Of a DNA stretch of 64,000 nt, positions 1 to 64,000 are shown in pieces (position 1 is the first letter of the stretch; each line of letters starts with the position of its first letter). The DNA comes from an uncultured Bacteroidales bacterium. GTDB taxonomy: Bacteria; Bacteroidota; Bacteroidia; Bacteroidales; Muribaculaceae. A model generated the notes under the pieces. The model did no database searches, was not told the DNA's origin, and worked only from the letters and a program-made list of their open reading frames with translations. The stretch covers positions 13,864 to 77,863 of the forward strand of contig CAMBDJ010000005.1 in NCBI GenBank assembly GCA_945865235.1, written 5' to 3'. The position numbers were made by a program, and so were the translations under genes.

Positions 1-213
1 GACTTTAGGAATTCTGGAACCTTGGTACGTCCTAATGAGTTCGACGGCAACATCATCATTGAGGCATGGAAATACCCGCCTGTCACCAAGATTGGTACGA
101 GAACCGAATGGGTGGACAGACTATCATTGGCCGTTTCACTCCGTGAGGATACAGACCCACGAGTGGAAGGTGAAGTTGAACGTTTAATTAATGATATAGA
201 ATGGAAGGATTAG
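1..213 (+). CDS. 3' part of a putative regulator/antitoxin (MarR-like or AbiEi-like partner of the downstream nucleotidyltransferase); 5' end outside the window
   Basis: Frame is open from base 1 (DFRNSGTLVRPNEF...). The C-terminus IEAWKYPP...VDRLSLAVSLREDTDPRVEGEVERL resembles the partner proteins usually found just upstream of this NTase family. It overlaps the next start by 13 nt. Confidence 0.55.
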   Translation, partial: DFRNSGTLVRPNEFDGNIIIEAWKYPPVTKIGTRTEWVDRLSLAVSLREDTDPRVEGEVERLINDIEWKD

Positions 214-986
214 AGAAATTCCGCGAAGCATTTGAAGCTTACTCAGAGAACTACGTTATCATCGGTGGCACGGCTTGTGACATCGCTATGTCCGGGACGG
301 CAGTACGTCCTCGTGCAACCCACGACATTGATATGATTGTCATTGTCGAAAAGATGACTGCTGACTTTGCCGAACACTTCTGGCAGTTCGTGCGTGAAGG
401 CGGTTATCGCCCTGAAAAGCGCAAGCAGTCTGAAGGGGAAGTTCCTAAGTACGAGCTATACCGCTTTGTCAATGGCAAGCCTGACTATCCCGAAATGATT
501 GAACTGCTGTCACGGCATCCAGACATTCTCGGTGAGCCGAAGGGTCTGACCATTGAGCCGTTGCCTGTGGACGAGGAAACGTCAAGCCTGAGTGCTATCA
601 TCATGGATGATGATTTCTATCACTTCACCATCGACCACAGCAAACTGACCAACGGGCTTCGTCATGCTGACTCAGCAGCCCTCATCGCCCTGAAGTCACG
701 TGCCTACCTTAATCTTTTGCAGGACAAGGCTAATGGCAAGCATGTCAACAGCAAGGACATCAAGAAGCATCGTTCTGACGTGCTGAAGAACGTGGTCATC
801 ATGGAAGACAGTCAGATTAAGGCTCCAGAGCCAATCGTCGCTTGCATAAAAGAATTTGTCGCCTCAATCAGAAATGATTGGGATGCCCTCTCTGAGCCTC
901 TTGCAAAGGCTCTTGACCAGGATCCTTCGTTCATCGAGGCTCTGCTAGAACAATTAGATGGATTATTTGCCATAGAACAGTCATGA
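201..986 (+). CDS. Nucleotidyltransferase, AbiEii/type IV toxin-like (DNA polymerase beta superfamily)
   Basis: 261 aa. Motifs VIIGGTAC, RATHDIDMI (RxTxDxD), ALIALKSRAY and DIKKHRSDV are typical of AbiEii-like NTases. Confidence 0.75.
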   Translation: MEGLEKFREAFEAYSENYVIIGGTACDIAMSGTAVRPRATHDIDMIVIVEKMTADFAEHFWQFVREGGYRPEKRKQSEGEVPKYELYRFVNGKPDYPEMIELLSRHPDILGEPKGLTIEPLPVDEETSSLSAIIMDDDFYHFTIDHSKLTNGLRHADSAALIALKSRAYLNLLQDKANGKHVNSKDIKKHRSDVLKNVVIMEDSQIKAPEPIVACIKEFVASIRNDWDALSEPLAKALDQDPSFIEALLEQLDGLFAIEQS

Positions 987-1744
987 AGATACAGTATGCA
1001 TCTGACCTCCATCTGGAGTTTGCCGACAACTGGCGATACCTGAAGGAGAATCCCCTGCAAGTGACAGGGGATATTCTCGTTCTGGCTGGCGACATCGGCT
1101 ACTTGGGGGATGACAACTATACCAAACATCCCTTCTGGGACTGGGCATCGGAGAACTACCAGCAGGTAATAGCCTGTATGGGCAACCATGAGTTCTACAA
1201 GTTCTACGACATCGCAAAGCTGAACGATGGCTATTGCCTTGAAATACGTCCTAATGTCCATAGCTATTATAACGCCATGGTGAGTATATGTGACATTGAC
1301 TTCATCATAACCACATTGTGGGCCAGGATTCCCCTGAAGGAGGCATATTATACGGAACAAGTGGTAAGCGACTTCCGGCGTATCATCTTCAATGGTGATA
1401 TTCTCACCTTTGCTGATTTCAACCGCGAACATGAAAGGTGCCTGGCTTTCCTGAAGAACGCTGTATCAAGCAGCAAGGCCAGAAGAAAAATTGTCGTAAC
1501 CCATCATGTCCCATCCTTCCAGATGCAATGCCCCAAGTTTGCCGATAGCCAAGCTAACGGAGCTTTCACGGTTGAACTGGAAGACTACATCAAGGATAGC
1601 GGCATCGATTACTGGATATATGGCCACTCCCACTACAACGTGGATGTCGAGATAGGCAATACCAAATGTGTGTCCAATCAGTTGGGGTATGTATTTCATG
1701 GGGAGCATGAATCATTTGAGCCAGGTAAATATATCGAAGCATAA
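983..1744 (+). CDS. Calcineurin-like metallophosphoesterase
   Basis: All five motifs are present: SDLHLE, LAGDIG, GNHEFY, VTHHVP, GHSH. The ATGA at 983-986 overlaps the NTase stop. Confidence 0.9.
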   Translation: MKIQYASDLHLEFADNWRYLKENPLQVTGDILVLAGDIGYLGDDNYTKHPFWDWASENYQQVIACMGNHEFYKFYDIAKLNDGYCLEIRPNVHSYYNAMVSICDIDFIITTLWARIPLKEAYYTEQVVSDFRRIIFNGDILTFADFNREHERCLAFLKNAVSSSKARRKIVVTHHVPSFQMQCPKFADSQANGAFTVELEDYIKDSGIDYWIYGHSHYNVDVEIGNTKCVSNQLGYVFHGEHESFEPGKYIEA

Positions 1745-2182
1745 CACCCCATGAAATTCTCCATGATATATTCACTCAGTTCTCTGAAATATCTGCTCGA
1801 TTCATCCAGACGGACAAGTCATAGGGTGTAAAACGCTTACTTTTTTGCCACAATATATTGAGCATAAAATATCAATATTTAACGAAATATTCAACCGAAT
1901 GAAAGAGAAAAAGAACTTATCCTATAGTTTAAGAAAGGTGACACATCCCTTCAAAAGCAGCTTAAACTCAATGTTTTTGCCGATTTTGAGCCTACCTGGG
2001 GCTTTTGTCACCTTAACAAATATTAATCACGTTAAAAATGCGATTTTTGAAAATTATTTTGAGCGTTTTCGCACTTTTCTATCGTTTAACACCTAACTAT
2101 CTGATAATCAGCGATGTTTATTTCCTGCATCGGCAAATGATGTGAGTATCAAAATCGATTAAAATATATCACCAAATATCAG

Positions 2183-2207
2183 AAAGGCACTCAAAATGAG
2201 TGCCTTT
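2183..2207. terminator. Perfect hairpin, possible intrinsic terminator
   Basis: AAAGGCACTCA-AAA-TGAGTGCCTTT, flanked by A- and T-rich bases. Confidence 0.5.
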
Positions 2208-2280
2208 TGTCATGCCTGACTCCTGCAAATGGTAATCGACTTTAGTCGCTTGCTTTGCAAGAATCAGTCCTAATTTTTAT

Positions 2281-2456
2281 TCAACTCAAAATGTTTAGCG
2301 GACAGTAATATTTTTTTAACTCCTTGAGGTCAAGACTCTCGACAACGGCATCGACAATACGCACGGGGTCGTTTTCCGCTATATCTTCATCAAGATTCAG
2401 CAGAAAAAAAGTCTGTCGTTGTTACTGTAAAATTTTGTATGTAACTTTGTGGACAT
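2281..2456 (-). pseudogene. IS1182-family transposase N-terminal relic (frameshifted, truncated)
   Basis: Minus strand reads MSTKLHTKFYSNNDRLF, then shifts frame in a T7 run to LNLDEDIAENDPVRIVDAVVESLDLKELKKYY. DEDIAENDPVRIV is the characteristic start of Bacteroidales IS1182 transposases. Stop at 2281-2283. Confidence 0.75.
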
Positions 2457-2500
2457 TAATTGCTTGTTTGTCATAAAGTTACAAAAACTTTTTTGACATG

Positions 2501-2534
2501 ACAAAGCCCCGGCTTGTGAAAGTCAGGGCTTTGT
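2501..2534. repeat. Imperfect inverted repeat upstream of the IS1182 relic
   Basis: ACAAAGCCCCGGCTT against AAGTCAGGGCTTTGT, 13 of 15 bases complementary. Confidence 0.5.
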
Positions 2535-2562
2535 TTTATGTTTAACAGCAGGTTACAAAACA

Positions 2563-2591
2563 GAGGCTGCGCCAATTTTTGACACAGCCTC
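2563..2591 (-). terminator. Hairpin terminator downstream of the 1159-aa gene
   Basis: GAGGCTGCGCCAA...TTGACACAGCCTC (11 of 13 complementary), followed by TGTTTTG on the minus strand. Confidence 0.55.
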
Positions 2592-2641
2592 AGGAGAGGA
2601 GATAGAGTGAGCATGGCCGGTTATAGCCTGTCAAGGAACGG

Positions 2642-5600
2642 TCATGGACGGACGTACTTTATGGTTTTGACGGTGCCGTCGGTGGCGGTGATGCGCAGGA
2701 GGTAGATGTCCTTGTCGAGGGTGCGCAGGGTCTTGTATGCCTCGGCGGCGCCGGTGGCGGGAACAACGGTGCGGCCCTGCAGGTCGTAGACAGTGATCTC
2801 GGAGGCGTTGTCAACGCCGGGAAGGGTGATGCCCGACTTGTTGTCGGCTTTGCCGCCTATGATGAGCTGTGTGGCGGGAGCGCCGGCGCTGGTGAGGTTG
2901 ACGTAGACGTTGTGCTCGCCTTCCTCGACGGGGCTGTACTTGAAGTTGAGCTCGCCGCCTTCGGCAGGAAGCTGCTCGCTGTACCCTGTGAACAGGCCTT
3001 TGTACTGACCTTCGAGGGCCACGGCGATGGGCTCGGTGAGGTTAAGGCCGGTGACGGTGATGGTCTCCAGATCCTGGGTCATGCCTACCTCGGCGGTAGT
3101 GGTGACCTGGCGCTTGTCGACGCGGATGAAGGGCTGGGTAGTGCTGCCGTAGCAGAAGTCGTCGACATAGTAGCTCTCGGGCGAGGTGGCACCGGCACCG
3201 CTGATGTAGTGGAAGCCGATGAAGAAGACGTCGGCGAGGTCGAGGCCTTCGAGGTCGACTACATATTCGGCCCATTCGCCGGCGGCGTCAGCACCTGTGG
3301 GGATGTCGTTACCGCCGAGGAGCACCTGGTAGCGTTGGTTTTCGGGGAGGGTCGGGTCGATGTAGAGCACCGAAAGCTGGCCCATCTGGCCGTCGCTTAG
3401 CAGGTTGCCCTTGATGCGGAACGAGAGCAGACGGCTTGTGCAGTTCTTGTAGTCGAGAGCGGGCGAGAGCAGTAGCATCTCGGCGGTGGGCTCGTTGGAG
3501 GTGGCGCCGCCCCATATGTACGAAGTCACCTTGGCGACGGTGTTGCCGTCGTCGTTGTAGCTCCACCATGCGCGGTTGCCGTCGACGGCGACGTTCTTCC
3601 AACCCTCGAGTGCGAGAGGCTTGTTGTTGGCGCCGCTGTTCGAGAAGTCGGTGGCGTAGTATTTGAGCGGGTTGGCGGTGTCGAAGACAAGCTCGTCGCC
3701 CTCCTTATCGCCGGCTGAGGCGCCGCCGGCGGTCTTGCCGGTGACGGTGATGGTCTTTGTCTCGGCCTTTGCGGCGGAGAACTCGATGACCTCGGTGAAG
3801 GTGCCCTCAGCGGTGGGGGCAAAGGTAACCTTGAGAGCGGTCTGACCGTCCTTGAGGAACATGGTCGAGCCGATGCGGAAGGCACCGTTGCCCTGGCCGA
3901 GCACGCGTATGGATCCGTAGTCGAGCAGGCCCGTGGCGTTGATGGTGACCGTCTGCTCCTGGGTATCGCCTACTTTGGCCGAGAACTCGGTGACAGCAGA
4001 GTTGTCGACGCTGAAGACGGGCAGGTTGTCGGGGTCGTAAGCCTGTGCGGCAAAGCCCTTGTTGTAGGTCAGCTCGGTGTTCGAGGTCTCAATCATCAGG
4101 TTGCCCTGCTTGCGTCCTGTCGAGGTGGGCCTGAAGCTGACAGTGATGACGTATTCGCCTGTACCGGCTGGAATTTCGGTGAGGTCGGCGCTGAAGTGCG
4201 AGCGGTCTTTGCCGGTTACGTATATGGCGGCGGCCTTGGCGAGGTTCTGGGCTTTTACGGTGAACTTGGCAAAGGGAGTGGTGACGTTGACGGGATAGTA
4301 CTCGTTGGCATCGACGAGCAGTTGCTCGGTCACCTCAAGTTTCTCCTCGTCGGCAGGCGAAGCTATGAGGTCGGCAAGCGAGCGCATGGTTATCATCGTG
4401 GCGGATGTCGAAGTGGAGATGCCCACTACAGCCTTGGCGGTCTGCGGAATAGTGGTGCCGATGATGTCGGTGCCGGCGAATGCGCGCACCTTGCCGGTGG
4501 CGTCGCCCGAGGTGATGTCGGTACCGGCGGTGCTGAAGTTTGAGCCGGCAGCGGCGAATGTTACGTCGTTGACCTTGACAAGGCGGTTGAGGTACATGTC
4601 GCGGTTGTTGTTAAGGTCGGCCAGAGTCAGCTCGAGAGGCTCTTTGGACTGGTCGGTGGCGTTGACAGTGCCGTATTCGATGCCGTCGGCACCGTAGTAG
4701 GCAAGGAGCATGCAGCCGGGCTGTCCGCCGGTGGTCTCGGGCTCTGCGCCCATGATGTAGAGCTTGGTGAGCTGGTCGCCGAGCTTGAAGGGTGCGGCCT
4801 CGAGGCCGGTCATTGTTGAGTAGTCGAGTGCCATGCCACCTACAACATCCTGCAGATAAATCTTTTTGTTGGCGGCGTCGACAAAGGTCACCGTAGCCTT
4901 GCCCGAGAAGTAATATGTCTCGTAGGGCTGGATGGTCGAGATGAAGCGGAAGCTGGCAAGGGTATTTGCCGGGTAAACGGTTGCCTTAACGGGCAGTGAG
5001 GCTGTTGTCTCGCCGGAGGTGAAGGCGAGAGTCTCGTTGATTTCGGTGCCGGCGGTGGCGTCAAGAGTCAGTGTGAGGTCGTAACCGGCGGCCGAGCATG
5101 CCTCGGCGGCGGGGATGGCCGTCACGGCGGGCTTGACGTTGGCGTTGCCTGAGATGGCGATGTCCTCGGTGATACCCTGAGCCTTGACCTTGACGGTGGT
5201 GGTGTACTTCTGGTACTGATAGAGCGCGAAGCCGGAGGGAAGCGAGAGTTTGCCCACCGTTATCTCGCCTTTGTCGACGGGGTCGGGGGTTGTGCCGCCT
5301 CCCTCGCTCCAAAGCTCATCCCAGGAGGTGGCCAGGCGGATGGGGCCGACAAGCATCTCAGGGCATTTTTTCGAGCTTGAGGTGGTCTGGCAAATGGCAA
5401 ACGCCGCTACGCCGCGTGTGGGGTCACCCTTGGATGTGTCGGCTTTGATGTCGGCGGTTGCAGGCTCCGAGTCACCGGCGACGGGATTTACCCATGCCGT
5501 GAAGGTGTCGTTGGTGGTTCCGGGGATAGCCGTGTACTTGAGCACGATAAGGTAGGTTGTGCCGTAGTCCAGCTCGGTGTCGCTGAGGGTGGCGGTGCTT

Positions 5601-6121
5601 GCGGAAGTGTTTTTCGATATTCCGAAACGGTATTTGCCCGGGGTGGTGGACGGGCCCACAAAGGTCACGCCATAAGGACCGGTAAGCGATGAGCTGTCCT
5701 TTATTGTGCTGCTAGAGTTAATCGTTCCGAAGGCTGTGACATACATCAGGTCGGTGGCGTTCTGTACGTTTATCAGCATTGCTGCATATACGGAGCCGTC
5801 GGTGATGGCGTTGTAAGTGCCGTTGGCATTGGCGGCGTAGAAGGGGCGCAACACATCCTGGTCGGTGCTGGAAACCGGAGCGAGCCGTACCGAGTTGCCC
5901 GAGGCAAATCCGTCGAGCGAGAGAGTGGTGGATGTCACCTGGATGGGGTTTCCCTTGTTGTTGCTCTGCATCCAGCCCGGATTTCCGTAGAGGTTTCCGG
6001 GGGGATAGCTGAACGTCTCGGTGAAAATCACCTCGGCACTCGCGCTTGATGCGGCGAGCAGCGAAAGCGACAATGCTCCCGCGCTCAGCAAGTGGGATAA
6101 TGATTTGGTCATGTTAAACAA
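2642..6121 (-). CDS. Large multidomain secreted surface protein, T9SS cargo-like (lectin-like N-domain, OB-fold-like segment, ASH/Ig-like repeats, cleaved-adhesin/choice-of-anchor-J-like domain)
   Basis: 1159 aa. Signal peptide ending ASA/EV; GGGTTPDP linker; LEGWKNVAVDGNRAWW...EMLLLSPALD adhesin-like motif; C-terminal ITVYDLQGRTV...IYLLRI...KTIKYVRP sorting-domain-like tail. Confidence 0.8.
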   Translation of the reverse strand: MFNMTKSLSHLLSAGALSLSLLAASSASAEVIFTETFSYPPGNLYGNPGWMQSNNKGNPIQVTSTTLSLDGFASGNSVRLAPVSSTDQDVLRPFYAANANGTYNAITDGSVYAAMLINVQNATDLMYVTAFGTINSSSTIKDSSSLTGPYGVTFVGPSTTPGKYRFGISKNTSASTATLSDTELDYGTTYLIVLKYTAIPGTTNDTFTAWVNPVAGDSEPATADIKADTSKGDPTRGVAAFAICQTTSSSKKCPEMLVGPIRLATSWDELWSEGGGTTPDPVDKGEITVGKLSLPSGFALYQYQKYTTTVKVKAQGITEDIAISGNANVKPAVTAIPAAEACSAAGYDLTLTLDATAGTEINETLAFTSGETTASLPVKATVYPANTLASFRFISTIQPYETYYFSGKATVTFVDAANKKIYLQDVVGGMALDYSTMTGLEAAPFKLGDQLTKLYIMGAEPETTGGQPGCMLLAYYGADGIEYGTVNATDQSKEPLELTLADLNNNRDMYLNRLVKVNDVTFAAAGSNFSTAGTDITSGDATGKVRAFAGTDIIGTTIPQTAKAVVGISTSTSATMITMRSLADLIASPADEEKLEVTEQLLVDANEYYPVNVTTPFAKFTVKAQNLAKAAAIYVTGKDRSHFSADLTEIPAGTGEYVITVSFRPTSTGRKQGNLMIETSNTELTYNKGFAAQAYDPDNLPVFSVDNSAVTEFSAKVGDTQEQTVTINATGLLDYGSIRVLGQGNGAFRIGSTMFLKDGQTALKVTFAPTAEGTFTEVIEFSAAKAETKTITVTGKTAGGASAGDKEGDELVFDTANPLKYYATDFSNSGANNKPLALEGWKNVAVDGNRAWWSYNDDGNTVAKVTSYIWGGATSNEPTAEMLLLSPALDYKNCTSRLLSFRIKGNLLSDGQMGQLSVLYIDPTLPENQRYQVLLGGNDIPTGADAAGEWAEYVVDLEGLDLADVFFIGFHYISGAGATSPESYYVDDFCYGSTTQPFIRVDKRQVTTTAEVGMTQDLETITVTGLNLTEPIAVALEGQYKGLFTGYSEQLPAEGGELNFKYSPVEEGEHNVYVNLTSAGAPATQLIIGGKADNKSGITLPGVDNASEITVYDLQGRTVVPATGAAEAYKTLRTLDKDIYLLRITATDGTVKTIKYVRP

Positions 6122-6261
6122 AATTTACTTATTAGAAAATGTGATATGATTAATCGGGAAGAATAATCCGTATTGGAAACAGAAGACGGCTGTACAGCTG
6201 CCCTCGCTGTTATTTTAGGCGTCCGGGACAGCTATTTTGGCCTGTGGCAAACTTTTATCGG

Positions 6262-6269
6262 CAAAGATA
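6262..6269 (-). promoter_or_regulatory. Bacteroidetes -7 promoter element (TATCTTTG) for the 1159-aa gene
   Basis: Plus-strand CAAAGATA matches the TAnnTTTG consensus on the minus strand, about 140 nt upstream of the ATG. Confidence 0.5.
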
Positions 6270-7015
6270 ATAAAAATTTCCCTAAAACCCAAATTGGCTT
6301 AGGGGAATACTGAATTACAGTTAATTACATTTTAGGGAGAGTTTCAAGCCTTTCTACGTAGGCGACTCCGGAAACCACAGTTTCAGGTAGCCGCCTTCGG
6401 CGTATTTCTCATGGAGATGGTCAAGGGTACGCTGCCAATGTTCTTCCTTATCCAACTCCGGATAATGGTCGAGACCATATTGAACGGTTCTCTCTATTGT
6501 CGTTTCAGGTTCGATGAGGCGGTCGGCTTGGATAGGATTCGAGGTGGAGTTCATCTTGCCGACAGTTTAAGCTAATAAGAGGGTGCCCCAAACAGCAGAT
6601 ATGATACCTCGGCGACATATATTGATTGAGATAAATCTTATAAAAAATTAACAGTTGTATTGCCAATGTGAGTTCCTTTTATGAGTTTAATCTTGCTTTG
6701 TAAAGCAACACATAAAATTGGGGATAGTGAGACAAAACTGTTAAAAACGAGAACATTATAAGGGGGATGTTCCTAAATTAAAGAACTTTCTCGAACGGTG
6801 TCACTCGTTTGAAGATGCGTTGGTATGTTTTAAACTAATTTTGCATTGTGAACAAATATAAACATAGACAACATACCCGTTTGCTCTTATTTCTTGCATT
6901 GGCATAGTGTCAGCAAAAGAGGCAATAGGAAATGGAATGGCCGGAGAATCGAATGCATAATTTTCGTGACTGTTCGTGATTCCGAAGGAGAAGTGCAACA
7001 TAAATAACAACATAT

Positions 7016-7048
7016 CAAATTTCTAACAACATAACAAATTTCTAACAA
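7016..7048 (+). repeat. 14-bp direct repeat directly before the start codon
   Basis: CAAATTTCTAACAA at 7016-7029 and 7035-7048 (period 19); the ATG is at 7049. Confidence 0.7.
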
Positions 7049-9913
7049 ATGAAAAGATTTTTTACTCTCCTGATAATCGTCATGGCGATTATAGGGCAGA
7101 TGAGAGCGGAACGCAACTGGACGCCGCCGACAGGCGGTGCGACCAGTGAAGCAGTGCTCTATGCAGTGCTCAAGGCTGAAGATGGCAACGTTTTGAAGCC
7201 GGGAACGAATGTGATTCTCGGAGCCTTCGTCGGCAATAAATGTTACGCCATTTCTACGGCAAAGCAGGCATCGGAAGCAGAAGTGACGCCCGGCGAAGGC
7301 GTATTTACCCTTCGTTTCCCCGTCGATGACGCCGCCAGCACTACGTTGAACTTCGCGCTTAAGGTCAGCGATACCTATTCGGGAGAGTTCAGCGAGTACA
7401 CTCTTGCCGAGACAATTACCGTGAGCGGCGGCGACCAGACCATCAATAAGCCTTCTCAGCCCATGGAACTGGCATTCACTCCTATGATGGACTTCGAACA
7501 CAAGACCATTAATGTGAACGTGGGCCAGTCCGTAAGCATTGCCGAACACCTAATCATTTATCCCGAAAGTGCCAACTTGCCTGATGCCATGAAATATGAC
7601 TTAAGCGAATGCGCGGAGTACATCAGCGTGGCCGACGGCAAGGTTACCGGTTTGGCTCCCAATGTCGAAGGCTGCTCCCTGGGATTCAGTTTCCAGACAT
7701 TTGACGCCACCCTCAGCAGTGGATTCATGGTTTACGTTTACCAGCCCATCACCGGCATGGCGCTTACCGATCCCAGTGTCAGCGAGGTTACAGTAAACGT
7801 CAATGACGCCGACGACCTAACGGCCAAACTCTACAGACTTATCACCGTTACGCCTGCCGATGCCACAGAGGATGTGTTATGGCAAAGCTCAGATGACAGC
7901 GGTGTTTCCGTTGACGAGTACGAAAACGGCAAGCCAAAACTCACACCGCTCAAGGCCGGCACATACACCGTGACAGCAAGTTGCGAAGACCAGTCGATAG
8001 ATCCTATCGAGATTACGGTCAACGTCATCCAGCCCGTAACCGGCATTGCTATGAGCGACAAAGTAGTAGGCAACGGTCTCATAGTGGCTCAGGGCACAAA
8101 TGTCACGAAATTCATCCCGTATATCTATACCCTCACGCCCGCCGATGCCAGCCATCAGGGCGCCGAATACATCAGCGTTTCATACCGAGGTATATTCAGT
8201 GGCGAAAATCCGTTCCTAGAAGATGGCACTGCTGCAATTATCGGTTCAGGCGCTACAGGCTGGATTGTAATCACACACAGCGACATTCCCAATGATCCTG
8301 TCTACGTCCCCGTGACCATCATCAAAGGCTTGCCCGAGAACGCAAATGTGCCCGACTTCTCGACTTCGATTCAAGAAAGTCAACTGAATCAAACCAACAT
8401 CCAGCCCGAATTGAAAAGCCACTTTGAGAATGCTCTCGGCGGCAAATACGATTGGGCCGAATTCAAGTGGGCAACTTCGGACGCAGCTATTTTTAATCTG
8501 CCTAACGACGGTGTAAGCGAAGTCTACCCCCAAGCTTACGGCACGGCAACGCTCACGGGTTCGAAGACCATCTACGTCAGCGACTTCGACAGCAACGGCG
8601 AATTCCAAGTCTCAATGGCAAAGACTGGCCAAGTCCCCTTTAATGTCACCATCGCCCAGGGCCTCACATCAATCAGTGTCAACGACATCAAAATGGCTGT
8701 AGGAGGCACCTACACAATGACCATCAACACTGTGCCCGACGGCTTCATCCTCGACAACGTCGAGCTGTCAATCCCCGAAATGACCAGTGGCGTGCCTTAC
8801 TTCACGACCGAACGCATTGCCGGAACCAACAACTACACCTTGACAGGCGAATATCCTGCTGTAGAAGCCTTTAGCATTACTGCCGACGGCGTCTCGACCA
8901 GAGCCTGGGTGTACATCGGTCAGGAATTCGCATTTGAAGAAGGATGGAGCTGGATTTCGAACTACGCTATTGCACCTCTTGAACTCTCCAGCCTGGAAAA
9001 TCTGCAGGAAGTACGCTCGCAGACAGCCCTTACCTACAACGATCCCTCCTACGGCTGGTTCGGCGACATTGAAGAGTTGGGAATGGAAATGCATAAGGTC
9101 AACGTTGCTGCCGGCAAGTCTTTCTCCTTCTTGAATATTTCACAAAACATCGGTTTCAATTACGACAATCATCAATACACTTTCCAGCCCGGCTGGAACT
9201 GGTGGAACAATCCCTATTGCCACGACTTCGCGCTCAACGACGTGTTTGCCGGCATGGATGCTGACGGCTGGAAGGTGATTGGTCAGAATGGCTTCGCCGA
9301 GGGCGACACGCAGAGCTTTAATGGATCGCTTGAAGCGCTCAAGGCCGGCGACGGCTACATCGTCTACAATCCCGGCACTTCGGAAGTAAGCTTCAGCACC
9401 CCTGGCGAACTCACACTGACACGCTATGTAGCTCCCACTACGCAACAGAGTGCACCGGCACGCCGCGCACGTCAAGCCGCCGCGCTCAGCTACAATCCGC
9501 GTAAATTTGCCGACAATATGGCAATCGTGGCCGACTTAGGTACCGATGTTGATACCGACCGCTACAGCGTTTACGCTTTCGTCGGCGATGAATGCCGCGG
9601 TGAGGGCAAGGCAGTCAACGGTCGCTATTTCATCACTGCCTATGGCAAGCAGGGCGAGTATGTAACCCTTCGTGTAATCGATAACGAGACAGGCGAAATC
9701 CAGACAGCCAACAGTCTGCAGTTCGCTCAGGCCGTCGGTTCGCTCAAGTCTCCGGTTAAGCTCAACGTAAATGTCAGCGGTATAGAGAATATCACCGTCG
9801 ATGCCGACCAGCTTGACGACAATGCCGTGATTTATGACCTGCAGGGACGCCGCCTCGGCAAGGGCGCCAAGGGCCTGCTAATCGTCAACGGCAAGAAAGT
9901 CTTTGTTAAATAA
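7049..9913 (+). CDS. Secreted Ig-like (Big_2) domain protein with T9SS-type C-terminal tail
   Basis: 954 aa. Signal peptide; Big_2-like segments (VTPADATEDVLWQSSD, PADASHQ); tail VSGIENI...VIYDLQGRRL...LLIVNGKKVFVK. Confidence 0.85.
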   Translation: MKRFFTLLIIVMAIIGQMRAERNWTPPTGGATSEAVLYAVLKAEDGNVLKPGTNVILGAFVGNKCYAISTAKQASEAEVTPGEGVFTLRFPVDDAASTTLNFALKVSDTYSGEFSEYTLAETITVSGGDQTINKPSQPMELAFTPMMDFEHKTINVNVGQSVSIAEHLIIYPESANLPDAMKYDLSECAEYISVADGKVTGLAPNVEGCSLGFSFQTFDATLSSGFMVYVYQPITGMALTDPSVSEVTVNVNDADDLTAKLYRLITVTPADATEDVLWQSSDDSGVSVDEYENGKPKLTPLKAGTYTVTASCEDQSIDPIEITVNVIQPVTGIAMSDKVVGNGLIVAQGTNVTKFIPYIYTLTPADASHQGAEYISVSYRGIFSGENPFLEDGTAAIIGSGATGWIVITHSDIPNDPVYVPVTIIKGLPENANVPDFSTSIQESQLNQTNIQPELKSHFENALGGKYDWAEFKWATSDAAIFNLPNDGVSEVYPQAYGTATLTGSKTIYVSDFDSNGEFQVSMAKTGQVPFNVTIAQGLTSISVNDIKMAVGGTYTMTINTVPDGFILDNVELSIPEMTSGVPYFTTERIAGTNNYTLTGEYPAVEAFSITADGVSTRAWVYIGQEFAFEEGWSWISNYAIAPLELSSLENLQEVRSQTALTYNDPSYGWFGDIEELGMEMHKVNVAAGKSFSFLNISQNIGFNYDNHQYTFQPGWNWWNNPYCHDFALNDVFAGMDADGWKVIGQNGFAEGDTQSFNGSLEALKAGDGYIVYNPGTSEVSFSTPGELTLTRYVAPTTQQSAPARRARQAAALSYNPRKFADNMAIVADLGTDVDTDRYSVYAFVGDECRGEGKAVNGRYFITAYGKQGEYVTLRVIDNETGEIQTANSLQFAQAVGSLKSPVKLNVNVSGIENITVDADQLDDNAVIYDLQGRRLGKGAKGLLIVNGKKVFVK

Positions 9914-9938
9914 GCCCAACACCTTCATTAGATAATGT

Positions 9939-9978
9939 CATGGCGCCCGTCAATATGGGCGCGGCGCCATGGCTTTTT
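9939..9978 (+). terminator. Rho-independent terminator
   Basis: CATGGCGCC...GGCGCCATG stem followed by GCTTTTT. Confidence 0.7.
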
Positions 9979-10118
9979 ACTTATTTAATCAATCAAAGTC
10001 TCTCCCCACCAATCGATCACATTCTCTCTCGCCAACCTCTCATTCCTCACAACATCCTCCCTCCTTTTCTTAAAATGGAAAATTCGCCCTTCGCGGCACA
10101 TTAATATATTCTAATAAG

Positions 10119-11834
10119 ATGCCACACCGCTTAATACGGAAAGTAATTGCAGCAATTGTTTTTGCTTTGTTATCTCAGCCAATGTTTGCGCAAAACATTT
10201 CAGAGATAGCGAAAAGCGACCCTTTGATTATATCCGGCGCAGTTGGAACACAAAACACATACCGTTATTCTTCGCACGGTAACGGATATGGGAGTCCATT
10301 AAGCAATGTGATATATGCGAATTTGAACATTTGCGTGTATGGCTTCAATATGCCTTTTTCATTGTATTACAGCAACGATAATTTAAACTTCAATTATCCG
10401 CAAATATCATTCAACATTTCTCCTACATATAAAAACTGGACCGGATATTTCGGCCAATCGACTATGTCCATGAGTAATTATGTAATGAACATGTCGTTTA
10501 ACGGTGTGGGACTTGAATACTCAAGCGAAAAGTTTCGTGCCGGGATTTTCTATGGCCGTTTACGTAACGCCATAAATGCCGATCCAAACGATCCGTATGC
10601 CCGCACACCTCAATACAAACGAATGGGATGGGGATTCAAAGCCGGTTATGGATCAGGCAAAAACTATATTGACCTTTATATGCTTTATGCCTATGATTCT
10701 CAAAATTCTATAGACGAACAATGGCGTCAACAAATTAATCCACAAGAAAATATTGTAGTGGGACTAAAAGGATGTGTAACACCATTTAAGTGGTTGTCGC
10801 TAACAGCCAATGCAGCGACTTCGATAATCAACACCGATATGCGTGCCCCTAAAGCTCCTGTAAAAACCGATTTTGATAAAGTGTTTGATGTAAAATACAG
10901 TTCACTTATGCGATTTGCCGGAGATATCAACGCAAATATCATTCTAAAGGGGTTGAATGCATCAATCAGTTACCGCATGGTACAGCCCAATTACACATCC
11001 CTTGGAACTTATTATATGTCAAATAATTATCATAGTTTAGGCATTAACGTCAGCACATCGCTCTTCAATAAAGTTTCTCTTTCGGGGATTTTTTCAGCAC
11101 AGGCTGATAATCTGTCAAAAGAGCAACTCTATACCACCTGCGGCTATGTGTATGCTGCTAATGCAAGCACACGCATAGGCAAGCATTTCAGTATAATGGC
11201 AGGATACAATGGCTATTTGCAGACTCAAAGAGATGGCACTTGTGTAGTAAATGATACTACACGCGTTCATCGTATTATGTCAAGTTACAGCATTACACCT
11301 GCATATAACCTTGATACTGAACATTTAGGACATAATATAAGCCTTTCGGCAAATCTTACTAAAAATAAAGACCTCAATAAGTTTGCCACCGGAGTGGGAG
11401 ACGTGAAAACTACAGCACTCGGCCTTTCTTATAATATTGATGTGAAACCAATTGAAACCGACTTTACTCTTACTTACAGTCGTCAGCAGTCAATTGGATA
11501 TAACAGTAAATACACAAGTGATGTCGCCTCATTGGGCACAAGTCGTTCGTTCCTGAAGGAGAATAACCTCAATTTATCGGCATCAGTATCGCTTAGCTAT
11601 AACGAGGTGGAACGACAATCAAAAAGTCTGTCTCTCGGAGCTGATTTTTCTGCAAGTTACACTCTTAAAAAAGTGCATATGTTTTCAGCCAGTGCGTCAT
11701 TTAACAAGTACGGAGATGTAAATATCACCCAGACACGCAGCGGTCTTGACTGTACGGATATTTCGGTGAGTCTCAACTATACTTACACATTCACGTTACT
11801 TGCCATCAAAAACAAAGCTAATAAAGGAAAATAA
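10119..11834 (+). CDS. Large outer-membrane beta-barrel protein of unknown function
   Basis: 571 aa. Signal peptide MFA/QN; many alternating hydrophobic/polar strands (YKRMGWGFKAGYG, LGLSYNIDV, ISVSLNYTYTF). The stop overlaps the next start (TAATG). Confidence 0.75.
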   Translation: MPHRLIRKVIAAIVFALLSQPMFAQNISEIAKSDPLIISGAVGTQNTYRYSSHGNGYGSPLSNVIYANLNICVYGFNMPFSLYYSNDNLNFNYPQISFNISPTYKNWTGYFGQSTMSMSNYVMNMSFNGVGLEYSSEKFRAGIFYGRLRNAINADPNDPYARTPQYKRMGWGFKAGYGSGKNYIDLYMLYAYDSQNSIDEQWRQQINPQENIVVGLKGCVTPFKWLSLTANAATSIINTDMRAPKAPVKTDFDKVFDVKYSSLMRFAGDINANIILKGLNASISYRMVQPNYTSLGTYYMSNNYHSLGINVSTSLFNKVSLSGIFSAQADNLSKEQLYTTCGYVYAANASTRIGKHFSIMAGYNGYLQTQRDGTCVVNDTTRVHRIMSSYSITPAYNLDTEHLGHNISLSANLTKNKDLNKFATGVGDVKTTALGLSYNIDVKPIETDFTLTYSRQQSIGYNSKYTSDVASLGTSRSFLKENNLNLSASVSLSYNEVERQSKSLSLGADFSASYTLKKVHMFSASASFNKYGDVNITQTRSGLDCTDISVSLNYTYTFTLLAIKNKANKGK

Positions 11835-13144
11835 TGAATTCCAATATGAAACGATATAGGTTAGCCACCTTACTTACCACTTGGTTAGTAAGTTGTGTAT
11901 GTGCTTTTGCGCAAGAAGTATTTGTAACAGTAACCCCCGTACAACAAGTTCTTCCGCCACAAGTGCTGTTGTATATGTCGGATCCGGAAAAGTATTTTAC
12001 AATTACATTGACCAATACTACATCCGACGTTCAACAGGTTTATTTAGGTCTTCAACTGGAGCAAATAATCCCTGCATCAGATTTAGCGATTGCCACACCG
12101 GCACATCGTCAGCCGAATGTGCCGTATATTATACAACCTAATTCGGTTTATACACTTAGCTCGACGGAAATGAAAAATATGTTCAATCATATTCCGGCGA
12201 GTGAAATTCAATGTCCGGCCAATCTTTTCGATGATTACACAAGCGGGGCATTCGGGTTGCTTCCGGAAGGAACTTATCGGGCTAAAGTAACTGCCTATCG
12301 TTGGGAAAATCCACAATTAAAGCAACCTGTTGTGGTAAATAATCCTGAAGGCGGATGGTGTACTTTTGAGGTATGCTACAAGGCACAGGCACCGCAATTC
12401 CTCACCCCCACGATAAACATGGCCGGCGACGAAACTGTGGCTCAAGTTGACCCGCTTACCGCTCAATTTACATGGACTACGCCTGTAACAAACTGTGGCG
12501 TTTCAACAACCTACACATATGATATCACAATTGTAGAATTACTCCCCGGACAACAACCCGATGTCGCCATGGACCGAAACCCCGTGGTTTATCAGGCAAA
12601 AGGTATTCTGCCCAACATGTGCATCATTTCTCCCCAAATTGTTACAAGTAATTTCTACGCCGACAAAACATATCTGGCACAAGTGAGAGCTGTGGCTAAG
12701 GCTAATGGCCCGCTCTCGTATGTGATGTTGGAAAACAATGGCAAGAGTACATATTTACCCTTTAAGTTTAAGACCAACAACAGTGATGATGATAAGAATG
12801 ACGATAAGGGTGATGATAAGGGTGATGATAAGGATGATGAGGACGAAAAGAGAGAAGACTTATTGAACCTCTGGGGCGATGGTTCGGTAACATCTGAGAT
12901 TGACTCGACAGCAATGTACAATTTCAGGAACCCGACCATAACCACCCCGACATTCAGCGAATTATCCGCACGAAAGCAGTTTCTGCGCAGCGATATGGCC
13001 GTCGCATGGCGCCAGGCCTGGCATCTGGGCGGACAGGCCGCACAAGCCGATACGCTGAAATTTGACTATGAAGTACAGCTGTTCAACGGCAAAACCACAA
13101 TCGACCGAAAAGCTGCGCTCGAAACCGAGCCCATCTATACATAA
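11834..13144 (+). CDS. N-terminal part of a TANFOR-domain giant secreted protein (ends at a premature in-frame TAA)
   Basis: Signal peptide AFA/QE, then QEVFVTVTPVQQVLPPQVLLYMSDP...LTNTT...VYLGLQLE resembling the TANFOR domain (TIGR02542), then an FN3-like domain. The frame stays open after the TAA at 13142-13144. Confidence 0.75.
   Translation: MNSNMKRYRLATLLTTWLVSCVCAFAQEVFVTVTPVQQVLPPQVLLYMSDPEKYFTITLTNTTSDVQQVYLGLQLEQIIPASDLAIATPAHRQPNVPYIIQPNSVYTLSSTEMKNMFNHIPASEIQCPANLFDDYTSGAFGLLPEGTYRAKVTAYRWENPQLKQPVVVNNPEGGWCTFEVCYKAQAPQFLTPTINMAGDETVAQVDPLTAQFTWTTPVTNCGVSTTYTYDITIVELLPGQQPDVAMDRNPVVYQAKGILPNMCIISPQIVTSNFYADKTYLAQVRAVAKANGPLSYVMLENNGKSTYLPFKFKTNNSDDDKNDDKGDDKGDDKDDEDEKREDLLNLWGDGSVTSEIDSTAMYNFRNPTITTPTFSELSARKQFLRSDMAVAWRQAWHLGGQAAQADTLKFDYEVQLFNGKTTIDRKAALETEPIYT
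12788..12835 (+). repeat. Four 12-bp tandem units encoding an acidic DDK[N/G/G/D] linker
   Basis: GATGATAAGAAT GACGATAAGGGT GATGATAAGGGT GATGATAAGGAT. Confidence 0.9.
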
Positions 13145-13225
13145 TTAATCAGGGGTACACAGGCGCTGTCCGATACCATACTTTGGAGCAAAATCGAGGA
13201 CAAGGTAAACGAGAAAGACTACCTT

Positions 13226-16200
13226 GTGCTTCGCGTAAAACCTATTTGTACTAATTTCAGTGATTCCATTGTTTTTCAGGGCGACTCCCTGAATGTGGTC
13301 GACTTTGCATTGGTCGATGCAATTTCAAAATCGTACTTCCAATGCTCCAACATGGTGGAGCTCGACAACGAGAACCCCACCACAGCCAAAGCCGATGACC
13401 TGAAGGGCAAGACTATCCCTATCGGCGAATATATGCTCACCATCGATGAGATAAAAGCAGGCCAAAAAGCCGATACCTGGGAGGGTAAAGGCAAGGTCGA
13501 ATGGAATCCGTTCGGCACCAAGGTGATGGTGTGTGTCAAGTTTGAGGATTTGAAGATCAATACCGACCTGGTTGTCTTTGACGGTACTGCCAAGACATAT
13601 TCGGCCGACCCGCAGAGCAACAACGATATTGTAGAAGAGCTGTTCAGCGATTGGGGTATCGACAATTTGATTGCCGACACCGGTATTCCGTATGCCAACG
13701 AATTGCAGTCGGCTGCTACAGACGGAGTCAAAAGCCTTGCCGAAAAAATAGATTTAAGCCAATATTACGAATATTACGTCAAAGGCGAGCATCTATGGGA
13801 TATGATCGGCAGCCAGGATATTGAAGAACTCTATCTGCCGATTGCATTGCCCGACGCAGTGACAAGTCAAAGCCCGGTGAATGTGCAGATCTCGACAATG
13901 AAATTTGCGGCGACTCATGCCACAATGGACATTATCGGCGAATTTGTAATGCCCGACTGTGATGTTCTGGACAACCAGATATTGGTATTCGGTGCACCGC
14001 GTATCTGTATCTCTCCCGACCGCATTCTGCCGGAATCGGGCACATTGGCGTTGTTGTCGGATTTTAAAGTGACCGACCCCAACTCCGATTATGAATGTAC
14101 GTTCAAAGCTCCGAAAGATGTAATCAACCCCACGGACGGTTGCTACGTTTCGTGGCATGACGACGCGTTCGAAATGTTGGGTATCGATGTTGACATGAAG
14201 ATACCCGGCCTGAAAAAAGATGTAAACGGTGTCGCCCAGGACGAATGCCCCGTGTTTAACATCAAGACAAGCATCAGCGATTGGGACGACTGGTGGGTGG
14301 ATAACATTACGATCGACCCCTTCCAGGTCGAAGACCTTCCGGGCTGGACCTTCACCGTCCAAAACGTTGTGTACGACCACTCGGTGTACAACAACTCAAC
14401 CAAAATGGGCAAGTTCCCGGCCAAGTACGACCAGAAAAAAACCACGTATAACGGCAATGTGAACACCTGGCAGGGCCTCTATATCAAGGAAATCGGCGTA
14501 AAGATGCCAAAGTCGCTGGAGTTTGGCACCGACGGCGACAAACGCTTGTCGATTGCCGCCAAAAATATGTTCTTTGACAGTTCCGGCGCTACCCTTGAAA
14601 TAGGAGCCGACGATATACTGTCGGCCAAAACCGGCAAAGCCGGAGGCTGGTCGTTCTCGCTCGACAAAGTGCACGCTACTTTTATCCAAAACGACTTCAG
14701 CGAATGTGGTTTCAGCGGCCGATTTGACGTACCCTTGCTTGAGGGCCAGATGGGCTATGCATGCCAGATTCTGAAGGTCAACGACCTTGAAAACTCCCCG
14801 GCCGGCAACTATGCCTATGTGTTCAAGGTGCAGCAGATGGACGACCTGAGCCTGGACTTCTTCCTGGCCACAGCCAATTTTGATAAGGATTTGACCTATA
14901 TGCTCGTCGAGGCAGTGCCCGAACAGAACGAGCTGAAGACCCGCGTCGAACTGCTTATGAGCGGCGACATGACCATCGGCGGCGACGCCATGAAGGAGAA
15001 AATGAAGAGTTCTCTTGGTTTCGAGCTCCCCGACATCCATTTCTCAAAGATGCGTCTGGCCAACTGCCCGGCGTGGGAGTCGCAGTTTGAGGACATAAAG
15101 AAACTGCAGACAGCCGAAGACCCCAATAAACCGCTGGCCGACCTTTACGAAGGCAAGGAGTTCAACGTCAACGACCAACTGTATTTCAGCACAGGTCAGT
15201 GGTCGCTGGCTTCGTTTGGCAAGAAGCTGGGTCCGTTTGAATTCAGCGTCACAAAATATAATATCGACTACAAGGACGAATTGCTGGGCCTGTCGGTCGA
15301 GGGCGAAATAAAACTGCTCGAAGGCTTTGACTTCAGTGCCTCCGCCGGCTTCACGATCAATGCCAAATTGAGCGGAATCACCAGCCTGGCCTCTGACTTC
15401 GATTTCTCGAAGATCGACCTCAGCTATGAGAGCACCAAGTTCGATAAGGCTGGGTTCAACACGTCTTTTGCCGGCATAACGCTGAAGGGCGAACTTGAAG
15501 CCGTTGATGATGAAACTAATGGCAAAGGCTATAGTGGTATGCTCGAGTTCACCATGCCCGGCGAACTCTTTACCGCCAAGGCCAACGGTGGATATTATAA
15601 ACTTGACGACTATCGTTGGGGATATTTCTATACATCCGTAGGCGGTGCGGCAGGTATTCAGATTCCCCCTATCGAAATCAACGATATTTCGGCAGGCTTC
15701 TATTTCAACTGTGTGCGCAAAGGCGAAACCGAGGCCGAGCCTCGAAAAGGCATCATCGGCGTAGTGGCCGGCATGGGCATCGCTTCATCCGCAGGTAAAG
15801 ATGTGATTGGAGGCGACTTTGAGATGACCGTCGTCTATGACAAAGAGAACAAGCGCCTAACCACCTTCATGCTGACAGGACATTTGTCGGCAGTCGCCGG
15901 TATGATTAGTTCCGATGCGTCCATAGTATGGCAGGATGATGATACCGACAAATATTTTGCATTGAACATCACTGTCGATGCCGCCGCCGATGGAGGAGAC
16001 ATAGGTGAAAACGTGACCGCGCTGTCGGAAGATTTGGCCGAGAAGCAAAAGGCCCTCAACGACAAAGTGAAAACGGCTGTCAATAATGCCAAGGGCGGAC
16101 TTCAAGGTGCATTAAACGACACATCCGATTCAAAAGCCGGTGAGGAAACCGATAACAAAATGCCCGAAAAGCCCAAGGTGGGAGAGTTGGAAATATCTCT

Positions 16201-19186
16201 CGACTTCCGTATCACCATGAAGGAGAAGGGAAAGAAACTCGACAAAACAAAATGGCATTTATATTTGGGACAACCCGACGAAGACAAACGTTGCCGCTTT
16301 ACATTGGTTGACTTCAAGTCGCCGGGGGATATAGTCACCGTCAACATCGGCGCCAATGCGTATCTGTGCGTGGGCAATGAACTGCCCAACAACGGCGAGC
16401 TGCCTCCGCTGCCTGAAAAAATCCGCACCTTCCTCGATGGCTCGACCAAAGGCAGCGGCGTGGAAAGTGACGACGTGACCAAGGCCGAAAAAGCCCGCCA
16501 GTCTGCGAAAAAGTACTTCGACTCCCAAGTCAACGGCGGTGTGATGTTGGGCGCCTCGGCCTGGGGTTACGTCAATGTGGACCTTGGTCTGTTCTACGCC
16601 GACCTCGGCGCTCTGGCCGGATTCGACTTGGCACTTAAAAATATTGACAATACTCCATGTATGAACATCGACCGCACACCGGGTTTCAACGGCTGGTATG
16701 CCGAAGGGCAGTTGTATGCCTACCTGTATGCAGTGATGGGCCTCAAAATCGACCTTGGATTCTGGAGTAAGAAATTCGATATCCTGGACGCCGGCATTGG
16801 CGGTGTGCTCAGAATGGGACTCCCCAACCCATCATATTTCACAGGTCAGGCACGAGTGAAATTGAATCTATTGGGAGGCCTGGTCAAAATCAACCGCAAA
16901 TTCGAATTTGAATGTGGCGACCGCTGCGACATTTTCTATGGCAACGCGCTCGACAACTTCAAACTGTTCGGCGATTGCTCGGTCGGCGACACCATCCAGG
17001 CGAAAGGCTGGAACAAGGAAAATGCCATCAATCCCCGATTCTACATGCCGGTTTCGGTAAACACCGAAGCACCTATCCGCGAACACTTCCGTGTGCTTGA
17101 CGAAACCGAACTCAACCGTCTGGCCGAGGATTTTGACGGCGATAAGGAACAACTTAAATCCCAGGCAAGCCGCACGTTCATATTCGATACGGAGAAGACG
17201 GTGACTATATACGAATATAGCAGCGCCAATCAGAACATCAACAGCCCGAGCCGTACCATGTATTTCAAATACAAGGGAAATGCCCGCTTCCAGCATCCGA
17301 TAGACATGACTCAGCTTAATCCCAACAAGTACTACCGCCTGCGCGTGGAAGGTTGGGCCAAGGAGATTGAAAACGGACAGGAAGTTGACCCGCTGAAATG
17401 GAACGAAAAAAAGAAAAAATATGAAAACGTACCCTGGAAACAAACCGTTGACTATTTCTTCTGCACCGACCAGGCAGAGGCAATCGAGGACTGCCCAGAA
17501 GATATCCAGCAATATGTGGCCATAGCTTATCCCTCGGATTACAATCAATTGCAGTCTGAAAATGAAATACCTGCGTATGTCTCGGATATCAAGTCTCCGA
17601 ACATTGCATTCTTCTCCGACATTTCAACTCAAGCCTTCAAAAAGGGCAAATTGACCTGGAGATTGCTGAAGCAAGTCGGCGGCGGCAACTATCAATTGCT
17701 TGAAAAGCGAGATGCCACTTGGGTTGTAACCGACAGCACTTGCAACCTGGCTGTAAATGGAAAGCAATTTGAATCACAAGTCAGATCGACGAATAGATAT
17801 CGCTTGCAGCTCTACTACGAAACTTCAAGGACAGAAACCGTTTATGAAGTTCAAAGATCTCCGCAAACCAAGAATCTGCGAGCCACCAAGGCGATGAATC
17901 CGCAAACCCAGGAGATGCAAAAACTCGTGAAAACTGAAAAGATCGTCACCGATTCAACCTGTATAGCTGATTTGATCTTGAAGCCATATGATTCATATTA
18001 TCACACTGGCTATGTGGATGGAAAAGGCATTAAACATGTTCCCTATGAGATGCCGTTTGTGGGCATACGCCTCAACAGCGTGAAGACCAAGACCTCCGAC
18101 ACGAGGTATTCTGGCCGGATGCTGTATGGATACAAAACATTAATGACAAACGATGGCAAGACCCCGTTGCGCTATCAAGACCCCTACACATATATCGGAT
18201 ATATGAGCAACTTCGGACTTGTAGGAGGCTGGACCCTGAGCAACAAACGCTTGTCGTCAAATGCCACTACGGCTCAGTCGCTCATCTACTGCGACCGTGG
18301 AGGCGTTTATGAGGGATCTTATCGAGATTCTGACGGCAGCAATCTTGATTATAGCAAGATCAAATCGATGTCATTATATGATCGCAGCCAGTGGGGCAAT
18401 GATTGTGAATATCCTCTTCCCGTTATGACCGATGCAAAATACAACTATGCGATCGGTGGCCGCGAGCGGGCAAGTGTATTGAATTTGTATCAGAATGACG
18501 ATGAAAGGCGTGCCATTAATCTTATCGGGGACATTTACGACGTATATAGTGCTGTCGACGAGTTTGATTCAAAATTCCGTAAGGAATTACAATCAATAAT
18601 GCATAAGGGTTCCACCTCTTTCAGCACAAGTAATGCAAATGCTGTTGAGAAAGAAATGTTAACCTATGCCGGCACATATATTACCGGGCGATCCAAACAT
18701 AGTTCGGATGTCTATATAGAGGTGCCATATTATCAGTTGGGTATCCTTTGGGGTTCGCAATTTAATAATAAAGGAAGCGCGAAGAAAGTCACCATGTGGG
18801 GAAGTTTTGACGATATTCCCAAAACCTATCTTCGCCCGCAAGAAGATTGCAGTGAGGACATTCTGTTAGGCCTTGTAGGAAACAACTCGACCAAGCTCTT
18901 GGATGTGGACCACGCGGTAATCGGAAGAAATAGCAGTGGGAGTCAGACAATGGTAACTACCGGTCCCTATATTGACTTTATTCCCCATTATGACAACATC
19001 AAGGAAATAAGCGTTACATATTATCGTGTGAATGCTTACAACTTTAAGAAAGGTGAATACACTGTCGGTTATCGTTCTTATTTGAATATGGGACCAATAC
19101 ACTCAGAGGTCACCTATACGATCAAAGATCCCGGGAAATACCTGAAATGGTCGAATACCGACGGATATACCTATAAAAACAAATAG
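13226..19186 (+). CDS. C-terminal ~2000 aa of the same giant beta-rich protein (in-frame continuation from 13145)
   Basis: Same frame as 11834 with no stop between 13145 and 13226. No signal peptide, and the GTG start falls mid-domain. Long beta-strand/Gly/aromatic-rich core; no T9SS tail recognised. Confidence 0.8.
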   Translation: MLRVKPICTNFSDSIVFQGDSLNVVDFALVDAISKSYFQCSNMVELDNENPTTAKADDLKGKTIPIGEYMLTIDEIKAGQKADTWEGKGKVEWNPFGTKVMVCVKFEDLKINTDLVVFDGTAKTYSADPQSNNDIVEELFSDWGIDNLIADTGIPYANELQSAATDGVKSLAEKIDLSQYYEYYVKGEHLWDMIGSQDIEELYLPIALPDAVTSQSPVNVQISTMKFAATHATMDIIGEFVMPDCDVLDNQILVFGAPRICISPDRILPESGTLALLSDFKVTDPNSDYECTFKAPKDVINPTDGCYVSWHDDAFEMLGIDVDMKIPGLKKDVNGVAQDECPVFNIKTSISDWDDWWVDNITIDPFQVEDLPGWTFTVQNVVYDHSVYNNSTKMGKFPAKYDQKKTTYNGNVNTWQGLYIKEIGVKMPKSLEFGTDGDKRLSIAAKNMFFDSSGATLEIGADDILSAKTGKAGGWSFSLDKVHATFIQNDFSECGFSGRFDVPLLEGQMGYACQILKVNDLENSPAGNYAYVFKVQQMDDLSLDFFLATANFDKDLTYMLVEAVPEQNELKTRVELLMSGDMTIGGDAMKEKMKSSLGFELPDIHFSKMRLANCPAWESQFEDIKKLQTAEDPNKPLADLYEGKEFNVNDQLYFSTGQWSLASFGKKLGPFEFSVTKYNIDYKDELLGLSVEGEIKLLEGFDFSASAGFTINAKLSGITSLASDFDFSKIDLSYESTKFDKAGFNTSFAGITLKGELEAVDDETNGKGYSGMLEFTMPGELFTAKANGGYYKLDDYRWGYFYTSVGGAAGIQIPPIEINDISAGFYFNCVRKGETEAEPRKGIIGVVAGMGIASSAGKDVIGGDFEMTVVYDKENKRLTTFMLTGHLSAVAGMISSDASIVWQDDDTDKYFALNITVDAAADGGDIGENVTALSEDLAEKQKALNDKVKTAVNNAKGGLQGALNDTSDSKAGEETDNKMPEKPKVGELEISLDFRITMKEKGKKLDKTKWHLYLGQPDEDKRCRFTLVDFKSPGDIVTVNIGANAYLCVGNELPNNGELPPLPEKIRTFLDGSTKGSGVESDDVTKAEKARQSAKKYFDSQVNGGVMLGASAWGYVNVDLGLFYADLGALAGFDLALKNIDNTPCMNIDRTPGFNGWYAEGQLYAYLYAVMGLKIDLGFWSKKFDILDAGIGGVLRMGLPNPSYFTGQARVKLNLLGGLVKINRKFEFECGDRCDIFYGNALDNFKLFGDCSVGDTIQAKGWNKENAINPRFYMPVSVNTEAPIREHFRVLDETELNRLAEDFDGDKEQLKSQASRTFIFDTEKTVTIYEYSSANQNINSPSRTMYFKYKGNARFQHPIDMTQLNPNKYYRLRVEGWAKEIENGQEVDPLKWNEKKKKYENVPWKQTVDYFFCTDQAEAIEDCPEDIQQYVAIAYPSDYNQLQSENEIPAYVSDIKSPNIAFFSDISTQAFKKGKLTWRLLKQVGGGNYQLLEKRDATWVVTDSTCNLAVNGKQFESQVRSTNRYRLQLYYETSRTETVYEVQRSPQTKNLRATKAMNPQTQEMQKLVKTEKIVTDSTCIADLILKPYDSYYHTGYVDGKGIKHVPYEMPFVGIRLNSVKTKTSDTRYSGRMLYGYKTLMTNDGKTPLRYQDPYTYIGYMSNFGLVGGWTLSNKRLSSNATTAQSLIYCDRGGVYEGSYRDSDGSNLDYSKIKSMSLYDRSQWGNDCEYPLPVMTDAKYNYAIGGRERASVLNLYQNDDERRAINLIGDIYDVYSAVDEFDSKFRKELQSIMHKGSTSFSTSNANAVEKEMLTYAGTYITGRSKHSSDVYIEVPYYQLGILWGSQFNNKGSAKKVTMWGSFDDIPKTYLRPQEDCSEDILLGLVGNNSTKLLDVDHAVIGRNSSGSQTMVTTGPYIDFIPHYDNIKEISVTYYRVNAYNFKKGEYTVGYRSYLNMGPIHSEVTYTIKDPGKYLKWSNTDGYTYKNK

Positions 19187-19204
19187 AAGACCAATATACG
19201 ATAT

Positions 19205-21547
19205 ATGAAAAAGAGCAGAACAATCATATTACTGATGGCCGCGGGCATCCTGGCAGCGTCGGCCGCATCGCAGAAACATGCGGTGGTTGACGATGACCAG
19301 CCGGTGCTTGCCGCCGGCTCAACTGACCTGAAGGACAGAGGCACAGACCTGCCCAAGAGCCCGACGCGCCAATATCTGCCCAGGGAGGTGCGCGACACTG
19401 CCGGGCTTAACAACAGCAATGCCGGGCGGCGCAATTACGAAAGCGAGATTCACTTGCTCGCACGCACTTACGGTGACAGCATTGTCCTAAGATGGGCTCC
19501 CGAAGACTATGTAAGCTGGCAGTATCTCAACGCCGTCGGCGTCAATATCTATCGAATGCCTGTATCAGACGGCAGAAATGCCGAGTTCCGCGTCGATACG
19601 CTTGCCTTCAAACTGAAACCGGCCTCGTTGGAACGGTGGCAGGCTCTGTACCCCGAAACTGACTCGGTGGCAATGGTTGGCATGGGCACGCTCTATAGCC
19701 AAGGCGGCTTCACTCAGGAGCAATCGAAACATCCCACCGGTGATATGGGCGCTTTGCTCGACGTGTACGACGACCAGCAGTTCCGTTTCGGCATGGCAGT
19801 ACTGGCAAGCGAGTGGCGCAAAGATGTAGCCGAGAATCTGGCCATGCGCTTCGTCGACAAGAATGTCAAGAAAGGCCGGAAATATCGCTACATCGTGCGC
19901 CCGGCCGAAATGGATACAACAGGCAACCTGCAATTCCGCGTAGGATTTATCGACGAAATCGAAAATACGAATTATGTGCCCGAGCCCTACCGGGCAGTGA
20001 TGGGCGACTCGGTTGTCGGCATCGACCAGCTACGCCTCTGGTGGGAACCTACCGACCGCTTCTCGTCCTATGACATACATCGCCGTGCAATGGGCGAGCA
20101 GCAGTGGACAAAGGTCAACGACAATCCATATGTCATGATGCGCGATTTCGGCGATAAGGATATTGACAACTTTATCAATGACAACGTGCGCCCCGGCACT
20201 TACGAATACCGAATATCGGGATACGATGCTTTCGGCGACCTGGTAACGGCACAGAACTACCATGTGGCCACCATGCCCGACATGGAAGCTCCCCGGCCTC
20301 CCCAGTTGAAGTTGATTGTCATCGACCGCCGCAATCCCGACGACCTGTCGAAAGACGTGTATGCCGACTTCCATTTCTCGAAAGACACTATCGAGGGCGA
20401 CTTCGTCGGATACAAGATTGTCTACTACCAGCGCCCGCGCGACGGCCGCAAGGCCCAATGGATAGAATTGACTCCCGATTATATTCCGGCGACCGATACG
20501 GTATGCACCGTCGATGTATCAAAGCTCCGCAGCGGACAGGTTGCCGTCGCCGCTTACGACTCCCTTCAGAACGTCAGCTACTCGATGACCCACATCATGC
20601 GTGTAACCGACCTGAAAGCTCCTGATGCGCCCGAAAACTTCCGTTACGAAATATTGGACAACCAGGCCGGCACCGTCAAATTGGCGTGGGACGCCCCATC
20701 GTTTGATGTAGATTATTATGAAATCGCATTTGCAAACGACACTACCCACAAGTTCATGCTGCGCCCGTTGCCCGATGGCAAGCTGCTGCGCGACACAGTC
20801 TTTGTGGACACCCTGGCCGTTGATGTCAACCAAAAATACATCTACTATAAGGTTCGTGCAATCGACTATGCTTCAAACGAAGGCGAATACACTGCTCCGC
20901 TGCAAGTTATACGCCCCAGCATGATCAAACCGGCCGTGGCTCATATCGACTCAGCGTGGGTTGACCAGAAGAAAGGCATCGCCATGCGCTGGGTTTGCAG
21001 CAACGAGCAGCAGATTTCACACCATGTGCTGATGCGCCGCCTTGCCAATGCAAAAGAGTGGATCACCATCGGCGTATACGACGGCGACTCGCTGCGCAAT
21101 GCCGGAAACATGTTGAATATAACTGATGTCCCGGACCATGTGCGCCGCAACCGGTATGAATATGCCATGGAGTCATTCTCCTACGCCGGAATTTCGAGCG
21201 GTTTAAGCCTGGTGTATTCCACTCGTTTTGAAGGCGAGCGAGTTTTCGAATGGCCCATTAAGCTGATAGGTGTTTATGATGAGAAAAACAAGAAGACAAA
21301 AATCGTGTGGGAAACCAACAAGAATCTGCCGTATAAAGGCGAATGGTACTATTGCATCTATCGCAAAGGCTCCAAGGACAAGCGTCACAAGTTTTTGACC
21401 TCGGCCAGATCAACCGACCTTACGTTCCAGGACAATCTGCTGTCGCCAGGAGAGTCGGCAGAGTACTTTGTGAGAATAAGGTTCAAAGACGGAAGAGTTA
21501 CTACCGATTCGAATATCGTAACAGTGACAGCACCGAAAGAAAAATAA
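19205..21547 (+). CDS. Secreted fibronectin type III repeat protein
   Basis: 780 aa. Signal peptide; LLARTYGDSIVLRWAP; repeated FN3-type units (APRPPQL, APDAPENF...VKLAWDAP...YYKVRAID). Confidence 0.85.
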   Translation: MKKSRTIILLMAAGILAASAASQKHAVVDDDQPVLAAGSTDLKDRGTDLPKSPTRQYLPREVRDTAGLNNSNAGRRNYESEIHLLARTYGDSIVLRWAPEDYVSWQYLNAVGVNIYRMPVSDGRNAEFRVDTLAFKLKPASLERWQALYPETDSVAMVGMGTLYSQGGFTQEQSKHPTGDMGALLDVYDDQQFRFGMAVLASEWRKDVAENLAMRFVDKNVKKGRKYRYIVRPAEMDTTGNLQFRVGFIDEIENTNYVPEPYRAVMGDSVVGIDQLRLWWEPTDRFSSYDIHRRAMGEQQWTKVNDNPYVMMRDFGDKDIDNFINDNVRPGTYEYRISGYDAFGDLVTAQNYHVATMPDMEAPRPPQLKLIVIDRRNPDDLSKDVYADFHFSKDTIEGDFVGYKIVYYQRPRDGRKAQWIELTPDYIPATDTVCTVDVSKLRSGQVAVAAYDSLQNVSYSMTHIMRVTDLKAPDAPENFRYEILDNQAGTVKLAWDAPSFDVDYYEIAFANDTTHKFMLRPLPDGKLLRDTVFVDTLAVDVNQKYIYYKVRAIDYASNEGEYTAPLQVIRPSMIKPAVAHIDSAWVDQKKGIAMRWVCSNEQQISHHVLMRRLANAKEWITIGVYDGDSLRNAGNMLNITDVPDHVRRNRYEYAMESFSYAGISSGLSLVYSTRFEGERVFEWPIKLIGVYDEKNKKTKIVWETNKNLPYKGEWYYCIYRKGSKDKRHKFLTSARSTDLTFQDNLLSPGESAEYFVRIRFKDGRVTTDSNIVTVTAPKEK

Positions 21548-21591
21548 AAAAGCTGCAAGGCGGAACACCCAATCCCGAAACAGAAAACTTT

Positions 21592-22299
21592 ATGATAAAG
21601 AGGATAATACACATATTACCATTCTCATGCATAATGCTCTTGGCTTCGCTCTTTACATCGTGCGGACTCATTGACATGGAATTTGATGAGAATGTACAAA
21701 TCGATTATGACATGCAGCTTGACCGTGATACGGTATATGTGACTGTAGGTGACTCTTTTGTCTTGCACCCGGTGTTTAGTACCGATTCCGTAATCAACCG
21801 GGAAGTGTTTTTCGCTTCGGCTCACGAAGATATTGCGTATATACATAATGACACTATTAAAGCCGCAGGTGAAGGAGAAACTGTGATCAGCGCTACTTCT
21901 GTAATGAATGAAAAGACAGCTTCTTGCCGGGTCTTCGTGTTGCCGCCCTGGGAAATAGACATCTATAAATATTCATACGATATGGTAGTCTATGCCACGG
22001 CCGCGGTCAATGGAGTGCCCTTGAACCCCGAGACCCAGACAATAGCGGCATTCGTTGGCAACGAATTACGTGGCATCGGAGAACCTATGGAATTAAAGGA
22101 CTCTAAGACAATAGTGCGAATACGCATCTACGGTTATTACGAATGGGACGACGGCGAGCCGACTGCCCCCGAGTTAGTGCGTTTTGTATGCTACGACCGA
22201 GAGGAAATGATGTTGAAATATTTATCCCTATATATTGATTTCGATGGAGAAACTCACGGCACCCCCTCGGCACCGTTAGAGTTAACTACCGATTATTAA
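21592..22299 (+). CDS. Lipoprotein with Big_2 Ig-like domain and C-terminal AFVGxExRG domain
   Basis: The ATG at 21592 gives MIKRII...LFTS/CGLIDMEFDE (lipobox followed by acidic residues). The ORF-track start at 21343 overlaps the previous gene and is unlikely. Confidence 0.8.
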   Translation: MIKRIIHILPFSCIMLLASLFTSCGLIDMEFDENVQIDYDMQLDRDTVYVTVGDSFVLHPVFSTDSVINREVFFASAHEDIAYIHNDTIKAAGEGETVISATSVMNEKTASCRVFVLPPWEIDIYKYSYDMVVYATAAVNGVPLNPETQTIAAFVGNELRGIGEPMELKDSKTIVRIRIYGYYEWDDGEPTAPELVRFVCYDREEMMLKYLSLYIDFDGETHGTPSAPLELTTDY

Positions 22300-22342
22300 C
22301 AAGTCTTTAACCTCAAACCTATAACATTTCAATAAATCAGAT

Positions 22343-24673
22343 ATGAAAAAATCATTTCTATATACTCTTTACTTATTAATATTGACGATGACCTCCTGCA
22401 CCCTGAGCATGGAGGAATTCGTTCTCACCGAAGACCAAAGAGGCAAGGATGAACCATATACTGAAGTCAATGAGTATGGCGAGTTTACGTATCAATATAA
22501 CGACAATGTAACATCACTTAACGGCGAGCCTCAGGATTACATCGCCATGATGAACGATTCTGTCATCTGGTTTATGGACAATATGCCGGAAAAGTGGATT
22601 CCTAAGGTAGACCATTATATAGCTGCGAACTGCTCGAAGACGGTGCCTTTGGGACTGTGTGCCAAAGTAATCTCGGTTTCGCGCGAAGGCGGGATGATTC
22701 GCGTCGAGCATAAGCCTGCCGAAGAGAACGAAGTGTTCAAACAACTGAAAATGCGAGTCGACCTGGAATATGTCATGCCCGAACTGGGTGATTTTGAGGA
22801 CGACAGTATTGCGACGCAGTCCCGTAGCACATCTTCGATAGGTCGACCCGGATTTTGGCGCAGCGACTCGGAATTTGTGGATATGTCGCTGTTTGAACGT
22901 CGTTCCCGCAGCGACGATCAGAAAAACGAAGAGAAAAGAGATACGACCAGGTTCACTTTCAGCAAGACCTTTGATACTCCAAAAGGACCTCTATTTGTTA
23001 ATCTTGAGTATAAATCGACTGACGTGGTAAATGTGCATGCATATAGAGATTTGGAAGACGAATATGAGGAGCAATGGAATGACCAATATACCGAACGCGA
23101 CATAGATGTACTCGTAGGGTATGGCAAAGATAAAGCCTCGACAACCAAAAACTACTCAGGCTGGCCAGTGAATCTTTTGGACATCAAGGGTATGAAGGAA
23201 GACTTGGAAAAGTTAAAAACTGGGGTGATAAATAGGAAAAAGGTAGGGGAAAAAAATATTACACTCCCTATCCCCGGTACTGCCTTTTCTATAAAGTTCC
23301 GTGCTGTTGCCGATGCCGGGTACACTGTCATGGGATATGGAATGGTTAAGATGAGGTATCGTTCGGAGACCCATCGTACCGGATATATTTTTTCAAAAGG
23401 AAACAAAAAGGAAATAGACGAAGATGTGGCCAATCCCGTAAACCCACCGTATTTTGGGTTTCCCACGATCCAATTCGGCGGTTCCATTGACTTTTGGCTA
23501 CGCCTTAGAGCCGGCGCAGGTCTCGTTTTTGGAAATGCCGCCGCCGGAGTCGGTGCTGTCGTAGGATTGGAAATTAAAGGGGGATTAAAGGCTTCGCTCG
23601 AAACAGAATCGGTGACCGATAGACTATTTAGGGATGATCAAAACTTTAAGGCCGGATTTTATGGCACAATCGGTGGCTTTGGCGAAGGCGTAATGAATCT
23701 TGGCCCCTTTACATATAGCTTGGGCGATTTCACTTTTATGACTACAGAAATACCTGCGTTAACTCATATGCCTAATCTGAAGGCCGAAGTAGATCCGCAT
23801 AAGACCAAAACAAAACTGATTGTAAAGGAAAATGAAGAAGTTCAGTTTGATGAAGACGGATATCCACTCATAGATCCTGTTACCGGCGATTATATTACCG
23901 AAAAACATGACGAAGTGACTATAAATACAGAATTGAATTTCAAAAAACTTGAAACTTTCTTCCTCTTTGCGACGTCCACAAAATCGGACCAACGGCCGGC
24001 CCTGCGCATCTACGAATCAACCAGAAACGACCATACGAGAAAAGTTGCGGAGGTGATAGGTTATGAAGTACTGGAGAAGGGAAAAACTTACGAATTCAAT
24101 GTCAATCCCAAAGATTACGGCTTGAGCGAAACGAGCGGAGAGTATAAAGTCGTTCCATGCATCTATGACATATCGTCAGAAACAATTACCGAATATCAAA
24201 ATGATGCAAAGATTGCCAGTTCCAATAATCCCAGAGCAAATCAACCGAAGTGTTACCAAACGTTTGGGCGCGAAATAGATCCATATGATTTCACCTATGA
24301 AGACAGGTATGGTGAAGGATGTTTCGATGGAAAGAACATTGAAGACATTACAGAATATGAAATAGAAACGGTTGTCGAACTAAAGAACGCTTCCCGCATC
24401 ACGGAATGGGGTTTCATATATTATTTGATCGACCCTCATGCAAAGGAAATTAAGGATCAAAGAAAGGAAATCTCTATGCCCTTCAAAGGCGTATGTAAAT
24501 CCGGGAAATATACACATAAAATTTCGTTCCTATCGGAATACAGAGCCGAGAAACCCGGTTCCGGAATAGGAGCTCCTTCTGTGTCCGTTGTGGTTTATTA
24601 TAAATATGACGGCAAAACACATTTTAGCGATTTGTCTAAAAATGTAACTTTACAATTTCCTTATGAACGGTAA
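22343..24673 (+). CDS. Large lipoprotein of unknown function
   Basis: 776 aa. Lipobox LTMTS/C followed by acidic TLSMEEF; N-domain PLGLCAKVISVSREGG resembles Bacteroidales surface lipoproteins; Gly-rich beta segment in the middle. Confidence 0.8.
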   Translation: MKKSFLYTLYLLILTMTSCTLSMEEFVLTEDQRGKDEPYTEVNEYGEFTYQYNDNVTSLNGEPQDYIAMMNDSVIWFMDNMPEKWIPKVDHYIAANCSKTVPLGLCAKVISVSREGGMIRVEHKPAEENEVFKQLKMRVDLEYVMPELGDFEDDSIATQSRSTSSIGRPGFWRSDSEFVDMSLFERRSRSDDQKNEEKRDTTRFTFSKTFDTPKGPLFVNLEYKSTDVVNVHAYRDLEDEYEEQWNDQYTERDIDVLVGYGKDKASTTKNYSGWPVNLLDIKGMKEDLEKLKTGVINRKKVGEKNITLPIPGTAFSIKFRAVADAGYTVMGYGMVKMRYRSETHRTGYIFSKGNKKEIDEDVANPVNPPYFGFPTIQFGGSIDFWLRLRAGAGLVFGNAAAGVGAVVGLEIKGGLKASLETESVTDRLFRDDQNFKAGFYGTIGGFGEGVMNLGPFTYSLGDFTFMTTEIPALTHMPNLKAEVDPHKTKTKLIVKENEEVQFDEDGYPLIDPVTGDYITEKHDEVTINTELNFKKLETFFLFATSTKSDQRPALRIYESTRNDHTRKVAEVIGYEVLEKGKTYEFNVNPKDYGLSETSGEYKVVPCIYDISSETITEYQNDAKIASSNNPRANQPKCYQTFGREIDPYDFTYEDRYGEGCFDGKNIEDITEYEIETVVELKNASRITEWGFIYYLIDPHAKEIKDQRKEISMPFKGVCKSGKYTHKISFLSEYRAEKPGSGIGAPSVSVVVYYKYDGKTHFSDLSKNVTLQFPYER

Positions 24674-25070
24674 GCCGTGCTTTATATTTATCGTATTCAT
24701 GGCGATGTTCTGCAGGGTCTATGCTCTTGACTTAGACTCTGCAGGCTCGTCGCCCAAAATCGAATTTGACAGTCGCGAATTCGATTTGGGCGAGGTGTCG
24801 CAGTCGACTGACTCAATCAAATCATGCGACTTTGAGTTCGTCAACTCCGGGACTTCCGATCTGGTAATCATAAATGTGGCCACCGGCTGCGGCTGTACCC
24901 GGGCCTCGTATGCAAAAGAGCCGATAGCGCCTCAGTCAAAGGGTAGTGTAAAAGTGACGTACAATGCTTCCCGTCAACGAAAAGGGCCGTTCAGAAAATC
25001 GATAACCGTATTTTCGAACGACCCAAGAAGATATGTAAGGTTTTTTATTTTCGGGACTGTGGTAGATTAA
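24663..25070 (+). CDS. DUF1573 domain protein
   Basis: EFDLGEV...FEFVNSGTSDLVIINVATGCGCT...PIAP...KSITVFSN; overlaps the previous gene by 11 nt. Confidence 0.9.
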   Translation: MNGKPCFIFIVFMAMFCRVYALDLDSAGSSPKIEFDSREFDLGEVSQSTDSIKSCDFEFVNSGTSDLVIINVATGCGCTRASYAKEPIAPQSKGSVKVTYNASRQRKGPFRKSITVFSNDPRRYVRFFIFGTVVD

Positions 25071-25076
25071 CCTTTA

Positions 25077-25108
25077 GACCCCGTTCCCCAATATTTGTTA
25101 ACGGGGTC
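25077..25108. mobile_element. 32-bp collapsed derivative of the 59652-59878 MITE, flanked by TTA on both sides; also forms a hairpin between convergent genes
   Basis: TTA-GACCCCGTTCCCCAATATTTGTTAACGGGGTC-TTA. The first 27 bases are identical to the MITE right terminal repeat (read inward). Confidence 0.7.
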
Positions 25109-25687
25109 TTATAGAACCGGCTCTAAATCGATGCAGAAGACACGGATTGGACCGGGAATTTGAGACACTACAGGCATCAGGCCGGGAGCTGGTGATGTCT
25201 GCGTGGAGTTGCCGGGGTGTAACGGATTGTTAGTGCCGGGAAATTGTGCCGGGAAATTGTGCCGGGAGGTAACGGGTTGTAATTGGGGATGAGCGATGAC
25301 TTGCGCGGCATAGAAATGTCCGGAGATGAAGTTGGCAAGATATTTCGCCGGAATGAGGATTTGAGGCTGAAGAAGCCCTTTCTTTTGGAAAAAGACCGGG
25401 GCGTGCTCCATTAAGTAGTCCACGGGCTGGCCCTCAACGAGTTCTACAACGCGGAAATCGTAGGTGTATGTGGCGGTCGGAGCATCTGCTACGACGGGTG
25501 GCGTCCACTGGAAGATTGGAGTTTGAGCCGACAATGTGTAAATGTCATAACCGTCGATATTTTCGTCGGAGCTTTGCTGAATGGGGTTAACCCAGATTGG
25601 GGCCTGAATATTGACCTCTTGAGCGTTAGCTATGGCAAGCACGGCGAACACCAATGTTATAGCCGTGAAAATTCTTGGTGTTTTCAT
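25109..25687 (-). CDS. Small secreted protein paralogous to the FN3-like domain following TANFOR in the giant protein
   Basis: Signal peptide ANA/QE. FQWTPPVVADAPTATYTYDFRVVELVEGQ aligns by eye with FTWTTPVTNCGVSTTYTYDITIVELLPGQ of ORF 11834. Confidence 0.8.
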   Translation of the reverse strand: MKTPRIFTAITLVFAVLAIANAQEVNIQAPIWVNPIQQSSDENIDGYDIYTLSAQTPIFQWTPPVVADAPTATYTYDFRVVELVEGQPVDYLMEHAPVFFQKKGLLQPQILIPAKYLANFISGHFYAAQVIAHPQLQPVTSRHNFPAQFPGTNNPLHPGNSTQTSPAPGLMPVVSQIPGPIRVFCIDLEPVL

Positions 25688-25691
25688 GGTT

Positions 25692-28601
25692 TTACTCGGC
25701 TTGTTGTGATTGTGAGCGGAAGGCCAGCGGCGTCATGCCCGTGGCTTTGCGGAAAATGGTGCTGAAGTAGTTCGGGTCGTCCATGCCACAGCGGTAGGCG
25801 ATTTCGGAGACTGTAAGATCGGTGTCATGCAGCAGGCTTTTGGCTTGGCTTATTCTGAGCTGCAGGATATAGTCCTTTGTCGTCAGGCCTGTAATGGCTT
25901 TAAGTTTGCGGTTAAGCTGGGCACGGCCTACTGACAGTTCTGATGCAATCTGATCGTAATCCAGTTTCCCTTTTTCCATATATTTATGTACGATGGCCAC
26001 AAACTTGTCGACGAATGCCTTGTCGCGCTGTTCGCGTTCGGTGAGAGGAGTTTCGTCTAAAACTTCTTCGGTCTCGGTGGTTACGGGCAAGTCCTGACCG
26101 GCGGTCTTAGCCAAAACTGAGGCAAATTTCCGTCGCATCATGGCGCGTTGTGCCATAAGTTTTTCGGCGCGGATGTTGAGTTCGTCGGCATGGAATGGCT
26201 TTTCCAAGTATGCGTCGGCACCGGCTTCAAGTCCTTTCATGCGGTCATCGTGTGTGGCACGGGCGGTGACCATTATCACAGGCACGTGGTCGACAATGGT
26301 AGACTTCCGGATTTGCTCTGTCAATTCAAAGCCGTCCATTTCGGGCATCATCACGTCGGTAATGATGAGGTCGGGCACTAATTCCTCGGCCTTTGCCAGC
26401 GCCTCCTTACCGTTAGCGGCAAAATAGTAGCTAAACGTCGGATTCATCTGCGCAGCGATGTATCTGGCCACATCGGGAGTGTCTTCCACTATCAGCACAC
26501 GTGTTACATCAGCTTCGCTGTCGCTTTCATCTTCAGCACTGGAGGGAGTGCCTTTGGCTGCGAGTTCCGGCTGTTCCGGGGTATAATTTTCCATCTTGAA
26601 TGGTTCCTCTACCGGCACGGAGGCTTTCAGGGGGATTGTGACGGTGAATTTAGCGCCGTGCCCTGTCTCACTGTCAACGCTTATCGATCCGCCCATTGCT
26701 TTGGACGAAAGGTCGGCCAGAGGCAGACCAAGGCCGGAACCGGCATTATAGTTGCCGTTATTGGCTTGGTAAAACGGCTTGAATATTTCCTTCTGCTGCT
26801 CCTTGCTCAGACCCACGCCTTCATCATGTACCGTGAGCACCAGATTATCGCCTTTTGCCGTGGCATTAACATGCACCGAACCGCCAGGTTTCGAGAACTT
26901 CACGGCGTTAGAGACCAGATTGAGTATAATTCGTTCAATATACTCGGGTACGAAGTCCATTGGTATCTCCGTTGGCTCAGCACTATACTCAACCGACACA
27001 TTGCGTTCGGCTCCATACATACGGCAGTTTTCGCATAGCATGGTAAGGTAGCCCGATATATCGCCATGTTTGTAAGGCAGAGTATGGGCGCCGCTCGAAA
27101 GTTTGGCAATGTCAAGAAGTTGGTTCACGAGTCGTAGCAGATTGCCTTCGTTGCGACGGATGGCATGGAGGTCATCGGTTATGATGTCGGCCTCGCCGAT
27201 GTGCTTAAGGGCGTGGTCAGATGCTCCGCGTATAACGGTGAGCGGAGTGCGGAATTCGTGGGTGATGTTGTTGAAGAAATTTGTGCGCTCTCTGTCCTGC
27301 CGGCTCAGTATGTCATTGCGCAGACGGCGCATTCGGTTCAATCTGATAAGCAACAGTATTGCGCATGCTGCCAAAAGAAGTATGATTGAGGCACTCCAGA
27401 TCACCGTGCGAAGCTGACGCTTTTCGTATTCAAGGTTCCGGTGTAACTGTTGCTGTTGCTCCTGAAGTTTTTCATTTTCATATTTGGCAGCGAATTCGCT
27501 GGTCGTCTCGCGGATTTCGCGCTGGTAAAGCGAATCCTTGAGCACGCTGAGGCGTTCGAGGTGAGCCATCGCCTCGCGCGGATTGGACTGCTTCAGTGCT
27601 TCATACAGTCCCTGGCGACTCTTGCTCTCGTTGAAGAAATCGCCGCTTTGGCTGAAGAACGATAGCGCCTTGTTGAAATATTCGGCAGCTTTAGCCGGCT
27701 GATTGTCGGTCAGGGCGATGGAGCCAAGCTGATTGCAGGCAATGGAATATGACTGCTTGTTTCCCGCTTTCTCAAGCATTGGCAGGGCCTTGAGCAGGTT
27801 CTCGCGGGCTTCAGCCGTTTTGCCGGCACCCATCTGAGCGGTGGCCAACTGGCAAAGACGTATTGCAGCGCGGTCTTGGCGACCACAGGCCATTTCTATT
27901 TGGTAGGCTTTTGTGGCATATTCTATCGCCTTGGCATTGTCTTTTAGATCCTGAAACACCTCAGAGGCGATGCCCATCTGAACAGCCATTCGCAACGAGT
28001 CGCCGACAGCGGAACTGTTTTTGATAGCTTCCAATATATATGTACGCGCATCGGCCGGGCGATCAGACGACAGATACATGAACGCCAGATTGCTCAAGTC
28101 GATGCTTATAGTGCTCTTGTCTCCGGTTTTGCGGTCTATCTCGAGCACTTCTTCGCCATATTTGATGGCGTTGGCATAGTCGGCAGTTCGGGCACATGCG
28201 GCCGAGAGGGTGCTCAGGCAGTCAATGAGCTTGTCGCCACTCAAGAGCGGGAGAGCCCTGTTGCCAAACTTGATGGCGTCTTTGTATTGCTGAGTGCTGA
28301 AGCAGTAGCTCGAGGCTTTCAACCAGAACTCGGCACGCACCGAGTCTGCCGGCCACCCGGCTGGCATCTTGTAAGGTTCGTCGAAAAACTCCTCGCCGTT
28401 GAGTATATCATAGAAACGGTTTGCAAGTTCCTTTTGCCGACTGTCGTTGGCATTATCAAACTCGGATAGGATTTGAGGCACGTTCATCTTGCCGACCGGT
28501 TCAGCCGATAAGCCGAGGCCGGAAAACAGCATTGCGAAAGCAACCGAAAGAATGGATCTTTGGCAAATACGGAGAGGATTCAATCTGAAAATTATGGCCA
28601 T
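25692..28601 (-). CDS. Hybrid two-component sensor/regulator with periplasmic TPR input (HisKA, HATPase, REC, AraC HTH)
   Basis: TPR-like helices; TM segment VIWSASIILLLAA; H-box ITHEFRTPLT; GSGLGL; REC LIVED...ITDVMMPEMDG...KPF; AraC end AYRCGMDDPNYFSTIFRKATG. Confidence 0.92.
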   Translation of the reverse strand: MAIIFRLNPLRICQRSILSVAFAMLFSGLGLSAEPVGKMNVPQILSEFDNANDSRQKELANRFYDILNGEEFFDEPYKMPAGWPADSVRAEFWLKASSYCFSTQQYKDAIKFGNRALPLLSGDKLIDCLSTLSAACARTADYANAIKYGEEVLEIDRKTGDKSTISIDLSNLAFMYLSSDRPADARTYILEAIKNSSAVGDSLRMAVQMGIASEVFQDLKDNAKAIEYATKAYQIEMACGRQDRAAIRLCQLATAQMGAGKTAEARENLLKALPMLEKAGNKQSYSIACNQLGSIALTDNQPAKAAEYFNKALSFFSQSGDFFNESKSRQGLYEALKQSNPREAMAHLERLSVLKDSLYQREIRETTSEFAAKYENEKLQEQQQQLHRNLEYEKRQLRTVIWSASIILLLAACAILLLIRLNRMRRLRNDILSRQDRERTNFFNNITHEFRTPLTVIRGASDHALKHIGEADIITDDLHAIRRNEGNLLRLVNQLLDIAKLSSGAHTLPYKHGDISGYLTMLCENCRMYGAERNVSVEYSAEPTEIPMDFVPEYIERIILNLVSNAVKFSKPGGSVHVNATAKGDNLVLTVHDEGVGLSKEQQKEIFKPFYQANNGNYNAGSGLGLPLADLSSKAMGGSISVDSETGHGAKFTVTIPLKASVPVEEPFKMENYTPEQPELAAKGTPSSAEDESDSEADVTRVLIVEDTPDVARYIAAQMNPTFSYYFAANGKEALAKAEELVPDLIITDVMMPEMDGFELTEQIRKSTIVDHVPVIMVTARATHDDRMKGLEAGADAYLEKPFHADELNIRAEKLMAQRAMMRRKFASVLAKTAGQDLPVTTETEEVLDETPLTEREQRDKAFVDKFVAIVHKYMEKGKLDYDQIASELSVGRAQLNRKLKAITGLTTKDYILQLRISQAKSLLHDTDLTVSEIAYRCGMDDPNYFSTIFRKATGMTPLAFRSQSQQAE

Positions 28602-28760
28602 TTGTATTTAATTATATTGGATGTGTAAAATTACGCATTAAAATTTGAATATCAACATAAAACGGTTAAAAATTAGGGCATTAACGGTTGATTGTTCCTG
28701 TTTTCGAGTATTTTATTCAGGCGTGTTCCTCGTTTCATTGTCATATACGACATATCTGGT

Positions 28761-28768
28761 TAACTTTG
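28761..28768 (+). promoter_or_regulatory. -7 promoter element TAACTTTG for the 238-aa barrel gene
   Basis: Exact TAnnTTTG match about 105 nt upstream of the ATG. Confidence 0.55.
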
Positions 28769-28873
28769 CATTGTTGATAGCGTCTCATGTTCTCACCGTG
28801 ATGACACTTTCGGCATCTACACGCATAAATCTGATACCATAGCAGAAAAATTAATTATTAAAAAAGCCAATCC

Positions 28874-29590
28874 ATGATGAAAAAATTCACTGTAATCTTT
28901 GCCGTGGCAGCCATTGCTCTGACGGCATCGGCCAAGCAGCCGGTATTCAATCACCTTGGCGCCGGTGTGAGCGTCGGCACCAACGGTATCTCCATTGAAG
29001 TGGCCACGCCCATTACTGACTGGGTGCAGATGCGCGCCGGCGCATCTTTCATGCCCGGTATCACTTTCAACTCCGATGCCGAGGTCAGCTATACGGCAGC
29101 CGGCATGCATCGCACAAGTTCGGTCGACCTCAAGGGTGACCTTGTCCGCACACAGGGTCAGGTGATCTTCAACGTCTATCCCATGACGACTCGCATCCCT
29201 CTGTATGTAGCAGTCGGCGCGTACTTTGGCGGCCGCGACCTGGTGAAAATCACCGGCCACAGCGACGAACTCGAGCAGGTCGGCGGCGGTGACGTTGTTA
29301 TCGGCGACTACACCATCCCGGTCGACAGCCACGGTAATGTCGACGGCGGTTTGCGAGTCAAGTCGTTCCGTCCCTACGTGGGTCTCGGCTGGGGCAAAGC
29401 CATCCCCGGCAAGTTGCTCAATTTCAGTATGGATCTCGGTGTGCAGATTCACGGTACTCCCGAACTCTATTCCAAGTACGGCACCATCAACACCGCCGAT
29501 ATTGACGACGACAACACCTTCAACAAGATCCGCGACAAACTCAAAGTATACCCCACACTCACATTCCGCCTCGGCTTCCGCGCCTTCTGA
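28874..29590 (+). CDS. Small outer-membrane beta-barrel protein
   Basis: Signal peptide; LGAGVSVGTNGISIEVAT, PYVGLGWG and a C-terminal YPTLTFRLGFRAF barrel signature. Confidence 0.8.
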   Translation: MMKKFTVIFAVAAIALTASAKQPVFNHLGAGVSVGTNGISIEVATPITDWVQMRAGASFMPGITFNSDAEVSYTAAGMHRTSSVDLKGDLVRTQGQVIFNVYPMTTRIPLYVAVGAYFGGRDLVKITGHSDELEQVGGGDVVIGDYTIPVDSHGNVDGGLRVKSFRPYVGLGWGKAIPGKLLNFSMDLGVQIHGTPELYSKYGTINTADIDDDNTFNKIRDKLKVYPTLTFRLGFRAF

Positions 29591-29606
29591 CGGCGCAATC
29601 AGAGAG

Positions 29607-30146
29607 AACATTGACATTTTTGAAATTCGATTTGTCGAAGAGGTCTCGCAAACTGGTCTTGTCCGTCAGCGAGATTCCGAGAATCTGAAGGACTTCGTAG
29701 ATGCTTCGTCCCAGTCTCATATCGTGCCGCACTATTGCCACAAGGCAATAAGTAATTATGGCACAATAGATTTGGATGCGGACTGCATTCTCCGAAGTTC
29801 TCCAGAACTTCTTGATGCGCAGGTGCTGTTTGATCCATTTGAAGAACAGTTCCACGCTCCAGCGGTTGCGGTACAGCTCGGTGATTGTCTCGGCAGACGC
29901 AGTCAGATTGTTTGTCAGAAAGATGTATTTAAATACTTGTCTCCATCATATTTATCTACGATGTGACGAAACTTGTCATTGTCAAGAAACTTGACTAATC
30001 GGGCAAAAACGTACTTGTCTTTTAACATAACAGCCTGATTCAGACTGCAAAGTTAATTTCAAATCGTCGCACCTTAAAATCCCTTGCAACAAGTTGAATT
30101 TCAATAATTTCAAAGAAATCTTATGATTTTTTAGTGGACACTAATG
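29607..30146 (-). mobile_element. Internally deleted IS4-family element (DUF4372 N-terminus joined to DDE C-terminus)
   Basis: The ATG at 30028 gives MLKDKYVFARLVKFLDNDKFRHIVDKYDGDKY, joined at about 29930 to IFLTNNL...YRNRWSVELFFKWIKQHLRIKKFW. An IS-end-like CATTAGTGTCCACTA ends at 30146; the other end was not found. Confidence 0.85.
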
Positions 30147-30154
30147 TGCTGAGT

Positions 30155-30451
30155 TTATTTGATTACATACCAGTTGCCTCGATAACCGAATCGGCTTTTG
30201 CCCTGAATGCAGATCCACGTATTATTGAAATCGATATACCGCTTGCCATGATGAAGATATACCGAGAATGATCCTTTTGGGTGTCCTTCCTGTGTATATA
30301 CGGAGACGGACGAACTTGTTCGGGTGTATGTCCCATCATTTGGCGCCGCAGCCATGCAAGTGTTCCCGGTAAGTCCGCTGGATGTGGCCACTATGTCAGC
30401 AGCTGTGAATGCTGTTACGAAGGCAATGGCGAGAAAGATTTTCTTAATCAT
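30155..30451 (-). CDS. Small secreted protein, tandem paralog A
   Basis: 98 aa. Leader MIKKIFLAIAFVTAFTAADIVATSSGLTGNTCMAA, then a basic/aromatic beta-rich ~60 aa region. Confidence 0.75.
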   Translation of the reverse strand: MIKKIFLAIAFVTAFTAADIVATSSGLTGNTCMAAAPNDGTYTRTSSSVSVYTQEGHPKGSFSVYLHHGKRYIDFNNTWICIQGKSRFGYRGNWYVIK

Positions 30452-30460
30452 TGTAGTATG

Positions 30461-30486
30461 CCCTTAATTCGTGTCGGGCGCAACTT
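30461..30486 (-). repeat. Conserved upstream motif, copy 1
   Basis: Plus strand CCCTTAATTCGTGTCGGGCGCAACTT, about 10 nt before the ATG of paralog A. Confidence 0.75.
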
Positions 30487-30496
30487 CGTCTCTAAT

Positions 30497-30793
30497 TTAG
30501 TATATGTAATCAATGTTGTTGATAGTCATGCGTCGTGCAAGTCGGTAATAAGGCCCACTCTTTGATGTGGCGACATAATCCACTCCACCTTTGTTGAAGA
30601 GGTAGAAACGTTCCTGCCGTCCCGATGCTACTCTTGTCAGAGTAATCGTACCTTTGTAGATATAACCATCCGAATTACGGTCGTATGTTGCTGCTGCGCA
30701 GGTGTTGCCGGTAAATCCGGCAGAAGTTGCTACCATATCAGAAGCGGCCATCGAAGCCATGACAGCAATTACGAGAAAGAATTTCTTAATCAT
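30497..30793 (-). CDS. Small secreted protein, tandem paralog B
   Basis: 98 aa. Leader MIKKFFLVIAVMASMAASDMVATSAGFTGNTCAAA is similar to paralog A; the C-terminal region is divergent. Confidence 0.75.
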   Translation of the reverse strand: MIKKFFLVIAVMASMAASDMVATSAGFTGNTCAAATYDRNSDGYIYKGTITLTRVASGRQERFYLFNKGGVDYVATSKSGPYYRLARRMTINNIDYIY

Positions 30794-30802
30794 TTTTCTA
30801 TA

Positions 30803-30827
30803 CCCTTATCCGTGTCGGGCACAACTT
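30803..30827 (-). repeat. Conserved upstream motif, copy 2
   Basis: Plus strand CCCTTATCCGTGTCGGGCACAACTT, about 10 nt before the ATG of paralog B. Confidence 0.75.
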
Positions 30828-31146
30828 TTAGTTCCCGATAATAATGAAGAACAACCTGATAATTGACGGCAATACTTCGTGCCCGATATATCACGACAGA
30901 TTTAGCTTAAAACAAAAACGGGCGAAAACGGATTGTGACAATCACGTCATTTGCCGATGCAGTGCGTAGAACACGATGTCACTCAGCGGATTGCATATCT
31001 TCGGGTATAATAGTCCGAAATCGCTCCGTTATTACCTTCTATAATTCGCTAATAAGACCTTCTCAGGCCTGTGTTTTTGTACCCGCGAAGTTAGTGATTT
31101 TCAGGGCTACATTCTAATTTGATTTGGTCATCTCAAAGATTATTTA

Positions 31147-31181
31147 TAACTTTGTCACCGTGGTAATAATCACCATGGTAA
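31147..31181 (+). promoter_or_regulatory. -7 element followed by two operator-like direct repeats
   Basis: TAACTTTG (31147-31154), then TCACCGTGGTAA (31155-31166) and TCACCATGGTAA (31170-31181), each near-palindromic. Confidence 0.6.
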
Positions 31182-31188
31182 CAAAGAT

Positions 31189-32520
31189 ATGAAGTTCTAT
31201 AATCGCACTAAGGAAACAGAGGAATTAAAGCGGATACAAGGGCGAGCCTTTGAATCCCGGTCGAGAATGACAGTGATAACCGGTCGGCGTCGCATCGGCA
31301 AGACATCGCTCGCCCTGCGTGCCACGCAAGTGGAGTATCCTACAGTTTATCTTTTTGTCAGTCGTAAAAACGAGGCTGCGTTGTGCGAAGAGTTCGCCGG
31401 GCTTATCTCAAACGCTCTCAACTGCTATGTGCCATCGGAGATAAAGACTTTCAAATCTCTGTTCCGGATGATGATGGAACTTGCGAAGACCCGCAAGTTT
31501 AATCTGATTATTGATGAATTTCAGGAATTCTTCAATGTCAATCCCTCGGTATTCAGCGACATGCAGAATATCTGGGATACTTACCGCAACGATACGCATG
31601 TGAATCTTCTGCTTATGGGTTCGGCCTACTCGATGATGCACAAGATTTTTGAAAGTTACCATGAGCCGTTGTTTGGCAGGGCGGATGCTACCATACGTCT
31701 GTCAGGTTTCGGAACGGAGACAATGAAGGAGATTATGCGGGATTTTCGTCCGGACTACACCAATGATGAGCTGCTCGCTTTTTACTGCATTACCGGAGGT
31801 GTACCGAAGTATATAGAACTTTTGTGTGAAGATACCGATTTGTCGATTGATGGGATGTTCGAATATGTAGTCAGGGAGAACTCTCCGTTTATAGATGAAG
31901 GGCGTAATCTGCTGATTGAGGAATTCGGCAAGGATTACGGGTTATATTTCTCAGTGCTCAGCTGTATCGCATCAGGGACGAACACTCAGGGCGCGATTGA
32001 AAACGCATTGGGAGGTGTGACTGTGGCGGGTCATCTAAAACGATTGATTGAGGATTATTCGCTTATCAAGCGTGTCCGTCCTATTATGTCGAAACCACGT
32101 TCGCAGAATGTGCAATATGAGATAACTGACAATTTCCTGAAATTCTGGTTCAACTATTTCGACCGCAACCAGACACTGGTTGAAATGGGCAATTATGGCC
32201 GCCTTCGTGAGATTGTTGTGTCAGATTATCCGACATATTCCGGTCATATCCTTGAAAAATACTTCCGGCTCAAAATGATGGAAAGCCATGAGTATATGAA
32301 CATCGGCTCGTGGTGGGAGCGCAAAAAAGGTAAGGAAGCCCACGAAATAGATATAGTCGGCATCAAGGTCGATGACAGGACTGCTGTTGTCGCCGAAGTT
32401 AAACGCCAGCAACGTAACTACGACCATAAGTTATTCATGGAGAAAGTAGAGTGCATAAAATCTTGCCTTCTTATGAAATATGACGTAGAAACAAAGCTAT
32501 TGACTTTAGAAGATATGTGA
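31189..32520 (+). CDS. Archaeal-type AAA/STAND-like ATPase with C-terminal DUF234/PD-(D/E)xK nuclease-like domain
   Basis: Walker A ITGRRRIGKT; Walker B LIIDEFQ; GGVPKY; C-terminal GSWW...HEIDIV...VAEVK. Confidence 0.85.
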   Translation: MKFYNRTKETEELKRIQGRAFESRSRMTVITGRRRIGKTSLALRATQVEYPTVYLFVSRKNEAALCEEFAGLISNALNCYVPSEIKTFKSLFRMMMELAKTRKFNLIIDEFQEFFNVNPSVFSDMQNIWDTYRNDTHVNLLLMGSAYSMMHKIFESYHEPLFGRADATIRLSGFGTETMKEIMRDFRPDYTNDELLAFYCITGGVPKYIELLCEDTDLSIDGMFEYVVRENSPFIDEGRNLLIEEFGKDYGLYFSVLSCIASGTNTQGAIENALGGVTVAGHLKRLIEDYSLIKRVRPIMSKPRSQNVQYEITDNFLKFWFNYFDRNQTLVEMGNYGRLREIVVSDYPTYSGHILEKYFRLKMMESHEYMNIGSWWERKKGKEAHEIDIVGIKVDDRTAVVAEVKRQQRNYDHKLFMEKVECIKSCLLMKYDVETKLLTLEDM

Positions 32521-32571
32521 TTACACCGGATTTAAGCTGATTCGTTTGAAAAAATGTAACAAAGGTTGATC

Positions 32572-32684
32572 TATGCGGTCATCCAGCGTTTCGACTCATT
32601 GCGCATGATTACGGCATAGAGCATTGTGAGCAAGTGTGTGTACCCGTCAAAGCTCTTTACATACCTCTCACCACCATGTTTGCG
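32572..32684. pseudogene. Two short IS4-family (DUF4372) transposase relics joined tail-to-tail
   Basis: Minus strand 32684-32601 reads RKHGGERYVKSFDGYTHLLTMLYAVIMR; plus strand 32572-32604 reads YAVIQRFDSLR. Confidence 0.7.
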
Positions 32685-32798
32685 GCTATCCGTGATGTAG
32701 TTCTGTGCGCCAATTGTTTGGCAAGTGGCTAAAGTTCCGTGTCGCTTTGGTCTAAACGGTTCATTGACATGAAGACGAAGTCATTTCATTGCGGAGTT

Positions 32799-35222
32799 TC
32801 AGGTGGTTGCCAGGGGGTCGTCGGGCCAGCGGTGCTTGGGGTATCGGCAGCGCAGTTCCTTGCGTATCTCGAAGTATGTGCCGCGCCAGAAGCCTTCCAT
32901 GTCCTGCGTGAGCTGCACCGGCTTAAATCCCGGCGACAGCAGCTCCATCAGCACGGGGCGGGTTCCATCGTCAAGGCGCGGCGTCTCCAGCATCCCGAAG
33001 CAATCCTGTATGCGGGCGCTGACCACGGGAGTCTCGGCACCGCGACGATAGTCTATCCGTGCGTTACGTCCGCAGGGAAGCTTTATATGCGTCGGCGCAA
33101 TACGGTCCAGGGCCATCTGTATGTCGTAGCTCAGCAGTCCGGTAATAACCGCGCACATGTCTATCTTGCGCAGCTCCGACGCTGTTGTGGCCTTGCCTAT
33201 GTACATCGGTAGCCATTCGGGCGTGGCGGCAAGAACCGCTTCGGTGCTTACATCGGGAATGTCAAGCTCCGGATGCCATGCGGCGACAGTGGCGATGCGC
33301 AGCTGCAGACGCTGCACGTCGCCGTCAAAATCGAACATCGTCAGTCCCTCCTTGGGCGCGGCACGGGATATGGCGTCGACTATCAGCTGACGCTGCTCGC
33401 CCGATGCCGGACGTGTGGCGAGTGTCAGCGCCCCTACGCGCAGCTCCTCCCGCGCGATGGCACGCCCCGAGCGGCTGTCCCAGCTCACGTTCTCGCACCA
33501 TTGGCCGTGTGCGCAAGCGTCAGCCTCCGCCAGCGGTGCCGCGAGAAAAATTCGGCGGTTCACGGACGCCACCGCCAAATATTCGTTTTGCGAGAGCAGG
33601 TCGCCCTCGTCTAATGTCACATATTCGCCTCCCGAAAGGCGATAACGGCCGTCATCGCAATGCTGCGCAATCCGCTCCGGGTAGGCGAGGGCAATAAGCC
33701 GCCCCGTGTCCTCGGCGGGAAATGCACTATTGTCCTCCCGCGCGCCGACAAGCCGTCGGTACTGTGTCGCGATATTGTCAATGCGCTGCCAGCGACCGGA
33801 TATACGGCCCCGCCGATATTGCCGCAACAGCGCTATGCGGGTGTTTATGTCGGCATCGCTGCTGTCATTCATAGGGTCCTTTTCCTCCAGCATAGCCGCA
33901 ATGTCTGCGGCAAGCGCAGCACGCGACCCGGCGGCAGAGAGCATGCTGGCGATACGGGGATGGCATGGCAACTGCGCCAGCCTGCGGCCATGCGCCGTGA
34001 TGCGGCCGTTGCCGTCGACAGCACCGAGTGCCGCCAACAGCCGGCGCCCCTGCGAGACATGTCCTGCCGGAGGCGGTGTCACCCACGGAAGTCGCGAGGG
34101 GTCGGCCTCGCCCCATGCCGCCGTCTCAAGTACCATGGACGACAGGTCGGCAGTCAGAACCTCCGGCTCGCGGCACTCAGCCATACGGAGTTCCGAGGCC
34201 TTGGTCCACAGCCGATAACAGGTGCCGCGACACAGGCGCCCCGCACGGCCCGCACGCTGTATGGCCATATCCAGTGATATGCGTACTGTGGCAAGATGAC
34301 TCAGGCCGCCGGACGGGTCGAACACCAATGTCCGGCACAATCCCGAGTCCACCACAGTGGTTATGCCCTCTATCGTCAGCGAAGTCTCGGCTATCGGCGT
34401 GGCAAGCACCACGCGCCGTGTCCCCGACGGAGGCGGTGTCAGCACCCGCTGCTGTTGCTCGGGTGGAAGCATGCCGTACAGTGGCAGTATCTCCGTTGCG
34501 CCAAGGCTGTCCGACAACAGCTCCGCGCACTTCTGTATCTCGCCCTGACCGGGCAGGAAGGCAAGGATATTGCCCGGCTGCTCGCGGTGCGCACGCCGAA
34601 CGGCGCGCGCCACCTCCGCGGCGCAGTCGCGCACGTCAAAATCCTCGCAATGAACGATATCCACGTCGAACATGCGCCCGGGACTGTGCAAGTGGCGCGC
34701 ATCCATACTGCTGCACAGAGCCTCGGCGTCTATCGTTGCCGACATCACTATTATCCGCAGGTCCGGGCGTATAACGCTCTGAGCCTCAAGCGTCAGCGCA
34801 AGGGCCAGGTCCGATGCCAGGCTCCGCTCATGGTACTCGTCGAAAATCACGGCGGCAACGCCGTCCAGCGTGGGGTCCTCCACCAGCATGCGTTCCAAAA
34901 TACCCTCCGTAAGCACCTCTATGCGCGTCGCCGCAGACACCCGCGACTCAAAGCGCACGCGGTAGCCTACAGTGCCGCCCACAGCCTCGCCCAGCATTGA
35001 CGCCATGCGCGTCGCCACCTGCCGCACGGCAAGGCGCCGCGGCTCAAGCATCAGTATCCGCCCCTCGGGCAGGGACTCCAGAAGCACCAACGGCAACAGC
35101 GTGGATTTTCCCGCGCCCGGCGGTGCCGTCACCAGTATCCGAGGCACCTCCGCGAGCACGGACAGCATCTCATCCGCAATTGCCGATACCGGCAGCAATT
35201 TATATTTTTCACTTATTTTCAT
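32799..35222 (-). CDS. hrpB: ATP-dependent helicase HrpB
   Basis: APPGAGKST, DEYHER, MSAT, QRAGRAGR, and the HrpB C-terminus (LLSPGFKPVQLTQD...YPKHRWP). Confidence 0.95.
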   Translation of the reverse strand: MKISEKYKLLPVSAIADEMLSVLAEVPRILVTAPPGAGKSTLLPLVLLESLPEGRILMLEPRRLAVRQVATRMASMLGEAVGGTVGYRVRFESRVSAATRIEVLTEGILERMLVEDPTLDGVAAVIFDEYHERSLASDLALALTLEAQSVIRPDLRIIVMSATIDAEALCSSMDARHLHSPGRMFDVDIVHCEDFDVRDCAAEVARAVRRAHREQPGNILAFLPGQGEIQKCAELLSDSLGATEILPLYGMLPPEQQQRVLTPPPSGTRRVVLATPIAETSLTIEGITTVVDSGLCRTLVFDPSGGLSHLATVRISLDMAIQRAGRAGRLCRGTCYRLWTKASELRMAECREPEVLTADLSSMVLETAAWGEADPSRLPWVTPPPAGHVSQGRRLLAALGAVDGNGRITAHGRRLAQLPCHPRIASMLSAAGSRAALAADIAAMLEEKDPMNDSSDADINTRIALLRQYRRGRISGRWQRIDNIATQYRRLVGAREDNSAFPAEDTGRLIALAYPERIAQHCDDGRYRLSGGEYVTLDEGDLLSQNEYLAVASVNRRIFLAAPLAEADACAHGQWCENVSWDSRSGRAIAREELRVGALTLATRPASGEQRQLIVDAISRAAPKEGLTMFDFDGDVQRLQLRIATVAAWHPELDIPDVSTEAVLAATPEWLPMYIGKATTASELRKIDMCAVITGLLSYDIQMALDRIAPTHIKLPCGRNARIDYRRGAETPVVSARIQDCFGMLETPRLDDGTRPVLMELLSPGFKPVQLTQDMEGFWRGTYFEIRKELRCRYPKHRWPDDPLATT

Positions 35223-35299
35223 GATAATTCCGTACGCAATAGTTGTTTATCATGTAAGTAGTTGTTAAAATTCAAACGAAATTACCTAATTTTGCATTA

Positions 35300-36058
35300 A
35301 TGATGAAAAAGATAGTAATAATGGGCGCGACATCGGGCATTGGCCTGAAAGTCGCCGAGACACTCGCCTCTGCCGGGATGAAAGTCGGCCTTGCCGGGCG
35401 CAAGACCGATGTGTTGCGTACGCTGCATGAGCGCTTCCCGGACAACACAGAATACGAGACCGTGGACATTACCCGCAACGACGCCACCATGCACCTGCGC
35501 AATCTTATAGACCGCCTCGGGGGCATGGACTGCTACCTGCACGTGTCGGGTGTGGGCTTTGAGAACATGGACCTTGACCCAGACAAGGAACTCAGGACAC
35601 TGGAAACCAACGTGCTCGGGTTCGCACGAATGGTGGGCTACGCGTTCCGCTATTTCCGCGACGAATGCTCCGGGAAAGGGCACATCGCCGCCGTTACTTC
35701 CGTAGCCGGCACCAACGGCATAGGCCGTCTGGCCGCCTACTCGTCCTCCAAGTGCTTCGACCAGTGCTATCTGCGCGCGCTGAGGCAGCTCGCCGTGGTC
35801 AAGAAACTCGGCATCCGCTTCACAGACATCCGTCCGGGATGGGTGCGCACACCGCTGCTGGACGAAAAAGGCTCGTATCCCATGACCATGCAGGCCGACT
35901 ATGTGGCATTGCGCATAATCCGCGCCATACTGCATAAACGCCGCGTATGCGTGATAGACTGGCGTTGGAACTTAGTCGTGGGCCTGTGGAGGCTTATCCC
36001 CAACTGCATCTGGGAGCGCATACCCGTCTCAGTGAGCTCTATTTCCTCGCAGCACTGA
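35300..36058 (+). CDS. Short-chain dehydrogenase/reductase (SDR)
   Basis: GATSGIG Rossmann motif and YSSSK catalytic motif. A TAATTTTG element lies at 35287-35294. Confidence 0.92.
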   Translation: MMKKIVIMGATSGIGLKVAETLASAGMKVGLAGRKTDVLRTLHERFPDNTEYETVDITRNDATMHLRNLIDRLGGMDCYLHVSGVGFENMDLDPDKELRTLETNVLGFARMVGYAFRYFRDECSGKGHIAAVTSVAGTNGIGRLAAYSSSKCFDQCYLRALRQLAVVKKLGIRFTDIRPGWVRTPLLDEKGSYPMTMQADYVALRIIRAILHKRRVCVIDWRWNLVVGLWRLIPNCIWERIPVSVSSISSQH

Positions 36059-36899
36059 CGTCGCCATGCAATAATTCGGGGCGGAACTCAAAGTGCATGG
36101 TGTCAAAATGATACCATGCGCCGCCCCATATAAAGCCGTGGCGGCGAAATATCTCCACCACCTCGGCCGGCATGCGGTTCAAATACTTTATGCGGTCGGT
36201 CTCGGCGGCTCGCGGATAACGCCATTTCCAGTAATCGGAGTACTCCGTGCCTATGTCTATGGCAATTCCGTAGCTATGCGCGCTAAGGCGCTGTGCGCCA
36301 CGCACCTTGCGCCAGTAAAACGTCCCGGCCGACTTAAGATACTTGGCTAATTCGGGGCTCGTGCGCAACTCTGCGGCCACATTGCGCAGACTGTCGGCGG
36401 CACCGTTCACAGACATAAACCGCAGGCGTTGGCCAAACCAGTCCACGCTCACCAAATTCCGCTCCACAGCGGCGGCCGAGGCTCCGTACATCTTCTTGAA
36501 CAGTGCCTCGCAACGCCCGCGTCCGGGGTCGGCAAGGTACCCGGGGGTCTCACCGGTTGACGGATAAGCTGTTGCGAACATATCCTGCGGGTCGGTATCG
36601 TCCAGCATCGCGGCAAAATCCTTGTCGCGGCCATCATCCCACTGCAGGCGGCTGCCGTCGGGAAACAGCAGATTCTCGCCGTCGAATCCGGTTATGAAAT
36701 CCGGATATGCGGCCATCAGCGCCTTCACGCCGTGCGGTACAGGCTCCGCGCGGGGGTCAGCATCGGTTTCTTCCTCAGCCACCTCCTCCACGCACTCCGT
36801 ATCGCACTCCGTACGCTCGGCATCATTATTTCTGCTGCCCGTGGCGCTGCAGGCTATGCAGGCTACGGGCAGCAGTACTGTCAGTAATTTAATCCTCAT
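36039..36899 (-). CDS. M15 family metallopeptidase (D,D-carboxypeptidase/endolysin-like), lipoprotein
   Basis: Lipobox-like ACIAC; SAHSYGIAID (SxHxxxxAxD); YHFDTMHFE. Confidence 0.88.
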   Translation of the reverse strand: MRIKLLTVLLPVACIACSATGSRNNDAERTECDTECVEEVAEEETDADPRAEPVPHGVKALMAAYPDFITGFDGENLLFPDGSRLQWDDGRDKDFAAMLDDTDPQDMFATAYPSTGETPGYLADPGRGRCEALFKKMYGASAAAVERNLVSVDWFGQRLRFMSVNGAADSLRNVAAELRTSPELAKYLKSAGTFYWRKVRGAQRLSAHSYGIAIDIGTEYSDYWKWRYPRAAETDRIKYLNRMPAEVVEIFRRHGFIWGGAWYHFDTMHFEFRPELLHGDVSAARK

Positions 36900-38824
36900 T
36901 TCTCGTATTTGGCGATAAGTGCGGCATTAGCCGTCTCGGTTGCGCTGAGCGACTTTGCCGGAATGTCATAACCGACAGGCTTATACCAGCTGAACTGACG
37001 GAAATACTTGTCCAGGTCGGCGCTGCGGAATTTGCGGCCATGCACGGCGTAGATGGTGTTACGCATCAGGCGCAGTTCCTTCTTGCTCTTTCCCTGAAGG
37101 TCGGCGGCAGTGAGGCGGCGGTTGCAGACCATACTGCGATAGTCTGAGCCTGCAGCGGGAGCTTCGGCTACTTCCACTTCCTCTACCTGAGCTTCTTCCT
37201 CAACTTCTTCCTCAACTTCTTCTTCCACGACCTCTTCTACTACAGTTCCCGCTGCGGGGAAAATGTCCACTGAGCACGATTTTTCGGAGCAGCTGACCTC
37301 TATGCGGCAATCGTCCGAGGTATAGGTTGTCTTTAACGCGCCATATTCCTCAAGTGTAGGACCGGCCTTGAATTTCTTGGAAGTCAGATACTTGGCAATA
37401 GCCTCATTGCCGCGTTTGCCCCATTCCTTATCGGTGGAGACGTTTATGCGCAGACCGGAGAGCTCGGCTGAGGGATCCCACTCGTATTCACCCATGCCAT
37501 ACGCGTATGCGGCAGCCTGAGTATTGTATACCTGAGCCATGCTTATGCTATAGCCGGTTCCGCTAACTCTGTCCATATCAATAGAGTAGCTACAGTCCAT
37601 GTAGCTCGGCTGACGACCGCCGTTGACATCCTCGGCGCTTGTTCCGAAGGGATGGTTCTTCAGGAACTCCTCGGCGGGCTGCATCATTGCGGTAACGATG
37701 CTGTTGGCATCAAAGAAGTCCGATTCCACATAGGCAGAACTTGATTCGGCAAGGTTTATGTCCGAAAATTCTTCCTTGCAGGTAGACTTGCCTTCGCGGT
37801 CAACAAGAACATACGAGCCTCCGTCACGAGCCAAAAGTCCGAATTTGTAAAGGTTGTACACACGTTTGTAGTCAAATTTGGCAACGGTTTCGCCCGTGGC
37901 ATTTACAATCTCGGTTTCATCGTCATTGCTCTTATGTGCCAGGAACAGGTCCTCGTCAAGGAACTCCACGCTGCTGTATTTGGCGCGGACGAGTATCTCG
38001 CCCTCGAAATTCATCACGCCTTTATCATCTCCGTCGCTGAAGATGATATACTTGGCGTTGTAGCCGTACACGCCCTTTACCTTTGCGGGTAATTTTGTCA
38101 CTTCGCCCTTTTTGTCCAGCATGATATAGCGGCTGTCATTGTTAACCAGCAGATAGCCAAAATGGTATTGCAGATCATCCACACCGTATGAATCCTTCAG
38201 CTTAAACTGTACCTCACCGGATTTGTCTATCACTGAATATTTTACATTGCCGTCGTCGGTTTTCTTTCCCACCACGGCAAGACCCTCGCGGAATGCTGAT
38301 AATCTGTCGTATTCGGGTTTGATGACCATCTTGCCATCCGTGTCCACATATCCGCCTTTACCGTCGGCGAGTTGCACGCCCAGTAACCCATCCGTATAAG
38401 CAGGGAAACATGCTGTAATTTCCTGACCGGAATAGGGGTCCAGTGTGAATTTTTTCTCGCCGGAGTCATCCATAACCGTTATACGCTCCTCGGGGAAAGT
38501 GACGGGAATACGTCCGTCGGCCATGACGCCGGCATTTTTCAGACCCTCACACTTACCAAATATCTCGGGGCTCTTTCCGCCGTTGCGGTAAAGGGTATAA
38601 CCATCGCTTTCCTTTACAGTAAAAACACCGTTGACACTTGCTGTGGGAGGCTCCTTAAACTCGTCCTCGTACACGATATTGCCATCTGCGTCAACCATAC
38701 TCCAGTTTGTGGAACCGCTGAGTTTCACCGGAATCAGATCAACATTTTCAAACGGTTCTGTGCCCGAATTGGAACACGACGTCAGCGCTAATGCCGCCAA
38801 ACCGCATAAAATCTTTTTTTTCAT
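36896..38824 (-). CDS. Lipoprotein with WG-like repeats, Glu/Val-rich linker and C-terminal YARHG domain
   Basis: LTS/C lipobox; GYVDTDGKMVIKPEYD...FREGLAVV repeats; LRLMRNTIYAVHGRKF...YFRQFSWY. Confidence 0.88.
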   Translation of the reverse strand: MKKKILCGLAALALTSCSNSGTEPFENVDLIPVKLSGSTNWSMVDADGNIVYEDEFKEPPTASVNGVFTVKESDGYTLYRNGGKSPEIFGKCEGLKNAGVMADGRIPVTFPEERITVMDDSGEKKFTLDPYSGQEITACFPAYTDGLLGVQLADGKGGYVDTDGKMVIKPEYDRLSAFREGLAVVGKKTDDGNVKYSVIDKSGEVQFKLKDSYGVDDLQYHFGYLLVNNDSRYIMLDKKGEVTKLPAKVKGVYGYNAKYIIFSDGDDKGVMNFEGEILVRAKYSSVEFLDEDLFLAHKSNDDETEIVNATGETVAKFDYKRVYNLYKFGLLARDGGSYVLVDREGKSTCKEEFSDINLAESSSAYVESDFFDANSIVTAMMQPAEEFLKNHPFGTSAEDVNGGRQPSYMDCSYSIDMDRVSGTGYSISMAQVYNTQAAAYAYGMGEYEWDPSAELSGLRINVSTDKEWGKRGNEAIAKYLTSKKFKAGPTLEEYGALKTTYTSDDCRIEVSCSEKSCSVDIFPAAGTVVEEVVEEEVEEEVEEEAQVEEVEVAEAPAAGSDYRSMVCNRRLTAADLQGKSKKELRLMRNTIYAVHGRKFRSADLDKYFRQFSWYKPVGYDIPAKSLSATETANAALIAKYEK

Positions 38825-39133
38825 CAGGTATAAGTTATATTATATTAGATTATATTCCTGCGCTAAGTTAAGGAATAATAGCCACACTGCCAAATATTTG
38901 AGACGAATTTACGTCCATACCCGCCATTCTGCCACACCGGCTTCCGGGAGTTATTTCAAGATTATCCATCTACCTTTTGTCAAAACAAGTCAAGATTGTA
39001 CTTTGGCAGATGTTTGTTTTGGTTAAAAATGGGGGATGGTGACATAATTGGCAAGATGCTTTTGGGGGATAGCGTCAGAATTATTATCTTTGCCCTCGAA
39101 AACAAATTCGAATATGATTTTCAAGAGGAAACT

Positions 39134-39205
39134 GAAAAATGTGGCCTTTACGCCGTATCTGTCCAGAATATCCAGGACGTCAGGGATGACTTCGGGAATC
39201 GGGCC
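39134..39205 (-). pseudogene. 24-codon relic of a NodB-type polysaccharide deacetylase
   Basis: GPIPEVIPDVLDILDRYGVKATFF matches the DDGP...LDIL...VKATFF motif region; flanking sequence shows no further similarity. Confidence 0.65.
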
Positions 39206-39467
39206 TGATCTGCGATAAATTCTCATCACGGGTAAATAAGCGTTACCTTATCTATACAAAAGATTTGTGTAAAGAAGAAAGTATAACCTATCTTCCGGCT
39301 TATATGACACTTTTCCTGTGATTTTTTATTGTATCCCACAATGTGGACAATTATTTAATAGTTGTGTATTACGCTGCCACAGAGGCATCCGGGCAGAACT
39401 TTTACGCACACAGAGGCGTTATACAGATAGTCAAAATACTTAACTGAACAATTTAACACATACTGTT

Positions 39468-39785
39468 ATGAACGAATTTGAAAAATTGATAAATGACAGC
39501 AAGCCCACACTTGTGGACTTTTTTGCCACCTGGTGCGGTCCCTGCAAAATGCAGGCACCAATCCTGGAGGACGTTAAAAAGCGCGTAGGCAACGAGGCAA
39601 ATGTAATAAAAGTAGACATAGACCGCAACAGCGCCCTCGCCGCCCAATATCGCGTACAGTCTGTCCCCACCCTTATTCTCTTTAAAAACGGAGAACCCGT
39701 ATGGCGCACCGTAGGGCTTCAGCAGGCCGACACTCTTGAGGCAAAATTGCGCGAGCATATCGCCACTAAAACCGACGAACAGTAG
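39468..39785 (+). CDS. trxA: Thioredoxin
   Basis: WCGPC active site and the cis-Pro motif SVPT. Confidence 0.95.
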   Translation: MNEFEKLINDSKPTLVDFFATWCGPCKMQAPILEDVKKRVGNEANVIKVDIDRNSALAAQYRVQSVPTLILFKNGEPVWRTVGLQQADTLEAKLREHIATKTDEQ

Positions 39786-39809
39786 GCCAAGGCATAATTT
39801 CCTTCTGCC

Positions 39810-40118
39810 ATGGATAACTTTGACAATGTATTCAGCCAGGTAATTAACGCCGACATGCCGGCACTGATAATGTTCTACAAGCCCGGCGACCCCCGCTGCG
39901 AGGAGGAGGCTCCACGCATGCACCAGGCCGCAAAGGACCTTGAGGGATATGCCCATTTTATGGAAGTGAACTGCGAGACGCACCCCGAGCTGAAAGCCCG
40001 GTACCATATCCACGCCTATCCCACCTTCGCCGTTTTCCGCGACGGGCAGGAGACGTGGCGCGCCGAAGGACGCATTCCTAAATATGAACTGGAGTCTATG
40101 CTGAGGCGATTCAGATAG
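39810..40118 (+). CDS. Atypical thioredoxin-fold protein lacking CxxC
   Basis: Trx-like layout and YPT motif, but GDPRC replaces WCGPC. Confidence 0.8.
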   Translation: MDNFDNVFSQVINADMPALIMFYKPGDPRCEEEAPRMHQAAKDLEGYAHFMEVNCETHPELKARYHIHAYPTFAVFRDGQETWRAEGRIPKYELESMLRRFR

Positions 40119-40157
40119 GACATCCCAACCACTTATCGTCTATATATTCCTCCCGGT

Positions 40158-40181
40158 CGGGGCGCCTTAATCGGTGCCCCG
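40158..40181. terminator. Bidirectional terminator between convergent genes
   Basis: CGGGGCGCC-TTAATC-GGTGCCCCG. Confidence 0.65.
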
Positions 40182-40187
40182 TCCCTT

Positions 40188-41366
40188 TTAGACCCCGTTC
40201 AGCAGCAACCGCGAAATAAACGGCGTGGTGTACTGATACGGAATCTGCGACAGAGACTCCAGCGGCTTTGTCAGGATGATATTGGCCTTGCAGCCGGGAC
40301 GTATGGCGCCCACATCCTCAAGGCCCATGGCTGCGGCACCGGTCTCGGTGACTGCCGTAACGGCTTGACGGGGCGTGAGTTTCATCTTTATACATGCCAG
40401 GGCCCATATAAAGCGCATGTCTCCGGATGGCGACGAGCCGGGGTTATAGTCCGACGCCAGCGCCACACGGCATCCCATCTCCAACGCTTTTTTGGCGGGG
40501 GCGTATGGCATGCCCAGGAAGAAGGACGCTCCGGGGAGCATGGTGGCCACAGTACGCGATTCGGCAAGGATACGCAGCTGCTCTTCTTCGGCACGCTCCA
40601 GGTGGTCCACAGACAGTGCGTCGTATTTCACTCCTACCTCCACTCCGCCGCTCACAGCCAGCTCGTTGGCATGAATCTTGGGACGCATGCCATACCGCAC
40701 ACCGGCCTCGAGAATCTGTGCCGTCTGAGCAGGCGTAAAGAAGCCCTCGTCGCAGAACACGTCCACAAAATCGGCGAGGCCCTCGGCCGCCACTGCGGGT
40801 ATCATGTCACGGACCACATGGTCCACATACTCCTGCTGTCGGCCCACATACGCACGGCCCACGGCATGAGCGCCAAGGAATGTGGCGCGCACCGTCATGG
40901 GCGATGCCTCGGCTATGCGCGCTATCACACGCAGCATCTTCAGCTCGTCCGGCAACGTGAGTCCGTAGCCGCTCTTTATCTCTATGGCTCCGGTGCCCTT
41001 GCGCATCACCTCGTCGGCACGGCACATCGCCTGCCTGAACAGAGAATCCTCCGATGTCTCATGCAATACGTCGGCACTGTTGAGGATGCCGCCGCCACGG
41101 CGCGCTATCTCCTCATAGCTCAGGCCGTTAATCTTGTCCAGGAACTCGCCGTGTCGCGACCCGGCATACACTATGTGGGTATGGGAATCAACGAAAGACG
41201 GGATGGCGAAACCGCCGGCAGCGTCAATATCATCCTCACCGGCGATAAATTCGCCGAGGGCCTCCATTGTCCCGGTCTCAATTATGGTGCCACGGGTGGT
41301 GTCGACGCGGATATAGGCATTGGTCATATCCGCGCCGACAATCTCTTTTATGTTATATATCAGCAT
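40188..41366 (-). CDS. hutI: Imidazolonepropionase
   Basis: DSHTH metal motif, EIKSGYGL, DVFCDEGFF, SVDHLE, SDYNPGSSP. Confidence 0.95.
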   Translation of the reverse strand: MLIYNIKEIVGADMTNAYIRVDTTRGTIIETGTMEALGEFIAGEDDIDAAGGFAIPSFVDSHTHIVYAGSRHGEFLDKINGLSYEEIARRGGGILNSADVLHETSEDSLFRQAMCRADEVMRKGTGAIEIKSGYGLTLPDELKMLRVIARIAEASPMTVRATFLGAHAVGRAYVGRQQEYVDHVVRDMIPAVAAEGLADFVDVFCDEGFFTPAQTAQILEAGVRYGMRPKIHANELAVSGGVEVGVKYDALSVDHLERAEEEQLRILAESRTVATMLPGASFFLGMPYAPAKKALEMGCRVALASDYNPGSSPSGDMRFIWALACIKMKLTPRQAVTAVTETGAAAMGLEDVGAIRPGCKANIILTKPLESLSQIPYQYTTPFISRLLLNGV

Positions 41367-42844
41367 GTTGCGCTATCCAGATATTTCACAGACGCCTCTA
41401 TCAGCGGATACATCACAATGTCATTCTCTACAAACGGCACAACGCGTCGGTACTCGGCGTGCATGTCCTCCAGGGCCGGAGAAGACTTTAGGGGACGTCG
41501 CAAATCCAATGCCTGCGCGGCGTTAAGCAGCTCTATGGCCAGGACGCGATGCGTGTTGTCAATGATTCTCACCAACTTGGTAGCCGAGTTGGCACCCATG
41601 GACACGTGGTCCTCCTGGCCCTGCGACGACGGGATGCTGTCGCAGCTTGTGGGCCAGCACAGTCCTTTTGACTGATTAACCACCGACGCCGCGGCGTACT
41701 GCGGTATCATAAAACCGCTGTTGAGGCCCGGGTTGGCGACAAGGAACGAGGGCAGCCCGCGCACACCGCTTATCAGGCGAAATATGCGGCGCTCGGAGAT
41801 ATTTGCCAGCTCAGACACCGCCACGGCAAGATAATCCATGGGGATAGCTATGGGCTCACCGTGGAAGTTTCCGGCGGAGATTATCACGTCCTCGTCGGGG
41901 AAAATGGTCGGGTTGTCCGTAACGGAATTAATCTCGGTCTCTATCACGTTGCCCACGTGGCATATAGCGTCCCATACTGCGCCGTGTACCTGCGGGATGC
42001 AGCGGAACGAGTACGGGTCCTGTACGTACGGTTTGGGCAATGCCTGCAACTCGCTGCCTTCCAGCCAGTCGCGTACCTCGGTGGCAGTGCGTATCTGTCC
42101 GGCATGGGGGCGCACTCGCTGGATGGAGGCGTTGAACGGGTCGCTCAGACCCTCGAAAACATCCAGGCTAAGAGCACCGATCTTATTGGCAAGGTGATAC
42201 AGGCGGCGGGCCTTGATAACGGAATAAGTGGCATGGGCGCTCATAAACTGTGTGCCGTTCAACAGGGCCAGGCCCTCTTTTGACATCAGCTTCACCGGCT
42301 CCAGGCCATTCTCGGCCAGGACCTCGCCGGCGGGACGGCGCTCGCCCTTGTACCACACCTCGCCAAGACCTATCAGCGGCAGACACATATTGGCAAGCGG
42401 GGCAAGGTCGCCACTGGCACCGAGGGAGCCCTGCGAATACACCACCGGGATTATATCCAGGTTGAAGAAGTCTATAAGTCGCTGTACCGTACACACTTGC
42501 GCTCCGGAATTACCATAGCTCAGCGACTGCACCTTCAGCAGCAACATCAGGCGTACTATCTTACGGTCCACAATCTCGCCCACGCCACAGGCATGACTCT
42601 TCATCAGATTCTCCTGGAGAGTGGTGAGGTCGTCGGCACCAACAGTGACATTGCACAAGGAGCCGAATCCGGTGGTTACACCGTACACGGGACGTTCGCT
42701 GGCAGCAATTTTCTCATCGAGATAACGCCTGCAACTGTCTATCAGCTCCTTGGAGCGCTCGGAAAGCTCAAGTTTCAGCCCTCCGTCCATAATTTCGCTG
42801 ACACGCTCAATGGTCAGCCTGTCGGGTGTTATATAATGTGTCAT
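41360..42844 (-). CDS. hutH: Histidine ammonia-lyase
   Basis: YGVTTGFG, MIO-forming GASGDLAPL, QDPYSFRC, QEDHVSMG. Confidence 0.97.
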   Translation of the reverse strand: MTHYITPDRLTIERVSEIMDGGLKLELSERSKELIDSCRRYLDEKIAASERPVYGVTTGFGSLCNVTVGADDLTTLQENLMKSHACGVGEIVDRKIVRLMLLLKVQSLSYGNSGAQVCTVQRLIDFFNLDIIPVVYSQGSLGASGDLAPLANMCLPLIGLGEVWYKGERRPAGEVLAENGLEPVKLMSKEGLALLNGTQFMSAHATYSVIKARRLYHLANKIGALSLDVFEGLSDPFNASIQRVRPHAGQIRTATEVRDWLEGSELQALPKPYVQDPYSFRCIPQVHGAVWDAICHVGNVIETEINSVTDNPTIFPDEDVIISAGNFHGEPIAIPMDYLAVAVSELANISERRIFRLISGVRGLPSFLVANPGLNSGFMIPQYAAASVVNQSKGLCWPTSCDSIPSSQGQEDHVSMGANSATKLVRIIDNTHRVLAIELLNAAQALDLRRPLKSSPALEDMHAEYRRVVPFVENDIVMYPLIEASVKYLDSATC

Positions 42845-44853
42845 TTTTCGAGTGCTTTATTGATGATTTCGTCGTCGGCGAAGTTGGGGAGAGTCACTTT
42901 CAGCTCGGGATTGCGATCCATCTCGCGGCGTATTGCGTCCATCGCACCCTTGTTACGCGCCCAAGAGCGGCGCGCGATACCGTTGTCAACGTCCCACTGC
43001 AGCATTGAGGTAATCCTTGAATCAGCATCGTCAGTACCGTCTATGACCATACCGAATCCGCCGTTCACCACTTCGCCCCAGCCTACGCCGCCGCCATTGT
43101 GCAGCGATACCCAGGTGGCGCCGCGGAACGAGTCGCCAATGACATTATGCACCGCCATATCGGCGCAGAACTGTGAGCCGTCGTAGATATTCGATGTCTC
43201 GCGATATGGCGAGTCCGTGCCGGAAACGTCGTGGTGGTCGCGTCCCAATACTATCGGAGCCGAAATAAGCCCGTCGCGGATGGCCTTGTTGAAGGCTTGT
43301 GCGATGCGTGTGCGTCCCTCGCAGTCGGCATACAGGATGCGTGCCTGTGAGCCCACCACAAGCTTGTTGGCACCGGCCGAGCGTATCCAGCGCAGGTTGT
43401 CCTGCAGCTGGCCGTGTATGTCCTCCGGCGCAGTGCGCAGCATATCCTCCAGGACATCGCCGGCTATCTTGTCCGATACTTCAAGGTCCTTGGGGTCGCC
43501 GGATGTGCACACCCAGCGAAAAGGTCCGAATCCGTAGTCGAAGAATCCCGGGCCCATAATATCCTGTACATAAGACGGATAGCGGAAGTTAACACCGTCG
43601 GCGGCCATAATGTCGGCACCGGCGAGCGAACTTTGCAGCAGGAACGCATTGCCGTAGTCAAAGAAGTACATGCCCTTGGCTGTCAAGCGGTTAATCGCAG
43701 CTACCTGACGGCGCAAAGATTCTTCCACCAGTTCCTTGAATCGCGCGGGGTCATCGGCCATCAGGGCCTTAGCCTCGTCAAACGACACTCCGGCCGGATA
43801 ATAACCACCGGCGTACGGGTTGTGCAGGGAAGTCTGGTCCGAGCCAAGCTCCACTTTCACATCCTTGTCGGCGAGGAACTCCCACAGGTCGACGATATTG
43901 CCCTGATAGGCGATGGAGACCGCTTCTCCGGCAGCGCGGGCACTGTTTACACGCTCCAGGAGCGCGTCCAGGTCCTCATAGACCTCGTCAACCCACCCCT
44001 GCTCATGGCGTTTCTCCACAGCCTTGGGGTTGATTTCCGCAATGACGCTAACCACTCCGGCAATATTTCCGGCCTTGGGCTGAGCGCCCGACATACCGCC
44101 TAATCCGCTGGATACAAACAGCATACCGGCAAGGTCCGTATGCCCGGGGGCAAGATGTTTGCGTCCGGCATTCAGCACTGTTATGGTAGTGCCATGCACA
44201 ATTCCCTGCGGGCCGATATACATGTACGAGCCGGCCGTCATCTGGCCGTATTGCGACACGCCAAGAGCGTTAAGCCGCTCCCAGTCATCGGGTTTGGAGT
44301 GATTCGGTATGACCATGCCGTTGGTAACCACCACGCGGGGAGCGCGAGGACCGGACGGAAATAGCCCTAACGGATGGCCGGAATACATCACAAGCGTCTG
44401 ATTCTCTGTCATTTCGCTCAGATACTTCATCGTCAGCAGGTACTGCGCCCAGTTCTGGAACACGGCACCGTTGCCACCGTATGTTATCAGCTCGTGGGGA
44501 TGCTGCGCCACGCGGGGGTCCAGATTGTTCTGAATCATCAGCATTATTGCCGCAGCCTGTCTGCACTTGGCGGGATACTCCTCTATAGGCCGCGCAAACA
44601 TCTCGTATTCAGGGCGATAACGATACATATATATCCGACCGTACCGGCGCAGCTCGTCGGCAAATTCCGGAGCCAGAGCGGCATGCTGATGCTCGGGGAA
44701 GTATCGTAGTGCGTTACGGAGGGCAAGTTTCTCCTGCTCGGGCGTCAGTATCTGTTTGCGGCGCGGAGCATGGTTGATTGTCGGGTCATACTTACGCGCC
44801 ACGGGGATTTCGGCGGGGATTCCCGCGCATATAGCTTGCTGAAATTCAGTCAT
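42841..44853 (-). CDS. hutU: Urocanate hydratase
   Basis: ELITYGGNG, GQMTAGS, YIGPQGIVHGT, SDQTSLHN, GRDHHDVSG. Confidence 0.97.
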   Translation of the reverse strand: MTEFQQAICAGIPAEIPVARKYDPTINHAPRRKQILTPEQEKLALRNALRYFPEHQHAALAPEFADELRRYGRIYMYRYRPEYEMFARPIEEYPAKCRQAAAIMLMIQNNLDPRVAQHPHELITYGGNGAVFQNWAQYLLTMKYLSEMTENQTLVMYSGHPLGLFPSGPRAPRVVVTNGMVIPNHSKPDDWERLNALGVSQYGQMTAGSYMYIGPQGIVHGTTITVLNAGRKHLAPGHTDLAGMLFVSSGLGGMSGAQPKAGNIAGVVSVIAEINPKAVEKRHEQGWVDEVYEDLDALLERVNSARAAGEAVSIAYQGNIVDLWEFLADKDVKVELGSDQTSLHNPYAGGYYPAGVSFDEAKALMADDPARFKELVEESLRRQVAAINRLTAKGMYFFDYGNAFLLQSSLAGADIMAADGVNFRYPSYVQDIMGPGFFDYGFGPFRWVCTSGDPKDLEVSDKIAGDVLEDMLRTAPEDIHGQLQDNLRWIRSAGANKLVVGSQARILYADCEGRTRIAQAFNKAIRDGLISAPIVLGRDHHDVSGTDSPYRETSNIYDGSQFCADMAVHNVIGDSFRGATWVSLHNGGGVGWGEVVNGGFGMVIDGTDDADSRITSMLQWDVDNGIARRSWARNKGAMDAIRREMDRNPELKVTLPNFADDEIINKALEK

Positions 44854-44857
44854 AATC

Positions 44858-46549
44858 TCATAATTTGGAGTTCACTTTTGCCATAATCTCTGACTCGCGA
44901 CGGCAAGCCTCCGAAGCAAGAGTCTCAGCCTCGGCAACAAGCTGTGCAGCCTTTTCGCGGTCCTTAAGGTCGCGGGCGTTGATGCGGACATTCAGCCCTG
45001 CACCAAGTACGGCGGCACGTGCGGCGAGCGCCCCCACACCGGCATCGCTGACGGACGCCAGATTGCCCTCCTCGACCATTGCCTCGCACAGGTCGAAGCA
45101 GTCGAAGGCGGCCTTCATCGTGCGCAGCGGCACCTCTGTGGCGTAAAGCGTGGCGGCCTCAAGCGCTTTCTCGCGCGCCTGTTTCTCGGATTCGGTACCT
45201 TTGGGCATCTGGATTGCGGACATTATGCGGTTGAATGCCGCGGTATCCTCGTCCACAAGACCCAACAGACGCTCCAGCAGCATCTCTCCGCCATCGGCGT
45301 AATTCGAGAAAATCTCCCATTTCTCGTCCCATCCGGCCTTGTGTGCCGACAGATTGGCCACCATCGTTCCCAACGCGGCGGCAAGGGCGCCCATATATGC
45401 CGATACCGAACCGCCGCCGGGGGCGGGGCTCTCCGAGGCCGTTTCCTCGGCAAAGCCGCGACAGGTCTTGTCTATCAGCTTGTTGGAGCTTTCGGGCTGT
45501 ATCAGGTATTCTATGATTTTCTCCTCCGGACGGAAGGGCGCGAGTTCCTCAAGACCCATGGTCTTGGCGGCGATGCGGATTATTTCAGACTCCGGCAGAC
45601 CGGTGGAACGCTGCTGCTTGTGAAGGAAGTAGCGTCCGGCGTCAATAATGGCGCGCTTGGGAACGAGTCCCACAATTTCCGTGCCGGTGACGCGGATTCC
45701 GCGGGCAGCGGCGGCACGCACCACTTCCTCAAAGGCCACATGCAGCGGAGTCCTGCCGATATCCGTTATGTTCATAGACACCTGTGCGATGCCATATTCG
45801 TCTATATACCAACCAATTGCCTTGGTGCCGGGGAGCGTTCCGGGCAGCATTATCACATTACCGTCAGCATCCTTCACGGGCTTGCCGTTGGGCTTGCCGC
45901 CCTCACGTTTGGGACGGCCTTTCTCGCGGACATCAAAGGCTATGGCGTTGGCGCGGCGGGTGCTGGTGGTGTTGAGGTTGAAGTTTACGGCAATCAGGAA
46001 ATCGCGGGCACCGACAACGGTCGCGCCGGTACGCGCGGCGCGCTCGTCAAAGGGTCTGTCCCCGAAGTCCGGGCCCTCTTCGGGGCAGTCCATACGCTCG
46101 GCGAGCGCCTCGTATTCGCCCTTGCGGCATACCGCAAGGTTGCGGCGCTCGGGGCGCAGCGCGGCAGCCTCGTAGCAGTAAGTGGGAATGTCCAGGTCGT
46201 CGGCGATGCGCTTGGCCAGACAACGCGCCATCTCCGCGCACTCCTCAAGCGTGACACCGGCCACGGGAATCAGCGGCAGCACATCAGTAGCGCCGATACG
46301 CGGATGCGCGCCGTGGTGCAGGTTCATGTCTATGAGCTCGGCGGCACGACGCACGCCGCGGAAAGCCGCTTCGCATACTGCTTCAGGCTCGCCGACAAAG
46401 GTCACCACCGTGCGGTTGGTGGCCTCGCCGGGGTCCACGTCCAGCAGCCTGATGCCTTTTACGCTGCTTATAGCGTCGGTTATAGCATTGATAACGTTAC
46501 GGTTACGTCCCTCGCTGAAATTAGGGACACATTCTATGATTCTTTCCAT
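44858..46549 (-). CDS. ftcD: Fused glutamate formiminotransferase / cyclodeaminase (FTCD)
   Basis: IECVPNFSEGR and HPRIGATD (transferase) plus SPAPGGGSVSAY and NLASVSDAG (cyclodeaminase) in one 563-aa ORF. Confidence 0.93.
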   Translation of the reverse strand: MERIIECVPNFSEGRNRNVINAITDAISSVKGIRLLDVDPGEATNRTVVTFVGEPEAVCEAAFRGVRRAAELIDMNLHHGAHPRIGATDVLPLIPVAGVTLEECAEMARCLAKRIADDLDIPTYCYEAAALRPERRNLAVCRKGEYEALAERMDCPEEGPDFGDRPFDERAARTGATVVGARDFLIAVNFNLNTTSTRRANAIAFDVREKGRPKREGGKPNGKPVKDADGNVIMLPGTLPGTKAIGWYIDEYGIAQVSMNITDIGRTPLHVAFEEVVRAAAARGIRVTGTEIVGLVPKRAIIDAGRYFLHKQQRSTGLPESEIIRIAAKTMGLEELAPFRPEEKIIEYLIQPESSNKLIDKTCRGFAEETASESPAPGGGSVSAYMGALAAALGTMVANLSAHKAGWDEKWEIFSNYADGGEMLLERLLGLVDEDTAAFNRIMSAIQMPKGTESEKQAREKALEAATLYATEVPLRTMKAAFDCFDLCEAMVEEGNLASVSDAGVGALAARAAVLGAGLNVRINARDLKDREKAAQLVAEAETLASEACRRESEIMAKVNSKL

Positions 46550-46569
46550 GGTATTGTCGTTTTGGCTGT

Positions 46570-47769
46570 TTACAGTTCCAGATCGGCGTTGATTACCTCA
46601 TGCCAGGGCAGACCCTGCACCGGCAGCTGTGCCATAAAGGGATCAGGGTCGAATTCCTCCACATTATGCACGCCGGGCTTGTTCCATTTTCCGGTGAGGA
46701 ACATCATTGCGCCAATGCACGCAGGCACACCGGTGGTGTAGCTCACGGCCTGCATGCCGGTCTCTTTGTACGCCTCCTCGTGGCTGCAGTTGTTGTAGAT
46801 ATAGTAAGTGAGGGGTTTGCCGTCCTTGTCCAGGCCTGAGATTCGGCAACCGATGGATGTCTCGCCATGGTAGTTCTTGCCAAGGTCCTGGGGGTTGGGG
46901 AGCACGGCCTTCAGGAACTGCAGGGGCACAATTTTCTGGCCGTTATACTCTATCTCGTCTATACGTGCCATGCCGATGTCCTGGATTACGCGCAGGTGCG
47001 TGAGATATTCCTGTCCGAATGTCATCCAGAAACGTGCGCGCTTGATGGTGGGGTAGTTCAGCACCAGACTCTCAAGCTCCTCATGGTAAAGGAGATACGA
47101 CTCGCGCGGGCCGATGTTGGGGTAATTGAGGGTCTTGTGGAATTCAAGGGGCTCGGTCACCACCCATTTGCCGTCCTGATAGTAGCGGCCGTTCTGGGTT
47201 ATCTCGCGGATGTTGATTTCCGGGTTGAAGTTGGTAGCGAATGCCTTGCCGTGGTTTCCGGCGTTACAGTCCACAATATCAAGATATTGCATCTCGCTGA
47301 ACCAGTGTTTTGCGGCGTATGCCGTGAAAACGCCTGACACGCCCGGGTCGAAACCGCAGCCAAGGATGGCTGTGAGGCCGGCTTTCTCGAAGCGCTCGCG
47401 ATATGCCCACTGCCACGAATACTCGAAGTGAGCCACATCCTTGGGCTCGTAGTTGGCAGTGTCAAGGTAATTTACTCCGCACTGCAGGCATGCCTCCATA
47501 ATCGTAAGGTCCTGATACGGCAATGCCACGTTTATTACCAGCTCGGGCTTGTGACGATTGAAGAGCTCAACCAGCTGCTCAACGCTGTCGGCGTCCACAC
47601 TATCGGTGGTTATCCAGGGTTTGTCGCCAAGCTGATGCGCGATGGCGTCGCATTTGCTGCGGGTACGGCTCGCAAGCACTATTTCACTGAAAACGTCGTG
47701 ATTCTGGGCACATTTGTGAGCCACCACGGTACCTACACCGCCGGCTCCTATGATTATTACTTTTGACAC
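46570..47769 (-). CDS. Saccharopine dehydrogenase-family protein, probably carboxynorspermidine dehydrogenase
   Basis: IIGAGGVG, YLDTANYE, GCGFDPG, TNFNPEINIRE, VSYTTGVPA. Confidence 0.88.
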   Translation of the reverse strand: MSKVIIIGAGGVGTVVAHKCAQNHDVFSEIVLASRTRSKCDAIAHQLGDKPWITTDSVDADSVEQLVELFNRHKPELVINVALPYQDLTIMEACLQCGVNYLDTANYEPKDVAHFEYSWQWAYRERFEKAGLTAILGCGFDPGVSGVFTAYAAKHWFSEMQYLDIVDCNAGNHGKAFATNFNPEINIREITQNGRYYQDGKWVVTEPLEFHKTLNYPNIGPRESYLLYHEELESLVLNYPTIKRARFWMTFGQEYLTHLRVIQDIGMARIDEIEYNGQKIVPLQFLKAVLPNPQDLGKNYHGETSIGCRISGLDKDGKPLTYYIYNNCSHEEAYKETGMQAVSYTTGVPACIGAMMFLTGKWNKPGVHNVEEFDPDPFMAQLPVQGLPWHEVINADLEL

Positions 47770-47800
47770 GGTTGTTGTTATTTTTGTGGTGTTAATATCT

Positions 47801-48841
47801 TTATTTCTGTTTTGAATTTCTCTTCTGCAGCGATATGCAGATAAAGGTGAAAATGCCGAGCAATATCAGCAGCAAGGTCTGGCTACCCATAACCAGATTG
47901 GCGAAGGCCGTCGCCTGCGCCGACCCCAGGTGGTAGAGGCCGAGGGCGAATATCACCGCCCACTGCCACGGGCCGATACCGCCGTTGGACGGCACACCCA
48001 TGGATATGCTGGACAGCACAAAGGTCACCAGTACGGCGAGAATGCCGTAATTATGCACTATGTCCGCCGTGAACCCGAAGGCGTAAAATGCCACGTACAG
48101 CTGCAGGAAATAGCAGCCCCAGATGCAGAAAGTAAGCGCCAGCCAGCGACCTTTGCCCTTCATTTTGGCGATTACCGCAAAGCCGTTCCAGATTCCTTTG
48201 CCGAAATTCTGGATTTTCTGCACAAATTTATTTTGGGTTTTCACGCAGAACAGGGCGACTATAAGCCCTAAGACCACTATCACGCCAATCCACAGCCACG
48301 GGGACTGCAAATCGCTGAGTATCTTCTCGTATGTCTCGCTGTTCTGCTCAAAGTATACACTGAGTTGCGTTGTGGCAAGCAGAAATGTCACTATCGTCAG
48401 CAGCAGCACGGTAACGGTGTCGGCGAGGCGGTCAGCCACCATGGAGCCAAAGACATTCGAGAACGAGGCGTCCTCGCGTTTGGCAATGTATCCTGTACGC
48501 CACAGCTCGCCGAGGCGCGGAAGAACCAGGTTCACGGCGTATGTGCCGAATATGCTGAGTACCAGCGTGAACAGCGGCGGCCGTACGTCTATCGCCCGGA
48601 GCTGTATCCGCCAGCGCATGGCGCGGAAAATATGCGAGAATACGCTGATTATCAGCGCAAGACCTATCCATTTCCAGTCGCAGTCGCGGCGGATGGTCTC
48701 CATCATCTCGTCAAAGTCCACGTCCTTGAACAGCAGACGGCACAGCAGGACGGTCACCAGCAATGGCACGCCGAATTTCAGGAAGTATCCCAGCCAGCGG
48801 CGTCCGGCGCTCTGTTTGGTTTCGGTTGGTGCAGTTTCCAT
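47801..48841 (-). CDS. Lysylphosphatidylglycerol synthase TM-domain (YbhN/flippase-like) membrane protein
   Basis: Multiple TM helices; RAMRW, PRLGELWR, ADRLAD, PSNGGIG. Confidence 0.88.
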   Translation of the reverse strand: METAPTETKQSAGRRWLGYFLKFGVPLLVTVLLCRLLFKDVDFDEMMETIRRDCDWKWIGLALIISVFSHIFRAMRWRIQLRAIDVRPPLFTLVLSIFGTYAVNLVLPRLGELWRTGYIAKREDASFSNVFGSMVADRLADTVTVLLLTIVTFLLATTQLSVYFEQNSETYEKILSDLQSPWLWIGVIVVLGLIVALFCVKTQNKFVQKIQNFGKGIWNGFAVIAKMKGKGRWLALTFCIWGCYFLQLYVAFYAFGFTADIVHNYGILAVLVTFVLSSISMGVPSNGGIGPWQWAVIFALGLYHLGSAQATAFANLVMGSQTLLLILLGIFTFICISLQKRNSKQK

Positions 48842-48850
48842 TTTTATGCC

Positions 48851-50491
48851 TTATTTTATTTCCACAACCTTGAGGCGGTCGCCCTGCTCGTTGGAAATCG
48901 AGCGGTAATAGCGGTCGTCATAGCCACCGAAAACCGGGCTTGCGCAGTCGCCCTCGGCAGTGCGCATAAATGTGCCGTCCTCGTTCTGTTTCTTGATGTT
49001 TCCGTCCATGAATTTCACCAGCAGGAAGTCTCCGAGAGCCTTGTAATCGCCTGTAGCTTTTGCGGTCCAGTGGTTTGTTATGGCAGCCAGGGACGACTGT
49101 GCATCGGCATAAGTCTTGCCCAAAATCTCTTTCTCGGCCTTGGCAACGGCTTCGTCTATCCCGTCCTCAAGGCCTTTCTGCACCTTGCGGATGTCCGGAA
49201 TCATCTGTGAATAACGGTTATAGGCCTGGTTGGCCACGTAGTTGTTTACCCAGAAGTTGGAGTCCCAGCTGAGGGTGAGCATGTCGCCGTTGCCGTGCTG
49301 CAGCTGGTAGGGTGCGGCAGGTGTGGAGTTGAATACGGGCAGGTAGACGCAGGTGTTGGCATCGTCAGTGCCGAACCACAGTATGCCTTTCATGGCGTCG
49401 TGGCGGTTCTTGTTCATCTCGGCTACAAAGGAGAATCCGGTCTGCTGTGTGGCGATAGCACGCTCGTGCGTATATTCCACGCCATCAACCTTGTATGTGA
49501 GCGGACGCCAGCGATAAGGCACTGCGAACGCACCGGCGCCCACGTCCTTTGTCATGTCCAGCGGAGTGTCCTCGAAGTGGTCGCGCATCATCCATTTCAG
49601 GTCTGTGGCGGTAAGGGGTTTGGCGGGCTTCACCCACAGGGGCAGCTCGTCGCCCTCGCCGCGAAGAATCCAGGGAAGATAAGCTTCCATAGTGCCCTGC
49701 GGGGCATATTTGTTGAAGAACGCCCACACGCGGCCGTCGCAGCCTCGCAGTGCGCCCATGTCGTACTCGGCGTACGCACGGCTGAAGCTGAAATCATTGT
49801 CCTTGCCGCTGAAGTAGCCCTGCTTGCGTGCGAACTCTATTACATCCTTGCTGTACAGCGTGTTAGGGTCGTTGAGCGGGAATTTGTGGATACGCGAGTG
49901 GTTGGCATGACCGCTGATGTAGCCGTCGGGGACACGGCGGGCCACCCACACGGCACCCTTGTCTGTCTTGCCCTTGCCTATCAGCTCCATAACCCACACC
50001 TCGTTGGGGTCGGCGATGGAGAAGCTCTCGCCGCTGGAGGCATAGCCGTACTTGTCCACAAGGTCTGTCATGACGGTGATGGCCTCGCGCGCGGTCTTGG
50101 CACGCTGCAGCGTTATGTAAATCAGTGAGCCATAGTCTATTGTACCTGTGCCCTCCAGCTCGGGACGTCCGCCCCAGGTGCTCTCGGCGATGGTGAGTCC
50201 GTGCTCGTTCATGTTGCCGATTGTGGCGTATGTGTGTGCCACCTCGGGAATTTCGCCGAGATGCCGGTGGGTATCCCACTCAATCACCTGGCGTACAGCG
50301 CCTTCAGAATGGTCGGCTGACGGCTGGTTGTACAGCTCGCCGTAAAGCACGTGGCTGTCCGCCGCGTAAGTTATCATAGAACTGCCGTTGGCCGTGGCCC
50401 CCGGCGTGGCTATCAGACTCGTACATGCAATTGCCTCGGCGCCACCAAGCGCAAGTGCCGCAACAGTCGCTGCAAAAATTCCTCTTTTCAT
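48851..50491 (-). CDS. C69 family dipeptidase
   Basis: Signal peptide followed by the N-terminal nucleophile A/CTS; YAADSH; GNMNEHGL; ERAIATQQTG. Confidence 0.92.
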   Translation of the reverse strand: MKRGIFAATVAALALGGAEAIACTSLIATPGATANGSSMITYAADSHVLYGELYNQPSADHSEGAVRQVIEWDTHRHLGEIPEVAHTYATIGNMNEHGLTIAESTWGGRPELEGTGTIDYGSLIYITLQRAKTAREAITVMTDLVDKYGYASSGESFSIADPNEVWVMELIGKGKTDKGAVWVARRVPDGYISGHANHSRIHKFPLNDPNTLYSKDVIEFARKQGYFSGKDNDFSFSRAYAEYDMGALRGCDGRVWAFFNKYAPQGTMEAYLPWILRGEGDELPLWVKPAKPLTATDLKWMMRDHFEDTPLDMTKDVGAGAFAVPYRWRPLTYKVDGVEYTHERAIATQQTGFSFVAEMNKNRHDAMKGILWFGTDDANTCVYLPVFNSTPAAPYQLQHGNGDMLTLSWDSNFWVNNYVANQAYNRYSQMIPDIRKVQKGLEDGIDEAVAKAEKEILGKTYADAQSSLAAITNHWTAKATGDYKALGDFLLVKFMDGNIKKQNEDGTFMRTAEGDCASPVFGGYDDRYYRSISNEQGDRLKVVEIK

Positions 50492-50843
50492 TATATCCTG
50501 TTTACAATTTTCAATTGGTTAATATAGTATGCAAAGATAACATATTTTTTTCAGAAAATCGCAGAAGTGGCCCAAACTTATTGCACAAACGCGCCGGACA
50601 CGGCAAAAGGCCGCTCCGGAGCATGCCCCGCGCGGCCTGAATATGCCTCTCATCGTTATCAAAATCCACGAAATTTTCCTGATCGAACAGCTCTGACAAA
50701 GAATGTTTTATATTTGAGAAATACTAATATTTATACCTGCTCGTTTTCGTTTGATAAAGGAATGTAAAAGCACCTGCAAATATACAGATTACTCGTATAT
50801 CTACCCCTCCCTATTGTTAAATTTGATTAAATATTTATATTTT

Positions 50844-52082
50844 TTACGCTTTTGTCAGTGGCAGTTCCACACGGAATGTGGTACCTTGCCCCGGCGTGGA
50901 CGATTTGACGTAGATGCGCCCGTGGTGATACTGCTCCACTATGCGCTTTGCAAGCGTCAGTCCCAGTCCCCACCCTCGTTTTTTAGTGGTGTAACCGGGG
51001 TTGAAGACATTCTTGAAGTTCTTGCGGGATATACCCTTGCCGGAGTCCGCGACCTCTATAAAGGCGTTATGGGCGTCACCGCCTACCGTCACGTCAAGCG
51101 TACCGTGTCCCTCCATGGCATCCACCGCATTCTTGATGAGGTTTTCCATCACCCACTCCAGCAACGGCGGGCAAGCCTGCACCGGCAGCGCATCGCCGGT
51201 TATGTGCGTGGAAAAAGCTATTCGCGGCGATATGCGCGTGCTCATGTATGTGGCGGCGGCACCGGCTATGGCGGCTGCGTCGGCACTCTCCATGGCCGGC
51301 TTGCTGCCTATCTTGGAGAAGCGCGAAGCAATGGTGCCGAGCCGCTGAATATCCTTGTTCATCTCGGCGCAGGTTTCGGCATCCACGCCCATGTCGGGCA
51401 ACAACTCGTTCCACGCCATCAGCGACGATATGGGCGTGCCAAGCTGGTGGGCAGTCTCCTTGGACAGTCCCACCCAAACCTTGTTCTGCTCGGCCTTCTT
51501 GGTGGACAATACCGCAAAATACACCACTACAAGGAATATTATCATCACGCCCAACTGGATGTACGGATATAGGCTCAGGCGTTTTAGCAGCTTAGAGTCC
51601 TCATAATAAAGATGTTGCTGTACATCGTCGGCAATGGAGATATGAATTACATTGGAGGTATGCGACAGTTTGGCGAGCTTATCGGCAAGGAATCGTTCGT
51701 TTACCTCCGACAGCTCTAACGGCGCAAGAGAGTCAACGGGGTCTGGCAGCTCGAAGTTCCTATGGTTCAGAATATTACCGGCATCATCGGTGAGCAGGAC
51801 CGGGATAGTGGTATTTCCCTGGATAATCCGCAACAGGAAATCAATGTCGGCCACCGGAGCAATCACGACACCCGTAGAGTCTGCCATGGCAATAGGCTCT
51901 GCCTCAAGCTGATGCACTATCTCCTTAGTCGCATCCGCCCATATTTCCATGCGCTCGCGCTCACTGGCGGCGAGGTCCTTGACCATATTGTTGGATACGT
52001 ACATAAAGCCGACGACCATTGCCGCGGCGATTGCCAGCAACAGCCACTTCCCGTAGCGCCGTACCTCATAAATATTAGCCAT
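50844..52082 (-). CDS. porY: Sensor histidine kinase, PorY-like (T9SS regulation)
   Basis: Two TM segments; H-box QNKVWVGLSKETAHQLGTPISSL; NLIKNAVDAM; TTKKRGWGLGL. No adjacent response regulator, as known for PorY. Confidence 0.7.
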   Translation of the reverse strand: MANIYEVRRYGKWLLLAIAAAMVVGFMYVSNNMVKDLAASERERMEIWADATKEIVHQLEAEPIAMADSTGVVIAPVADIDFLLRIIQGNTTIPVLLTDDAGNILNHRNFELPDPVDSLAPLELSEVNERFLADKLAKLSHTSNVIHISIADDVQQHLYYEDSKLLKRLSLYPYIQLGVMIIFLVVVYFAVLSTKKAEQNKVWVGLSKETAHQLGTPISSLMAWNELLPDMGVDAETCAEMNKDIQRLGTIASRFSKIGSKPAMESADAAAIAGAAATYMSTRISPRIAFSTHITGDALPVQACPPLLEWVMENLIKNAVDAMEGHGTLDVTVGGDAHNAFIEVADSGKGISRKNFKNVFNPGYTTKKRGWGLGLTLAKRIVEQYHHGRIYVKSSTPGQGTTFRVELPLTKA

Positions 52083-52086
52083 GCCG

Positions 52087-52094
52087 CAAAGTTA
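52087..52094 (-). promoter_or_regulatory. -7 element TAACTTTG only 4 nt before the kinase ATG
   Basis: Plus-strand CAAAGTTA at 52087-52094; the start codon is at 52082. Confidence 0.6.
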
Positions 52095-52573
52095 GCAAAA
52101 AACGCCCAAAAATCCAACTGGTCAAAGCTGCCTCCTCTAAGGCAATATTGCGGGGGTGGTTGCTCCGACTGACTATTTTGCCGTAAATGCAGGCATTGTC
52201 ATGTTGTACCTTTGCGGCAGAAACCACAAAATTATCACATCATGACTTTAAAAGATTTCACTATCAAGGCCGAACGGATCAAGCAGATGGATGCTCTCAG
52301 CCTCGCCGGCCACAACCGGCCACGCTTCCGGAGCCACTGCTCAACTGCTGAGACCTTAAGCCCTGCCGATAAAGCGACTCAAGTTCCGTGGCTTTCCGTA
52401 CCGGGATTCAGTATCTCGGTGCCAGCGCCGAAAAAGTTCCGTGTGGCCACCAATCCAACTTATTCCGTTCATTATAAAGCCCATGCACTCCATCCAAATT
52501 TGCCCATACAAACATTCTGTTGGCAAACTGTTTAGAGCGCCACCCATTGGATGCGCGGCATCCTGCAGCGGAG

Positions 52574-54280
52574 TTAGCGGCGGCCTTTGGTGCGTCGCGT
52601 GGAGGTGCGGGCGTAGTCCTTGTCCTCGGCGGCAACCTCGGCGTACAGGCGCTTGCCCATGAACTCTGAGCCTTTGAGGGCGCCGACTACCTTGGCGGCG
52701 TCGGCAGAGCGGACATCGAACAGCGAGTAGGCCGGCATCAGGTCAATGCGTCCCACATCCACCCGTTTGCCACGGATGGCATGGTTGAGCAGCTCTATGA
52801 GATTTCCGGCGTAAAATCCGTCATTCTTGCCGGCATTGATATAGATGCGCTCCATGCCCGGCTGGGCGGTGCGGCGGTCCTTGTCCTTGGGCGAGACCGG
52901 CTTCCGGTTCTGTTTTTCGGATGACTTGCCGCCACGCTCGCGACGCGGTTTTTCGTCTATGAAATCTATCGTAGGAGCATCCTTGTAATAGTCAAGAAGC
53001 CTGTTGAATTCCAGCGAAAGGATACGTTTGAGCAGGTCCTCGCCCGTGAGCCACGACAGTTTCTTGCTCACTCCGGGGAGGTATTTGTCTATTTCCTCAT
53101 CGTTAACCTTTACTTTCTCTATCCTGTCGGCGAGATTGTACAGCTGTTTCTCAATGATATGTTTGGGTGTGGGCACCTCCTTACGCTCGAATTTCTTGCC
53201 TATGGTACGCTCTATGTCGCGAAGCTTTCCTTTCTCGCGCGAGTGAATGATACTCAGCGAGATACCGGTTTTACCGGCACGTCCGCAACGTCCGCTGCGA
53301 TGCGTGTACACAGCCGTATCGTCGGGCAGTCCATAGTTTATCACATGCGTAAGGTCGTCCACATCCAGGCCGCGGGCGGCGATGTCCGTCGCCACAAGCA
53401 GCGTTATCACACGGTCGCGGAATTTCTTCATGGTGATGTCGCGCTGTTGCTGCGACAAATCGCCATGCAGGGCATCGGCGTTATAGCCATCGGCTATCAG
53501 CTTGTCGGCAATCTCCTGTGTGTCGCGGCGCGTCCGGCAGAACACTATTGCGTAGATATTGGGATTATCGTCGGCTATACGCTTAAGTGCCAGGTACTTG
53601 TCCTTGGCGTTCACCATATAGTATATATGGCGTACCGTCTCGGCTCCCTCATTCCTTGTGCCGATAACCACCTCGGTGGGATCGGTCATGAATTTCTTTG
53701 CTATGCGCTCCACCTCGCGGGGCATAGTGGCGCTGAACATCAACATCTTGCGCTGCTCCGGCACATGAGACAGAATTGCAGTGATAGAGTCTACAAAACC
53801 CATGTTCAGCATCTCGTCGGCCTCGTCAAGTACCACGGTGTGCACATCTCCGAGTTTCACGACTCCCCTGTCTATCAGGTCGATAAGTCGTCCCGGCGTT
53901 GCAACGATTATCTGCACGCCCTTGCGCAGCGCACGAATCTGGCTCTCAATGCTCGAGCCGCCGTATACGGGCAGAATCTCAAGGCCGGCGGTATATTTTG
54001 CCATGTCGGCGAGGTCGGCGGCGATCTGCAGACACAGTTCGCGCGTCGGCGCAAGTATCAGCGCCTGCGGGCTATTGCTGGCAGTGTCTATGCGCTGGAT
54101 TACCGGCAGCCCGAAGGCCGCAGTCTTGCCGGTTCCCGTCTGCGCGAGGGCAACTACGTCACGATGCTCGCCAAGGAGAATGGGTATCACTTTCTGTTGC
54201 ACGGGCATTGGTGATTCAAAACCCATTTCGGCGATGGCGCTGAGCAGGTCGCTGCGCACACCAAGTTCTTCAAATGTCAT
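52574..54280 (-). CDS. DEAD-box RNA helicase with C-terminal DbpA-type RNA-binding domain (DeaD/CshA-like)
   Basis: Q motif, AQTGTGKT, PTRELC, DEAD, SAT, HRSGRCGR, RIYINAGKNDG. Confidence 0.95.
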   Translation of the reverse strand: MTFEELGVRSDLLSAIAEMGFESPMPVQQKVIPILLGEHRDVVALAQTGTGKTAAFGLPVIQRIDTASNSPQALILAPTRELCLQIAADLADMAKYTAGLEILPVYGGSSIESQIRALRKGVQIIVATPGRLIDLIDRGVVKLGDVHTVVLDEADEMLNMGFVDSITAILSHVPEQRKMLMFSATMPREVERIAKKFMTDPTEVVIGTRNEGAETVRHIYYMVNAKDKYLALKRIADDNPNIYAIVFCRTRRDTQEIADKLIADGYNADALHGDLSQQQRDITMKKFRDRVITLLVATDIAARGLDVDDLTHVINYGLPDDTAVYTHRSGRCGRAGKTGISLSIIHSREKGKLRDIERTIGKKFERKEVPTPKHIIEKQLYNLADRIEKVKVNDEEIDKYLPGVSKKLSWLTGEDLLKRILSLEFNRLLDYYKDAPTIDFIDEKPRRERGGKSSEKQNRKPVSPKDKDRRTAQPGMERIYINAGKNDGFYAGNLIELLNHAIRGKRVDVGRIDLMPAYSLFDVRSADAAKVVGALKGSEFMGKRLYAEVAAEDKDYARTSTRRTKGRR

Positions 54281-54321
54281 AATATTTTCTGTGTTTTATG
54301 GCTGAAACTGTCTACACAGCC

Positions 54322-55674
54322 TCATTGGTTATTGACTACCGGCATGCGAGAAAACTGACGGAACTGCATCTTTATAAGTATAAAGGTAACGATAGTTGCA
54401 AGAATGTCGGAAATAGGGAAGGACAGCCAGATGCCGTTCAGTCCCAATAAAGAAGGCAGCCAGAGCATCAGCGGAATCAGGAAAATAGCCTGACGCGTAA
54501 GGGAGAGCAGAATGGACTTTCCTGCTTTTCCGATACTCTGGAAAAAGTTTGTGGATACAACCTGATAGCCCACCACCATGAATGCCAGCAGTGCATGGTG
54601 CAAACATCTCACCGTCGCCGCCACAAGCTCGGGGTCGGGGTTGAAAGCGCGCGCGATAAGGTCGGGCATGGTAATTCCGATTATACATCCTACCGTGCAA
54701 AGCACCGTGGAGGCGTACACCGCATACTTGTACGCGCGCTTCATGCGGTCCCAGTTGCCCGCGCCATAGTTGTATCCCACTATGGGCTGCATACCCTGGC
54801 AGATGCCTATGACCACCATCAGTATCAGCTGGGTATAAGTCACAAACAGCCCGGCGGCACCGATGGCCATGTCGCCGCCCGAGTGCTTGAGCTCGTTGTT
54901 GAGAAGGATATTTATCAGACATCCCACGGCGTTTATCAGCGCCGGAGCGGCACCGATGCTGACAATGCTGATGATTATGCTGCCGCGAAGGCGGTATATG
55001 CCGCGGCGAAACCTTACGGTGCTCTCTTTCTGCATGAAATGCCACATCACAAAGACCATGGCGGTGAACATCGCGATGTCCGTGGCGAGAGCGGCGCCGC
55101 GGATGCCCATTTTTAAGCCTAACACGAATATCAGCGCCAGCACAAGGTTCACACCCGTGGAAATCAGCATTGCCGCCATTGCCCGGCGCGGATAGCCGGA
55201 GGCGCGCTGTATGTTGTTGAAGCTCCACGTCAGGTTCATAAGCAACAGTCCGGGCAGCAGCGTGGACATAAAGTCGTGGGCGTAAGGCAAGGTAACGTCC
55301 GAGGCGCCGAAGGCCCGCAGAATATCGTCAAGGTAGATGGCGAAGAATATCAGATAAAGCGCGCCTAACACCAGTGTGAGTATCAGGGCATTACCCAACA
55401 CATTGTCTGCCTCGGCATTGCGCTTCTGACCAAGGAGGATGCTGACGCGGGCAGCGGAGCCGACGCCAACCAGGGTGCCGAAGGCTGTGGTAAGATTCAT
55501 CACCGGGAATGTGACGGTGAGGCCGGTAATGGCCGCGGCACCGACCTGCTGGCCGATAATCACGCGGTCTATGATATTGTACATCGATACCACGATCATG
55601 CCCACCACCGACGGGATGCTGTATTCCCACAGTAGCCGGCCTATTGATTTATGTGCGAGTTCGTCAATCTTCAT
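54322..55674 (-). CDS. MATE family efflux transporter
   Basis: About 12 TM segments; YNIIDR, GAALAT, GMQPIVGYNYGA. Confidence 0.93.
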   Translation of the reverse strand: MKIDELAHKSIGRLLWEYSIPSVVGMIVVSMYNIIDRVIIGQQVGAAAITGLTVTFPVMNLTTAFGTLVGVGSAARVSILLGQKRNAEADNVLGNALILTLVLGALYLIFFAIYLDDILRAFGASDVTLPYAHDFMSTLLPGLLLMNLTWSFNNIQRASGYPRRAMAAMLISTGVNLVLALIFVLGLKMGIRGAALATDIAMFTAMVFVMWHFMQKESTVRFRRGIYRLRGSIIISIVSIGAAPALINAVGCLINILLNNELKHSGGDMAIGAAGLFVTYTQLILMVVIGICQGMQPIVGYNYGAGNWDRMKRAYKYAVYASTVLCTVGCIIGITMPDLIARAFNPDPELVAATVRCLHHALLAFMVVGYQVVSTNFFQSIGKAGKSILLSLTRQAIFLIPLMLWLPSLLGLNGIWLSFPISDILATIVTFILIKMQFRQFSRMPVVNNQ

Positions 55675-55720
55675 ATATACAGGCTTTTGGCTCCTCGGCT
55701 TTGCCGCACCGTTATTTTAT

Positions 55721-55762
55721 GCACGTACCGAGGCCGCGGCATGCCGCGGCCTCGGTACGTGC
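55721..55762. repeat. Perfect 42-bp palindrome with no spacer
   Basis: GCACGTACCGAGGCCGCGGC-AT-GCCGCGGCCTCGGTACGTGC. Confidence 0.95.
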
Positions 55763-55787
55763 TCGGATCCAATTATCCGTAATTCAA

Positions 55788-56435
55788 TTACTTGCCGGCG
55801 GACAGACGGGCACGCTCGTAATATTTATCTACGTCGGACAGGAACATGGGAAAATCGGTGCGGATTGCGGTATAGCACTCCAGCTCCTTCTCATAGTTCT
55901 TCTGCTCACGGTAGATGTTTGCCTCCTTGAGGAGAACGTAGGGTACCAGCTGGTCATTGCCTTCGGCTTTGTCAAGAGCATCGGCATAGCAGCCGAGAGC
56001 CTCGTCGAACTTCTTGAGGTTCACGTAGCAGTCGCCTTTCAGGCAGTAGATACCTACAGTGATTACGTCAGAGTCAACGCTTGCGTCGTCCAGATAGCCG
56101 ATGGCATCCTGGTATTTGCCGTCCTCATACAGCTTGATGGCGGTGAGGAGTTTGGCGCGCTGGTTGGGGGCATTGCTGCCGGCATCGGCGATGTCCTTGT
56201 ACATTACAGCCTGGATGGAGTCGTTCATCTCCATGTCGGCGACACCGATGGCTTCCTGCGCCTTGGCAACGTTGTTCTGGTGTACAAAGTACCACACAAG
56301 GCCGCCGCAGATGATGGCGACGAATACTACAACGCATGTGATAATGACTTTTTTGTTGACTTTGGCGATCGCGTTACCGCGCTCGGCCTGTTCTTCCATG
56401 ACGTTCGTGGGAACGTTGTTTGAGTTCTTTTCCAT
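55788..56435 (-). CDS. Membrane-anchored TPR protein (YfgM-like)
   Basis: Single N-terminal TM helix followed by TPR helices (GDCYVNLKKFDEALGCY). Confidence 0.82.
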   Translation of the reverse strand: MEKNSNNVPTNVMEEQAERGNAIAKVNKKVIITCVVVFVAIICGGLVWYFVHQNNVAKAQEAIGVADMEMNDSIQAVMYKDIADAGSNAPNQRAKLLTAIKLYEDGKYQDAIGYLDDASVDSDVITVGIYCLKGDCYVNLKKFDEALGCYADALDKAEGNDQLVPYVLLKEANIYREQKNYEKELECYTAIRTDFPMFLSDVDKYYERARLSAGK

Positions 56436-56605
56436 TTATATTATTGAGTTTTTATTATCGAGATATACACAGATTGGAGGCGTGGATTTAATGAGTCCAT
56501 GCTTACGAACTGCAAAATTACGGTTTATTCCTCAAAAATAAAAATAAAAGCGAGTGATTTTTTTGTTTTTCAGCGAAATATCGCGTTTTTTGCTCTGAAA
56601 GAGCC

Positions 56606-57526
56606 CTAAAACCACTTTATATGCTTGAGCCAGAGAAACGCTCCCACCGTAAATATCACTGCTCCGACAATAATAAACAGGAACGCATGCGGGCTGTCAC
56701 TGATGCCGATATCCACATTCATGCCGTAAAAACTTGCAATCAGCGTGGGCACCATCAGCACTATCGTTATGGACGTCATGCGCTTCATTATCATGTTGAC
56801 ATTGTTGGAGATAACCGATGCGTAAGTATCCAGCGTGCCGCTGAGAATCTCGGAGTAGATATTCACTGTGTTCTCGGCCTGTTTTATCTCAATTTCCACA
56901 TCCTCCAGCAGGTCCTGGTCGGGGTCGTCGGTGAACACGTGCCGCAGTCGGTCAATGAGCATCTCGTTGCCACGCAACGAGGTATTGAAGAAAACCAGAG
57001 CCTTCTGCAGCTTCATCAGTTGCATCAGGTCGGAGTTCTTGATGGACTTTTCAAGCTGTTTCTCGGACTCGTTAACTTTGGCGCTGATTACTTTCAGGAA
57101 CTCCAGGAACCAGAATGCCGACGAGTATATTATCCTGAGGGCGAAGGTGCTGTGGTTTGTCACGCAGATGTCCCTGGAGCGGCCGTGGCTGATGAAGTCG
57201 CGCACCACCTCGTTAGGATAATAGCACACTGTCACCACCGTCTGACGGTTGGTGATAATAGCCACGGGGATGGTGTAAATCGGGGTGTCGGGGTTGGACG
57301 AATGTGCCGGGATGCGCACTATTGTGAGCACCCAGTCGCCGTCCCTTTCTATACGCGGACGCTCGTCTATATCATTGGCATACGCCAGTACAAAATCGGG
57401 GATATGGAGTGTCTGCGTCAGGAACGCAAAGTCATTATTGTCAGGGCATTCCACATTTACCCAGCAATCCGGGACCCACTCGTCCAGCTCGCGAAAAGAA
57501 TCTTTCAGACTTATATACTGACGCAT
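56606..57526 (-). CDS. corA: CorA family Mg2+ transporter
   Basis: YGMN signature between two C-terminal TM helices. Confidence 0.93.
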   Translation of the reverse strand: MRQYISLKDSFRELDEWVPDCWVNVECPDNNDFAFLTQTLHIPDFVLAYANDIDERPRIERDGDWVLTIVRIPAHSSNPDTPIYTIPVAIITNRQTVVTVCYYPNEVVRDFISHGRSRDICVTNHSTFALRIIYSSAFWFLEFLKVISAKVNESEKQLEKSIKNSDLMQLMKLQKALVFFNTSLRGNEMLIDRLRHVFTDDPDQDLLEDVEIEIKQAENTVNIYSEILSGTLDTYASVISNNVNMIMKRMTSITIVLMVPTLIASFYGMNVDIGISDSPHAFLFIIVGAVIFTVGAFLWLKHIKWF

Positions 57527-57565
57527 TTCTTTTTTTATATAAAACGCCGCGCCTCGTAATAATGT

Positions 57566-57769
57566 TTATGACAGGGCTTCCAGGGCGGCCTTCAGCTGCT
57601 GATCTGTTGCCGTGAGCCTGCGGCGGCACAGGGCGATCAAATCGGTGGCACGGCGTGTCAGAGCCACCATGTTATCCACGTCGCAATTGTCGCTCTGCAA
57701 TGTCTTTACTATTTTTTCCAGCTCCTTAAGGGCATCGGTATATGAGATGTTTTCCTGTTCAATATCCAT
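57566..57769 (-). CDS. xseB: Exodeoxyribonuclease VII small subunit
   Basis: SYTDALKELEKIV...CRRRL; adjacent to xseA. Confidence 0.9.
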   Translation of the reverse strand: MDIEQENISYTDALKELEKIVKTLQSDNCDVDNMVALTRRATDLIALCRRRLTATDQQLKAALEALS

Positions 57770-57773
57770 ATTA

Positions 57774-59012
57774 TCAACTGATTACTGAGTTAATGCTGCC
57801 ATTGGCAAGAATAGTTTTTATCTGCGTCCCGGGCACTGCGGCGTTGACATCGCGCAAGGCGTGACCATCCGGACCCATAGTCATGGAAAATCCACGTTTC
57901 AGCACAGCCTCCGGCGAGAGAACCTGCACGAGTGCGTCAAGCCTGTCAAGGCGCAGTTTATTGTCCGTCAGCTGTTTATCTACTGCCGTGGCAATTGCCG
58001 TGGCGATAGTGTCCAGACGGGCATTCTGCCGCATGACATTCACAGCCACCATAGCCGGCAGAGACGCGCCGATGCGTGCAAGATGCTCGCGATGGGTGGT
58101 AATCCTCTCGCTCACAGCCATATATATCAGCGATGCCGCACGGTCCAGGGAGTCCAACATCGCTTTTCCGCGGTTTATCAGCCACTCGGCGGCAGCTGTG
58201 GGCGTCTTAACGCGCTGATATGCAACGTAGTCCAGCACGGTTATATCGCGCTCATGCCCGATTCCCACAGTTACCGGCAACGGGAACCTGGCAATCCTCA
58301 CGGCAAGGTCATAATCGTCGAAAGCGGCAAGGTCGCTGGTGCTTCCGCCGCCACGGATTATCACCACGGCGTCGAAGTCGGCGAGGCGGTCCTGAATCTG
58401 CTGCAAGGCGGCCATCACCGAGGGCACGGTACGCTCGCCCTGCATCACGGCCTCAAAAAGCTCAACGTCGAATTTCAGCCGTAAGTCATTATTAAACAGC
58501 TGATTGATAAAGTCTCCGAATCCAGCGGCACCGTGCGCCGAGATTACAGCTATGCGCTGTGTAGGGATAGGCAGCTTCACCGACCGGTTGAGCTGCGTGA
58601 GGCCTTCTTTCTGCAGCCTCATGATAATCTCGTTACGCCTACGCACCGCCTCACCTATGGTGTACGACGGGTCTATATCGCTGATATTCAAGCTAAATCC
58701 GAAAGACGGATGAAACACAACGGTAACGCGTGCCAGGATTTTCATGCCCGTAGCAGGGACGCTGCCGGTGGCGGCAGCAAATTTACGGCATATCGGCGCC
58801 CACATATTCGCCCATGCGTTGGCGCGCATGCGGGCTATGGTCTTTCCGCCGTCGTCCTTCTGCAGCAGCTCCATGTAACAATGCCCGTTGCTGACGCGCA
58901 AATCAGAGGTCTCGGCGGTTACCCAGACATTGGTGAGACCCGGTGCCGATCCCAGCGCCGCGGCAATCCGCTGCGACAGCTCCACGAGTGAAAGATGCAT
59001 GGCGGCAGTCAT
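57774..59012 (-). CDS. xseA: Exodeoxyribonuclease VII large subunit
   Basis: GHCYMEL OB domain, IIRGGGS, GIGHERD, KTPTAAAE, LKRGFS. Confidence 0.95.
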   Translation of the reverse strand: MTAAMHLSLVELSQRIAAALGSAPGLTNVWVTAETSDLRVSNGHCYMELLQKDDGGKTIARMRANAWANMWAPICRKFAAATGSVPATGMKILARVTVVFHPSFGFSLNISDIDPSYTIGEAVRRRNEIIMRLQKEGLTQLNRSVKLPIPTQRIAVISAHGAAGFGDFINQLFNNDLRLKFDVELFEAVMQGERTVPSVMAALQQIQDRLADFDAVVIIRGGGSTSDLAAFDDYDLAVRIARFPLPVTVGIGHERDITVLDYVAYQRVKTPTAAAEWLINRGKAMLDSLDRAASLIYMAVSERITTHREHLARIGASLPAMVAVNVMRQNARLDTIATAIATAVDKQLTDNKLRLDRLDALVQVLSPEAVLKRGFSMTMGPDGHALRDVNAAVPGTQIKTILANGSINSVIS

Positions 59013-59638
59013 TTCTCCAGGCTGAATTTACCTTTGTTCCACCTGTAAAACAGCGCCTTGCGTATATTCTCGGCCAGGAACGCCTTGTCGCCCTCGGCGG
59101 GGAAGTACTCCTCCAGGGTGTTGAACAGCCTCAGCTCCTTACCGACGGGGTCGTATGTGGCGACAGCCAATATAAACGGGATACGCCTTTCCACCTCGGC
59201 GCGATTACCCTCGCCTGCGCGAGTGAGCCAGTCGGCCATCACATATCGCGGCAGCGGAGTGCGGCTTACCGGCTGCCAGTCAGCATTATAGAAGCTTATC
59301 GCAGAATCTTTCTGCGGCAGTTCCAGAGTCTCCACCACCATCAGCGTGGTGTCCGCGCCATCGGAAATCACGAATAAATCCACTTTGGCGCCCGTGCCTA
59401 CGGCAACACTGACAGCGACACTGTCGGCGCGCAACAGCCGCGACTTGCCCTCGTAATAATTGGACACCTCGCGGACCTGCCCGGCCTTGAAATAGTCCAT
59501 CATGTCCATACGGCTGTTCTGCGTCAGCTCCGGGAAGACCCCGTCGGCCCCCGGGGCAGTGAAAAAGTCGGCAGCCGTGCGGCCGGCAGCCGAAACTGCA
59601 GCAACCAGCGCCATAAAATATATTATAATATGCTTCAT
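59009..59638 (-). CDS. Secreted protein, DUF3256-like
   Basis: Signal peptide; FPELTQNSRMDMMDYF; final YRWNKGKF. Confidence 0.75.
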   Translation of the reverse strand: MKHIIIYFMALVAAVSAAGRTAADFFTAPGADGVFPELTQNSRMDMMDYFKAGQVREVSNYYEGKSRLLRADSVAVSVAVGTGAKVDLFVISDGADTTLMVVETLELPQKDSAISFYNADWQPVSRTPLPRYVMADWLTRAGEGNRAEVERRIPFILAVATYDPVGKELRLFNTLEEYFPAEGDKAFLAENIRKALFYRWNKGKFSLEK

Positions 59639-59651
59639 ATTTCCTTGTTTA

Positions 59652-59878
59652 GACCCCGTTCCCCAATATTTGTGAACGCAGGGGTCGCAGATTTCGGTCA
59701 GATTTAGTCTTGCAGGTGAAGGAGCATAGCGGGCTATGTGACTGAACCAAAAGACTAAAGATGGCCGGAAGCTGCGAGAATACGCTAATATTATATTGTT
59801 CGCGGGTGCATGTTTTATTTATTAATTTTAATTTATATTACCCCGCCCCTGCGTTAACAAATATTGGGGAACGGGGTC
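59652..59878. mobile_element. 227-bp MITE-like element with 33-bp terminal inverted repeats and TTA flanking duplication
   Basis: Left GACCCCGTTCCCCAATATTTGTGAACGCAGGGG (59652-59684) against the reverse complement of 59846-59878: 32 of 33 identical. TTA at 59649-59651 and 59879-59881. No coding capacity. Confidence 0.85.
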
Positions 59879-59991
59879 TTAAATTCCGAATACCACACAA
59901 AAGTAACAATTATTTTGCATAGAACAGCTACACATCCCCATTTTTTTGTAAATAATCGCGCCGGGCAACGGCATATTCCGGAAAAAATGAT

Positions 59992-59999
59992 TACTTTTG
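59992..59999 (+). promoter_or_regulatory. -7 element TACTTTTG for tRNA-Arg/rsmA
   Basis: TAnnTTTG match 17 nt before the tRNA 5' end. Confidence 0.65.
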
Positions 60000-60016
60000 C
60001 AGTCTGAAAACGAGAC

Positions 60017-60091
60017 GCCCCGATAGTTCAACGGATAGAATAGAAGTTTCCTAAACTTTAGATAGGAGTTCGATTCTCCTTCGGGGTACCA
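60017..60091 (+). tRNA. trnR: tRNA-Arg (anticodon CCT), CCA encoded
   Basis: Acceptor stem GCCCCGA/TCGGGGT; D-arm GTTC...GAAT; anticodon stem GAAGT/ACTTT with loop TTCCTAA; T-arm AGGAG-TTCGATT-CTCCT; 3' ACCA. Confidence 0.97.
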
Positions 60092-60111
60092 ACCGAAATA
60101 CCACGCAACCC

Positions 60112-60900
60112 ATGACAGCAGTACGCCCCAAGAAGGCCCTTGGCCAACATTTTCTGACAGATCTGTCCGTTGCCGAGCGGATAGCGGGGACAGTGGACTC
60201 CTACCGCGGCCTTCCGGTGCTGGAAGTGGGACCGGGCATGGGCGTGCTCACGCAATTCCTGCTGCGCGACGGCCACGATGTCACCGTGGCTGAGATAGAC
60301 AGCGAGAGCGTAGCCTACCTGCGCACGCATTTCGCAGCACTGGACGGGCGCATTGTGGAGGGCGACTTCCTCACCATGGACCTCTCGGCGATGTTCGGCG
60401 GCCGCCAGTTTGTGGTAATCGGCAATTACCCGTACAACATCTCATCGCAGATATTCTTCAAAGTACTTGAGAACAAGGACCTTATCCCTTGCTGCTCTGG
60501 TATGCTCCAGCGCGAGGTGGCCGAGCGCCTTGCGGCGCCTCCGGGCACCAAGGCCCGCGGCATCCTCAGCGTACTGCTACAGGCCTGGTACCATGTGGAA
60601 TACCTGTTCACCGTGTCCGAGCACGTCTTCAATCCGCCGCCAAAGGTAAAGAGCGGAGTGATACGCATGGTGCGCCGCGACGATATAACCGACCTGGGCT
60701 GCGACCCCATGCTGTTCAAGAGCGTGGTAAAGACCACCTTCGGCCAACGCCGCAAAACCATCCGCAACTCGTTGCGCGGCCTCACCGGCAACGCCCCGCT
60801 CCCGGACAGCCCCCTGCTGGCGCTGCGCCCCGAGCAACTCTCCGTAGAGCAATTCATAGAACTAACCAACCTCACCGACCGGCTCCGTAAAGGATTATAA
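60112..60900 (+). CDS. rsmA: 16S rRNA m6,2A dimethyltransferase
   Basis: KKALGQHFL, LEVGPGMG, GNYPYNIS, FNPPPKV, QRRKT. Confidence 0.96.
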   Translation: MTAVRPKKALGQHFLTDLSVAERIAGTVDSYRGLPVLEVGPGMGVLTQFLLRDGHDVTVAEIDSESVAYLRTHFAALDGRIVEGDFLTMDLSAMFGGRQFVVIGNYPYNISSQIFFKVLENKDLIPCCSGMLQREVAERLAAPPGTKARGILSVLLQAWYHVEYLFTVSEHVFNPPPKVKSGVIRMVRRDDITDLGCDPMLFKSVVKTTFGQRRKTIRNSLRGLTGNAPLPDSPLLALRPEQLSVEQFIELTNLTDRLRKGL

Positions 60901-60903
60901 GCA

Positions 60904-62271
60904 ATGAAGGAATACACCGACGACGATCTTGAGCGCATCCGCGGCATAATCGAGAACAACGATGCCGATGATGCCCGCGCCGAGCTGGCCACGCTGCACC
61001 CCGCGGACATCGCCGAGCTGTACCAGAACCTGGATCTGGAGCAGGCCGAGTACCTGTTCCGGCTGCTTGACGCCGATACCGCCGCCGATGTGCTGATGGA
61101 ACTTGACGAGGACGACCGTCTGAAGCTCCTCGAGGCCATGCCTGCCGAGGACATCGCCAAGCAGATTGACCACCTCGACACCGACGATGCCGTTGACCTC
61201 ATACAGCAGCTTGACGAGGAACAGCGCGACGAAATCCTCTCGCACATCGACGATGTGGAGCAGGCCGGAGACATCGTGGAGCTGCTAAAGTACGACGAGG
61301 ATACCGCCGGCGGTCTGATGGCCACGGAGATGATCGTCGTGAACGAGAACTGGTCCATGCCCGAGTGCATACGCCAGATGCGCCTCCAGGCCGAGGAAAT
61401 GGACGAGATATATTACGTCTACGTTGTGGACGACGACAATAAACTCCGCGGCATTCTGCCGCTGAAGACTATGATTACCGACCCGTCCGTGTCGAAAATC
61501 AAGCACGTGATGGAAACCGACCCGGCCAGTGTCAAGGCAAACGCGCCGATAGACGAGGTCGCGCTTGACTTTGAGAAATACGACCTTGTGGCCATGCCGG
61601 TAATCGACTCCATCGGGCGCCTGCTGGGACAGATCACTGTGGACGACGTGATGGACGAGGTGCGCGAGTCATCCGAGCGCGACTACCAGCTGGCCTCCGG
61701 TATCTCGTCGGACGTTGACGCCGACGACTCCATCTTCGCCCAGGTAAAGGCCCGCATCCCCTGGCTGCTGATAGGCATTATCTCGGGAATCCTGGCATCG
61801 CTGATACTTGGCACTTTCGAGAGCAAGCTGCAGGCTGTGACGGCGCTGGCGCTGTTCATCCCCATCATCGGCGGCACCGGCGGAAACGTGGGCGTACAGG
61901 CCTCGGCCATCGTGGTACAGTCGCTGGCCAACGGCACGCTGGACGTCCGCGAATTCAGCAAACAGTTAGGCAAGGAAGTCCTTATAGGCTTGCTTAACGC
62001 CACCATAATCGCCTCAGTGATATTTATTTACAATATCATCATGCTGCCGGGCGACTTTGCCGTCACCATATCCGTGGCCGTATCGCTGTTCATAGTGGTG
62101 ATGTTCGCCACCATCCTCGGCACGGTGGTGCCGCTGACCCTGGAGAAGCTGAAAATCAACCCCGCGCTGGCCACCGGCCCGTTCATCCAGATTTCCAACG
62201 ACCTGGTGGGCCTGGTGATTTACGTGTGGATCGCCACTTTCTTCCTCGGAGTTTTCGGAACTCCTCTATAG
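60904..62271 (+). CDS. mgtE: Magnesium transporter MgtE
   Basis: HPADIAE N-domain, CBS pair, GGTGGNVGVQ, TGPFIQISND. Confidence 0.95.
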   Translation: MKEYTDDDLERIRGIIENNDADDARAELATLHPADIAELYQNLDLEQAEYLFRLLDADTAADVLMELDEDDRLKLLEAMPAEDIAKQIDHLDTDDAVDLIQQLDEEQRDEILSHIDDVEQAGDIVELLKYDEDTAGGLMATEMIVVNENWSMPECIRQMRLQAEEMDEIYYVYVVDDDNKLRGILPLKTMITDPSVSKIKHVMETDPASVKANAPIDEVALDFEKYDLVAMPVIDSIGRLLGQITVDDVMDEVRESSERDYQLASGISSDVDADDSIFAQVKARIPWLLIGIISGILASLILGTFESKLQAVTALALFIPIIGGTGGNVGVQASAIVVQSLANGTLDVREFSKQLGKEVLIGLLNATIIASVIFIYNIIMLPGDFAVTISVAVSLFIVVMFATILGTVVPLTLEKLKINPALATGPFIQISNDLVGLVIYVWIATFFLGVFGTPL

Positions 62272-62396
62272 ACATACAATCATACGCAGTGTCCGCCTGA
62301 CGGTATGTTCCGCGGGCATTGTCGGTGCGTTTGCACATCAGTACAAAGACATATCACATTTTTCAATAGGTAAAAGATTTTTGACAATTAAAAAAG

Positions 62397-64000
62397 ATGA
62401 ATTTCAGTAGCCCAATTGATTTCAGGCCGAAGTTATTATCGGCGATGAAGAATTACTCGGCGGACAAGTTCAAGAGCGACCTTGTGGCCGGAATAGTTGT
62501 AGGAATCGTGGCATTGCCGCTTGCAATCGCCTTTGGTATCGCGAGCGGCGTGAGCCCGATGGTAGGCCTTATAACGGCCATCATAGGCGGTTTTATAGTA
62601 TCTGCCGCCGGCGGTTGCACCGTACAGATAGGCGGCCCCACGGGTGCGTTTATCGTAATCGTGTACAATATCATCGCCACCTTTGGTCTGGAAGGCCTTG
62701 CCATAGCCACTTTTATGGCAGGACTGATACTGGTGCTGTTAGGCATTTTCAGGCTCGGCACAGTCATCAAGTTCATTCCCTACCCCATTGTCGTGGGCTT
62801 TACGGCCGGTATTGCCCTCACCATTTTCTCAACACAGATCAACGACTTCCTGGGCCTTGGGCTCCGTGATGTCCCCGGCGAGTTCATCCCCAAATGGGGT
62901 ATGTATTTCCGCAACCTCGCCAACGTGGACTGGACGACATTCGGCGTAGGCCTTGTGTCGCTGGCCATCATCATAGTCACCCCGCGCGTGTCGCGGCGCC
63001 TGCCCGGCGCGCTCATCGCCATCATATTAGTTACTGCGGCGGCATCTCTGATTCCCGGAATAAGCGTTGAAACCATCGGCGACCGCTTCGGCAACCTCTC
63101 CACGGATATCCCTCATCCTCACGCATTTACGCTGAATATGGCCACGATAAACAACCTGCTGCCATCGGCCTTCACCATCGCCATACTCGGCGCGATAGAA
63201 TCGCTGCTGTCGGCCACAGTGGCCGACGGTGTCACCGGCACACGCACCAACAGCAACACCGAGCTTATCGGCCAGGGTATCGCCAACATCACCGTGCCGT
63301 TCTTCGGCGGAATCCCCGTCACCGGAGCCATAGCACGCACCATGACAAACATCACCAACGGCGGCCGCACCCCCGTTGCCGGCGTGATTCACGCCATAGT
63401 GCTGTTGCTGATATTCCTGTTCTTCATGCCGCTGATAAACCGTATTCCCATGGCCTGCCTGGCAGCCGTACTTATAGTGGTGAGCTACAACATGAGCGGC
63501 TGGCGCACAATACGTTCCATAATGCAGAACCCCAAGAGCGACATTTCCGTGCTGGCGGTGACATTCCTGCTGACGGTAATCTTCGACCTCACCATCGCCA
63601 TAGAAATCGGCCTGCTGCTTGCCGTGATACTTTTCCTGCGTCGCGTCATGGAAAATACCGCCATAAAGGCATACTCCGGACAGCTTGAGGTTGACGAGAA
63701 CTCCGAGATGCTGCACCACGAGGTGCTGAACGTCAACGACGGCGTGGAAGTCTACGAAATCAACGGCCCGTTCTTCTTTGGCGTAGCCACAAAATTCGAC
63801 GATCTTATGCGCAACACCCTCGGCCGCAAGCCCAAAGTCCGCATAATCCGCATGCGCAAAGTGCCGTTTATAGACTCAACGGGTATCCACAACCTTGAGA
63901 TCCTGATAAAATCATCCCAGAAAGAAGGCATCCATATCGTACTCTCGGGCGTAAACGACTCCGTGCGCGAGGCCCTTTCCAAAGCCGGCATAAACGGCAT
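62397..64000 (+). CDS. sulP: SulP family inorganic anion transporter with STAS domain (runs off the window end; absent from the ORF track)
   Basis: The ATG at 62397 gives MNFSSPIDFRPKLL...DLVAGIVVGIVALPLAIAFGIASG; GGPTGA; ELIGQG; STAS segment RMRKVPFIDSTG. Confidence 0.93.
   Translation, partial: MNFSSPIDFRPKLLSAMKNYSADKFKSDLVAGIVVGIVALPLAIAFGIASGVSPMVGLITAIIGGFIVSAAGGCTVQIGGPTGAFIVIVYNIIATFGLEGLAIATFMAGLILVLLGIFRLGTVIKFIPYPIVVGFTAGIALTIFSTQINDFLGLGLRDVPGEFIPKWGMYFRNLANVDWTTFGVGLVSLAIIIVTPRVSRRLPGALIAIILVTAAASLIPGISVETIGDRFGNLSTDIPHPHAFTLNMATINNLLPSAFTIAILGAIESLLSATVADGVTGTRTNSNTELIGQGIANITVPFFGGIPVTGAIARTMTNITNGGRTPVAGVIHAIVLLLIFLFFMPLINRIPMACLAAVLIVVSYNMSGWRTIRSIMQNPKSDISVLAVTFLLTVIFDLTIAIEIGLLLAVILFLRRVMENTAIKAYSGQLEVDENSEMLHHEVLNVNDGVEVYEINGPFFFGVATKFDDLMRNTLGRKPKVRIIRMRKVPFIDSTGIHNLEILIKSSQKEGIHIVLSGVNDSVREALSKAGING

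Follow-up and report, generated by a model that had tools for sequence, protein, structure and literature searches.

The window analysed here is the whole 64,000-nucleotide stretch of DNA, and all positions refer to it. Reading of its open reading frames defined a locus of nine genes, labelled A to I, with A through G on the forward strand (7049-25070) and H and I on the reverse strand (25109-28601). The six genes B through G are co-oriented and tightly packed, as previously noted: B and C overlap by 1 nt, F and G overlap by 11 nt, and the other gaps are 18 to 44 nt. N-terminal signal-like segments are readable in every protein of the locus, in keeping with the export signals earlier attributed to all of them. 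Between A and B lies a terminator-like hairpin on the forward strand (9937..9978) with a 15-bp stem (-29.6 kcal/mol, z -5.5) and a downstream U-run, CUUUUUA; a consensus scan missed it. A sigma-70 promoter scan, which is uninformative for Bacteroidales, returned 40 sites versus 31 expected. Pfam and NCBIfam searches with all ten window proteins, orthologues and distant giants returned only DUF1573, the domains of the sensor, a weak Big_2 match and a weak DUF6603 match. Since Pfam, NCBIfam and PDB searches placed no component in a known secretion or pilus family, the locus does not match an already characterised system, and searches of the literature on DUF1573 in Bacteroidetes and on 26-stranded barrels in Bacteroidetes found no account of it.

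A synteny survey anchored on gene D, which encodes a fibronectin type III (FN3) protein, found relatives of D in 323 species genomes, and 79 of these loci were read. The order of the giant (C), the barrel (B), the small lipoprotein (E) and the large lipoprotein (F) is constant in these loci as far as the retrieved DNA extends. At least 9 kb upstream of D was available for 57 loci; all of these have the giant, and 51 also have the barrel. In the six others the frame of the giant extends beyond the retrieved DNA; L086 then supplied the missing barrel of one of these six, L031. Downstream of D, E is present in 62 of 62 loci with room for it, and F was found by tblastn in 55 of the 62. Five of the seven misses hold in the same slot a lipoprotein of 725-855 aa in which the cysteine is followed by an acidic pair within a few residues, and the remaining two hold a 912-aa ORF with no readable lipobox at its listed start (L054) and an 822-aa lipoprotein with a different motif (L080). 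In at least 31 loci the gene immediately upstream of the barrel is A-like. When conserved genes were sought downstream of F, the DUF1573 gene (G) alone recurred; of the 62 loci for which 3.6 kb or more downstream of D was retrieved, 27 have it after F. The spacing between B and C in the other loci read is 4-70 nt in four and 483 nt in L089. The co-occurrence on which the preliminary description depended was thus borne out, since in the 57 to 62 informative loci, those with enough flanking DNA, the barrel always lies in synteny with the giant, the FN3 protein and both lipoproteins. Across the Bacteroidales of gut and rumen the genes A-B-C-D-E-F keep one and the same order, and the cluster is a real, widely conserved, uncharacterised gene set and not a chance arrangement. 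Its distribution is patchy, with tandem duplicates in some genomes. A cultured carrier is Prevotella sp. P3-122 (locus L069).

The core is preceded by gene A (7049..9913, forward strand), which encodes a 954-aa exported protein with a weak Pfam match to Big_2. Its architecture comprises an N-terminal AFVG-type module, Big_2-like repeats, a second such module before the tail, and a short T9SS-like C-terminal tail. The earlier assignment of this gene as type IX secretion system (T9SS) cargo holds for the orthologues, since PF18962 (Por_Secre_tail) matches 14 of 32 of their tails (best E 4.5e-5); in the window copy the tail is below detection, as the T9SS tail models (PF18962 and TIGR04183) give no match to it, yet by eye it ends in the same motif as the orthologues. 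The domain said to be common to A and E is barely visible in pairwise comparison (E 0.04) but is clear when profile is compared with profile: hhalign identifies the module of A as homologous to the C-terminal domain of E (probability 98.3%, E 1e-14). E itself (21592..22299, forward strand) is a 235-aa lipoprotein in which this module accompanies a Big_2 domain, with Big_2-type PDB matches at E 6e-11.

Gene D (19205..21547, forward strand) encodes a 780-aa exported FN3-repeat protein with neither a lipobox nor a T9SS tail. The FN3 assignment was not recovered by Pfam in the window copy, but it stands in the orthologues, as some of the 273 homologues carry PF00041 or are named FN3 domain-containing, and a PDB profile match to an FN3 domain (E 4e-4) agrees with it. 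Gene F (22343..24673, forward strand) encodes a fast-evolving lipoprotein of 776 aa with no match in Pfam or PDB. The lipid-modified cysteine of F is followed by a conserved C-T-L-x-M/L-D/E-E motif, with D or E at +6/+7 in 86-92% of members. The designation of both E and F as lipoproteins is upheld by conservation of the lipobox, in 59 of 66 and 59 of 63 family members, respectively. A candidate relationship of F to the glycine-rich strands of the giant was rejected (hhalign probability 0.6%). Finally, gene G (24663..25070, forward strand) encodes a 135-aa exported protein whose match to DUF1573 is clear (PF07610, E 1e-26), although its occurrence among the loci makes it an accessory and not, as first listed, a core gene; in L087 a 42%-identical copy of G adjoins the sensor gene instead. 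We take DUF1573 to belong to a PapD-like clan.

Gene B (10119..11834, forward strand) encodes a 571-aa orphan outer-membrane beta-barrel, a reading that the AF2 model confirms with 26 strands (mean pLDDT 77.3). The model has no plug, POTRA or other N-terminal domain. The best Foldseek matches are MtrB, FimD/PapC, SlpA and LptD, at TM-scores of 0.25-0.47; the closest is MtrB, which forms a sheath around another protein (0.47), followed by FimD/PapC (0.35-0.44), with LptD at no more than 0.3. By sequence, B has no Pfam or NCBIfam match at E<=0.01, including the PorP/SprF, PorV, usher (PF00577) and LptD models, no Pfam family recurs among 27 barrel members at E<=10, and a PDB search gave no usable match. 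The 906 homologues of B have no Pfam domain on record and, where named, are named only "hypothetical protein". B is nevertheless the most conserved gene of the cluster (median 62% identity), whereas F, A and the C-terminus of the giant are the least conserved, a pattern expected of a membrane core with exposed outer parts.

Gene C (11834..19186, forward strand; 2,450 codons) encodes the giant exported protein. Although first described as one gene of about 2,450 codons, in the window it is split by an in-frame TAA (13142..13144) into two same-frame ORFs of 436 and 2,013 aa. An intact giant gene of 2,444-2,448 aa is present in all four conspecific contigs, which share 98.5-99.3% identity with the window over about 15.5 kb; the site of the TAA is a sense codon in the three of them in which it was read, and in about 50 orthologous loci the giant is one intact ORF of 2,400-3,300 aa. 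Since the giant is cut off by this stop after its residue 436, the window strain probably does not make the assembly, and the system is probably off there. The window strain and the 99%-identical strains with an intact giant constitute natural variants.

The giant family contains 1,695 representative clusters. In the giant, a head with a remote likeness to TANFOR is followed by a second Ig-like domain and an acidic linker; then come a large core built as a beta meander and, at the C-terminus, about 450 aa that are less well conserved. Apart from a weak match to DUF6603, the giant has no Pfam or PDB sequence match, and PDB searches with profiles of the giant and of its head gave no usable match. 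DUF6603 was dropped as a clue to the giant, the literature search having found no mention of it. As modelled (mean pLDDT 74, pTM only 0.42), the core is a long amphipathic beta meander, mostly of long beta hairpins, with about 45 strands of 10-20 residues. These strands match those of B in amphipathicity (hydrophobic face +1.17 and polar face -0.94 in the giant core; +1.15 and -0.86 in B), and Foldseek matches the core to LptD, porins, OccD2 and SlpA (probability up to 0.98) as well as to the ApoB100 beta belt.

Since its strands equal those of B in amphipathicity and its fold matches include outer-membrane barrels, the giant could be embedded in the membrane instead of being threaded through it. 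In such an arrangement the core would form one or more very large barrels, with the Ig-like head in the periplasm and the C-terminus outside, as in an inverse autotransporter, and B would be a partner pore or assembly helper and not a conduit. There is precedent for this in the multi-barrel outer-membrane proteins known in Prevotella and Bacteroides (PMC8346858). Nevertheless, we consider an integral giant unlikely: the TM-scores are very low (<=0.16 by query length, also the ceiling for LptD, and <=0.34 by target length), the pTM is poor, soluble sheets can have amphipathic strands too, and the giant has no match to an outer-membrane barrel HMM. For want of a barrel HMM match, the poly-8 families of multi-barrel proteins in Prevotella and Bacteroides (PMC8346858) were likewise set aside.

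The same modelled sheets would also suit an envelope-biogenesis bridge that carries lipid or glycolipid, in the manner of LptD or TamB/AsmA, in place of surface display. The LptD and ApoB100 matches are compatible with such a carrier, and a 26-strand barrel with lipoproteins recalls LptD-LptE. On the other hand, neither B nor the giant core has a match at E<=0.01 to any Pfam or NCBIfam model, AsmA, TamB and LptD included, and the best 50 listed fold matches include no TamB/AsmA-type structure. A patchy distribution, tandem duplication in some genomes and the inactivation seen here are not what a housekeeping pathway would show, and the C-terminal ends of the giants are variable and adhesin-like, so that we regard a lipid carrier as very improbable.

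The giant had been described as a TANFOR protein. This was not substantiated in the window, where TIGR02542 gives no match to the giant at E<=10; against the whole 92%-complete genome it gives none either, a single candidate having passed from the first pass to scoring. Among the orthologues, 1 of 29 heads matches TIGR02542, at 16.1 bits (cut-off 67; E 0.0078), over profile positions 4-126 of 145. The giant thus appears to bear at best a remote, sub-threshold likeness to TANFOR. In addition, the statement that TANFOR has no assigned function is outdated, since Jana, Salomon and Bosis (2020; PMC7073777) describe TANFOR proteins as polymorphic toxins and speculate that they are exported by the T9SS. 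These authors also found that T9SS cargo and FN3 genes are enriched near TANFOR genes and that more than 95% of carrier genomes have a T9SS (PMC7073777).

Given this precedent, the cluster could be a polymorphic toxin locus of the TANFOR class, in which the C-terminal approximately 450 aa of the giant would be an unrecognised toxin and the gene downstream its immunity gene. The TANFOR-like head of the one orthologue fits such a locus, as does the fact that these 450 aa are the least conserved part of the giant. However, the C-terminus is alignable across the family without a sharp break, Pfam and NCBIfam found no toxin or immunity domain, and the genes that follow are the conserved D, E and F and not a small variable immunity gene. 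Long relatives of the giant, moreover, end in adhesin-type leucine-rich repeat (LRR) arrays and not in toxins: two of the long members scanned with Pfam end in LRR/DUF285 arrays, and by eye other C-terminal extensions resemble LRR, coiled-coil or S/T-rich tails. Taken together, a toxin locus is scarcely probable, marginally less so even than a lipid carrier.

A further question is whether the T9SS exports the giant and its partners by means of an unrecognised signal, with B serving as a cargo-specific outer-membrane anchor in the way PorP/SprF serves SprB. The known anchors of PorP/SprF type are barrels far smaller than the 26-strand model of B; nor does B match a PorP/SprF or PorV model in the searches given above (Pfam and NCBIfam at E<=0.01), and no family recurs among the 27 members in Pfam at E<=10. 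The absence of a recognisable T9SS tail from the giant and from D, as first reported, persisted both on the whole proteins and on the last 99 residues, where neither a type A nor a type B C-terminal domain was found even at E<=10. For T9SS exit speak the T9SS-tagged A-like gene that heads the cluster in at least 31 loci, its PF18962 tails, a gldH gene near the cluster in L090, and the enrichment of T9SS cargo and FN3 genes around TANFOR genes in T9SS-bearing genomes (PMC7073777). On balance we judge this route decidedly unlikely, more so than an integral giant.

Facing the core are genes H and I. Gene H (25109..25687, reverse strand) encodes a 192-aa exported protein that, as had been noticed, repeats a domain of the giant: it is a stand-alone copy of the second N-terminal domain and matches giant residues 185-286 (BLASTP E 1e-15, 40% identity). 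Together with the module shared by A and E, this shared domain ties the flanking genes to the core. H starts 4 nt past the stop of the sensor gene, I (25692..28601, reverse strand), which encodes a 969-aa hybrid regulator. The hybrid sensor kinase assignment was sustained by clear Pfam matches to the TPR and AraC domains, and the domain order is TPR, hydrophobic segment, HisKA-HATPase, receiver domain and AraC HTH; the single strongly hydrophobic segment found begins at about residue 396, downstream of the TPR domain. I matches NF053520 (FimS) at E 8e-41 over 552 of 618 profile positions, and its score of 139.9 bits against a cut-off of 600 indicates an architecture in common and not a FimS orthologue or equivalog. 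The same pair of H and sensor, convergent to the cluster, is found in L069 (58% identity for H and 64% for the sensor), and an H-like ORF is also present in L030. Full-length sensor homologues lie beside the cluster in L069, L086, L087 and L089. That the cluster has its own TPR sensor is corroborated by homologous TPR sensor/AraC regulators adjoining it in five of nine lineages, in three arrangements. The cluster is accompanied, though not universally, by a family of FimS-like TPR sensors.

These findings suggest that genes 7049-25070 are a copy of an envelope module that is conserved in Bacteroidales and uncharacterised, accompanied in the window by a regulator of its own (25109-28601), and that B may be the conduit or socket of the giant; we propose this tentatively, giving it slightly less than an even chance. 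The function of the cluster would be that of a dedicated outer-membrane display or export module, and it may be a route by which TANFOR-type giants reach the cell surface. That the barrel is the translocator or anchor of the giant is suggested by synteny, by the tight spacing of the two genes and by the plugless 26-strand model. All parts would cross the inner membrane by Sec. B would then act as a dedicated outer-membrane conduit or socket, with the giant threaded through it or held in it, and threading would leave the variable C-terminal end of the giant outside the cell. The FN3 protein and the two lipoproteins could build a stalk or collar of the assembly, whereas protein A would come separately via the T9SS and dock by the module that it has in common with E. 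The periplasmic TPR domain of the sensor would adjust transcription, and H, the free copy of a giant domain, may serve as its ligand or reporter. A stronger form of the proposal is that the barrel, the FN3 protein and the two lipoproteins constitute an undescribed T9SS-independent export and anchoring pathway for TANFOR-like giants, monitored by the FimS-like TPR sensor through the free giant-domain copy; such a pathway, which in effect would be a new type of secretion system, we consider rather unlikely, if somewhat less so than an integral giant.

TANFOR-class giants were described in 2020, and their way out of the cell was not established (PMC7073777). Since their neighbourhoods were surveyed by known domains only, a barrel without a domain assignment would have escaped notice. 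Here, hundreds of Bacteroidales species from gut and rumen have a large, strongly conserved barrel, plugless as modelled, beside a giant that is TANFOR-like, with fixed partners and a recurring regulator. [quoted passage not shown]

The cluster shares features with several known systems and departs from each of them. Like TANFOR proteins, the giants are very large Bacteroidota proteins with a Sec signal and a domain of roughly 145 aa directly after the signal peptide, they have T9SS-tagged and FN3 genes as neighbours (the A orthologues with PF18962, and gene D), and the head of one orthologue aligns to nearly the whole TANFOR profile. Unlike TANFOR proteins, giant C has neither a C-terminal toxin nor an immunity gene and its body is conserved along its length, and the domain-based survey of TANFOR neighbourhoods mentioned no barrel or lipoproteins (PMC7073777).

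In two-partner secretion (FhaC/FHA, CdiB/CdiA), as here, the gene for a barrel of about 570 aa lies immediately upstream of the giant gene, the two overlapping in the window, and the Sec-exported giant exoprotein has a variable distal end. The TpsB barrel, however, has 16 strands and POTRA domains, and TpsA carries a TPS domain, whereas B is modelled with 26 strands and lacks an N-terminal domain, and neither B nor the giant matches any Pfam or NCBIfam model at E<=0.01. MtrCAB and LptD-LptE likewise have plugless 26-strand barrels that enclose another polypeptide and are paired with lipoproteins, but the TM-score to MtrB is only 0.47, no sequence relationship is evident, and the cluster contains no cytochromes or Lpt components. 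Chaperone-usher pili resemble the cluster in combining a large barrel with a small periplasmic Ig-like protein (here DUF1573); B nevertheless has no usher HMM match, plug or N- or C-terminal usher domains, the cluster has no pilin-like subunits, and DUF1573 follows it in fewer than half of the informative loci (27/62). In the case of SprB with SprF/PorP, the gene for a giant Bacteroidota surface protein also adjoins a dedicated barrel gene and has T9SS-linked neighbours, but giant C has no type B C-terminal domain, and B, a far larger barrel encoded upstream of the giant, matches no PorP/SprF model. Finally, gene I resembles FimS/FimR of Porphyromonas gingivalis in having a TPR domain followed by a histidine kinase and in lying beside surface-structure genes, and differs from it in that the kinase is fused to its own receiver and AraC DNA-binding domain.

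The cluster is a conserved and uncharacterised envelope gene set encoding a large plugless barrel, an FN3 protein, two lipoproteins and a giant protein whose head remotely resembles TANFOR, together with a T9SS-tagged partner, which has a module in common with one of the lipoproteins, and a recurring TPR regulator. On the forward strand, the T9SS-like cargo gene A (7049-9913, 954 aa) is followed by the barrel gene B (10119-11834, 571 aa), the giant gene C (11834-19186), the FN3 protein gene D (19205-21547, 780 aa), the lipoprotein genes E (21592-22299, 235 aa counted from the ATG that gives a lipobox) and F (22343-24673, 776 aa) and the DUF1573 gene G (24663-25070, 135 aa); the reverse strand carries H, for a small secreted protein (25109-25687, 192 aa), and I, for a TPR hybrid sensor/regulator (25692-28601, 969 aa). 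These coordinates, as placed in the preliminary description, agree with the ORF map of the window. B and C overlap by 1 base and F and G by eleven bases, and the remaining gaps from C to F are 18-44 nt. Since the 205-nt gap between A and B can fold into a strong hairpin (-29.6 kcal/mol, z -5.5) with a U-run behind it, gene A may form a separate or attenuated transcript. Another hairpin, 10-bp and GC-rich (GACCCCGUU...AACGGGGUC), lies between the convergent G and H stops at 25074-25111, with a fold energy only marginally better than that of shuffled sequence (z -1.7). Just left of the cluster, an ORF of 1,159 aa occupies 2642-6121 on the reverse strand, and G+C around it is raised (55-59% versus about 47% alongside).

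Clear family matches in the window cluster were limited to G (DUF1573, E 1e-26) and I (TPR, HisKA, HATPase, receiver and AraC HTH domains); at E<=0.01, A, B, C, D, E, F and H gave none except a weak Big_2 match in A. The labels TANFOR, FN3 and T9SS cargo used in the preliminary description had no model match on the window's own sequences and were therefore checked through orthologues. There are 273 detectable homologues of D, and its profile reached relatives in 323 species genomes; we fetched 79 D-anchored loci with up to 10 kb of flank and used all ten window proteins as tblastn queries against them. All 57 loci having at least 9 kb of flank carry the giant upstream of D, and in 51 of these it is preceded by the barrel; in the other six, the giant frame is still open where the fetched DNA ends, and one of the six missing barrels, that of L031, turned up in another fetched contig, L086. 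Of 62 loci with room, all contain E and 55 contain F by tblastn. In five of the seven loci where F was missed, its slot is occupied by a lipoprotein of 725-855 aa whose Cys is followed by an acidic pair within a few residues; the other two slots hold a 912-aa ORF with no readable lipobox at its listed start (L054) and an 822-aa lipoprotein with a differing motif (L080). In at least 31 loci the barrel is immediately preceded by the end of an A-like gene. Of the 62 loci with 3.6 kb or more of fetched DNA on the downstream side of D, 27 have G after F, and no other recurring downstream gene was found in the fetched loci. Judged by these locus-by-locus presence counts, the core of the cluster is A-B-C-D-E-F, and G is accessory. 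Median identity to the window proteins, taken from the best tblastn segment per locus, is 62% for B, 45% for D, 43-44% for C, 37% for E and 34% for both A and F.

Some genomes carry two tandem copies of the cluster, and the window's genome has one barrel copy. In L085 (JAZQOH010000044.1) the D-E-F end of one copy is followed by a complete second copy, and in L086 (DCHS01000051.1) the first copy precedes another A-like gene and the beginning of a further gene. Among conspecific contigs, the region a few kb upstream of A contains DDE transposase genes in L081 and L083 but housekeeping genes in L082, indicating that the left flank of the cluster varies within the species.

The giant is no single open frame in the window copy, where a TAA at 13142-13144 splits it into a 436-aa N-terminal ORF and a same-frame continuation of 2,013 codons that has no signal peptide of its own. 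The barrel protein is identical on 20 other contigs. Four of these were fetched and match the window at 98.5-99.3% identity across about 15.5 kb; the giant is intact in all four (2,444-2,448 aa), and the three readable at the position of the TAA have a sense codon there. In about 50 orthologous loci the giant is uninterrupted, as one ORF of 2,400-3,300 aa, and in only two others is it broken. By this comparison, the TAA reflects either an assembly error or a nonsense mutation that arose recently in this strain. With its giant truncated, the window's strain probably does not make the assembly.

The barrel model (AlphaFold2, 27-sequence alignment, mean pLDDT 77) has 26 strands from residue 37 to 562 and neither an N-terminal domain nor a plug. 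The top Foldseek match in the PDB was MtrB (E 2e-11, TM 0.47), followed by the FimD/PapC ushers, SlpA and LptD, which at the level of the model is general large-barrel similarity and not membership. No Pfam family recurred among the 27 members at E<=10, and all 906 homologues have no Pfam domain on record and are called "hypothetical protein" wherever named. B would serve as an outer-membrane conduit or socket for the giant, the remaining parts would build the assembly and decorate it, and the giant would display its variable C-terminal end. The main rival is that the giant is itself embedded in the membrane. The model of its core (residues 760-1959, 51 sequences, mean pLDDT 74, pTM 0.42) is built mainly from some 45 long antiparallel strands whose amphipathicity equals that of the strands of B. 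It matched LptD, porins, SlpA and the ApoB100 beta belt in Foldseek, with very low TM. The core may form a closed barrel, an open sheet or a stalk. A lipid-transport bridge, toward which LptD and ApoB100 might point, is less likely.

Display of a variable end by way of the barrel is consistent with the architecture of the giant family. Conservation extends over most of the length of the giant, with lower values in the last ~450 residues and in three linkers, one of them acidic (about residue 320), and a profile of residues 1120-1960 retrieved 1,695 representative clusters from 1.84 billion proteins searched. Members reach about 5,000 aa; five shorter distant members lack any Pfam domain, two long ones have terminal arrays of LRR and DUF285 (BspA-type), and further extensions, read by eye, resemble LRR, coiled-coil or S/T-rich tails. 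Because the body is conserved but the extensions differ in this way, the family appears to combine a conserved chassis with a distal end that is variable and adhesin-like. Two long relatives, P0249 and P0347, have a terminal domain matching the C-terminal domain of ribosomal protein L7/L12 (PF00542; E 4e-11 in P0347), an odd fusion for an exported protein.

The internal homologies of the preliminary description were borne out. H repeats the second N-terminal domain of the giant (residues 185-286; BLASTP E 1e-15, 40% identity), and the domain shared by A and E, weak in pairwise comparison (E 0.04), is clear profile against profile (hhalign probability 98.3%, E 1e-14, 77 columns; 32 A-family tails versus 34 E-family members), with a second instance, by eye, at the N-terminus of A. 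The N-terminal domain of E is a Big_2 domain (PDB profile matches, 6e-11). E and F are lipoproteins: their lipoboxes are conserved, as are acidic residues shortly after the Cys, which may mark surface exposure. The post-Cys motif common to the two (21592-21630 and 22343-22420; family sets A8 and A4) reads C-G-L-I-D-M-E-F in E and C-T-L-S-M-E-E-F in F, and could be a common sorting or docking signal. The T9SS sorting domain PF18962 is the sole recurrent family in the A-family tails (14 of 32, best E 4.5e-5). The window's A tail has the same terminal motif by eye. A is thus probably T9SS cargo, although the window copy itself gave no model match. A non-canonical T9SS route for the assembly, which this tag might favor, is less likely than passage through B; T9SS tail models matched none of the window's A, C and D. 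One carrier genome has, some 5 kb upstream of its cluster, a gene for a gldH-type lipoprotein (PF14109, a gliding/T9SS component; L090:1402-1857).

The claim that the cluster has its own TPR sensor also stood. I has the architecture of FimS (NF053520, E 8e-41, 552 of 618 positions) followed by a receiver and an AraC domain, although it scores 140 bits against a cut-off of 600. Only one strongly hydrophobic segment was found (from about residue 396), and the TPR region precedes it; together with a hydrophobic N-terminus, seen by eye, this arrangement is compatible with a periplasmic TPR domain. Among the D-anchored loci, the convergent H-I pair follows F only in L069 (Prevotella sp. P3-122, a cultured carrier), where identity to the window is 58% for H, 64% for I and only 40% for D. 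Since these loci end short of the region upstream of A, barrel-centred contigs were examined for other lineages. Upstream of the cluster, L086 has a TPR gene and a kinase-receiver-AraC gene on the same strand, L087 a divergent 937-aa I homologue and then a DUF1573 gene (42% identity to G), and L089 a divergent TPR-AraC homologue; their alignments to I span 700-860 residues at about 30-33% identity or, for L089, both the TPR and the AraC portions. No I homologue was found beside the cluster in L085, L088, L090 and L091. An I-type sensor thus adjoins the cluster in five of nine lineages in three arrangements, far above chance for a regulator family; the association is real, if not universal.

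The TANFOR label stood only as a remote likeness. TIGR02542 did not match the window giant even at E<=10, nor did one search of the whole genome (2.25 Mb, 92%-complete), whose first look passed a single candidate to scoring, find any TANFOR domain. When the first 450 residues of 29 orthologues were scanned against NCBIfam, one head (L068) matched directly after the signal peptide (E 0.0078, 16.1 bits, profile positions 4-126 of 145), far under the cut-off of 67 bits. That E-value was computed over 18,950 models; since a single-model test over 29 proteins gives a chance expectation of about 1e-5, we take the giant head to have a real but remote TANFOR likeness. A cryptic toxin is a less likely reading: TANFOR proteins have been described as polymorphic toxins (PMC7073777), whereas no toxin or immunity signature was found in the window's giant. 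That study mentions no barrel, speculates that TANFOR proteins are exported by the T9SS, and reports that T9SS cargo and FN3 domains are enriched near TANFOR genes (PMC7073777).
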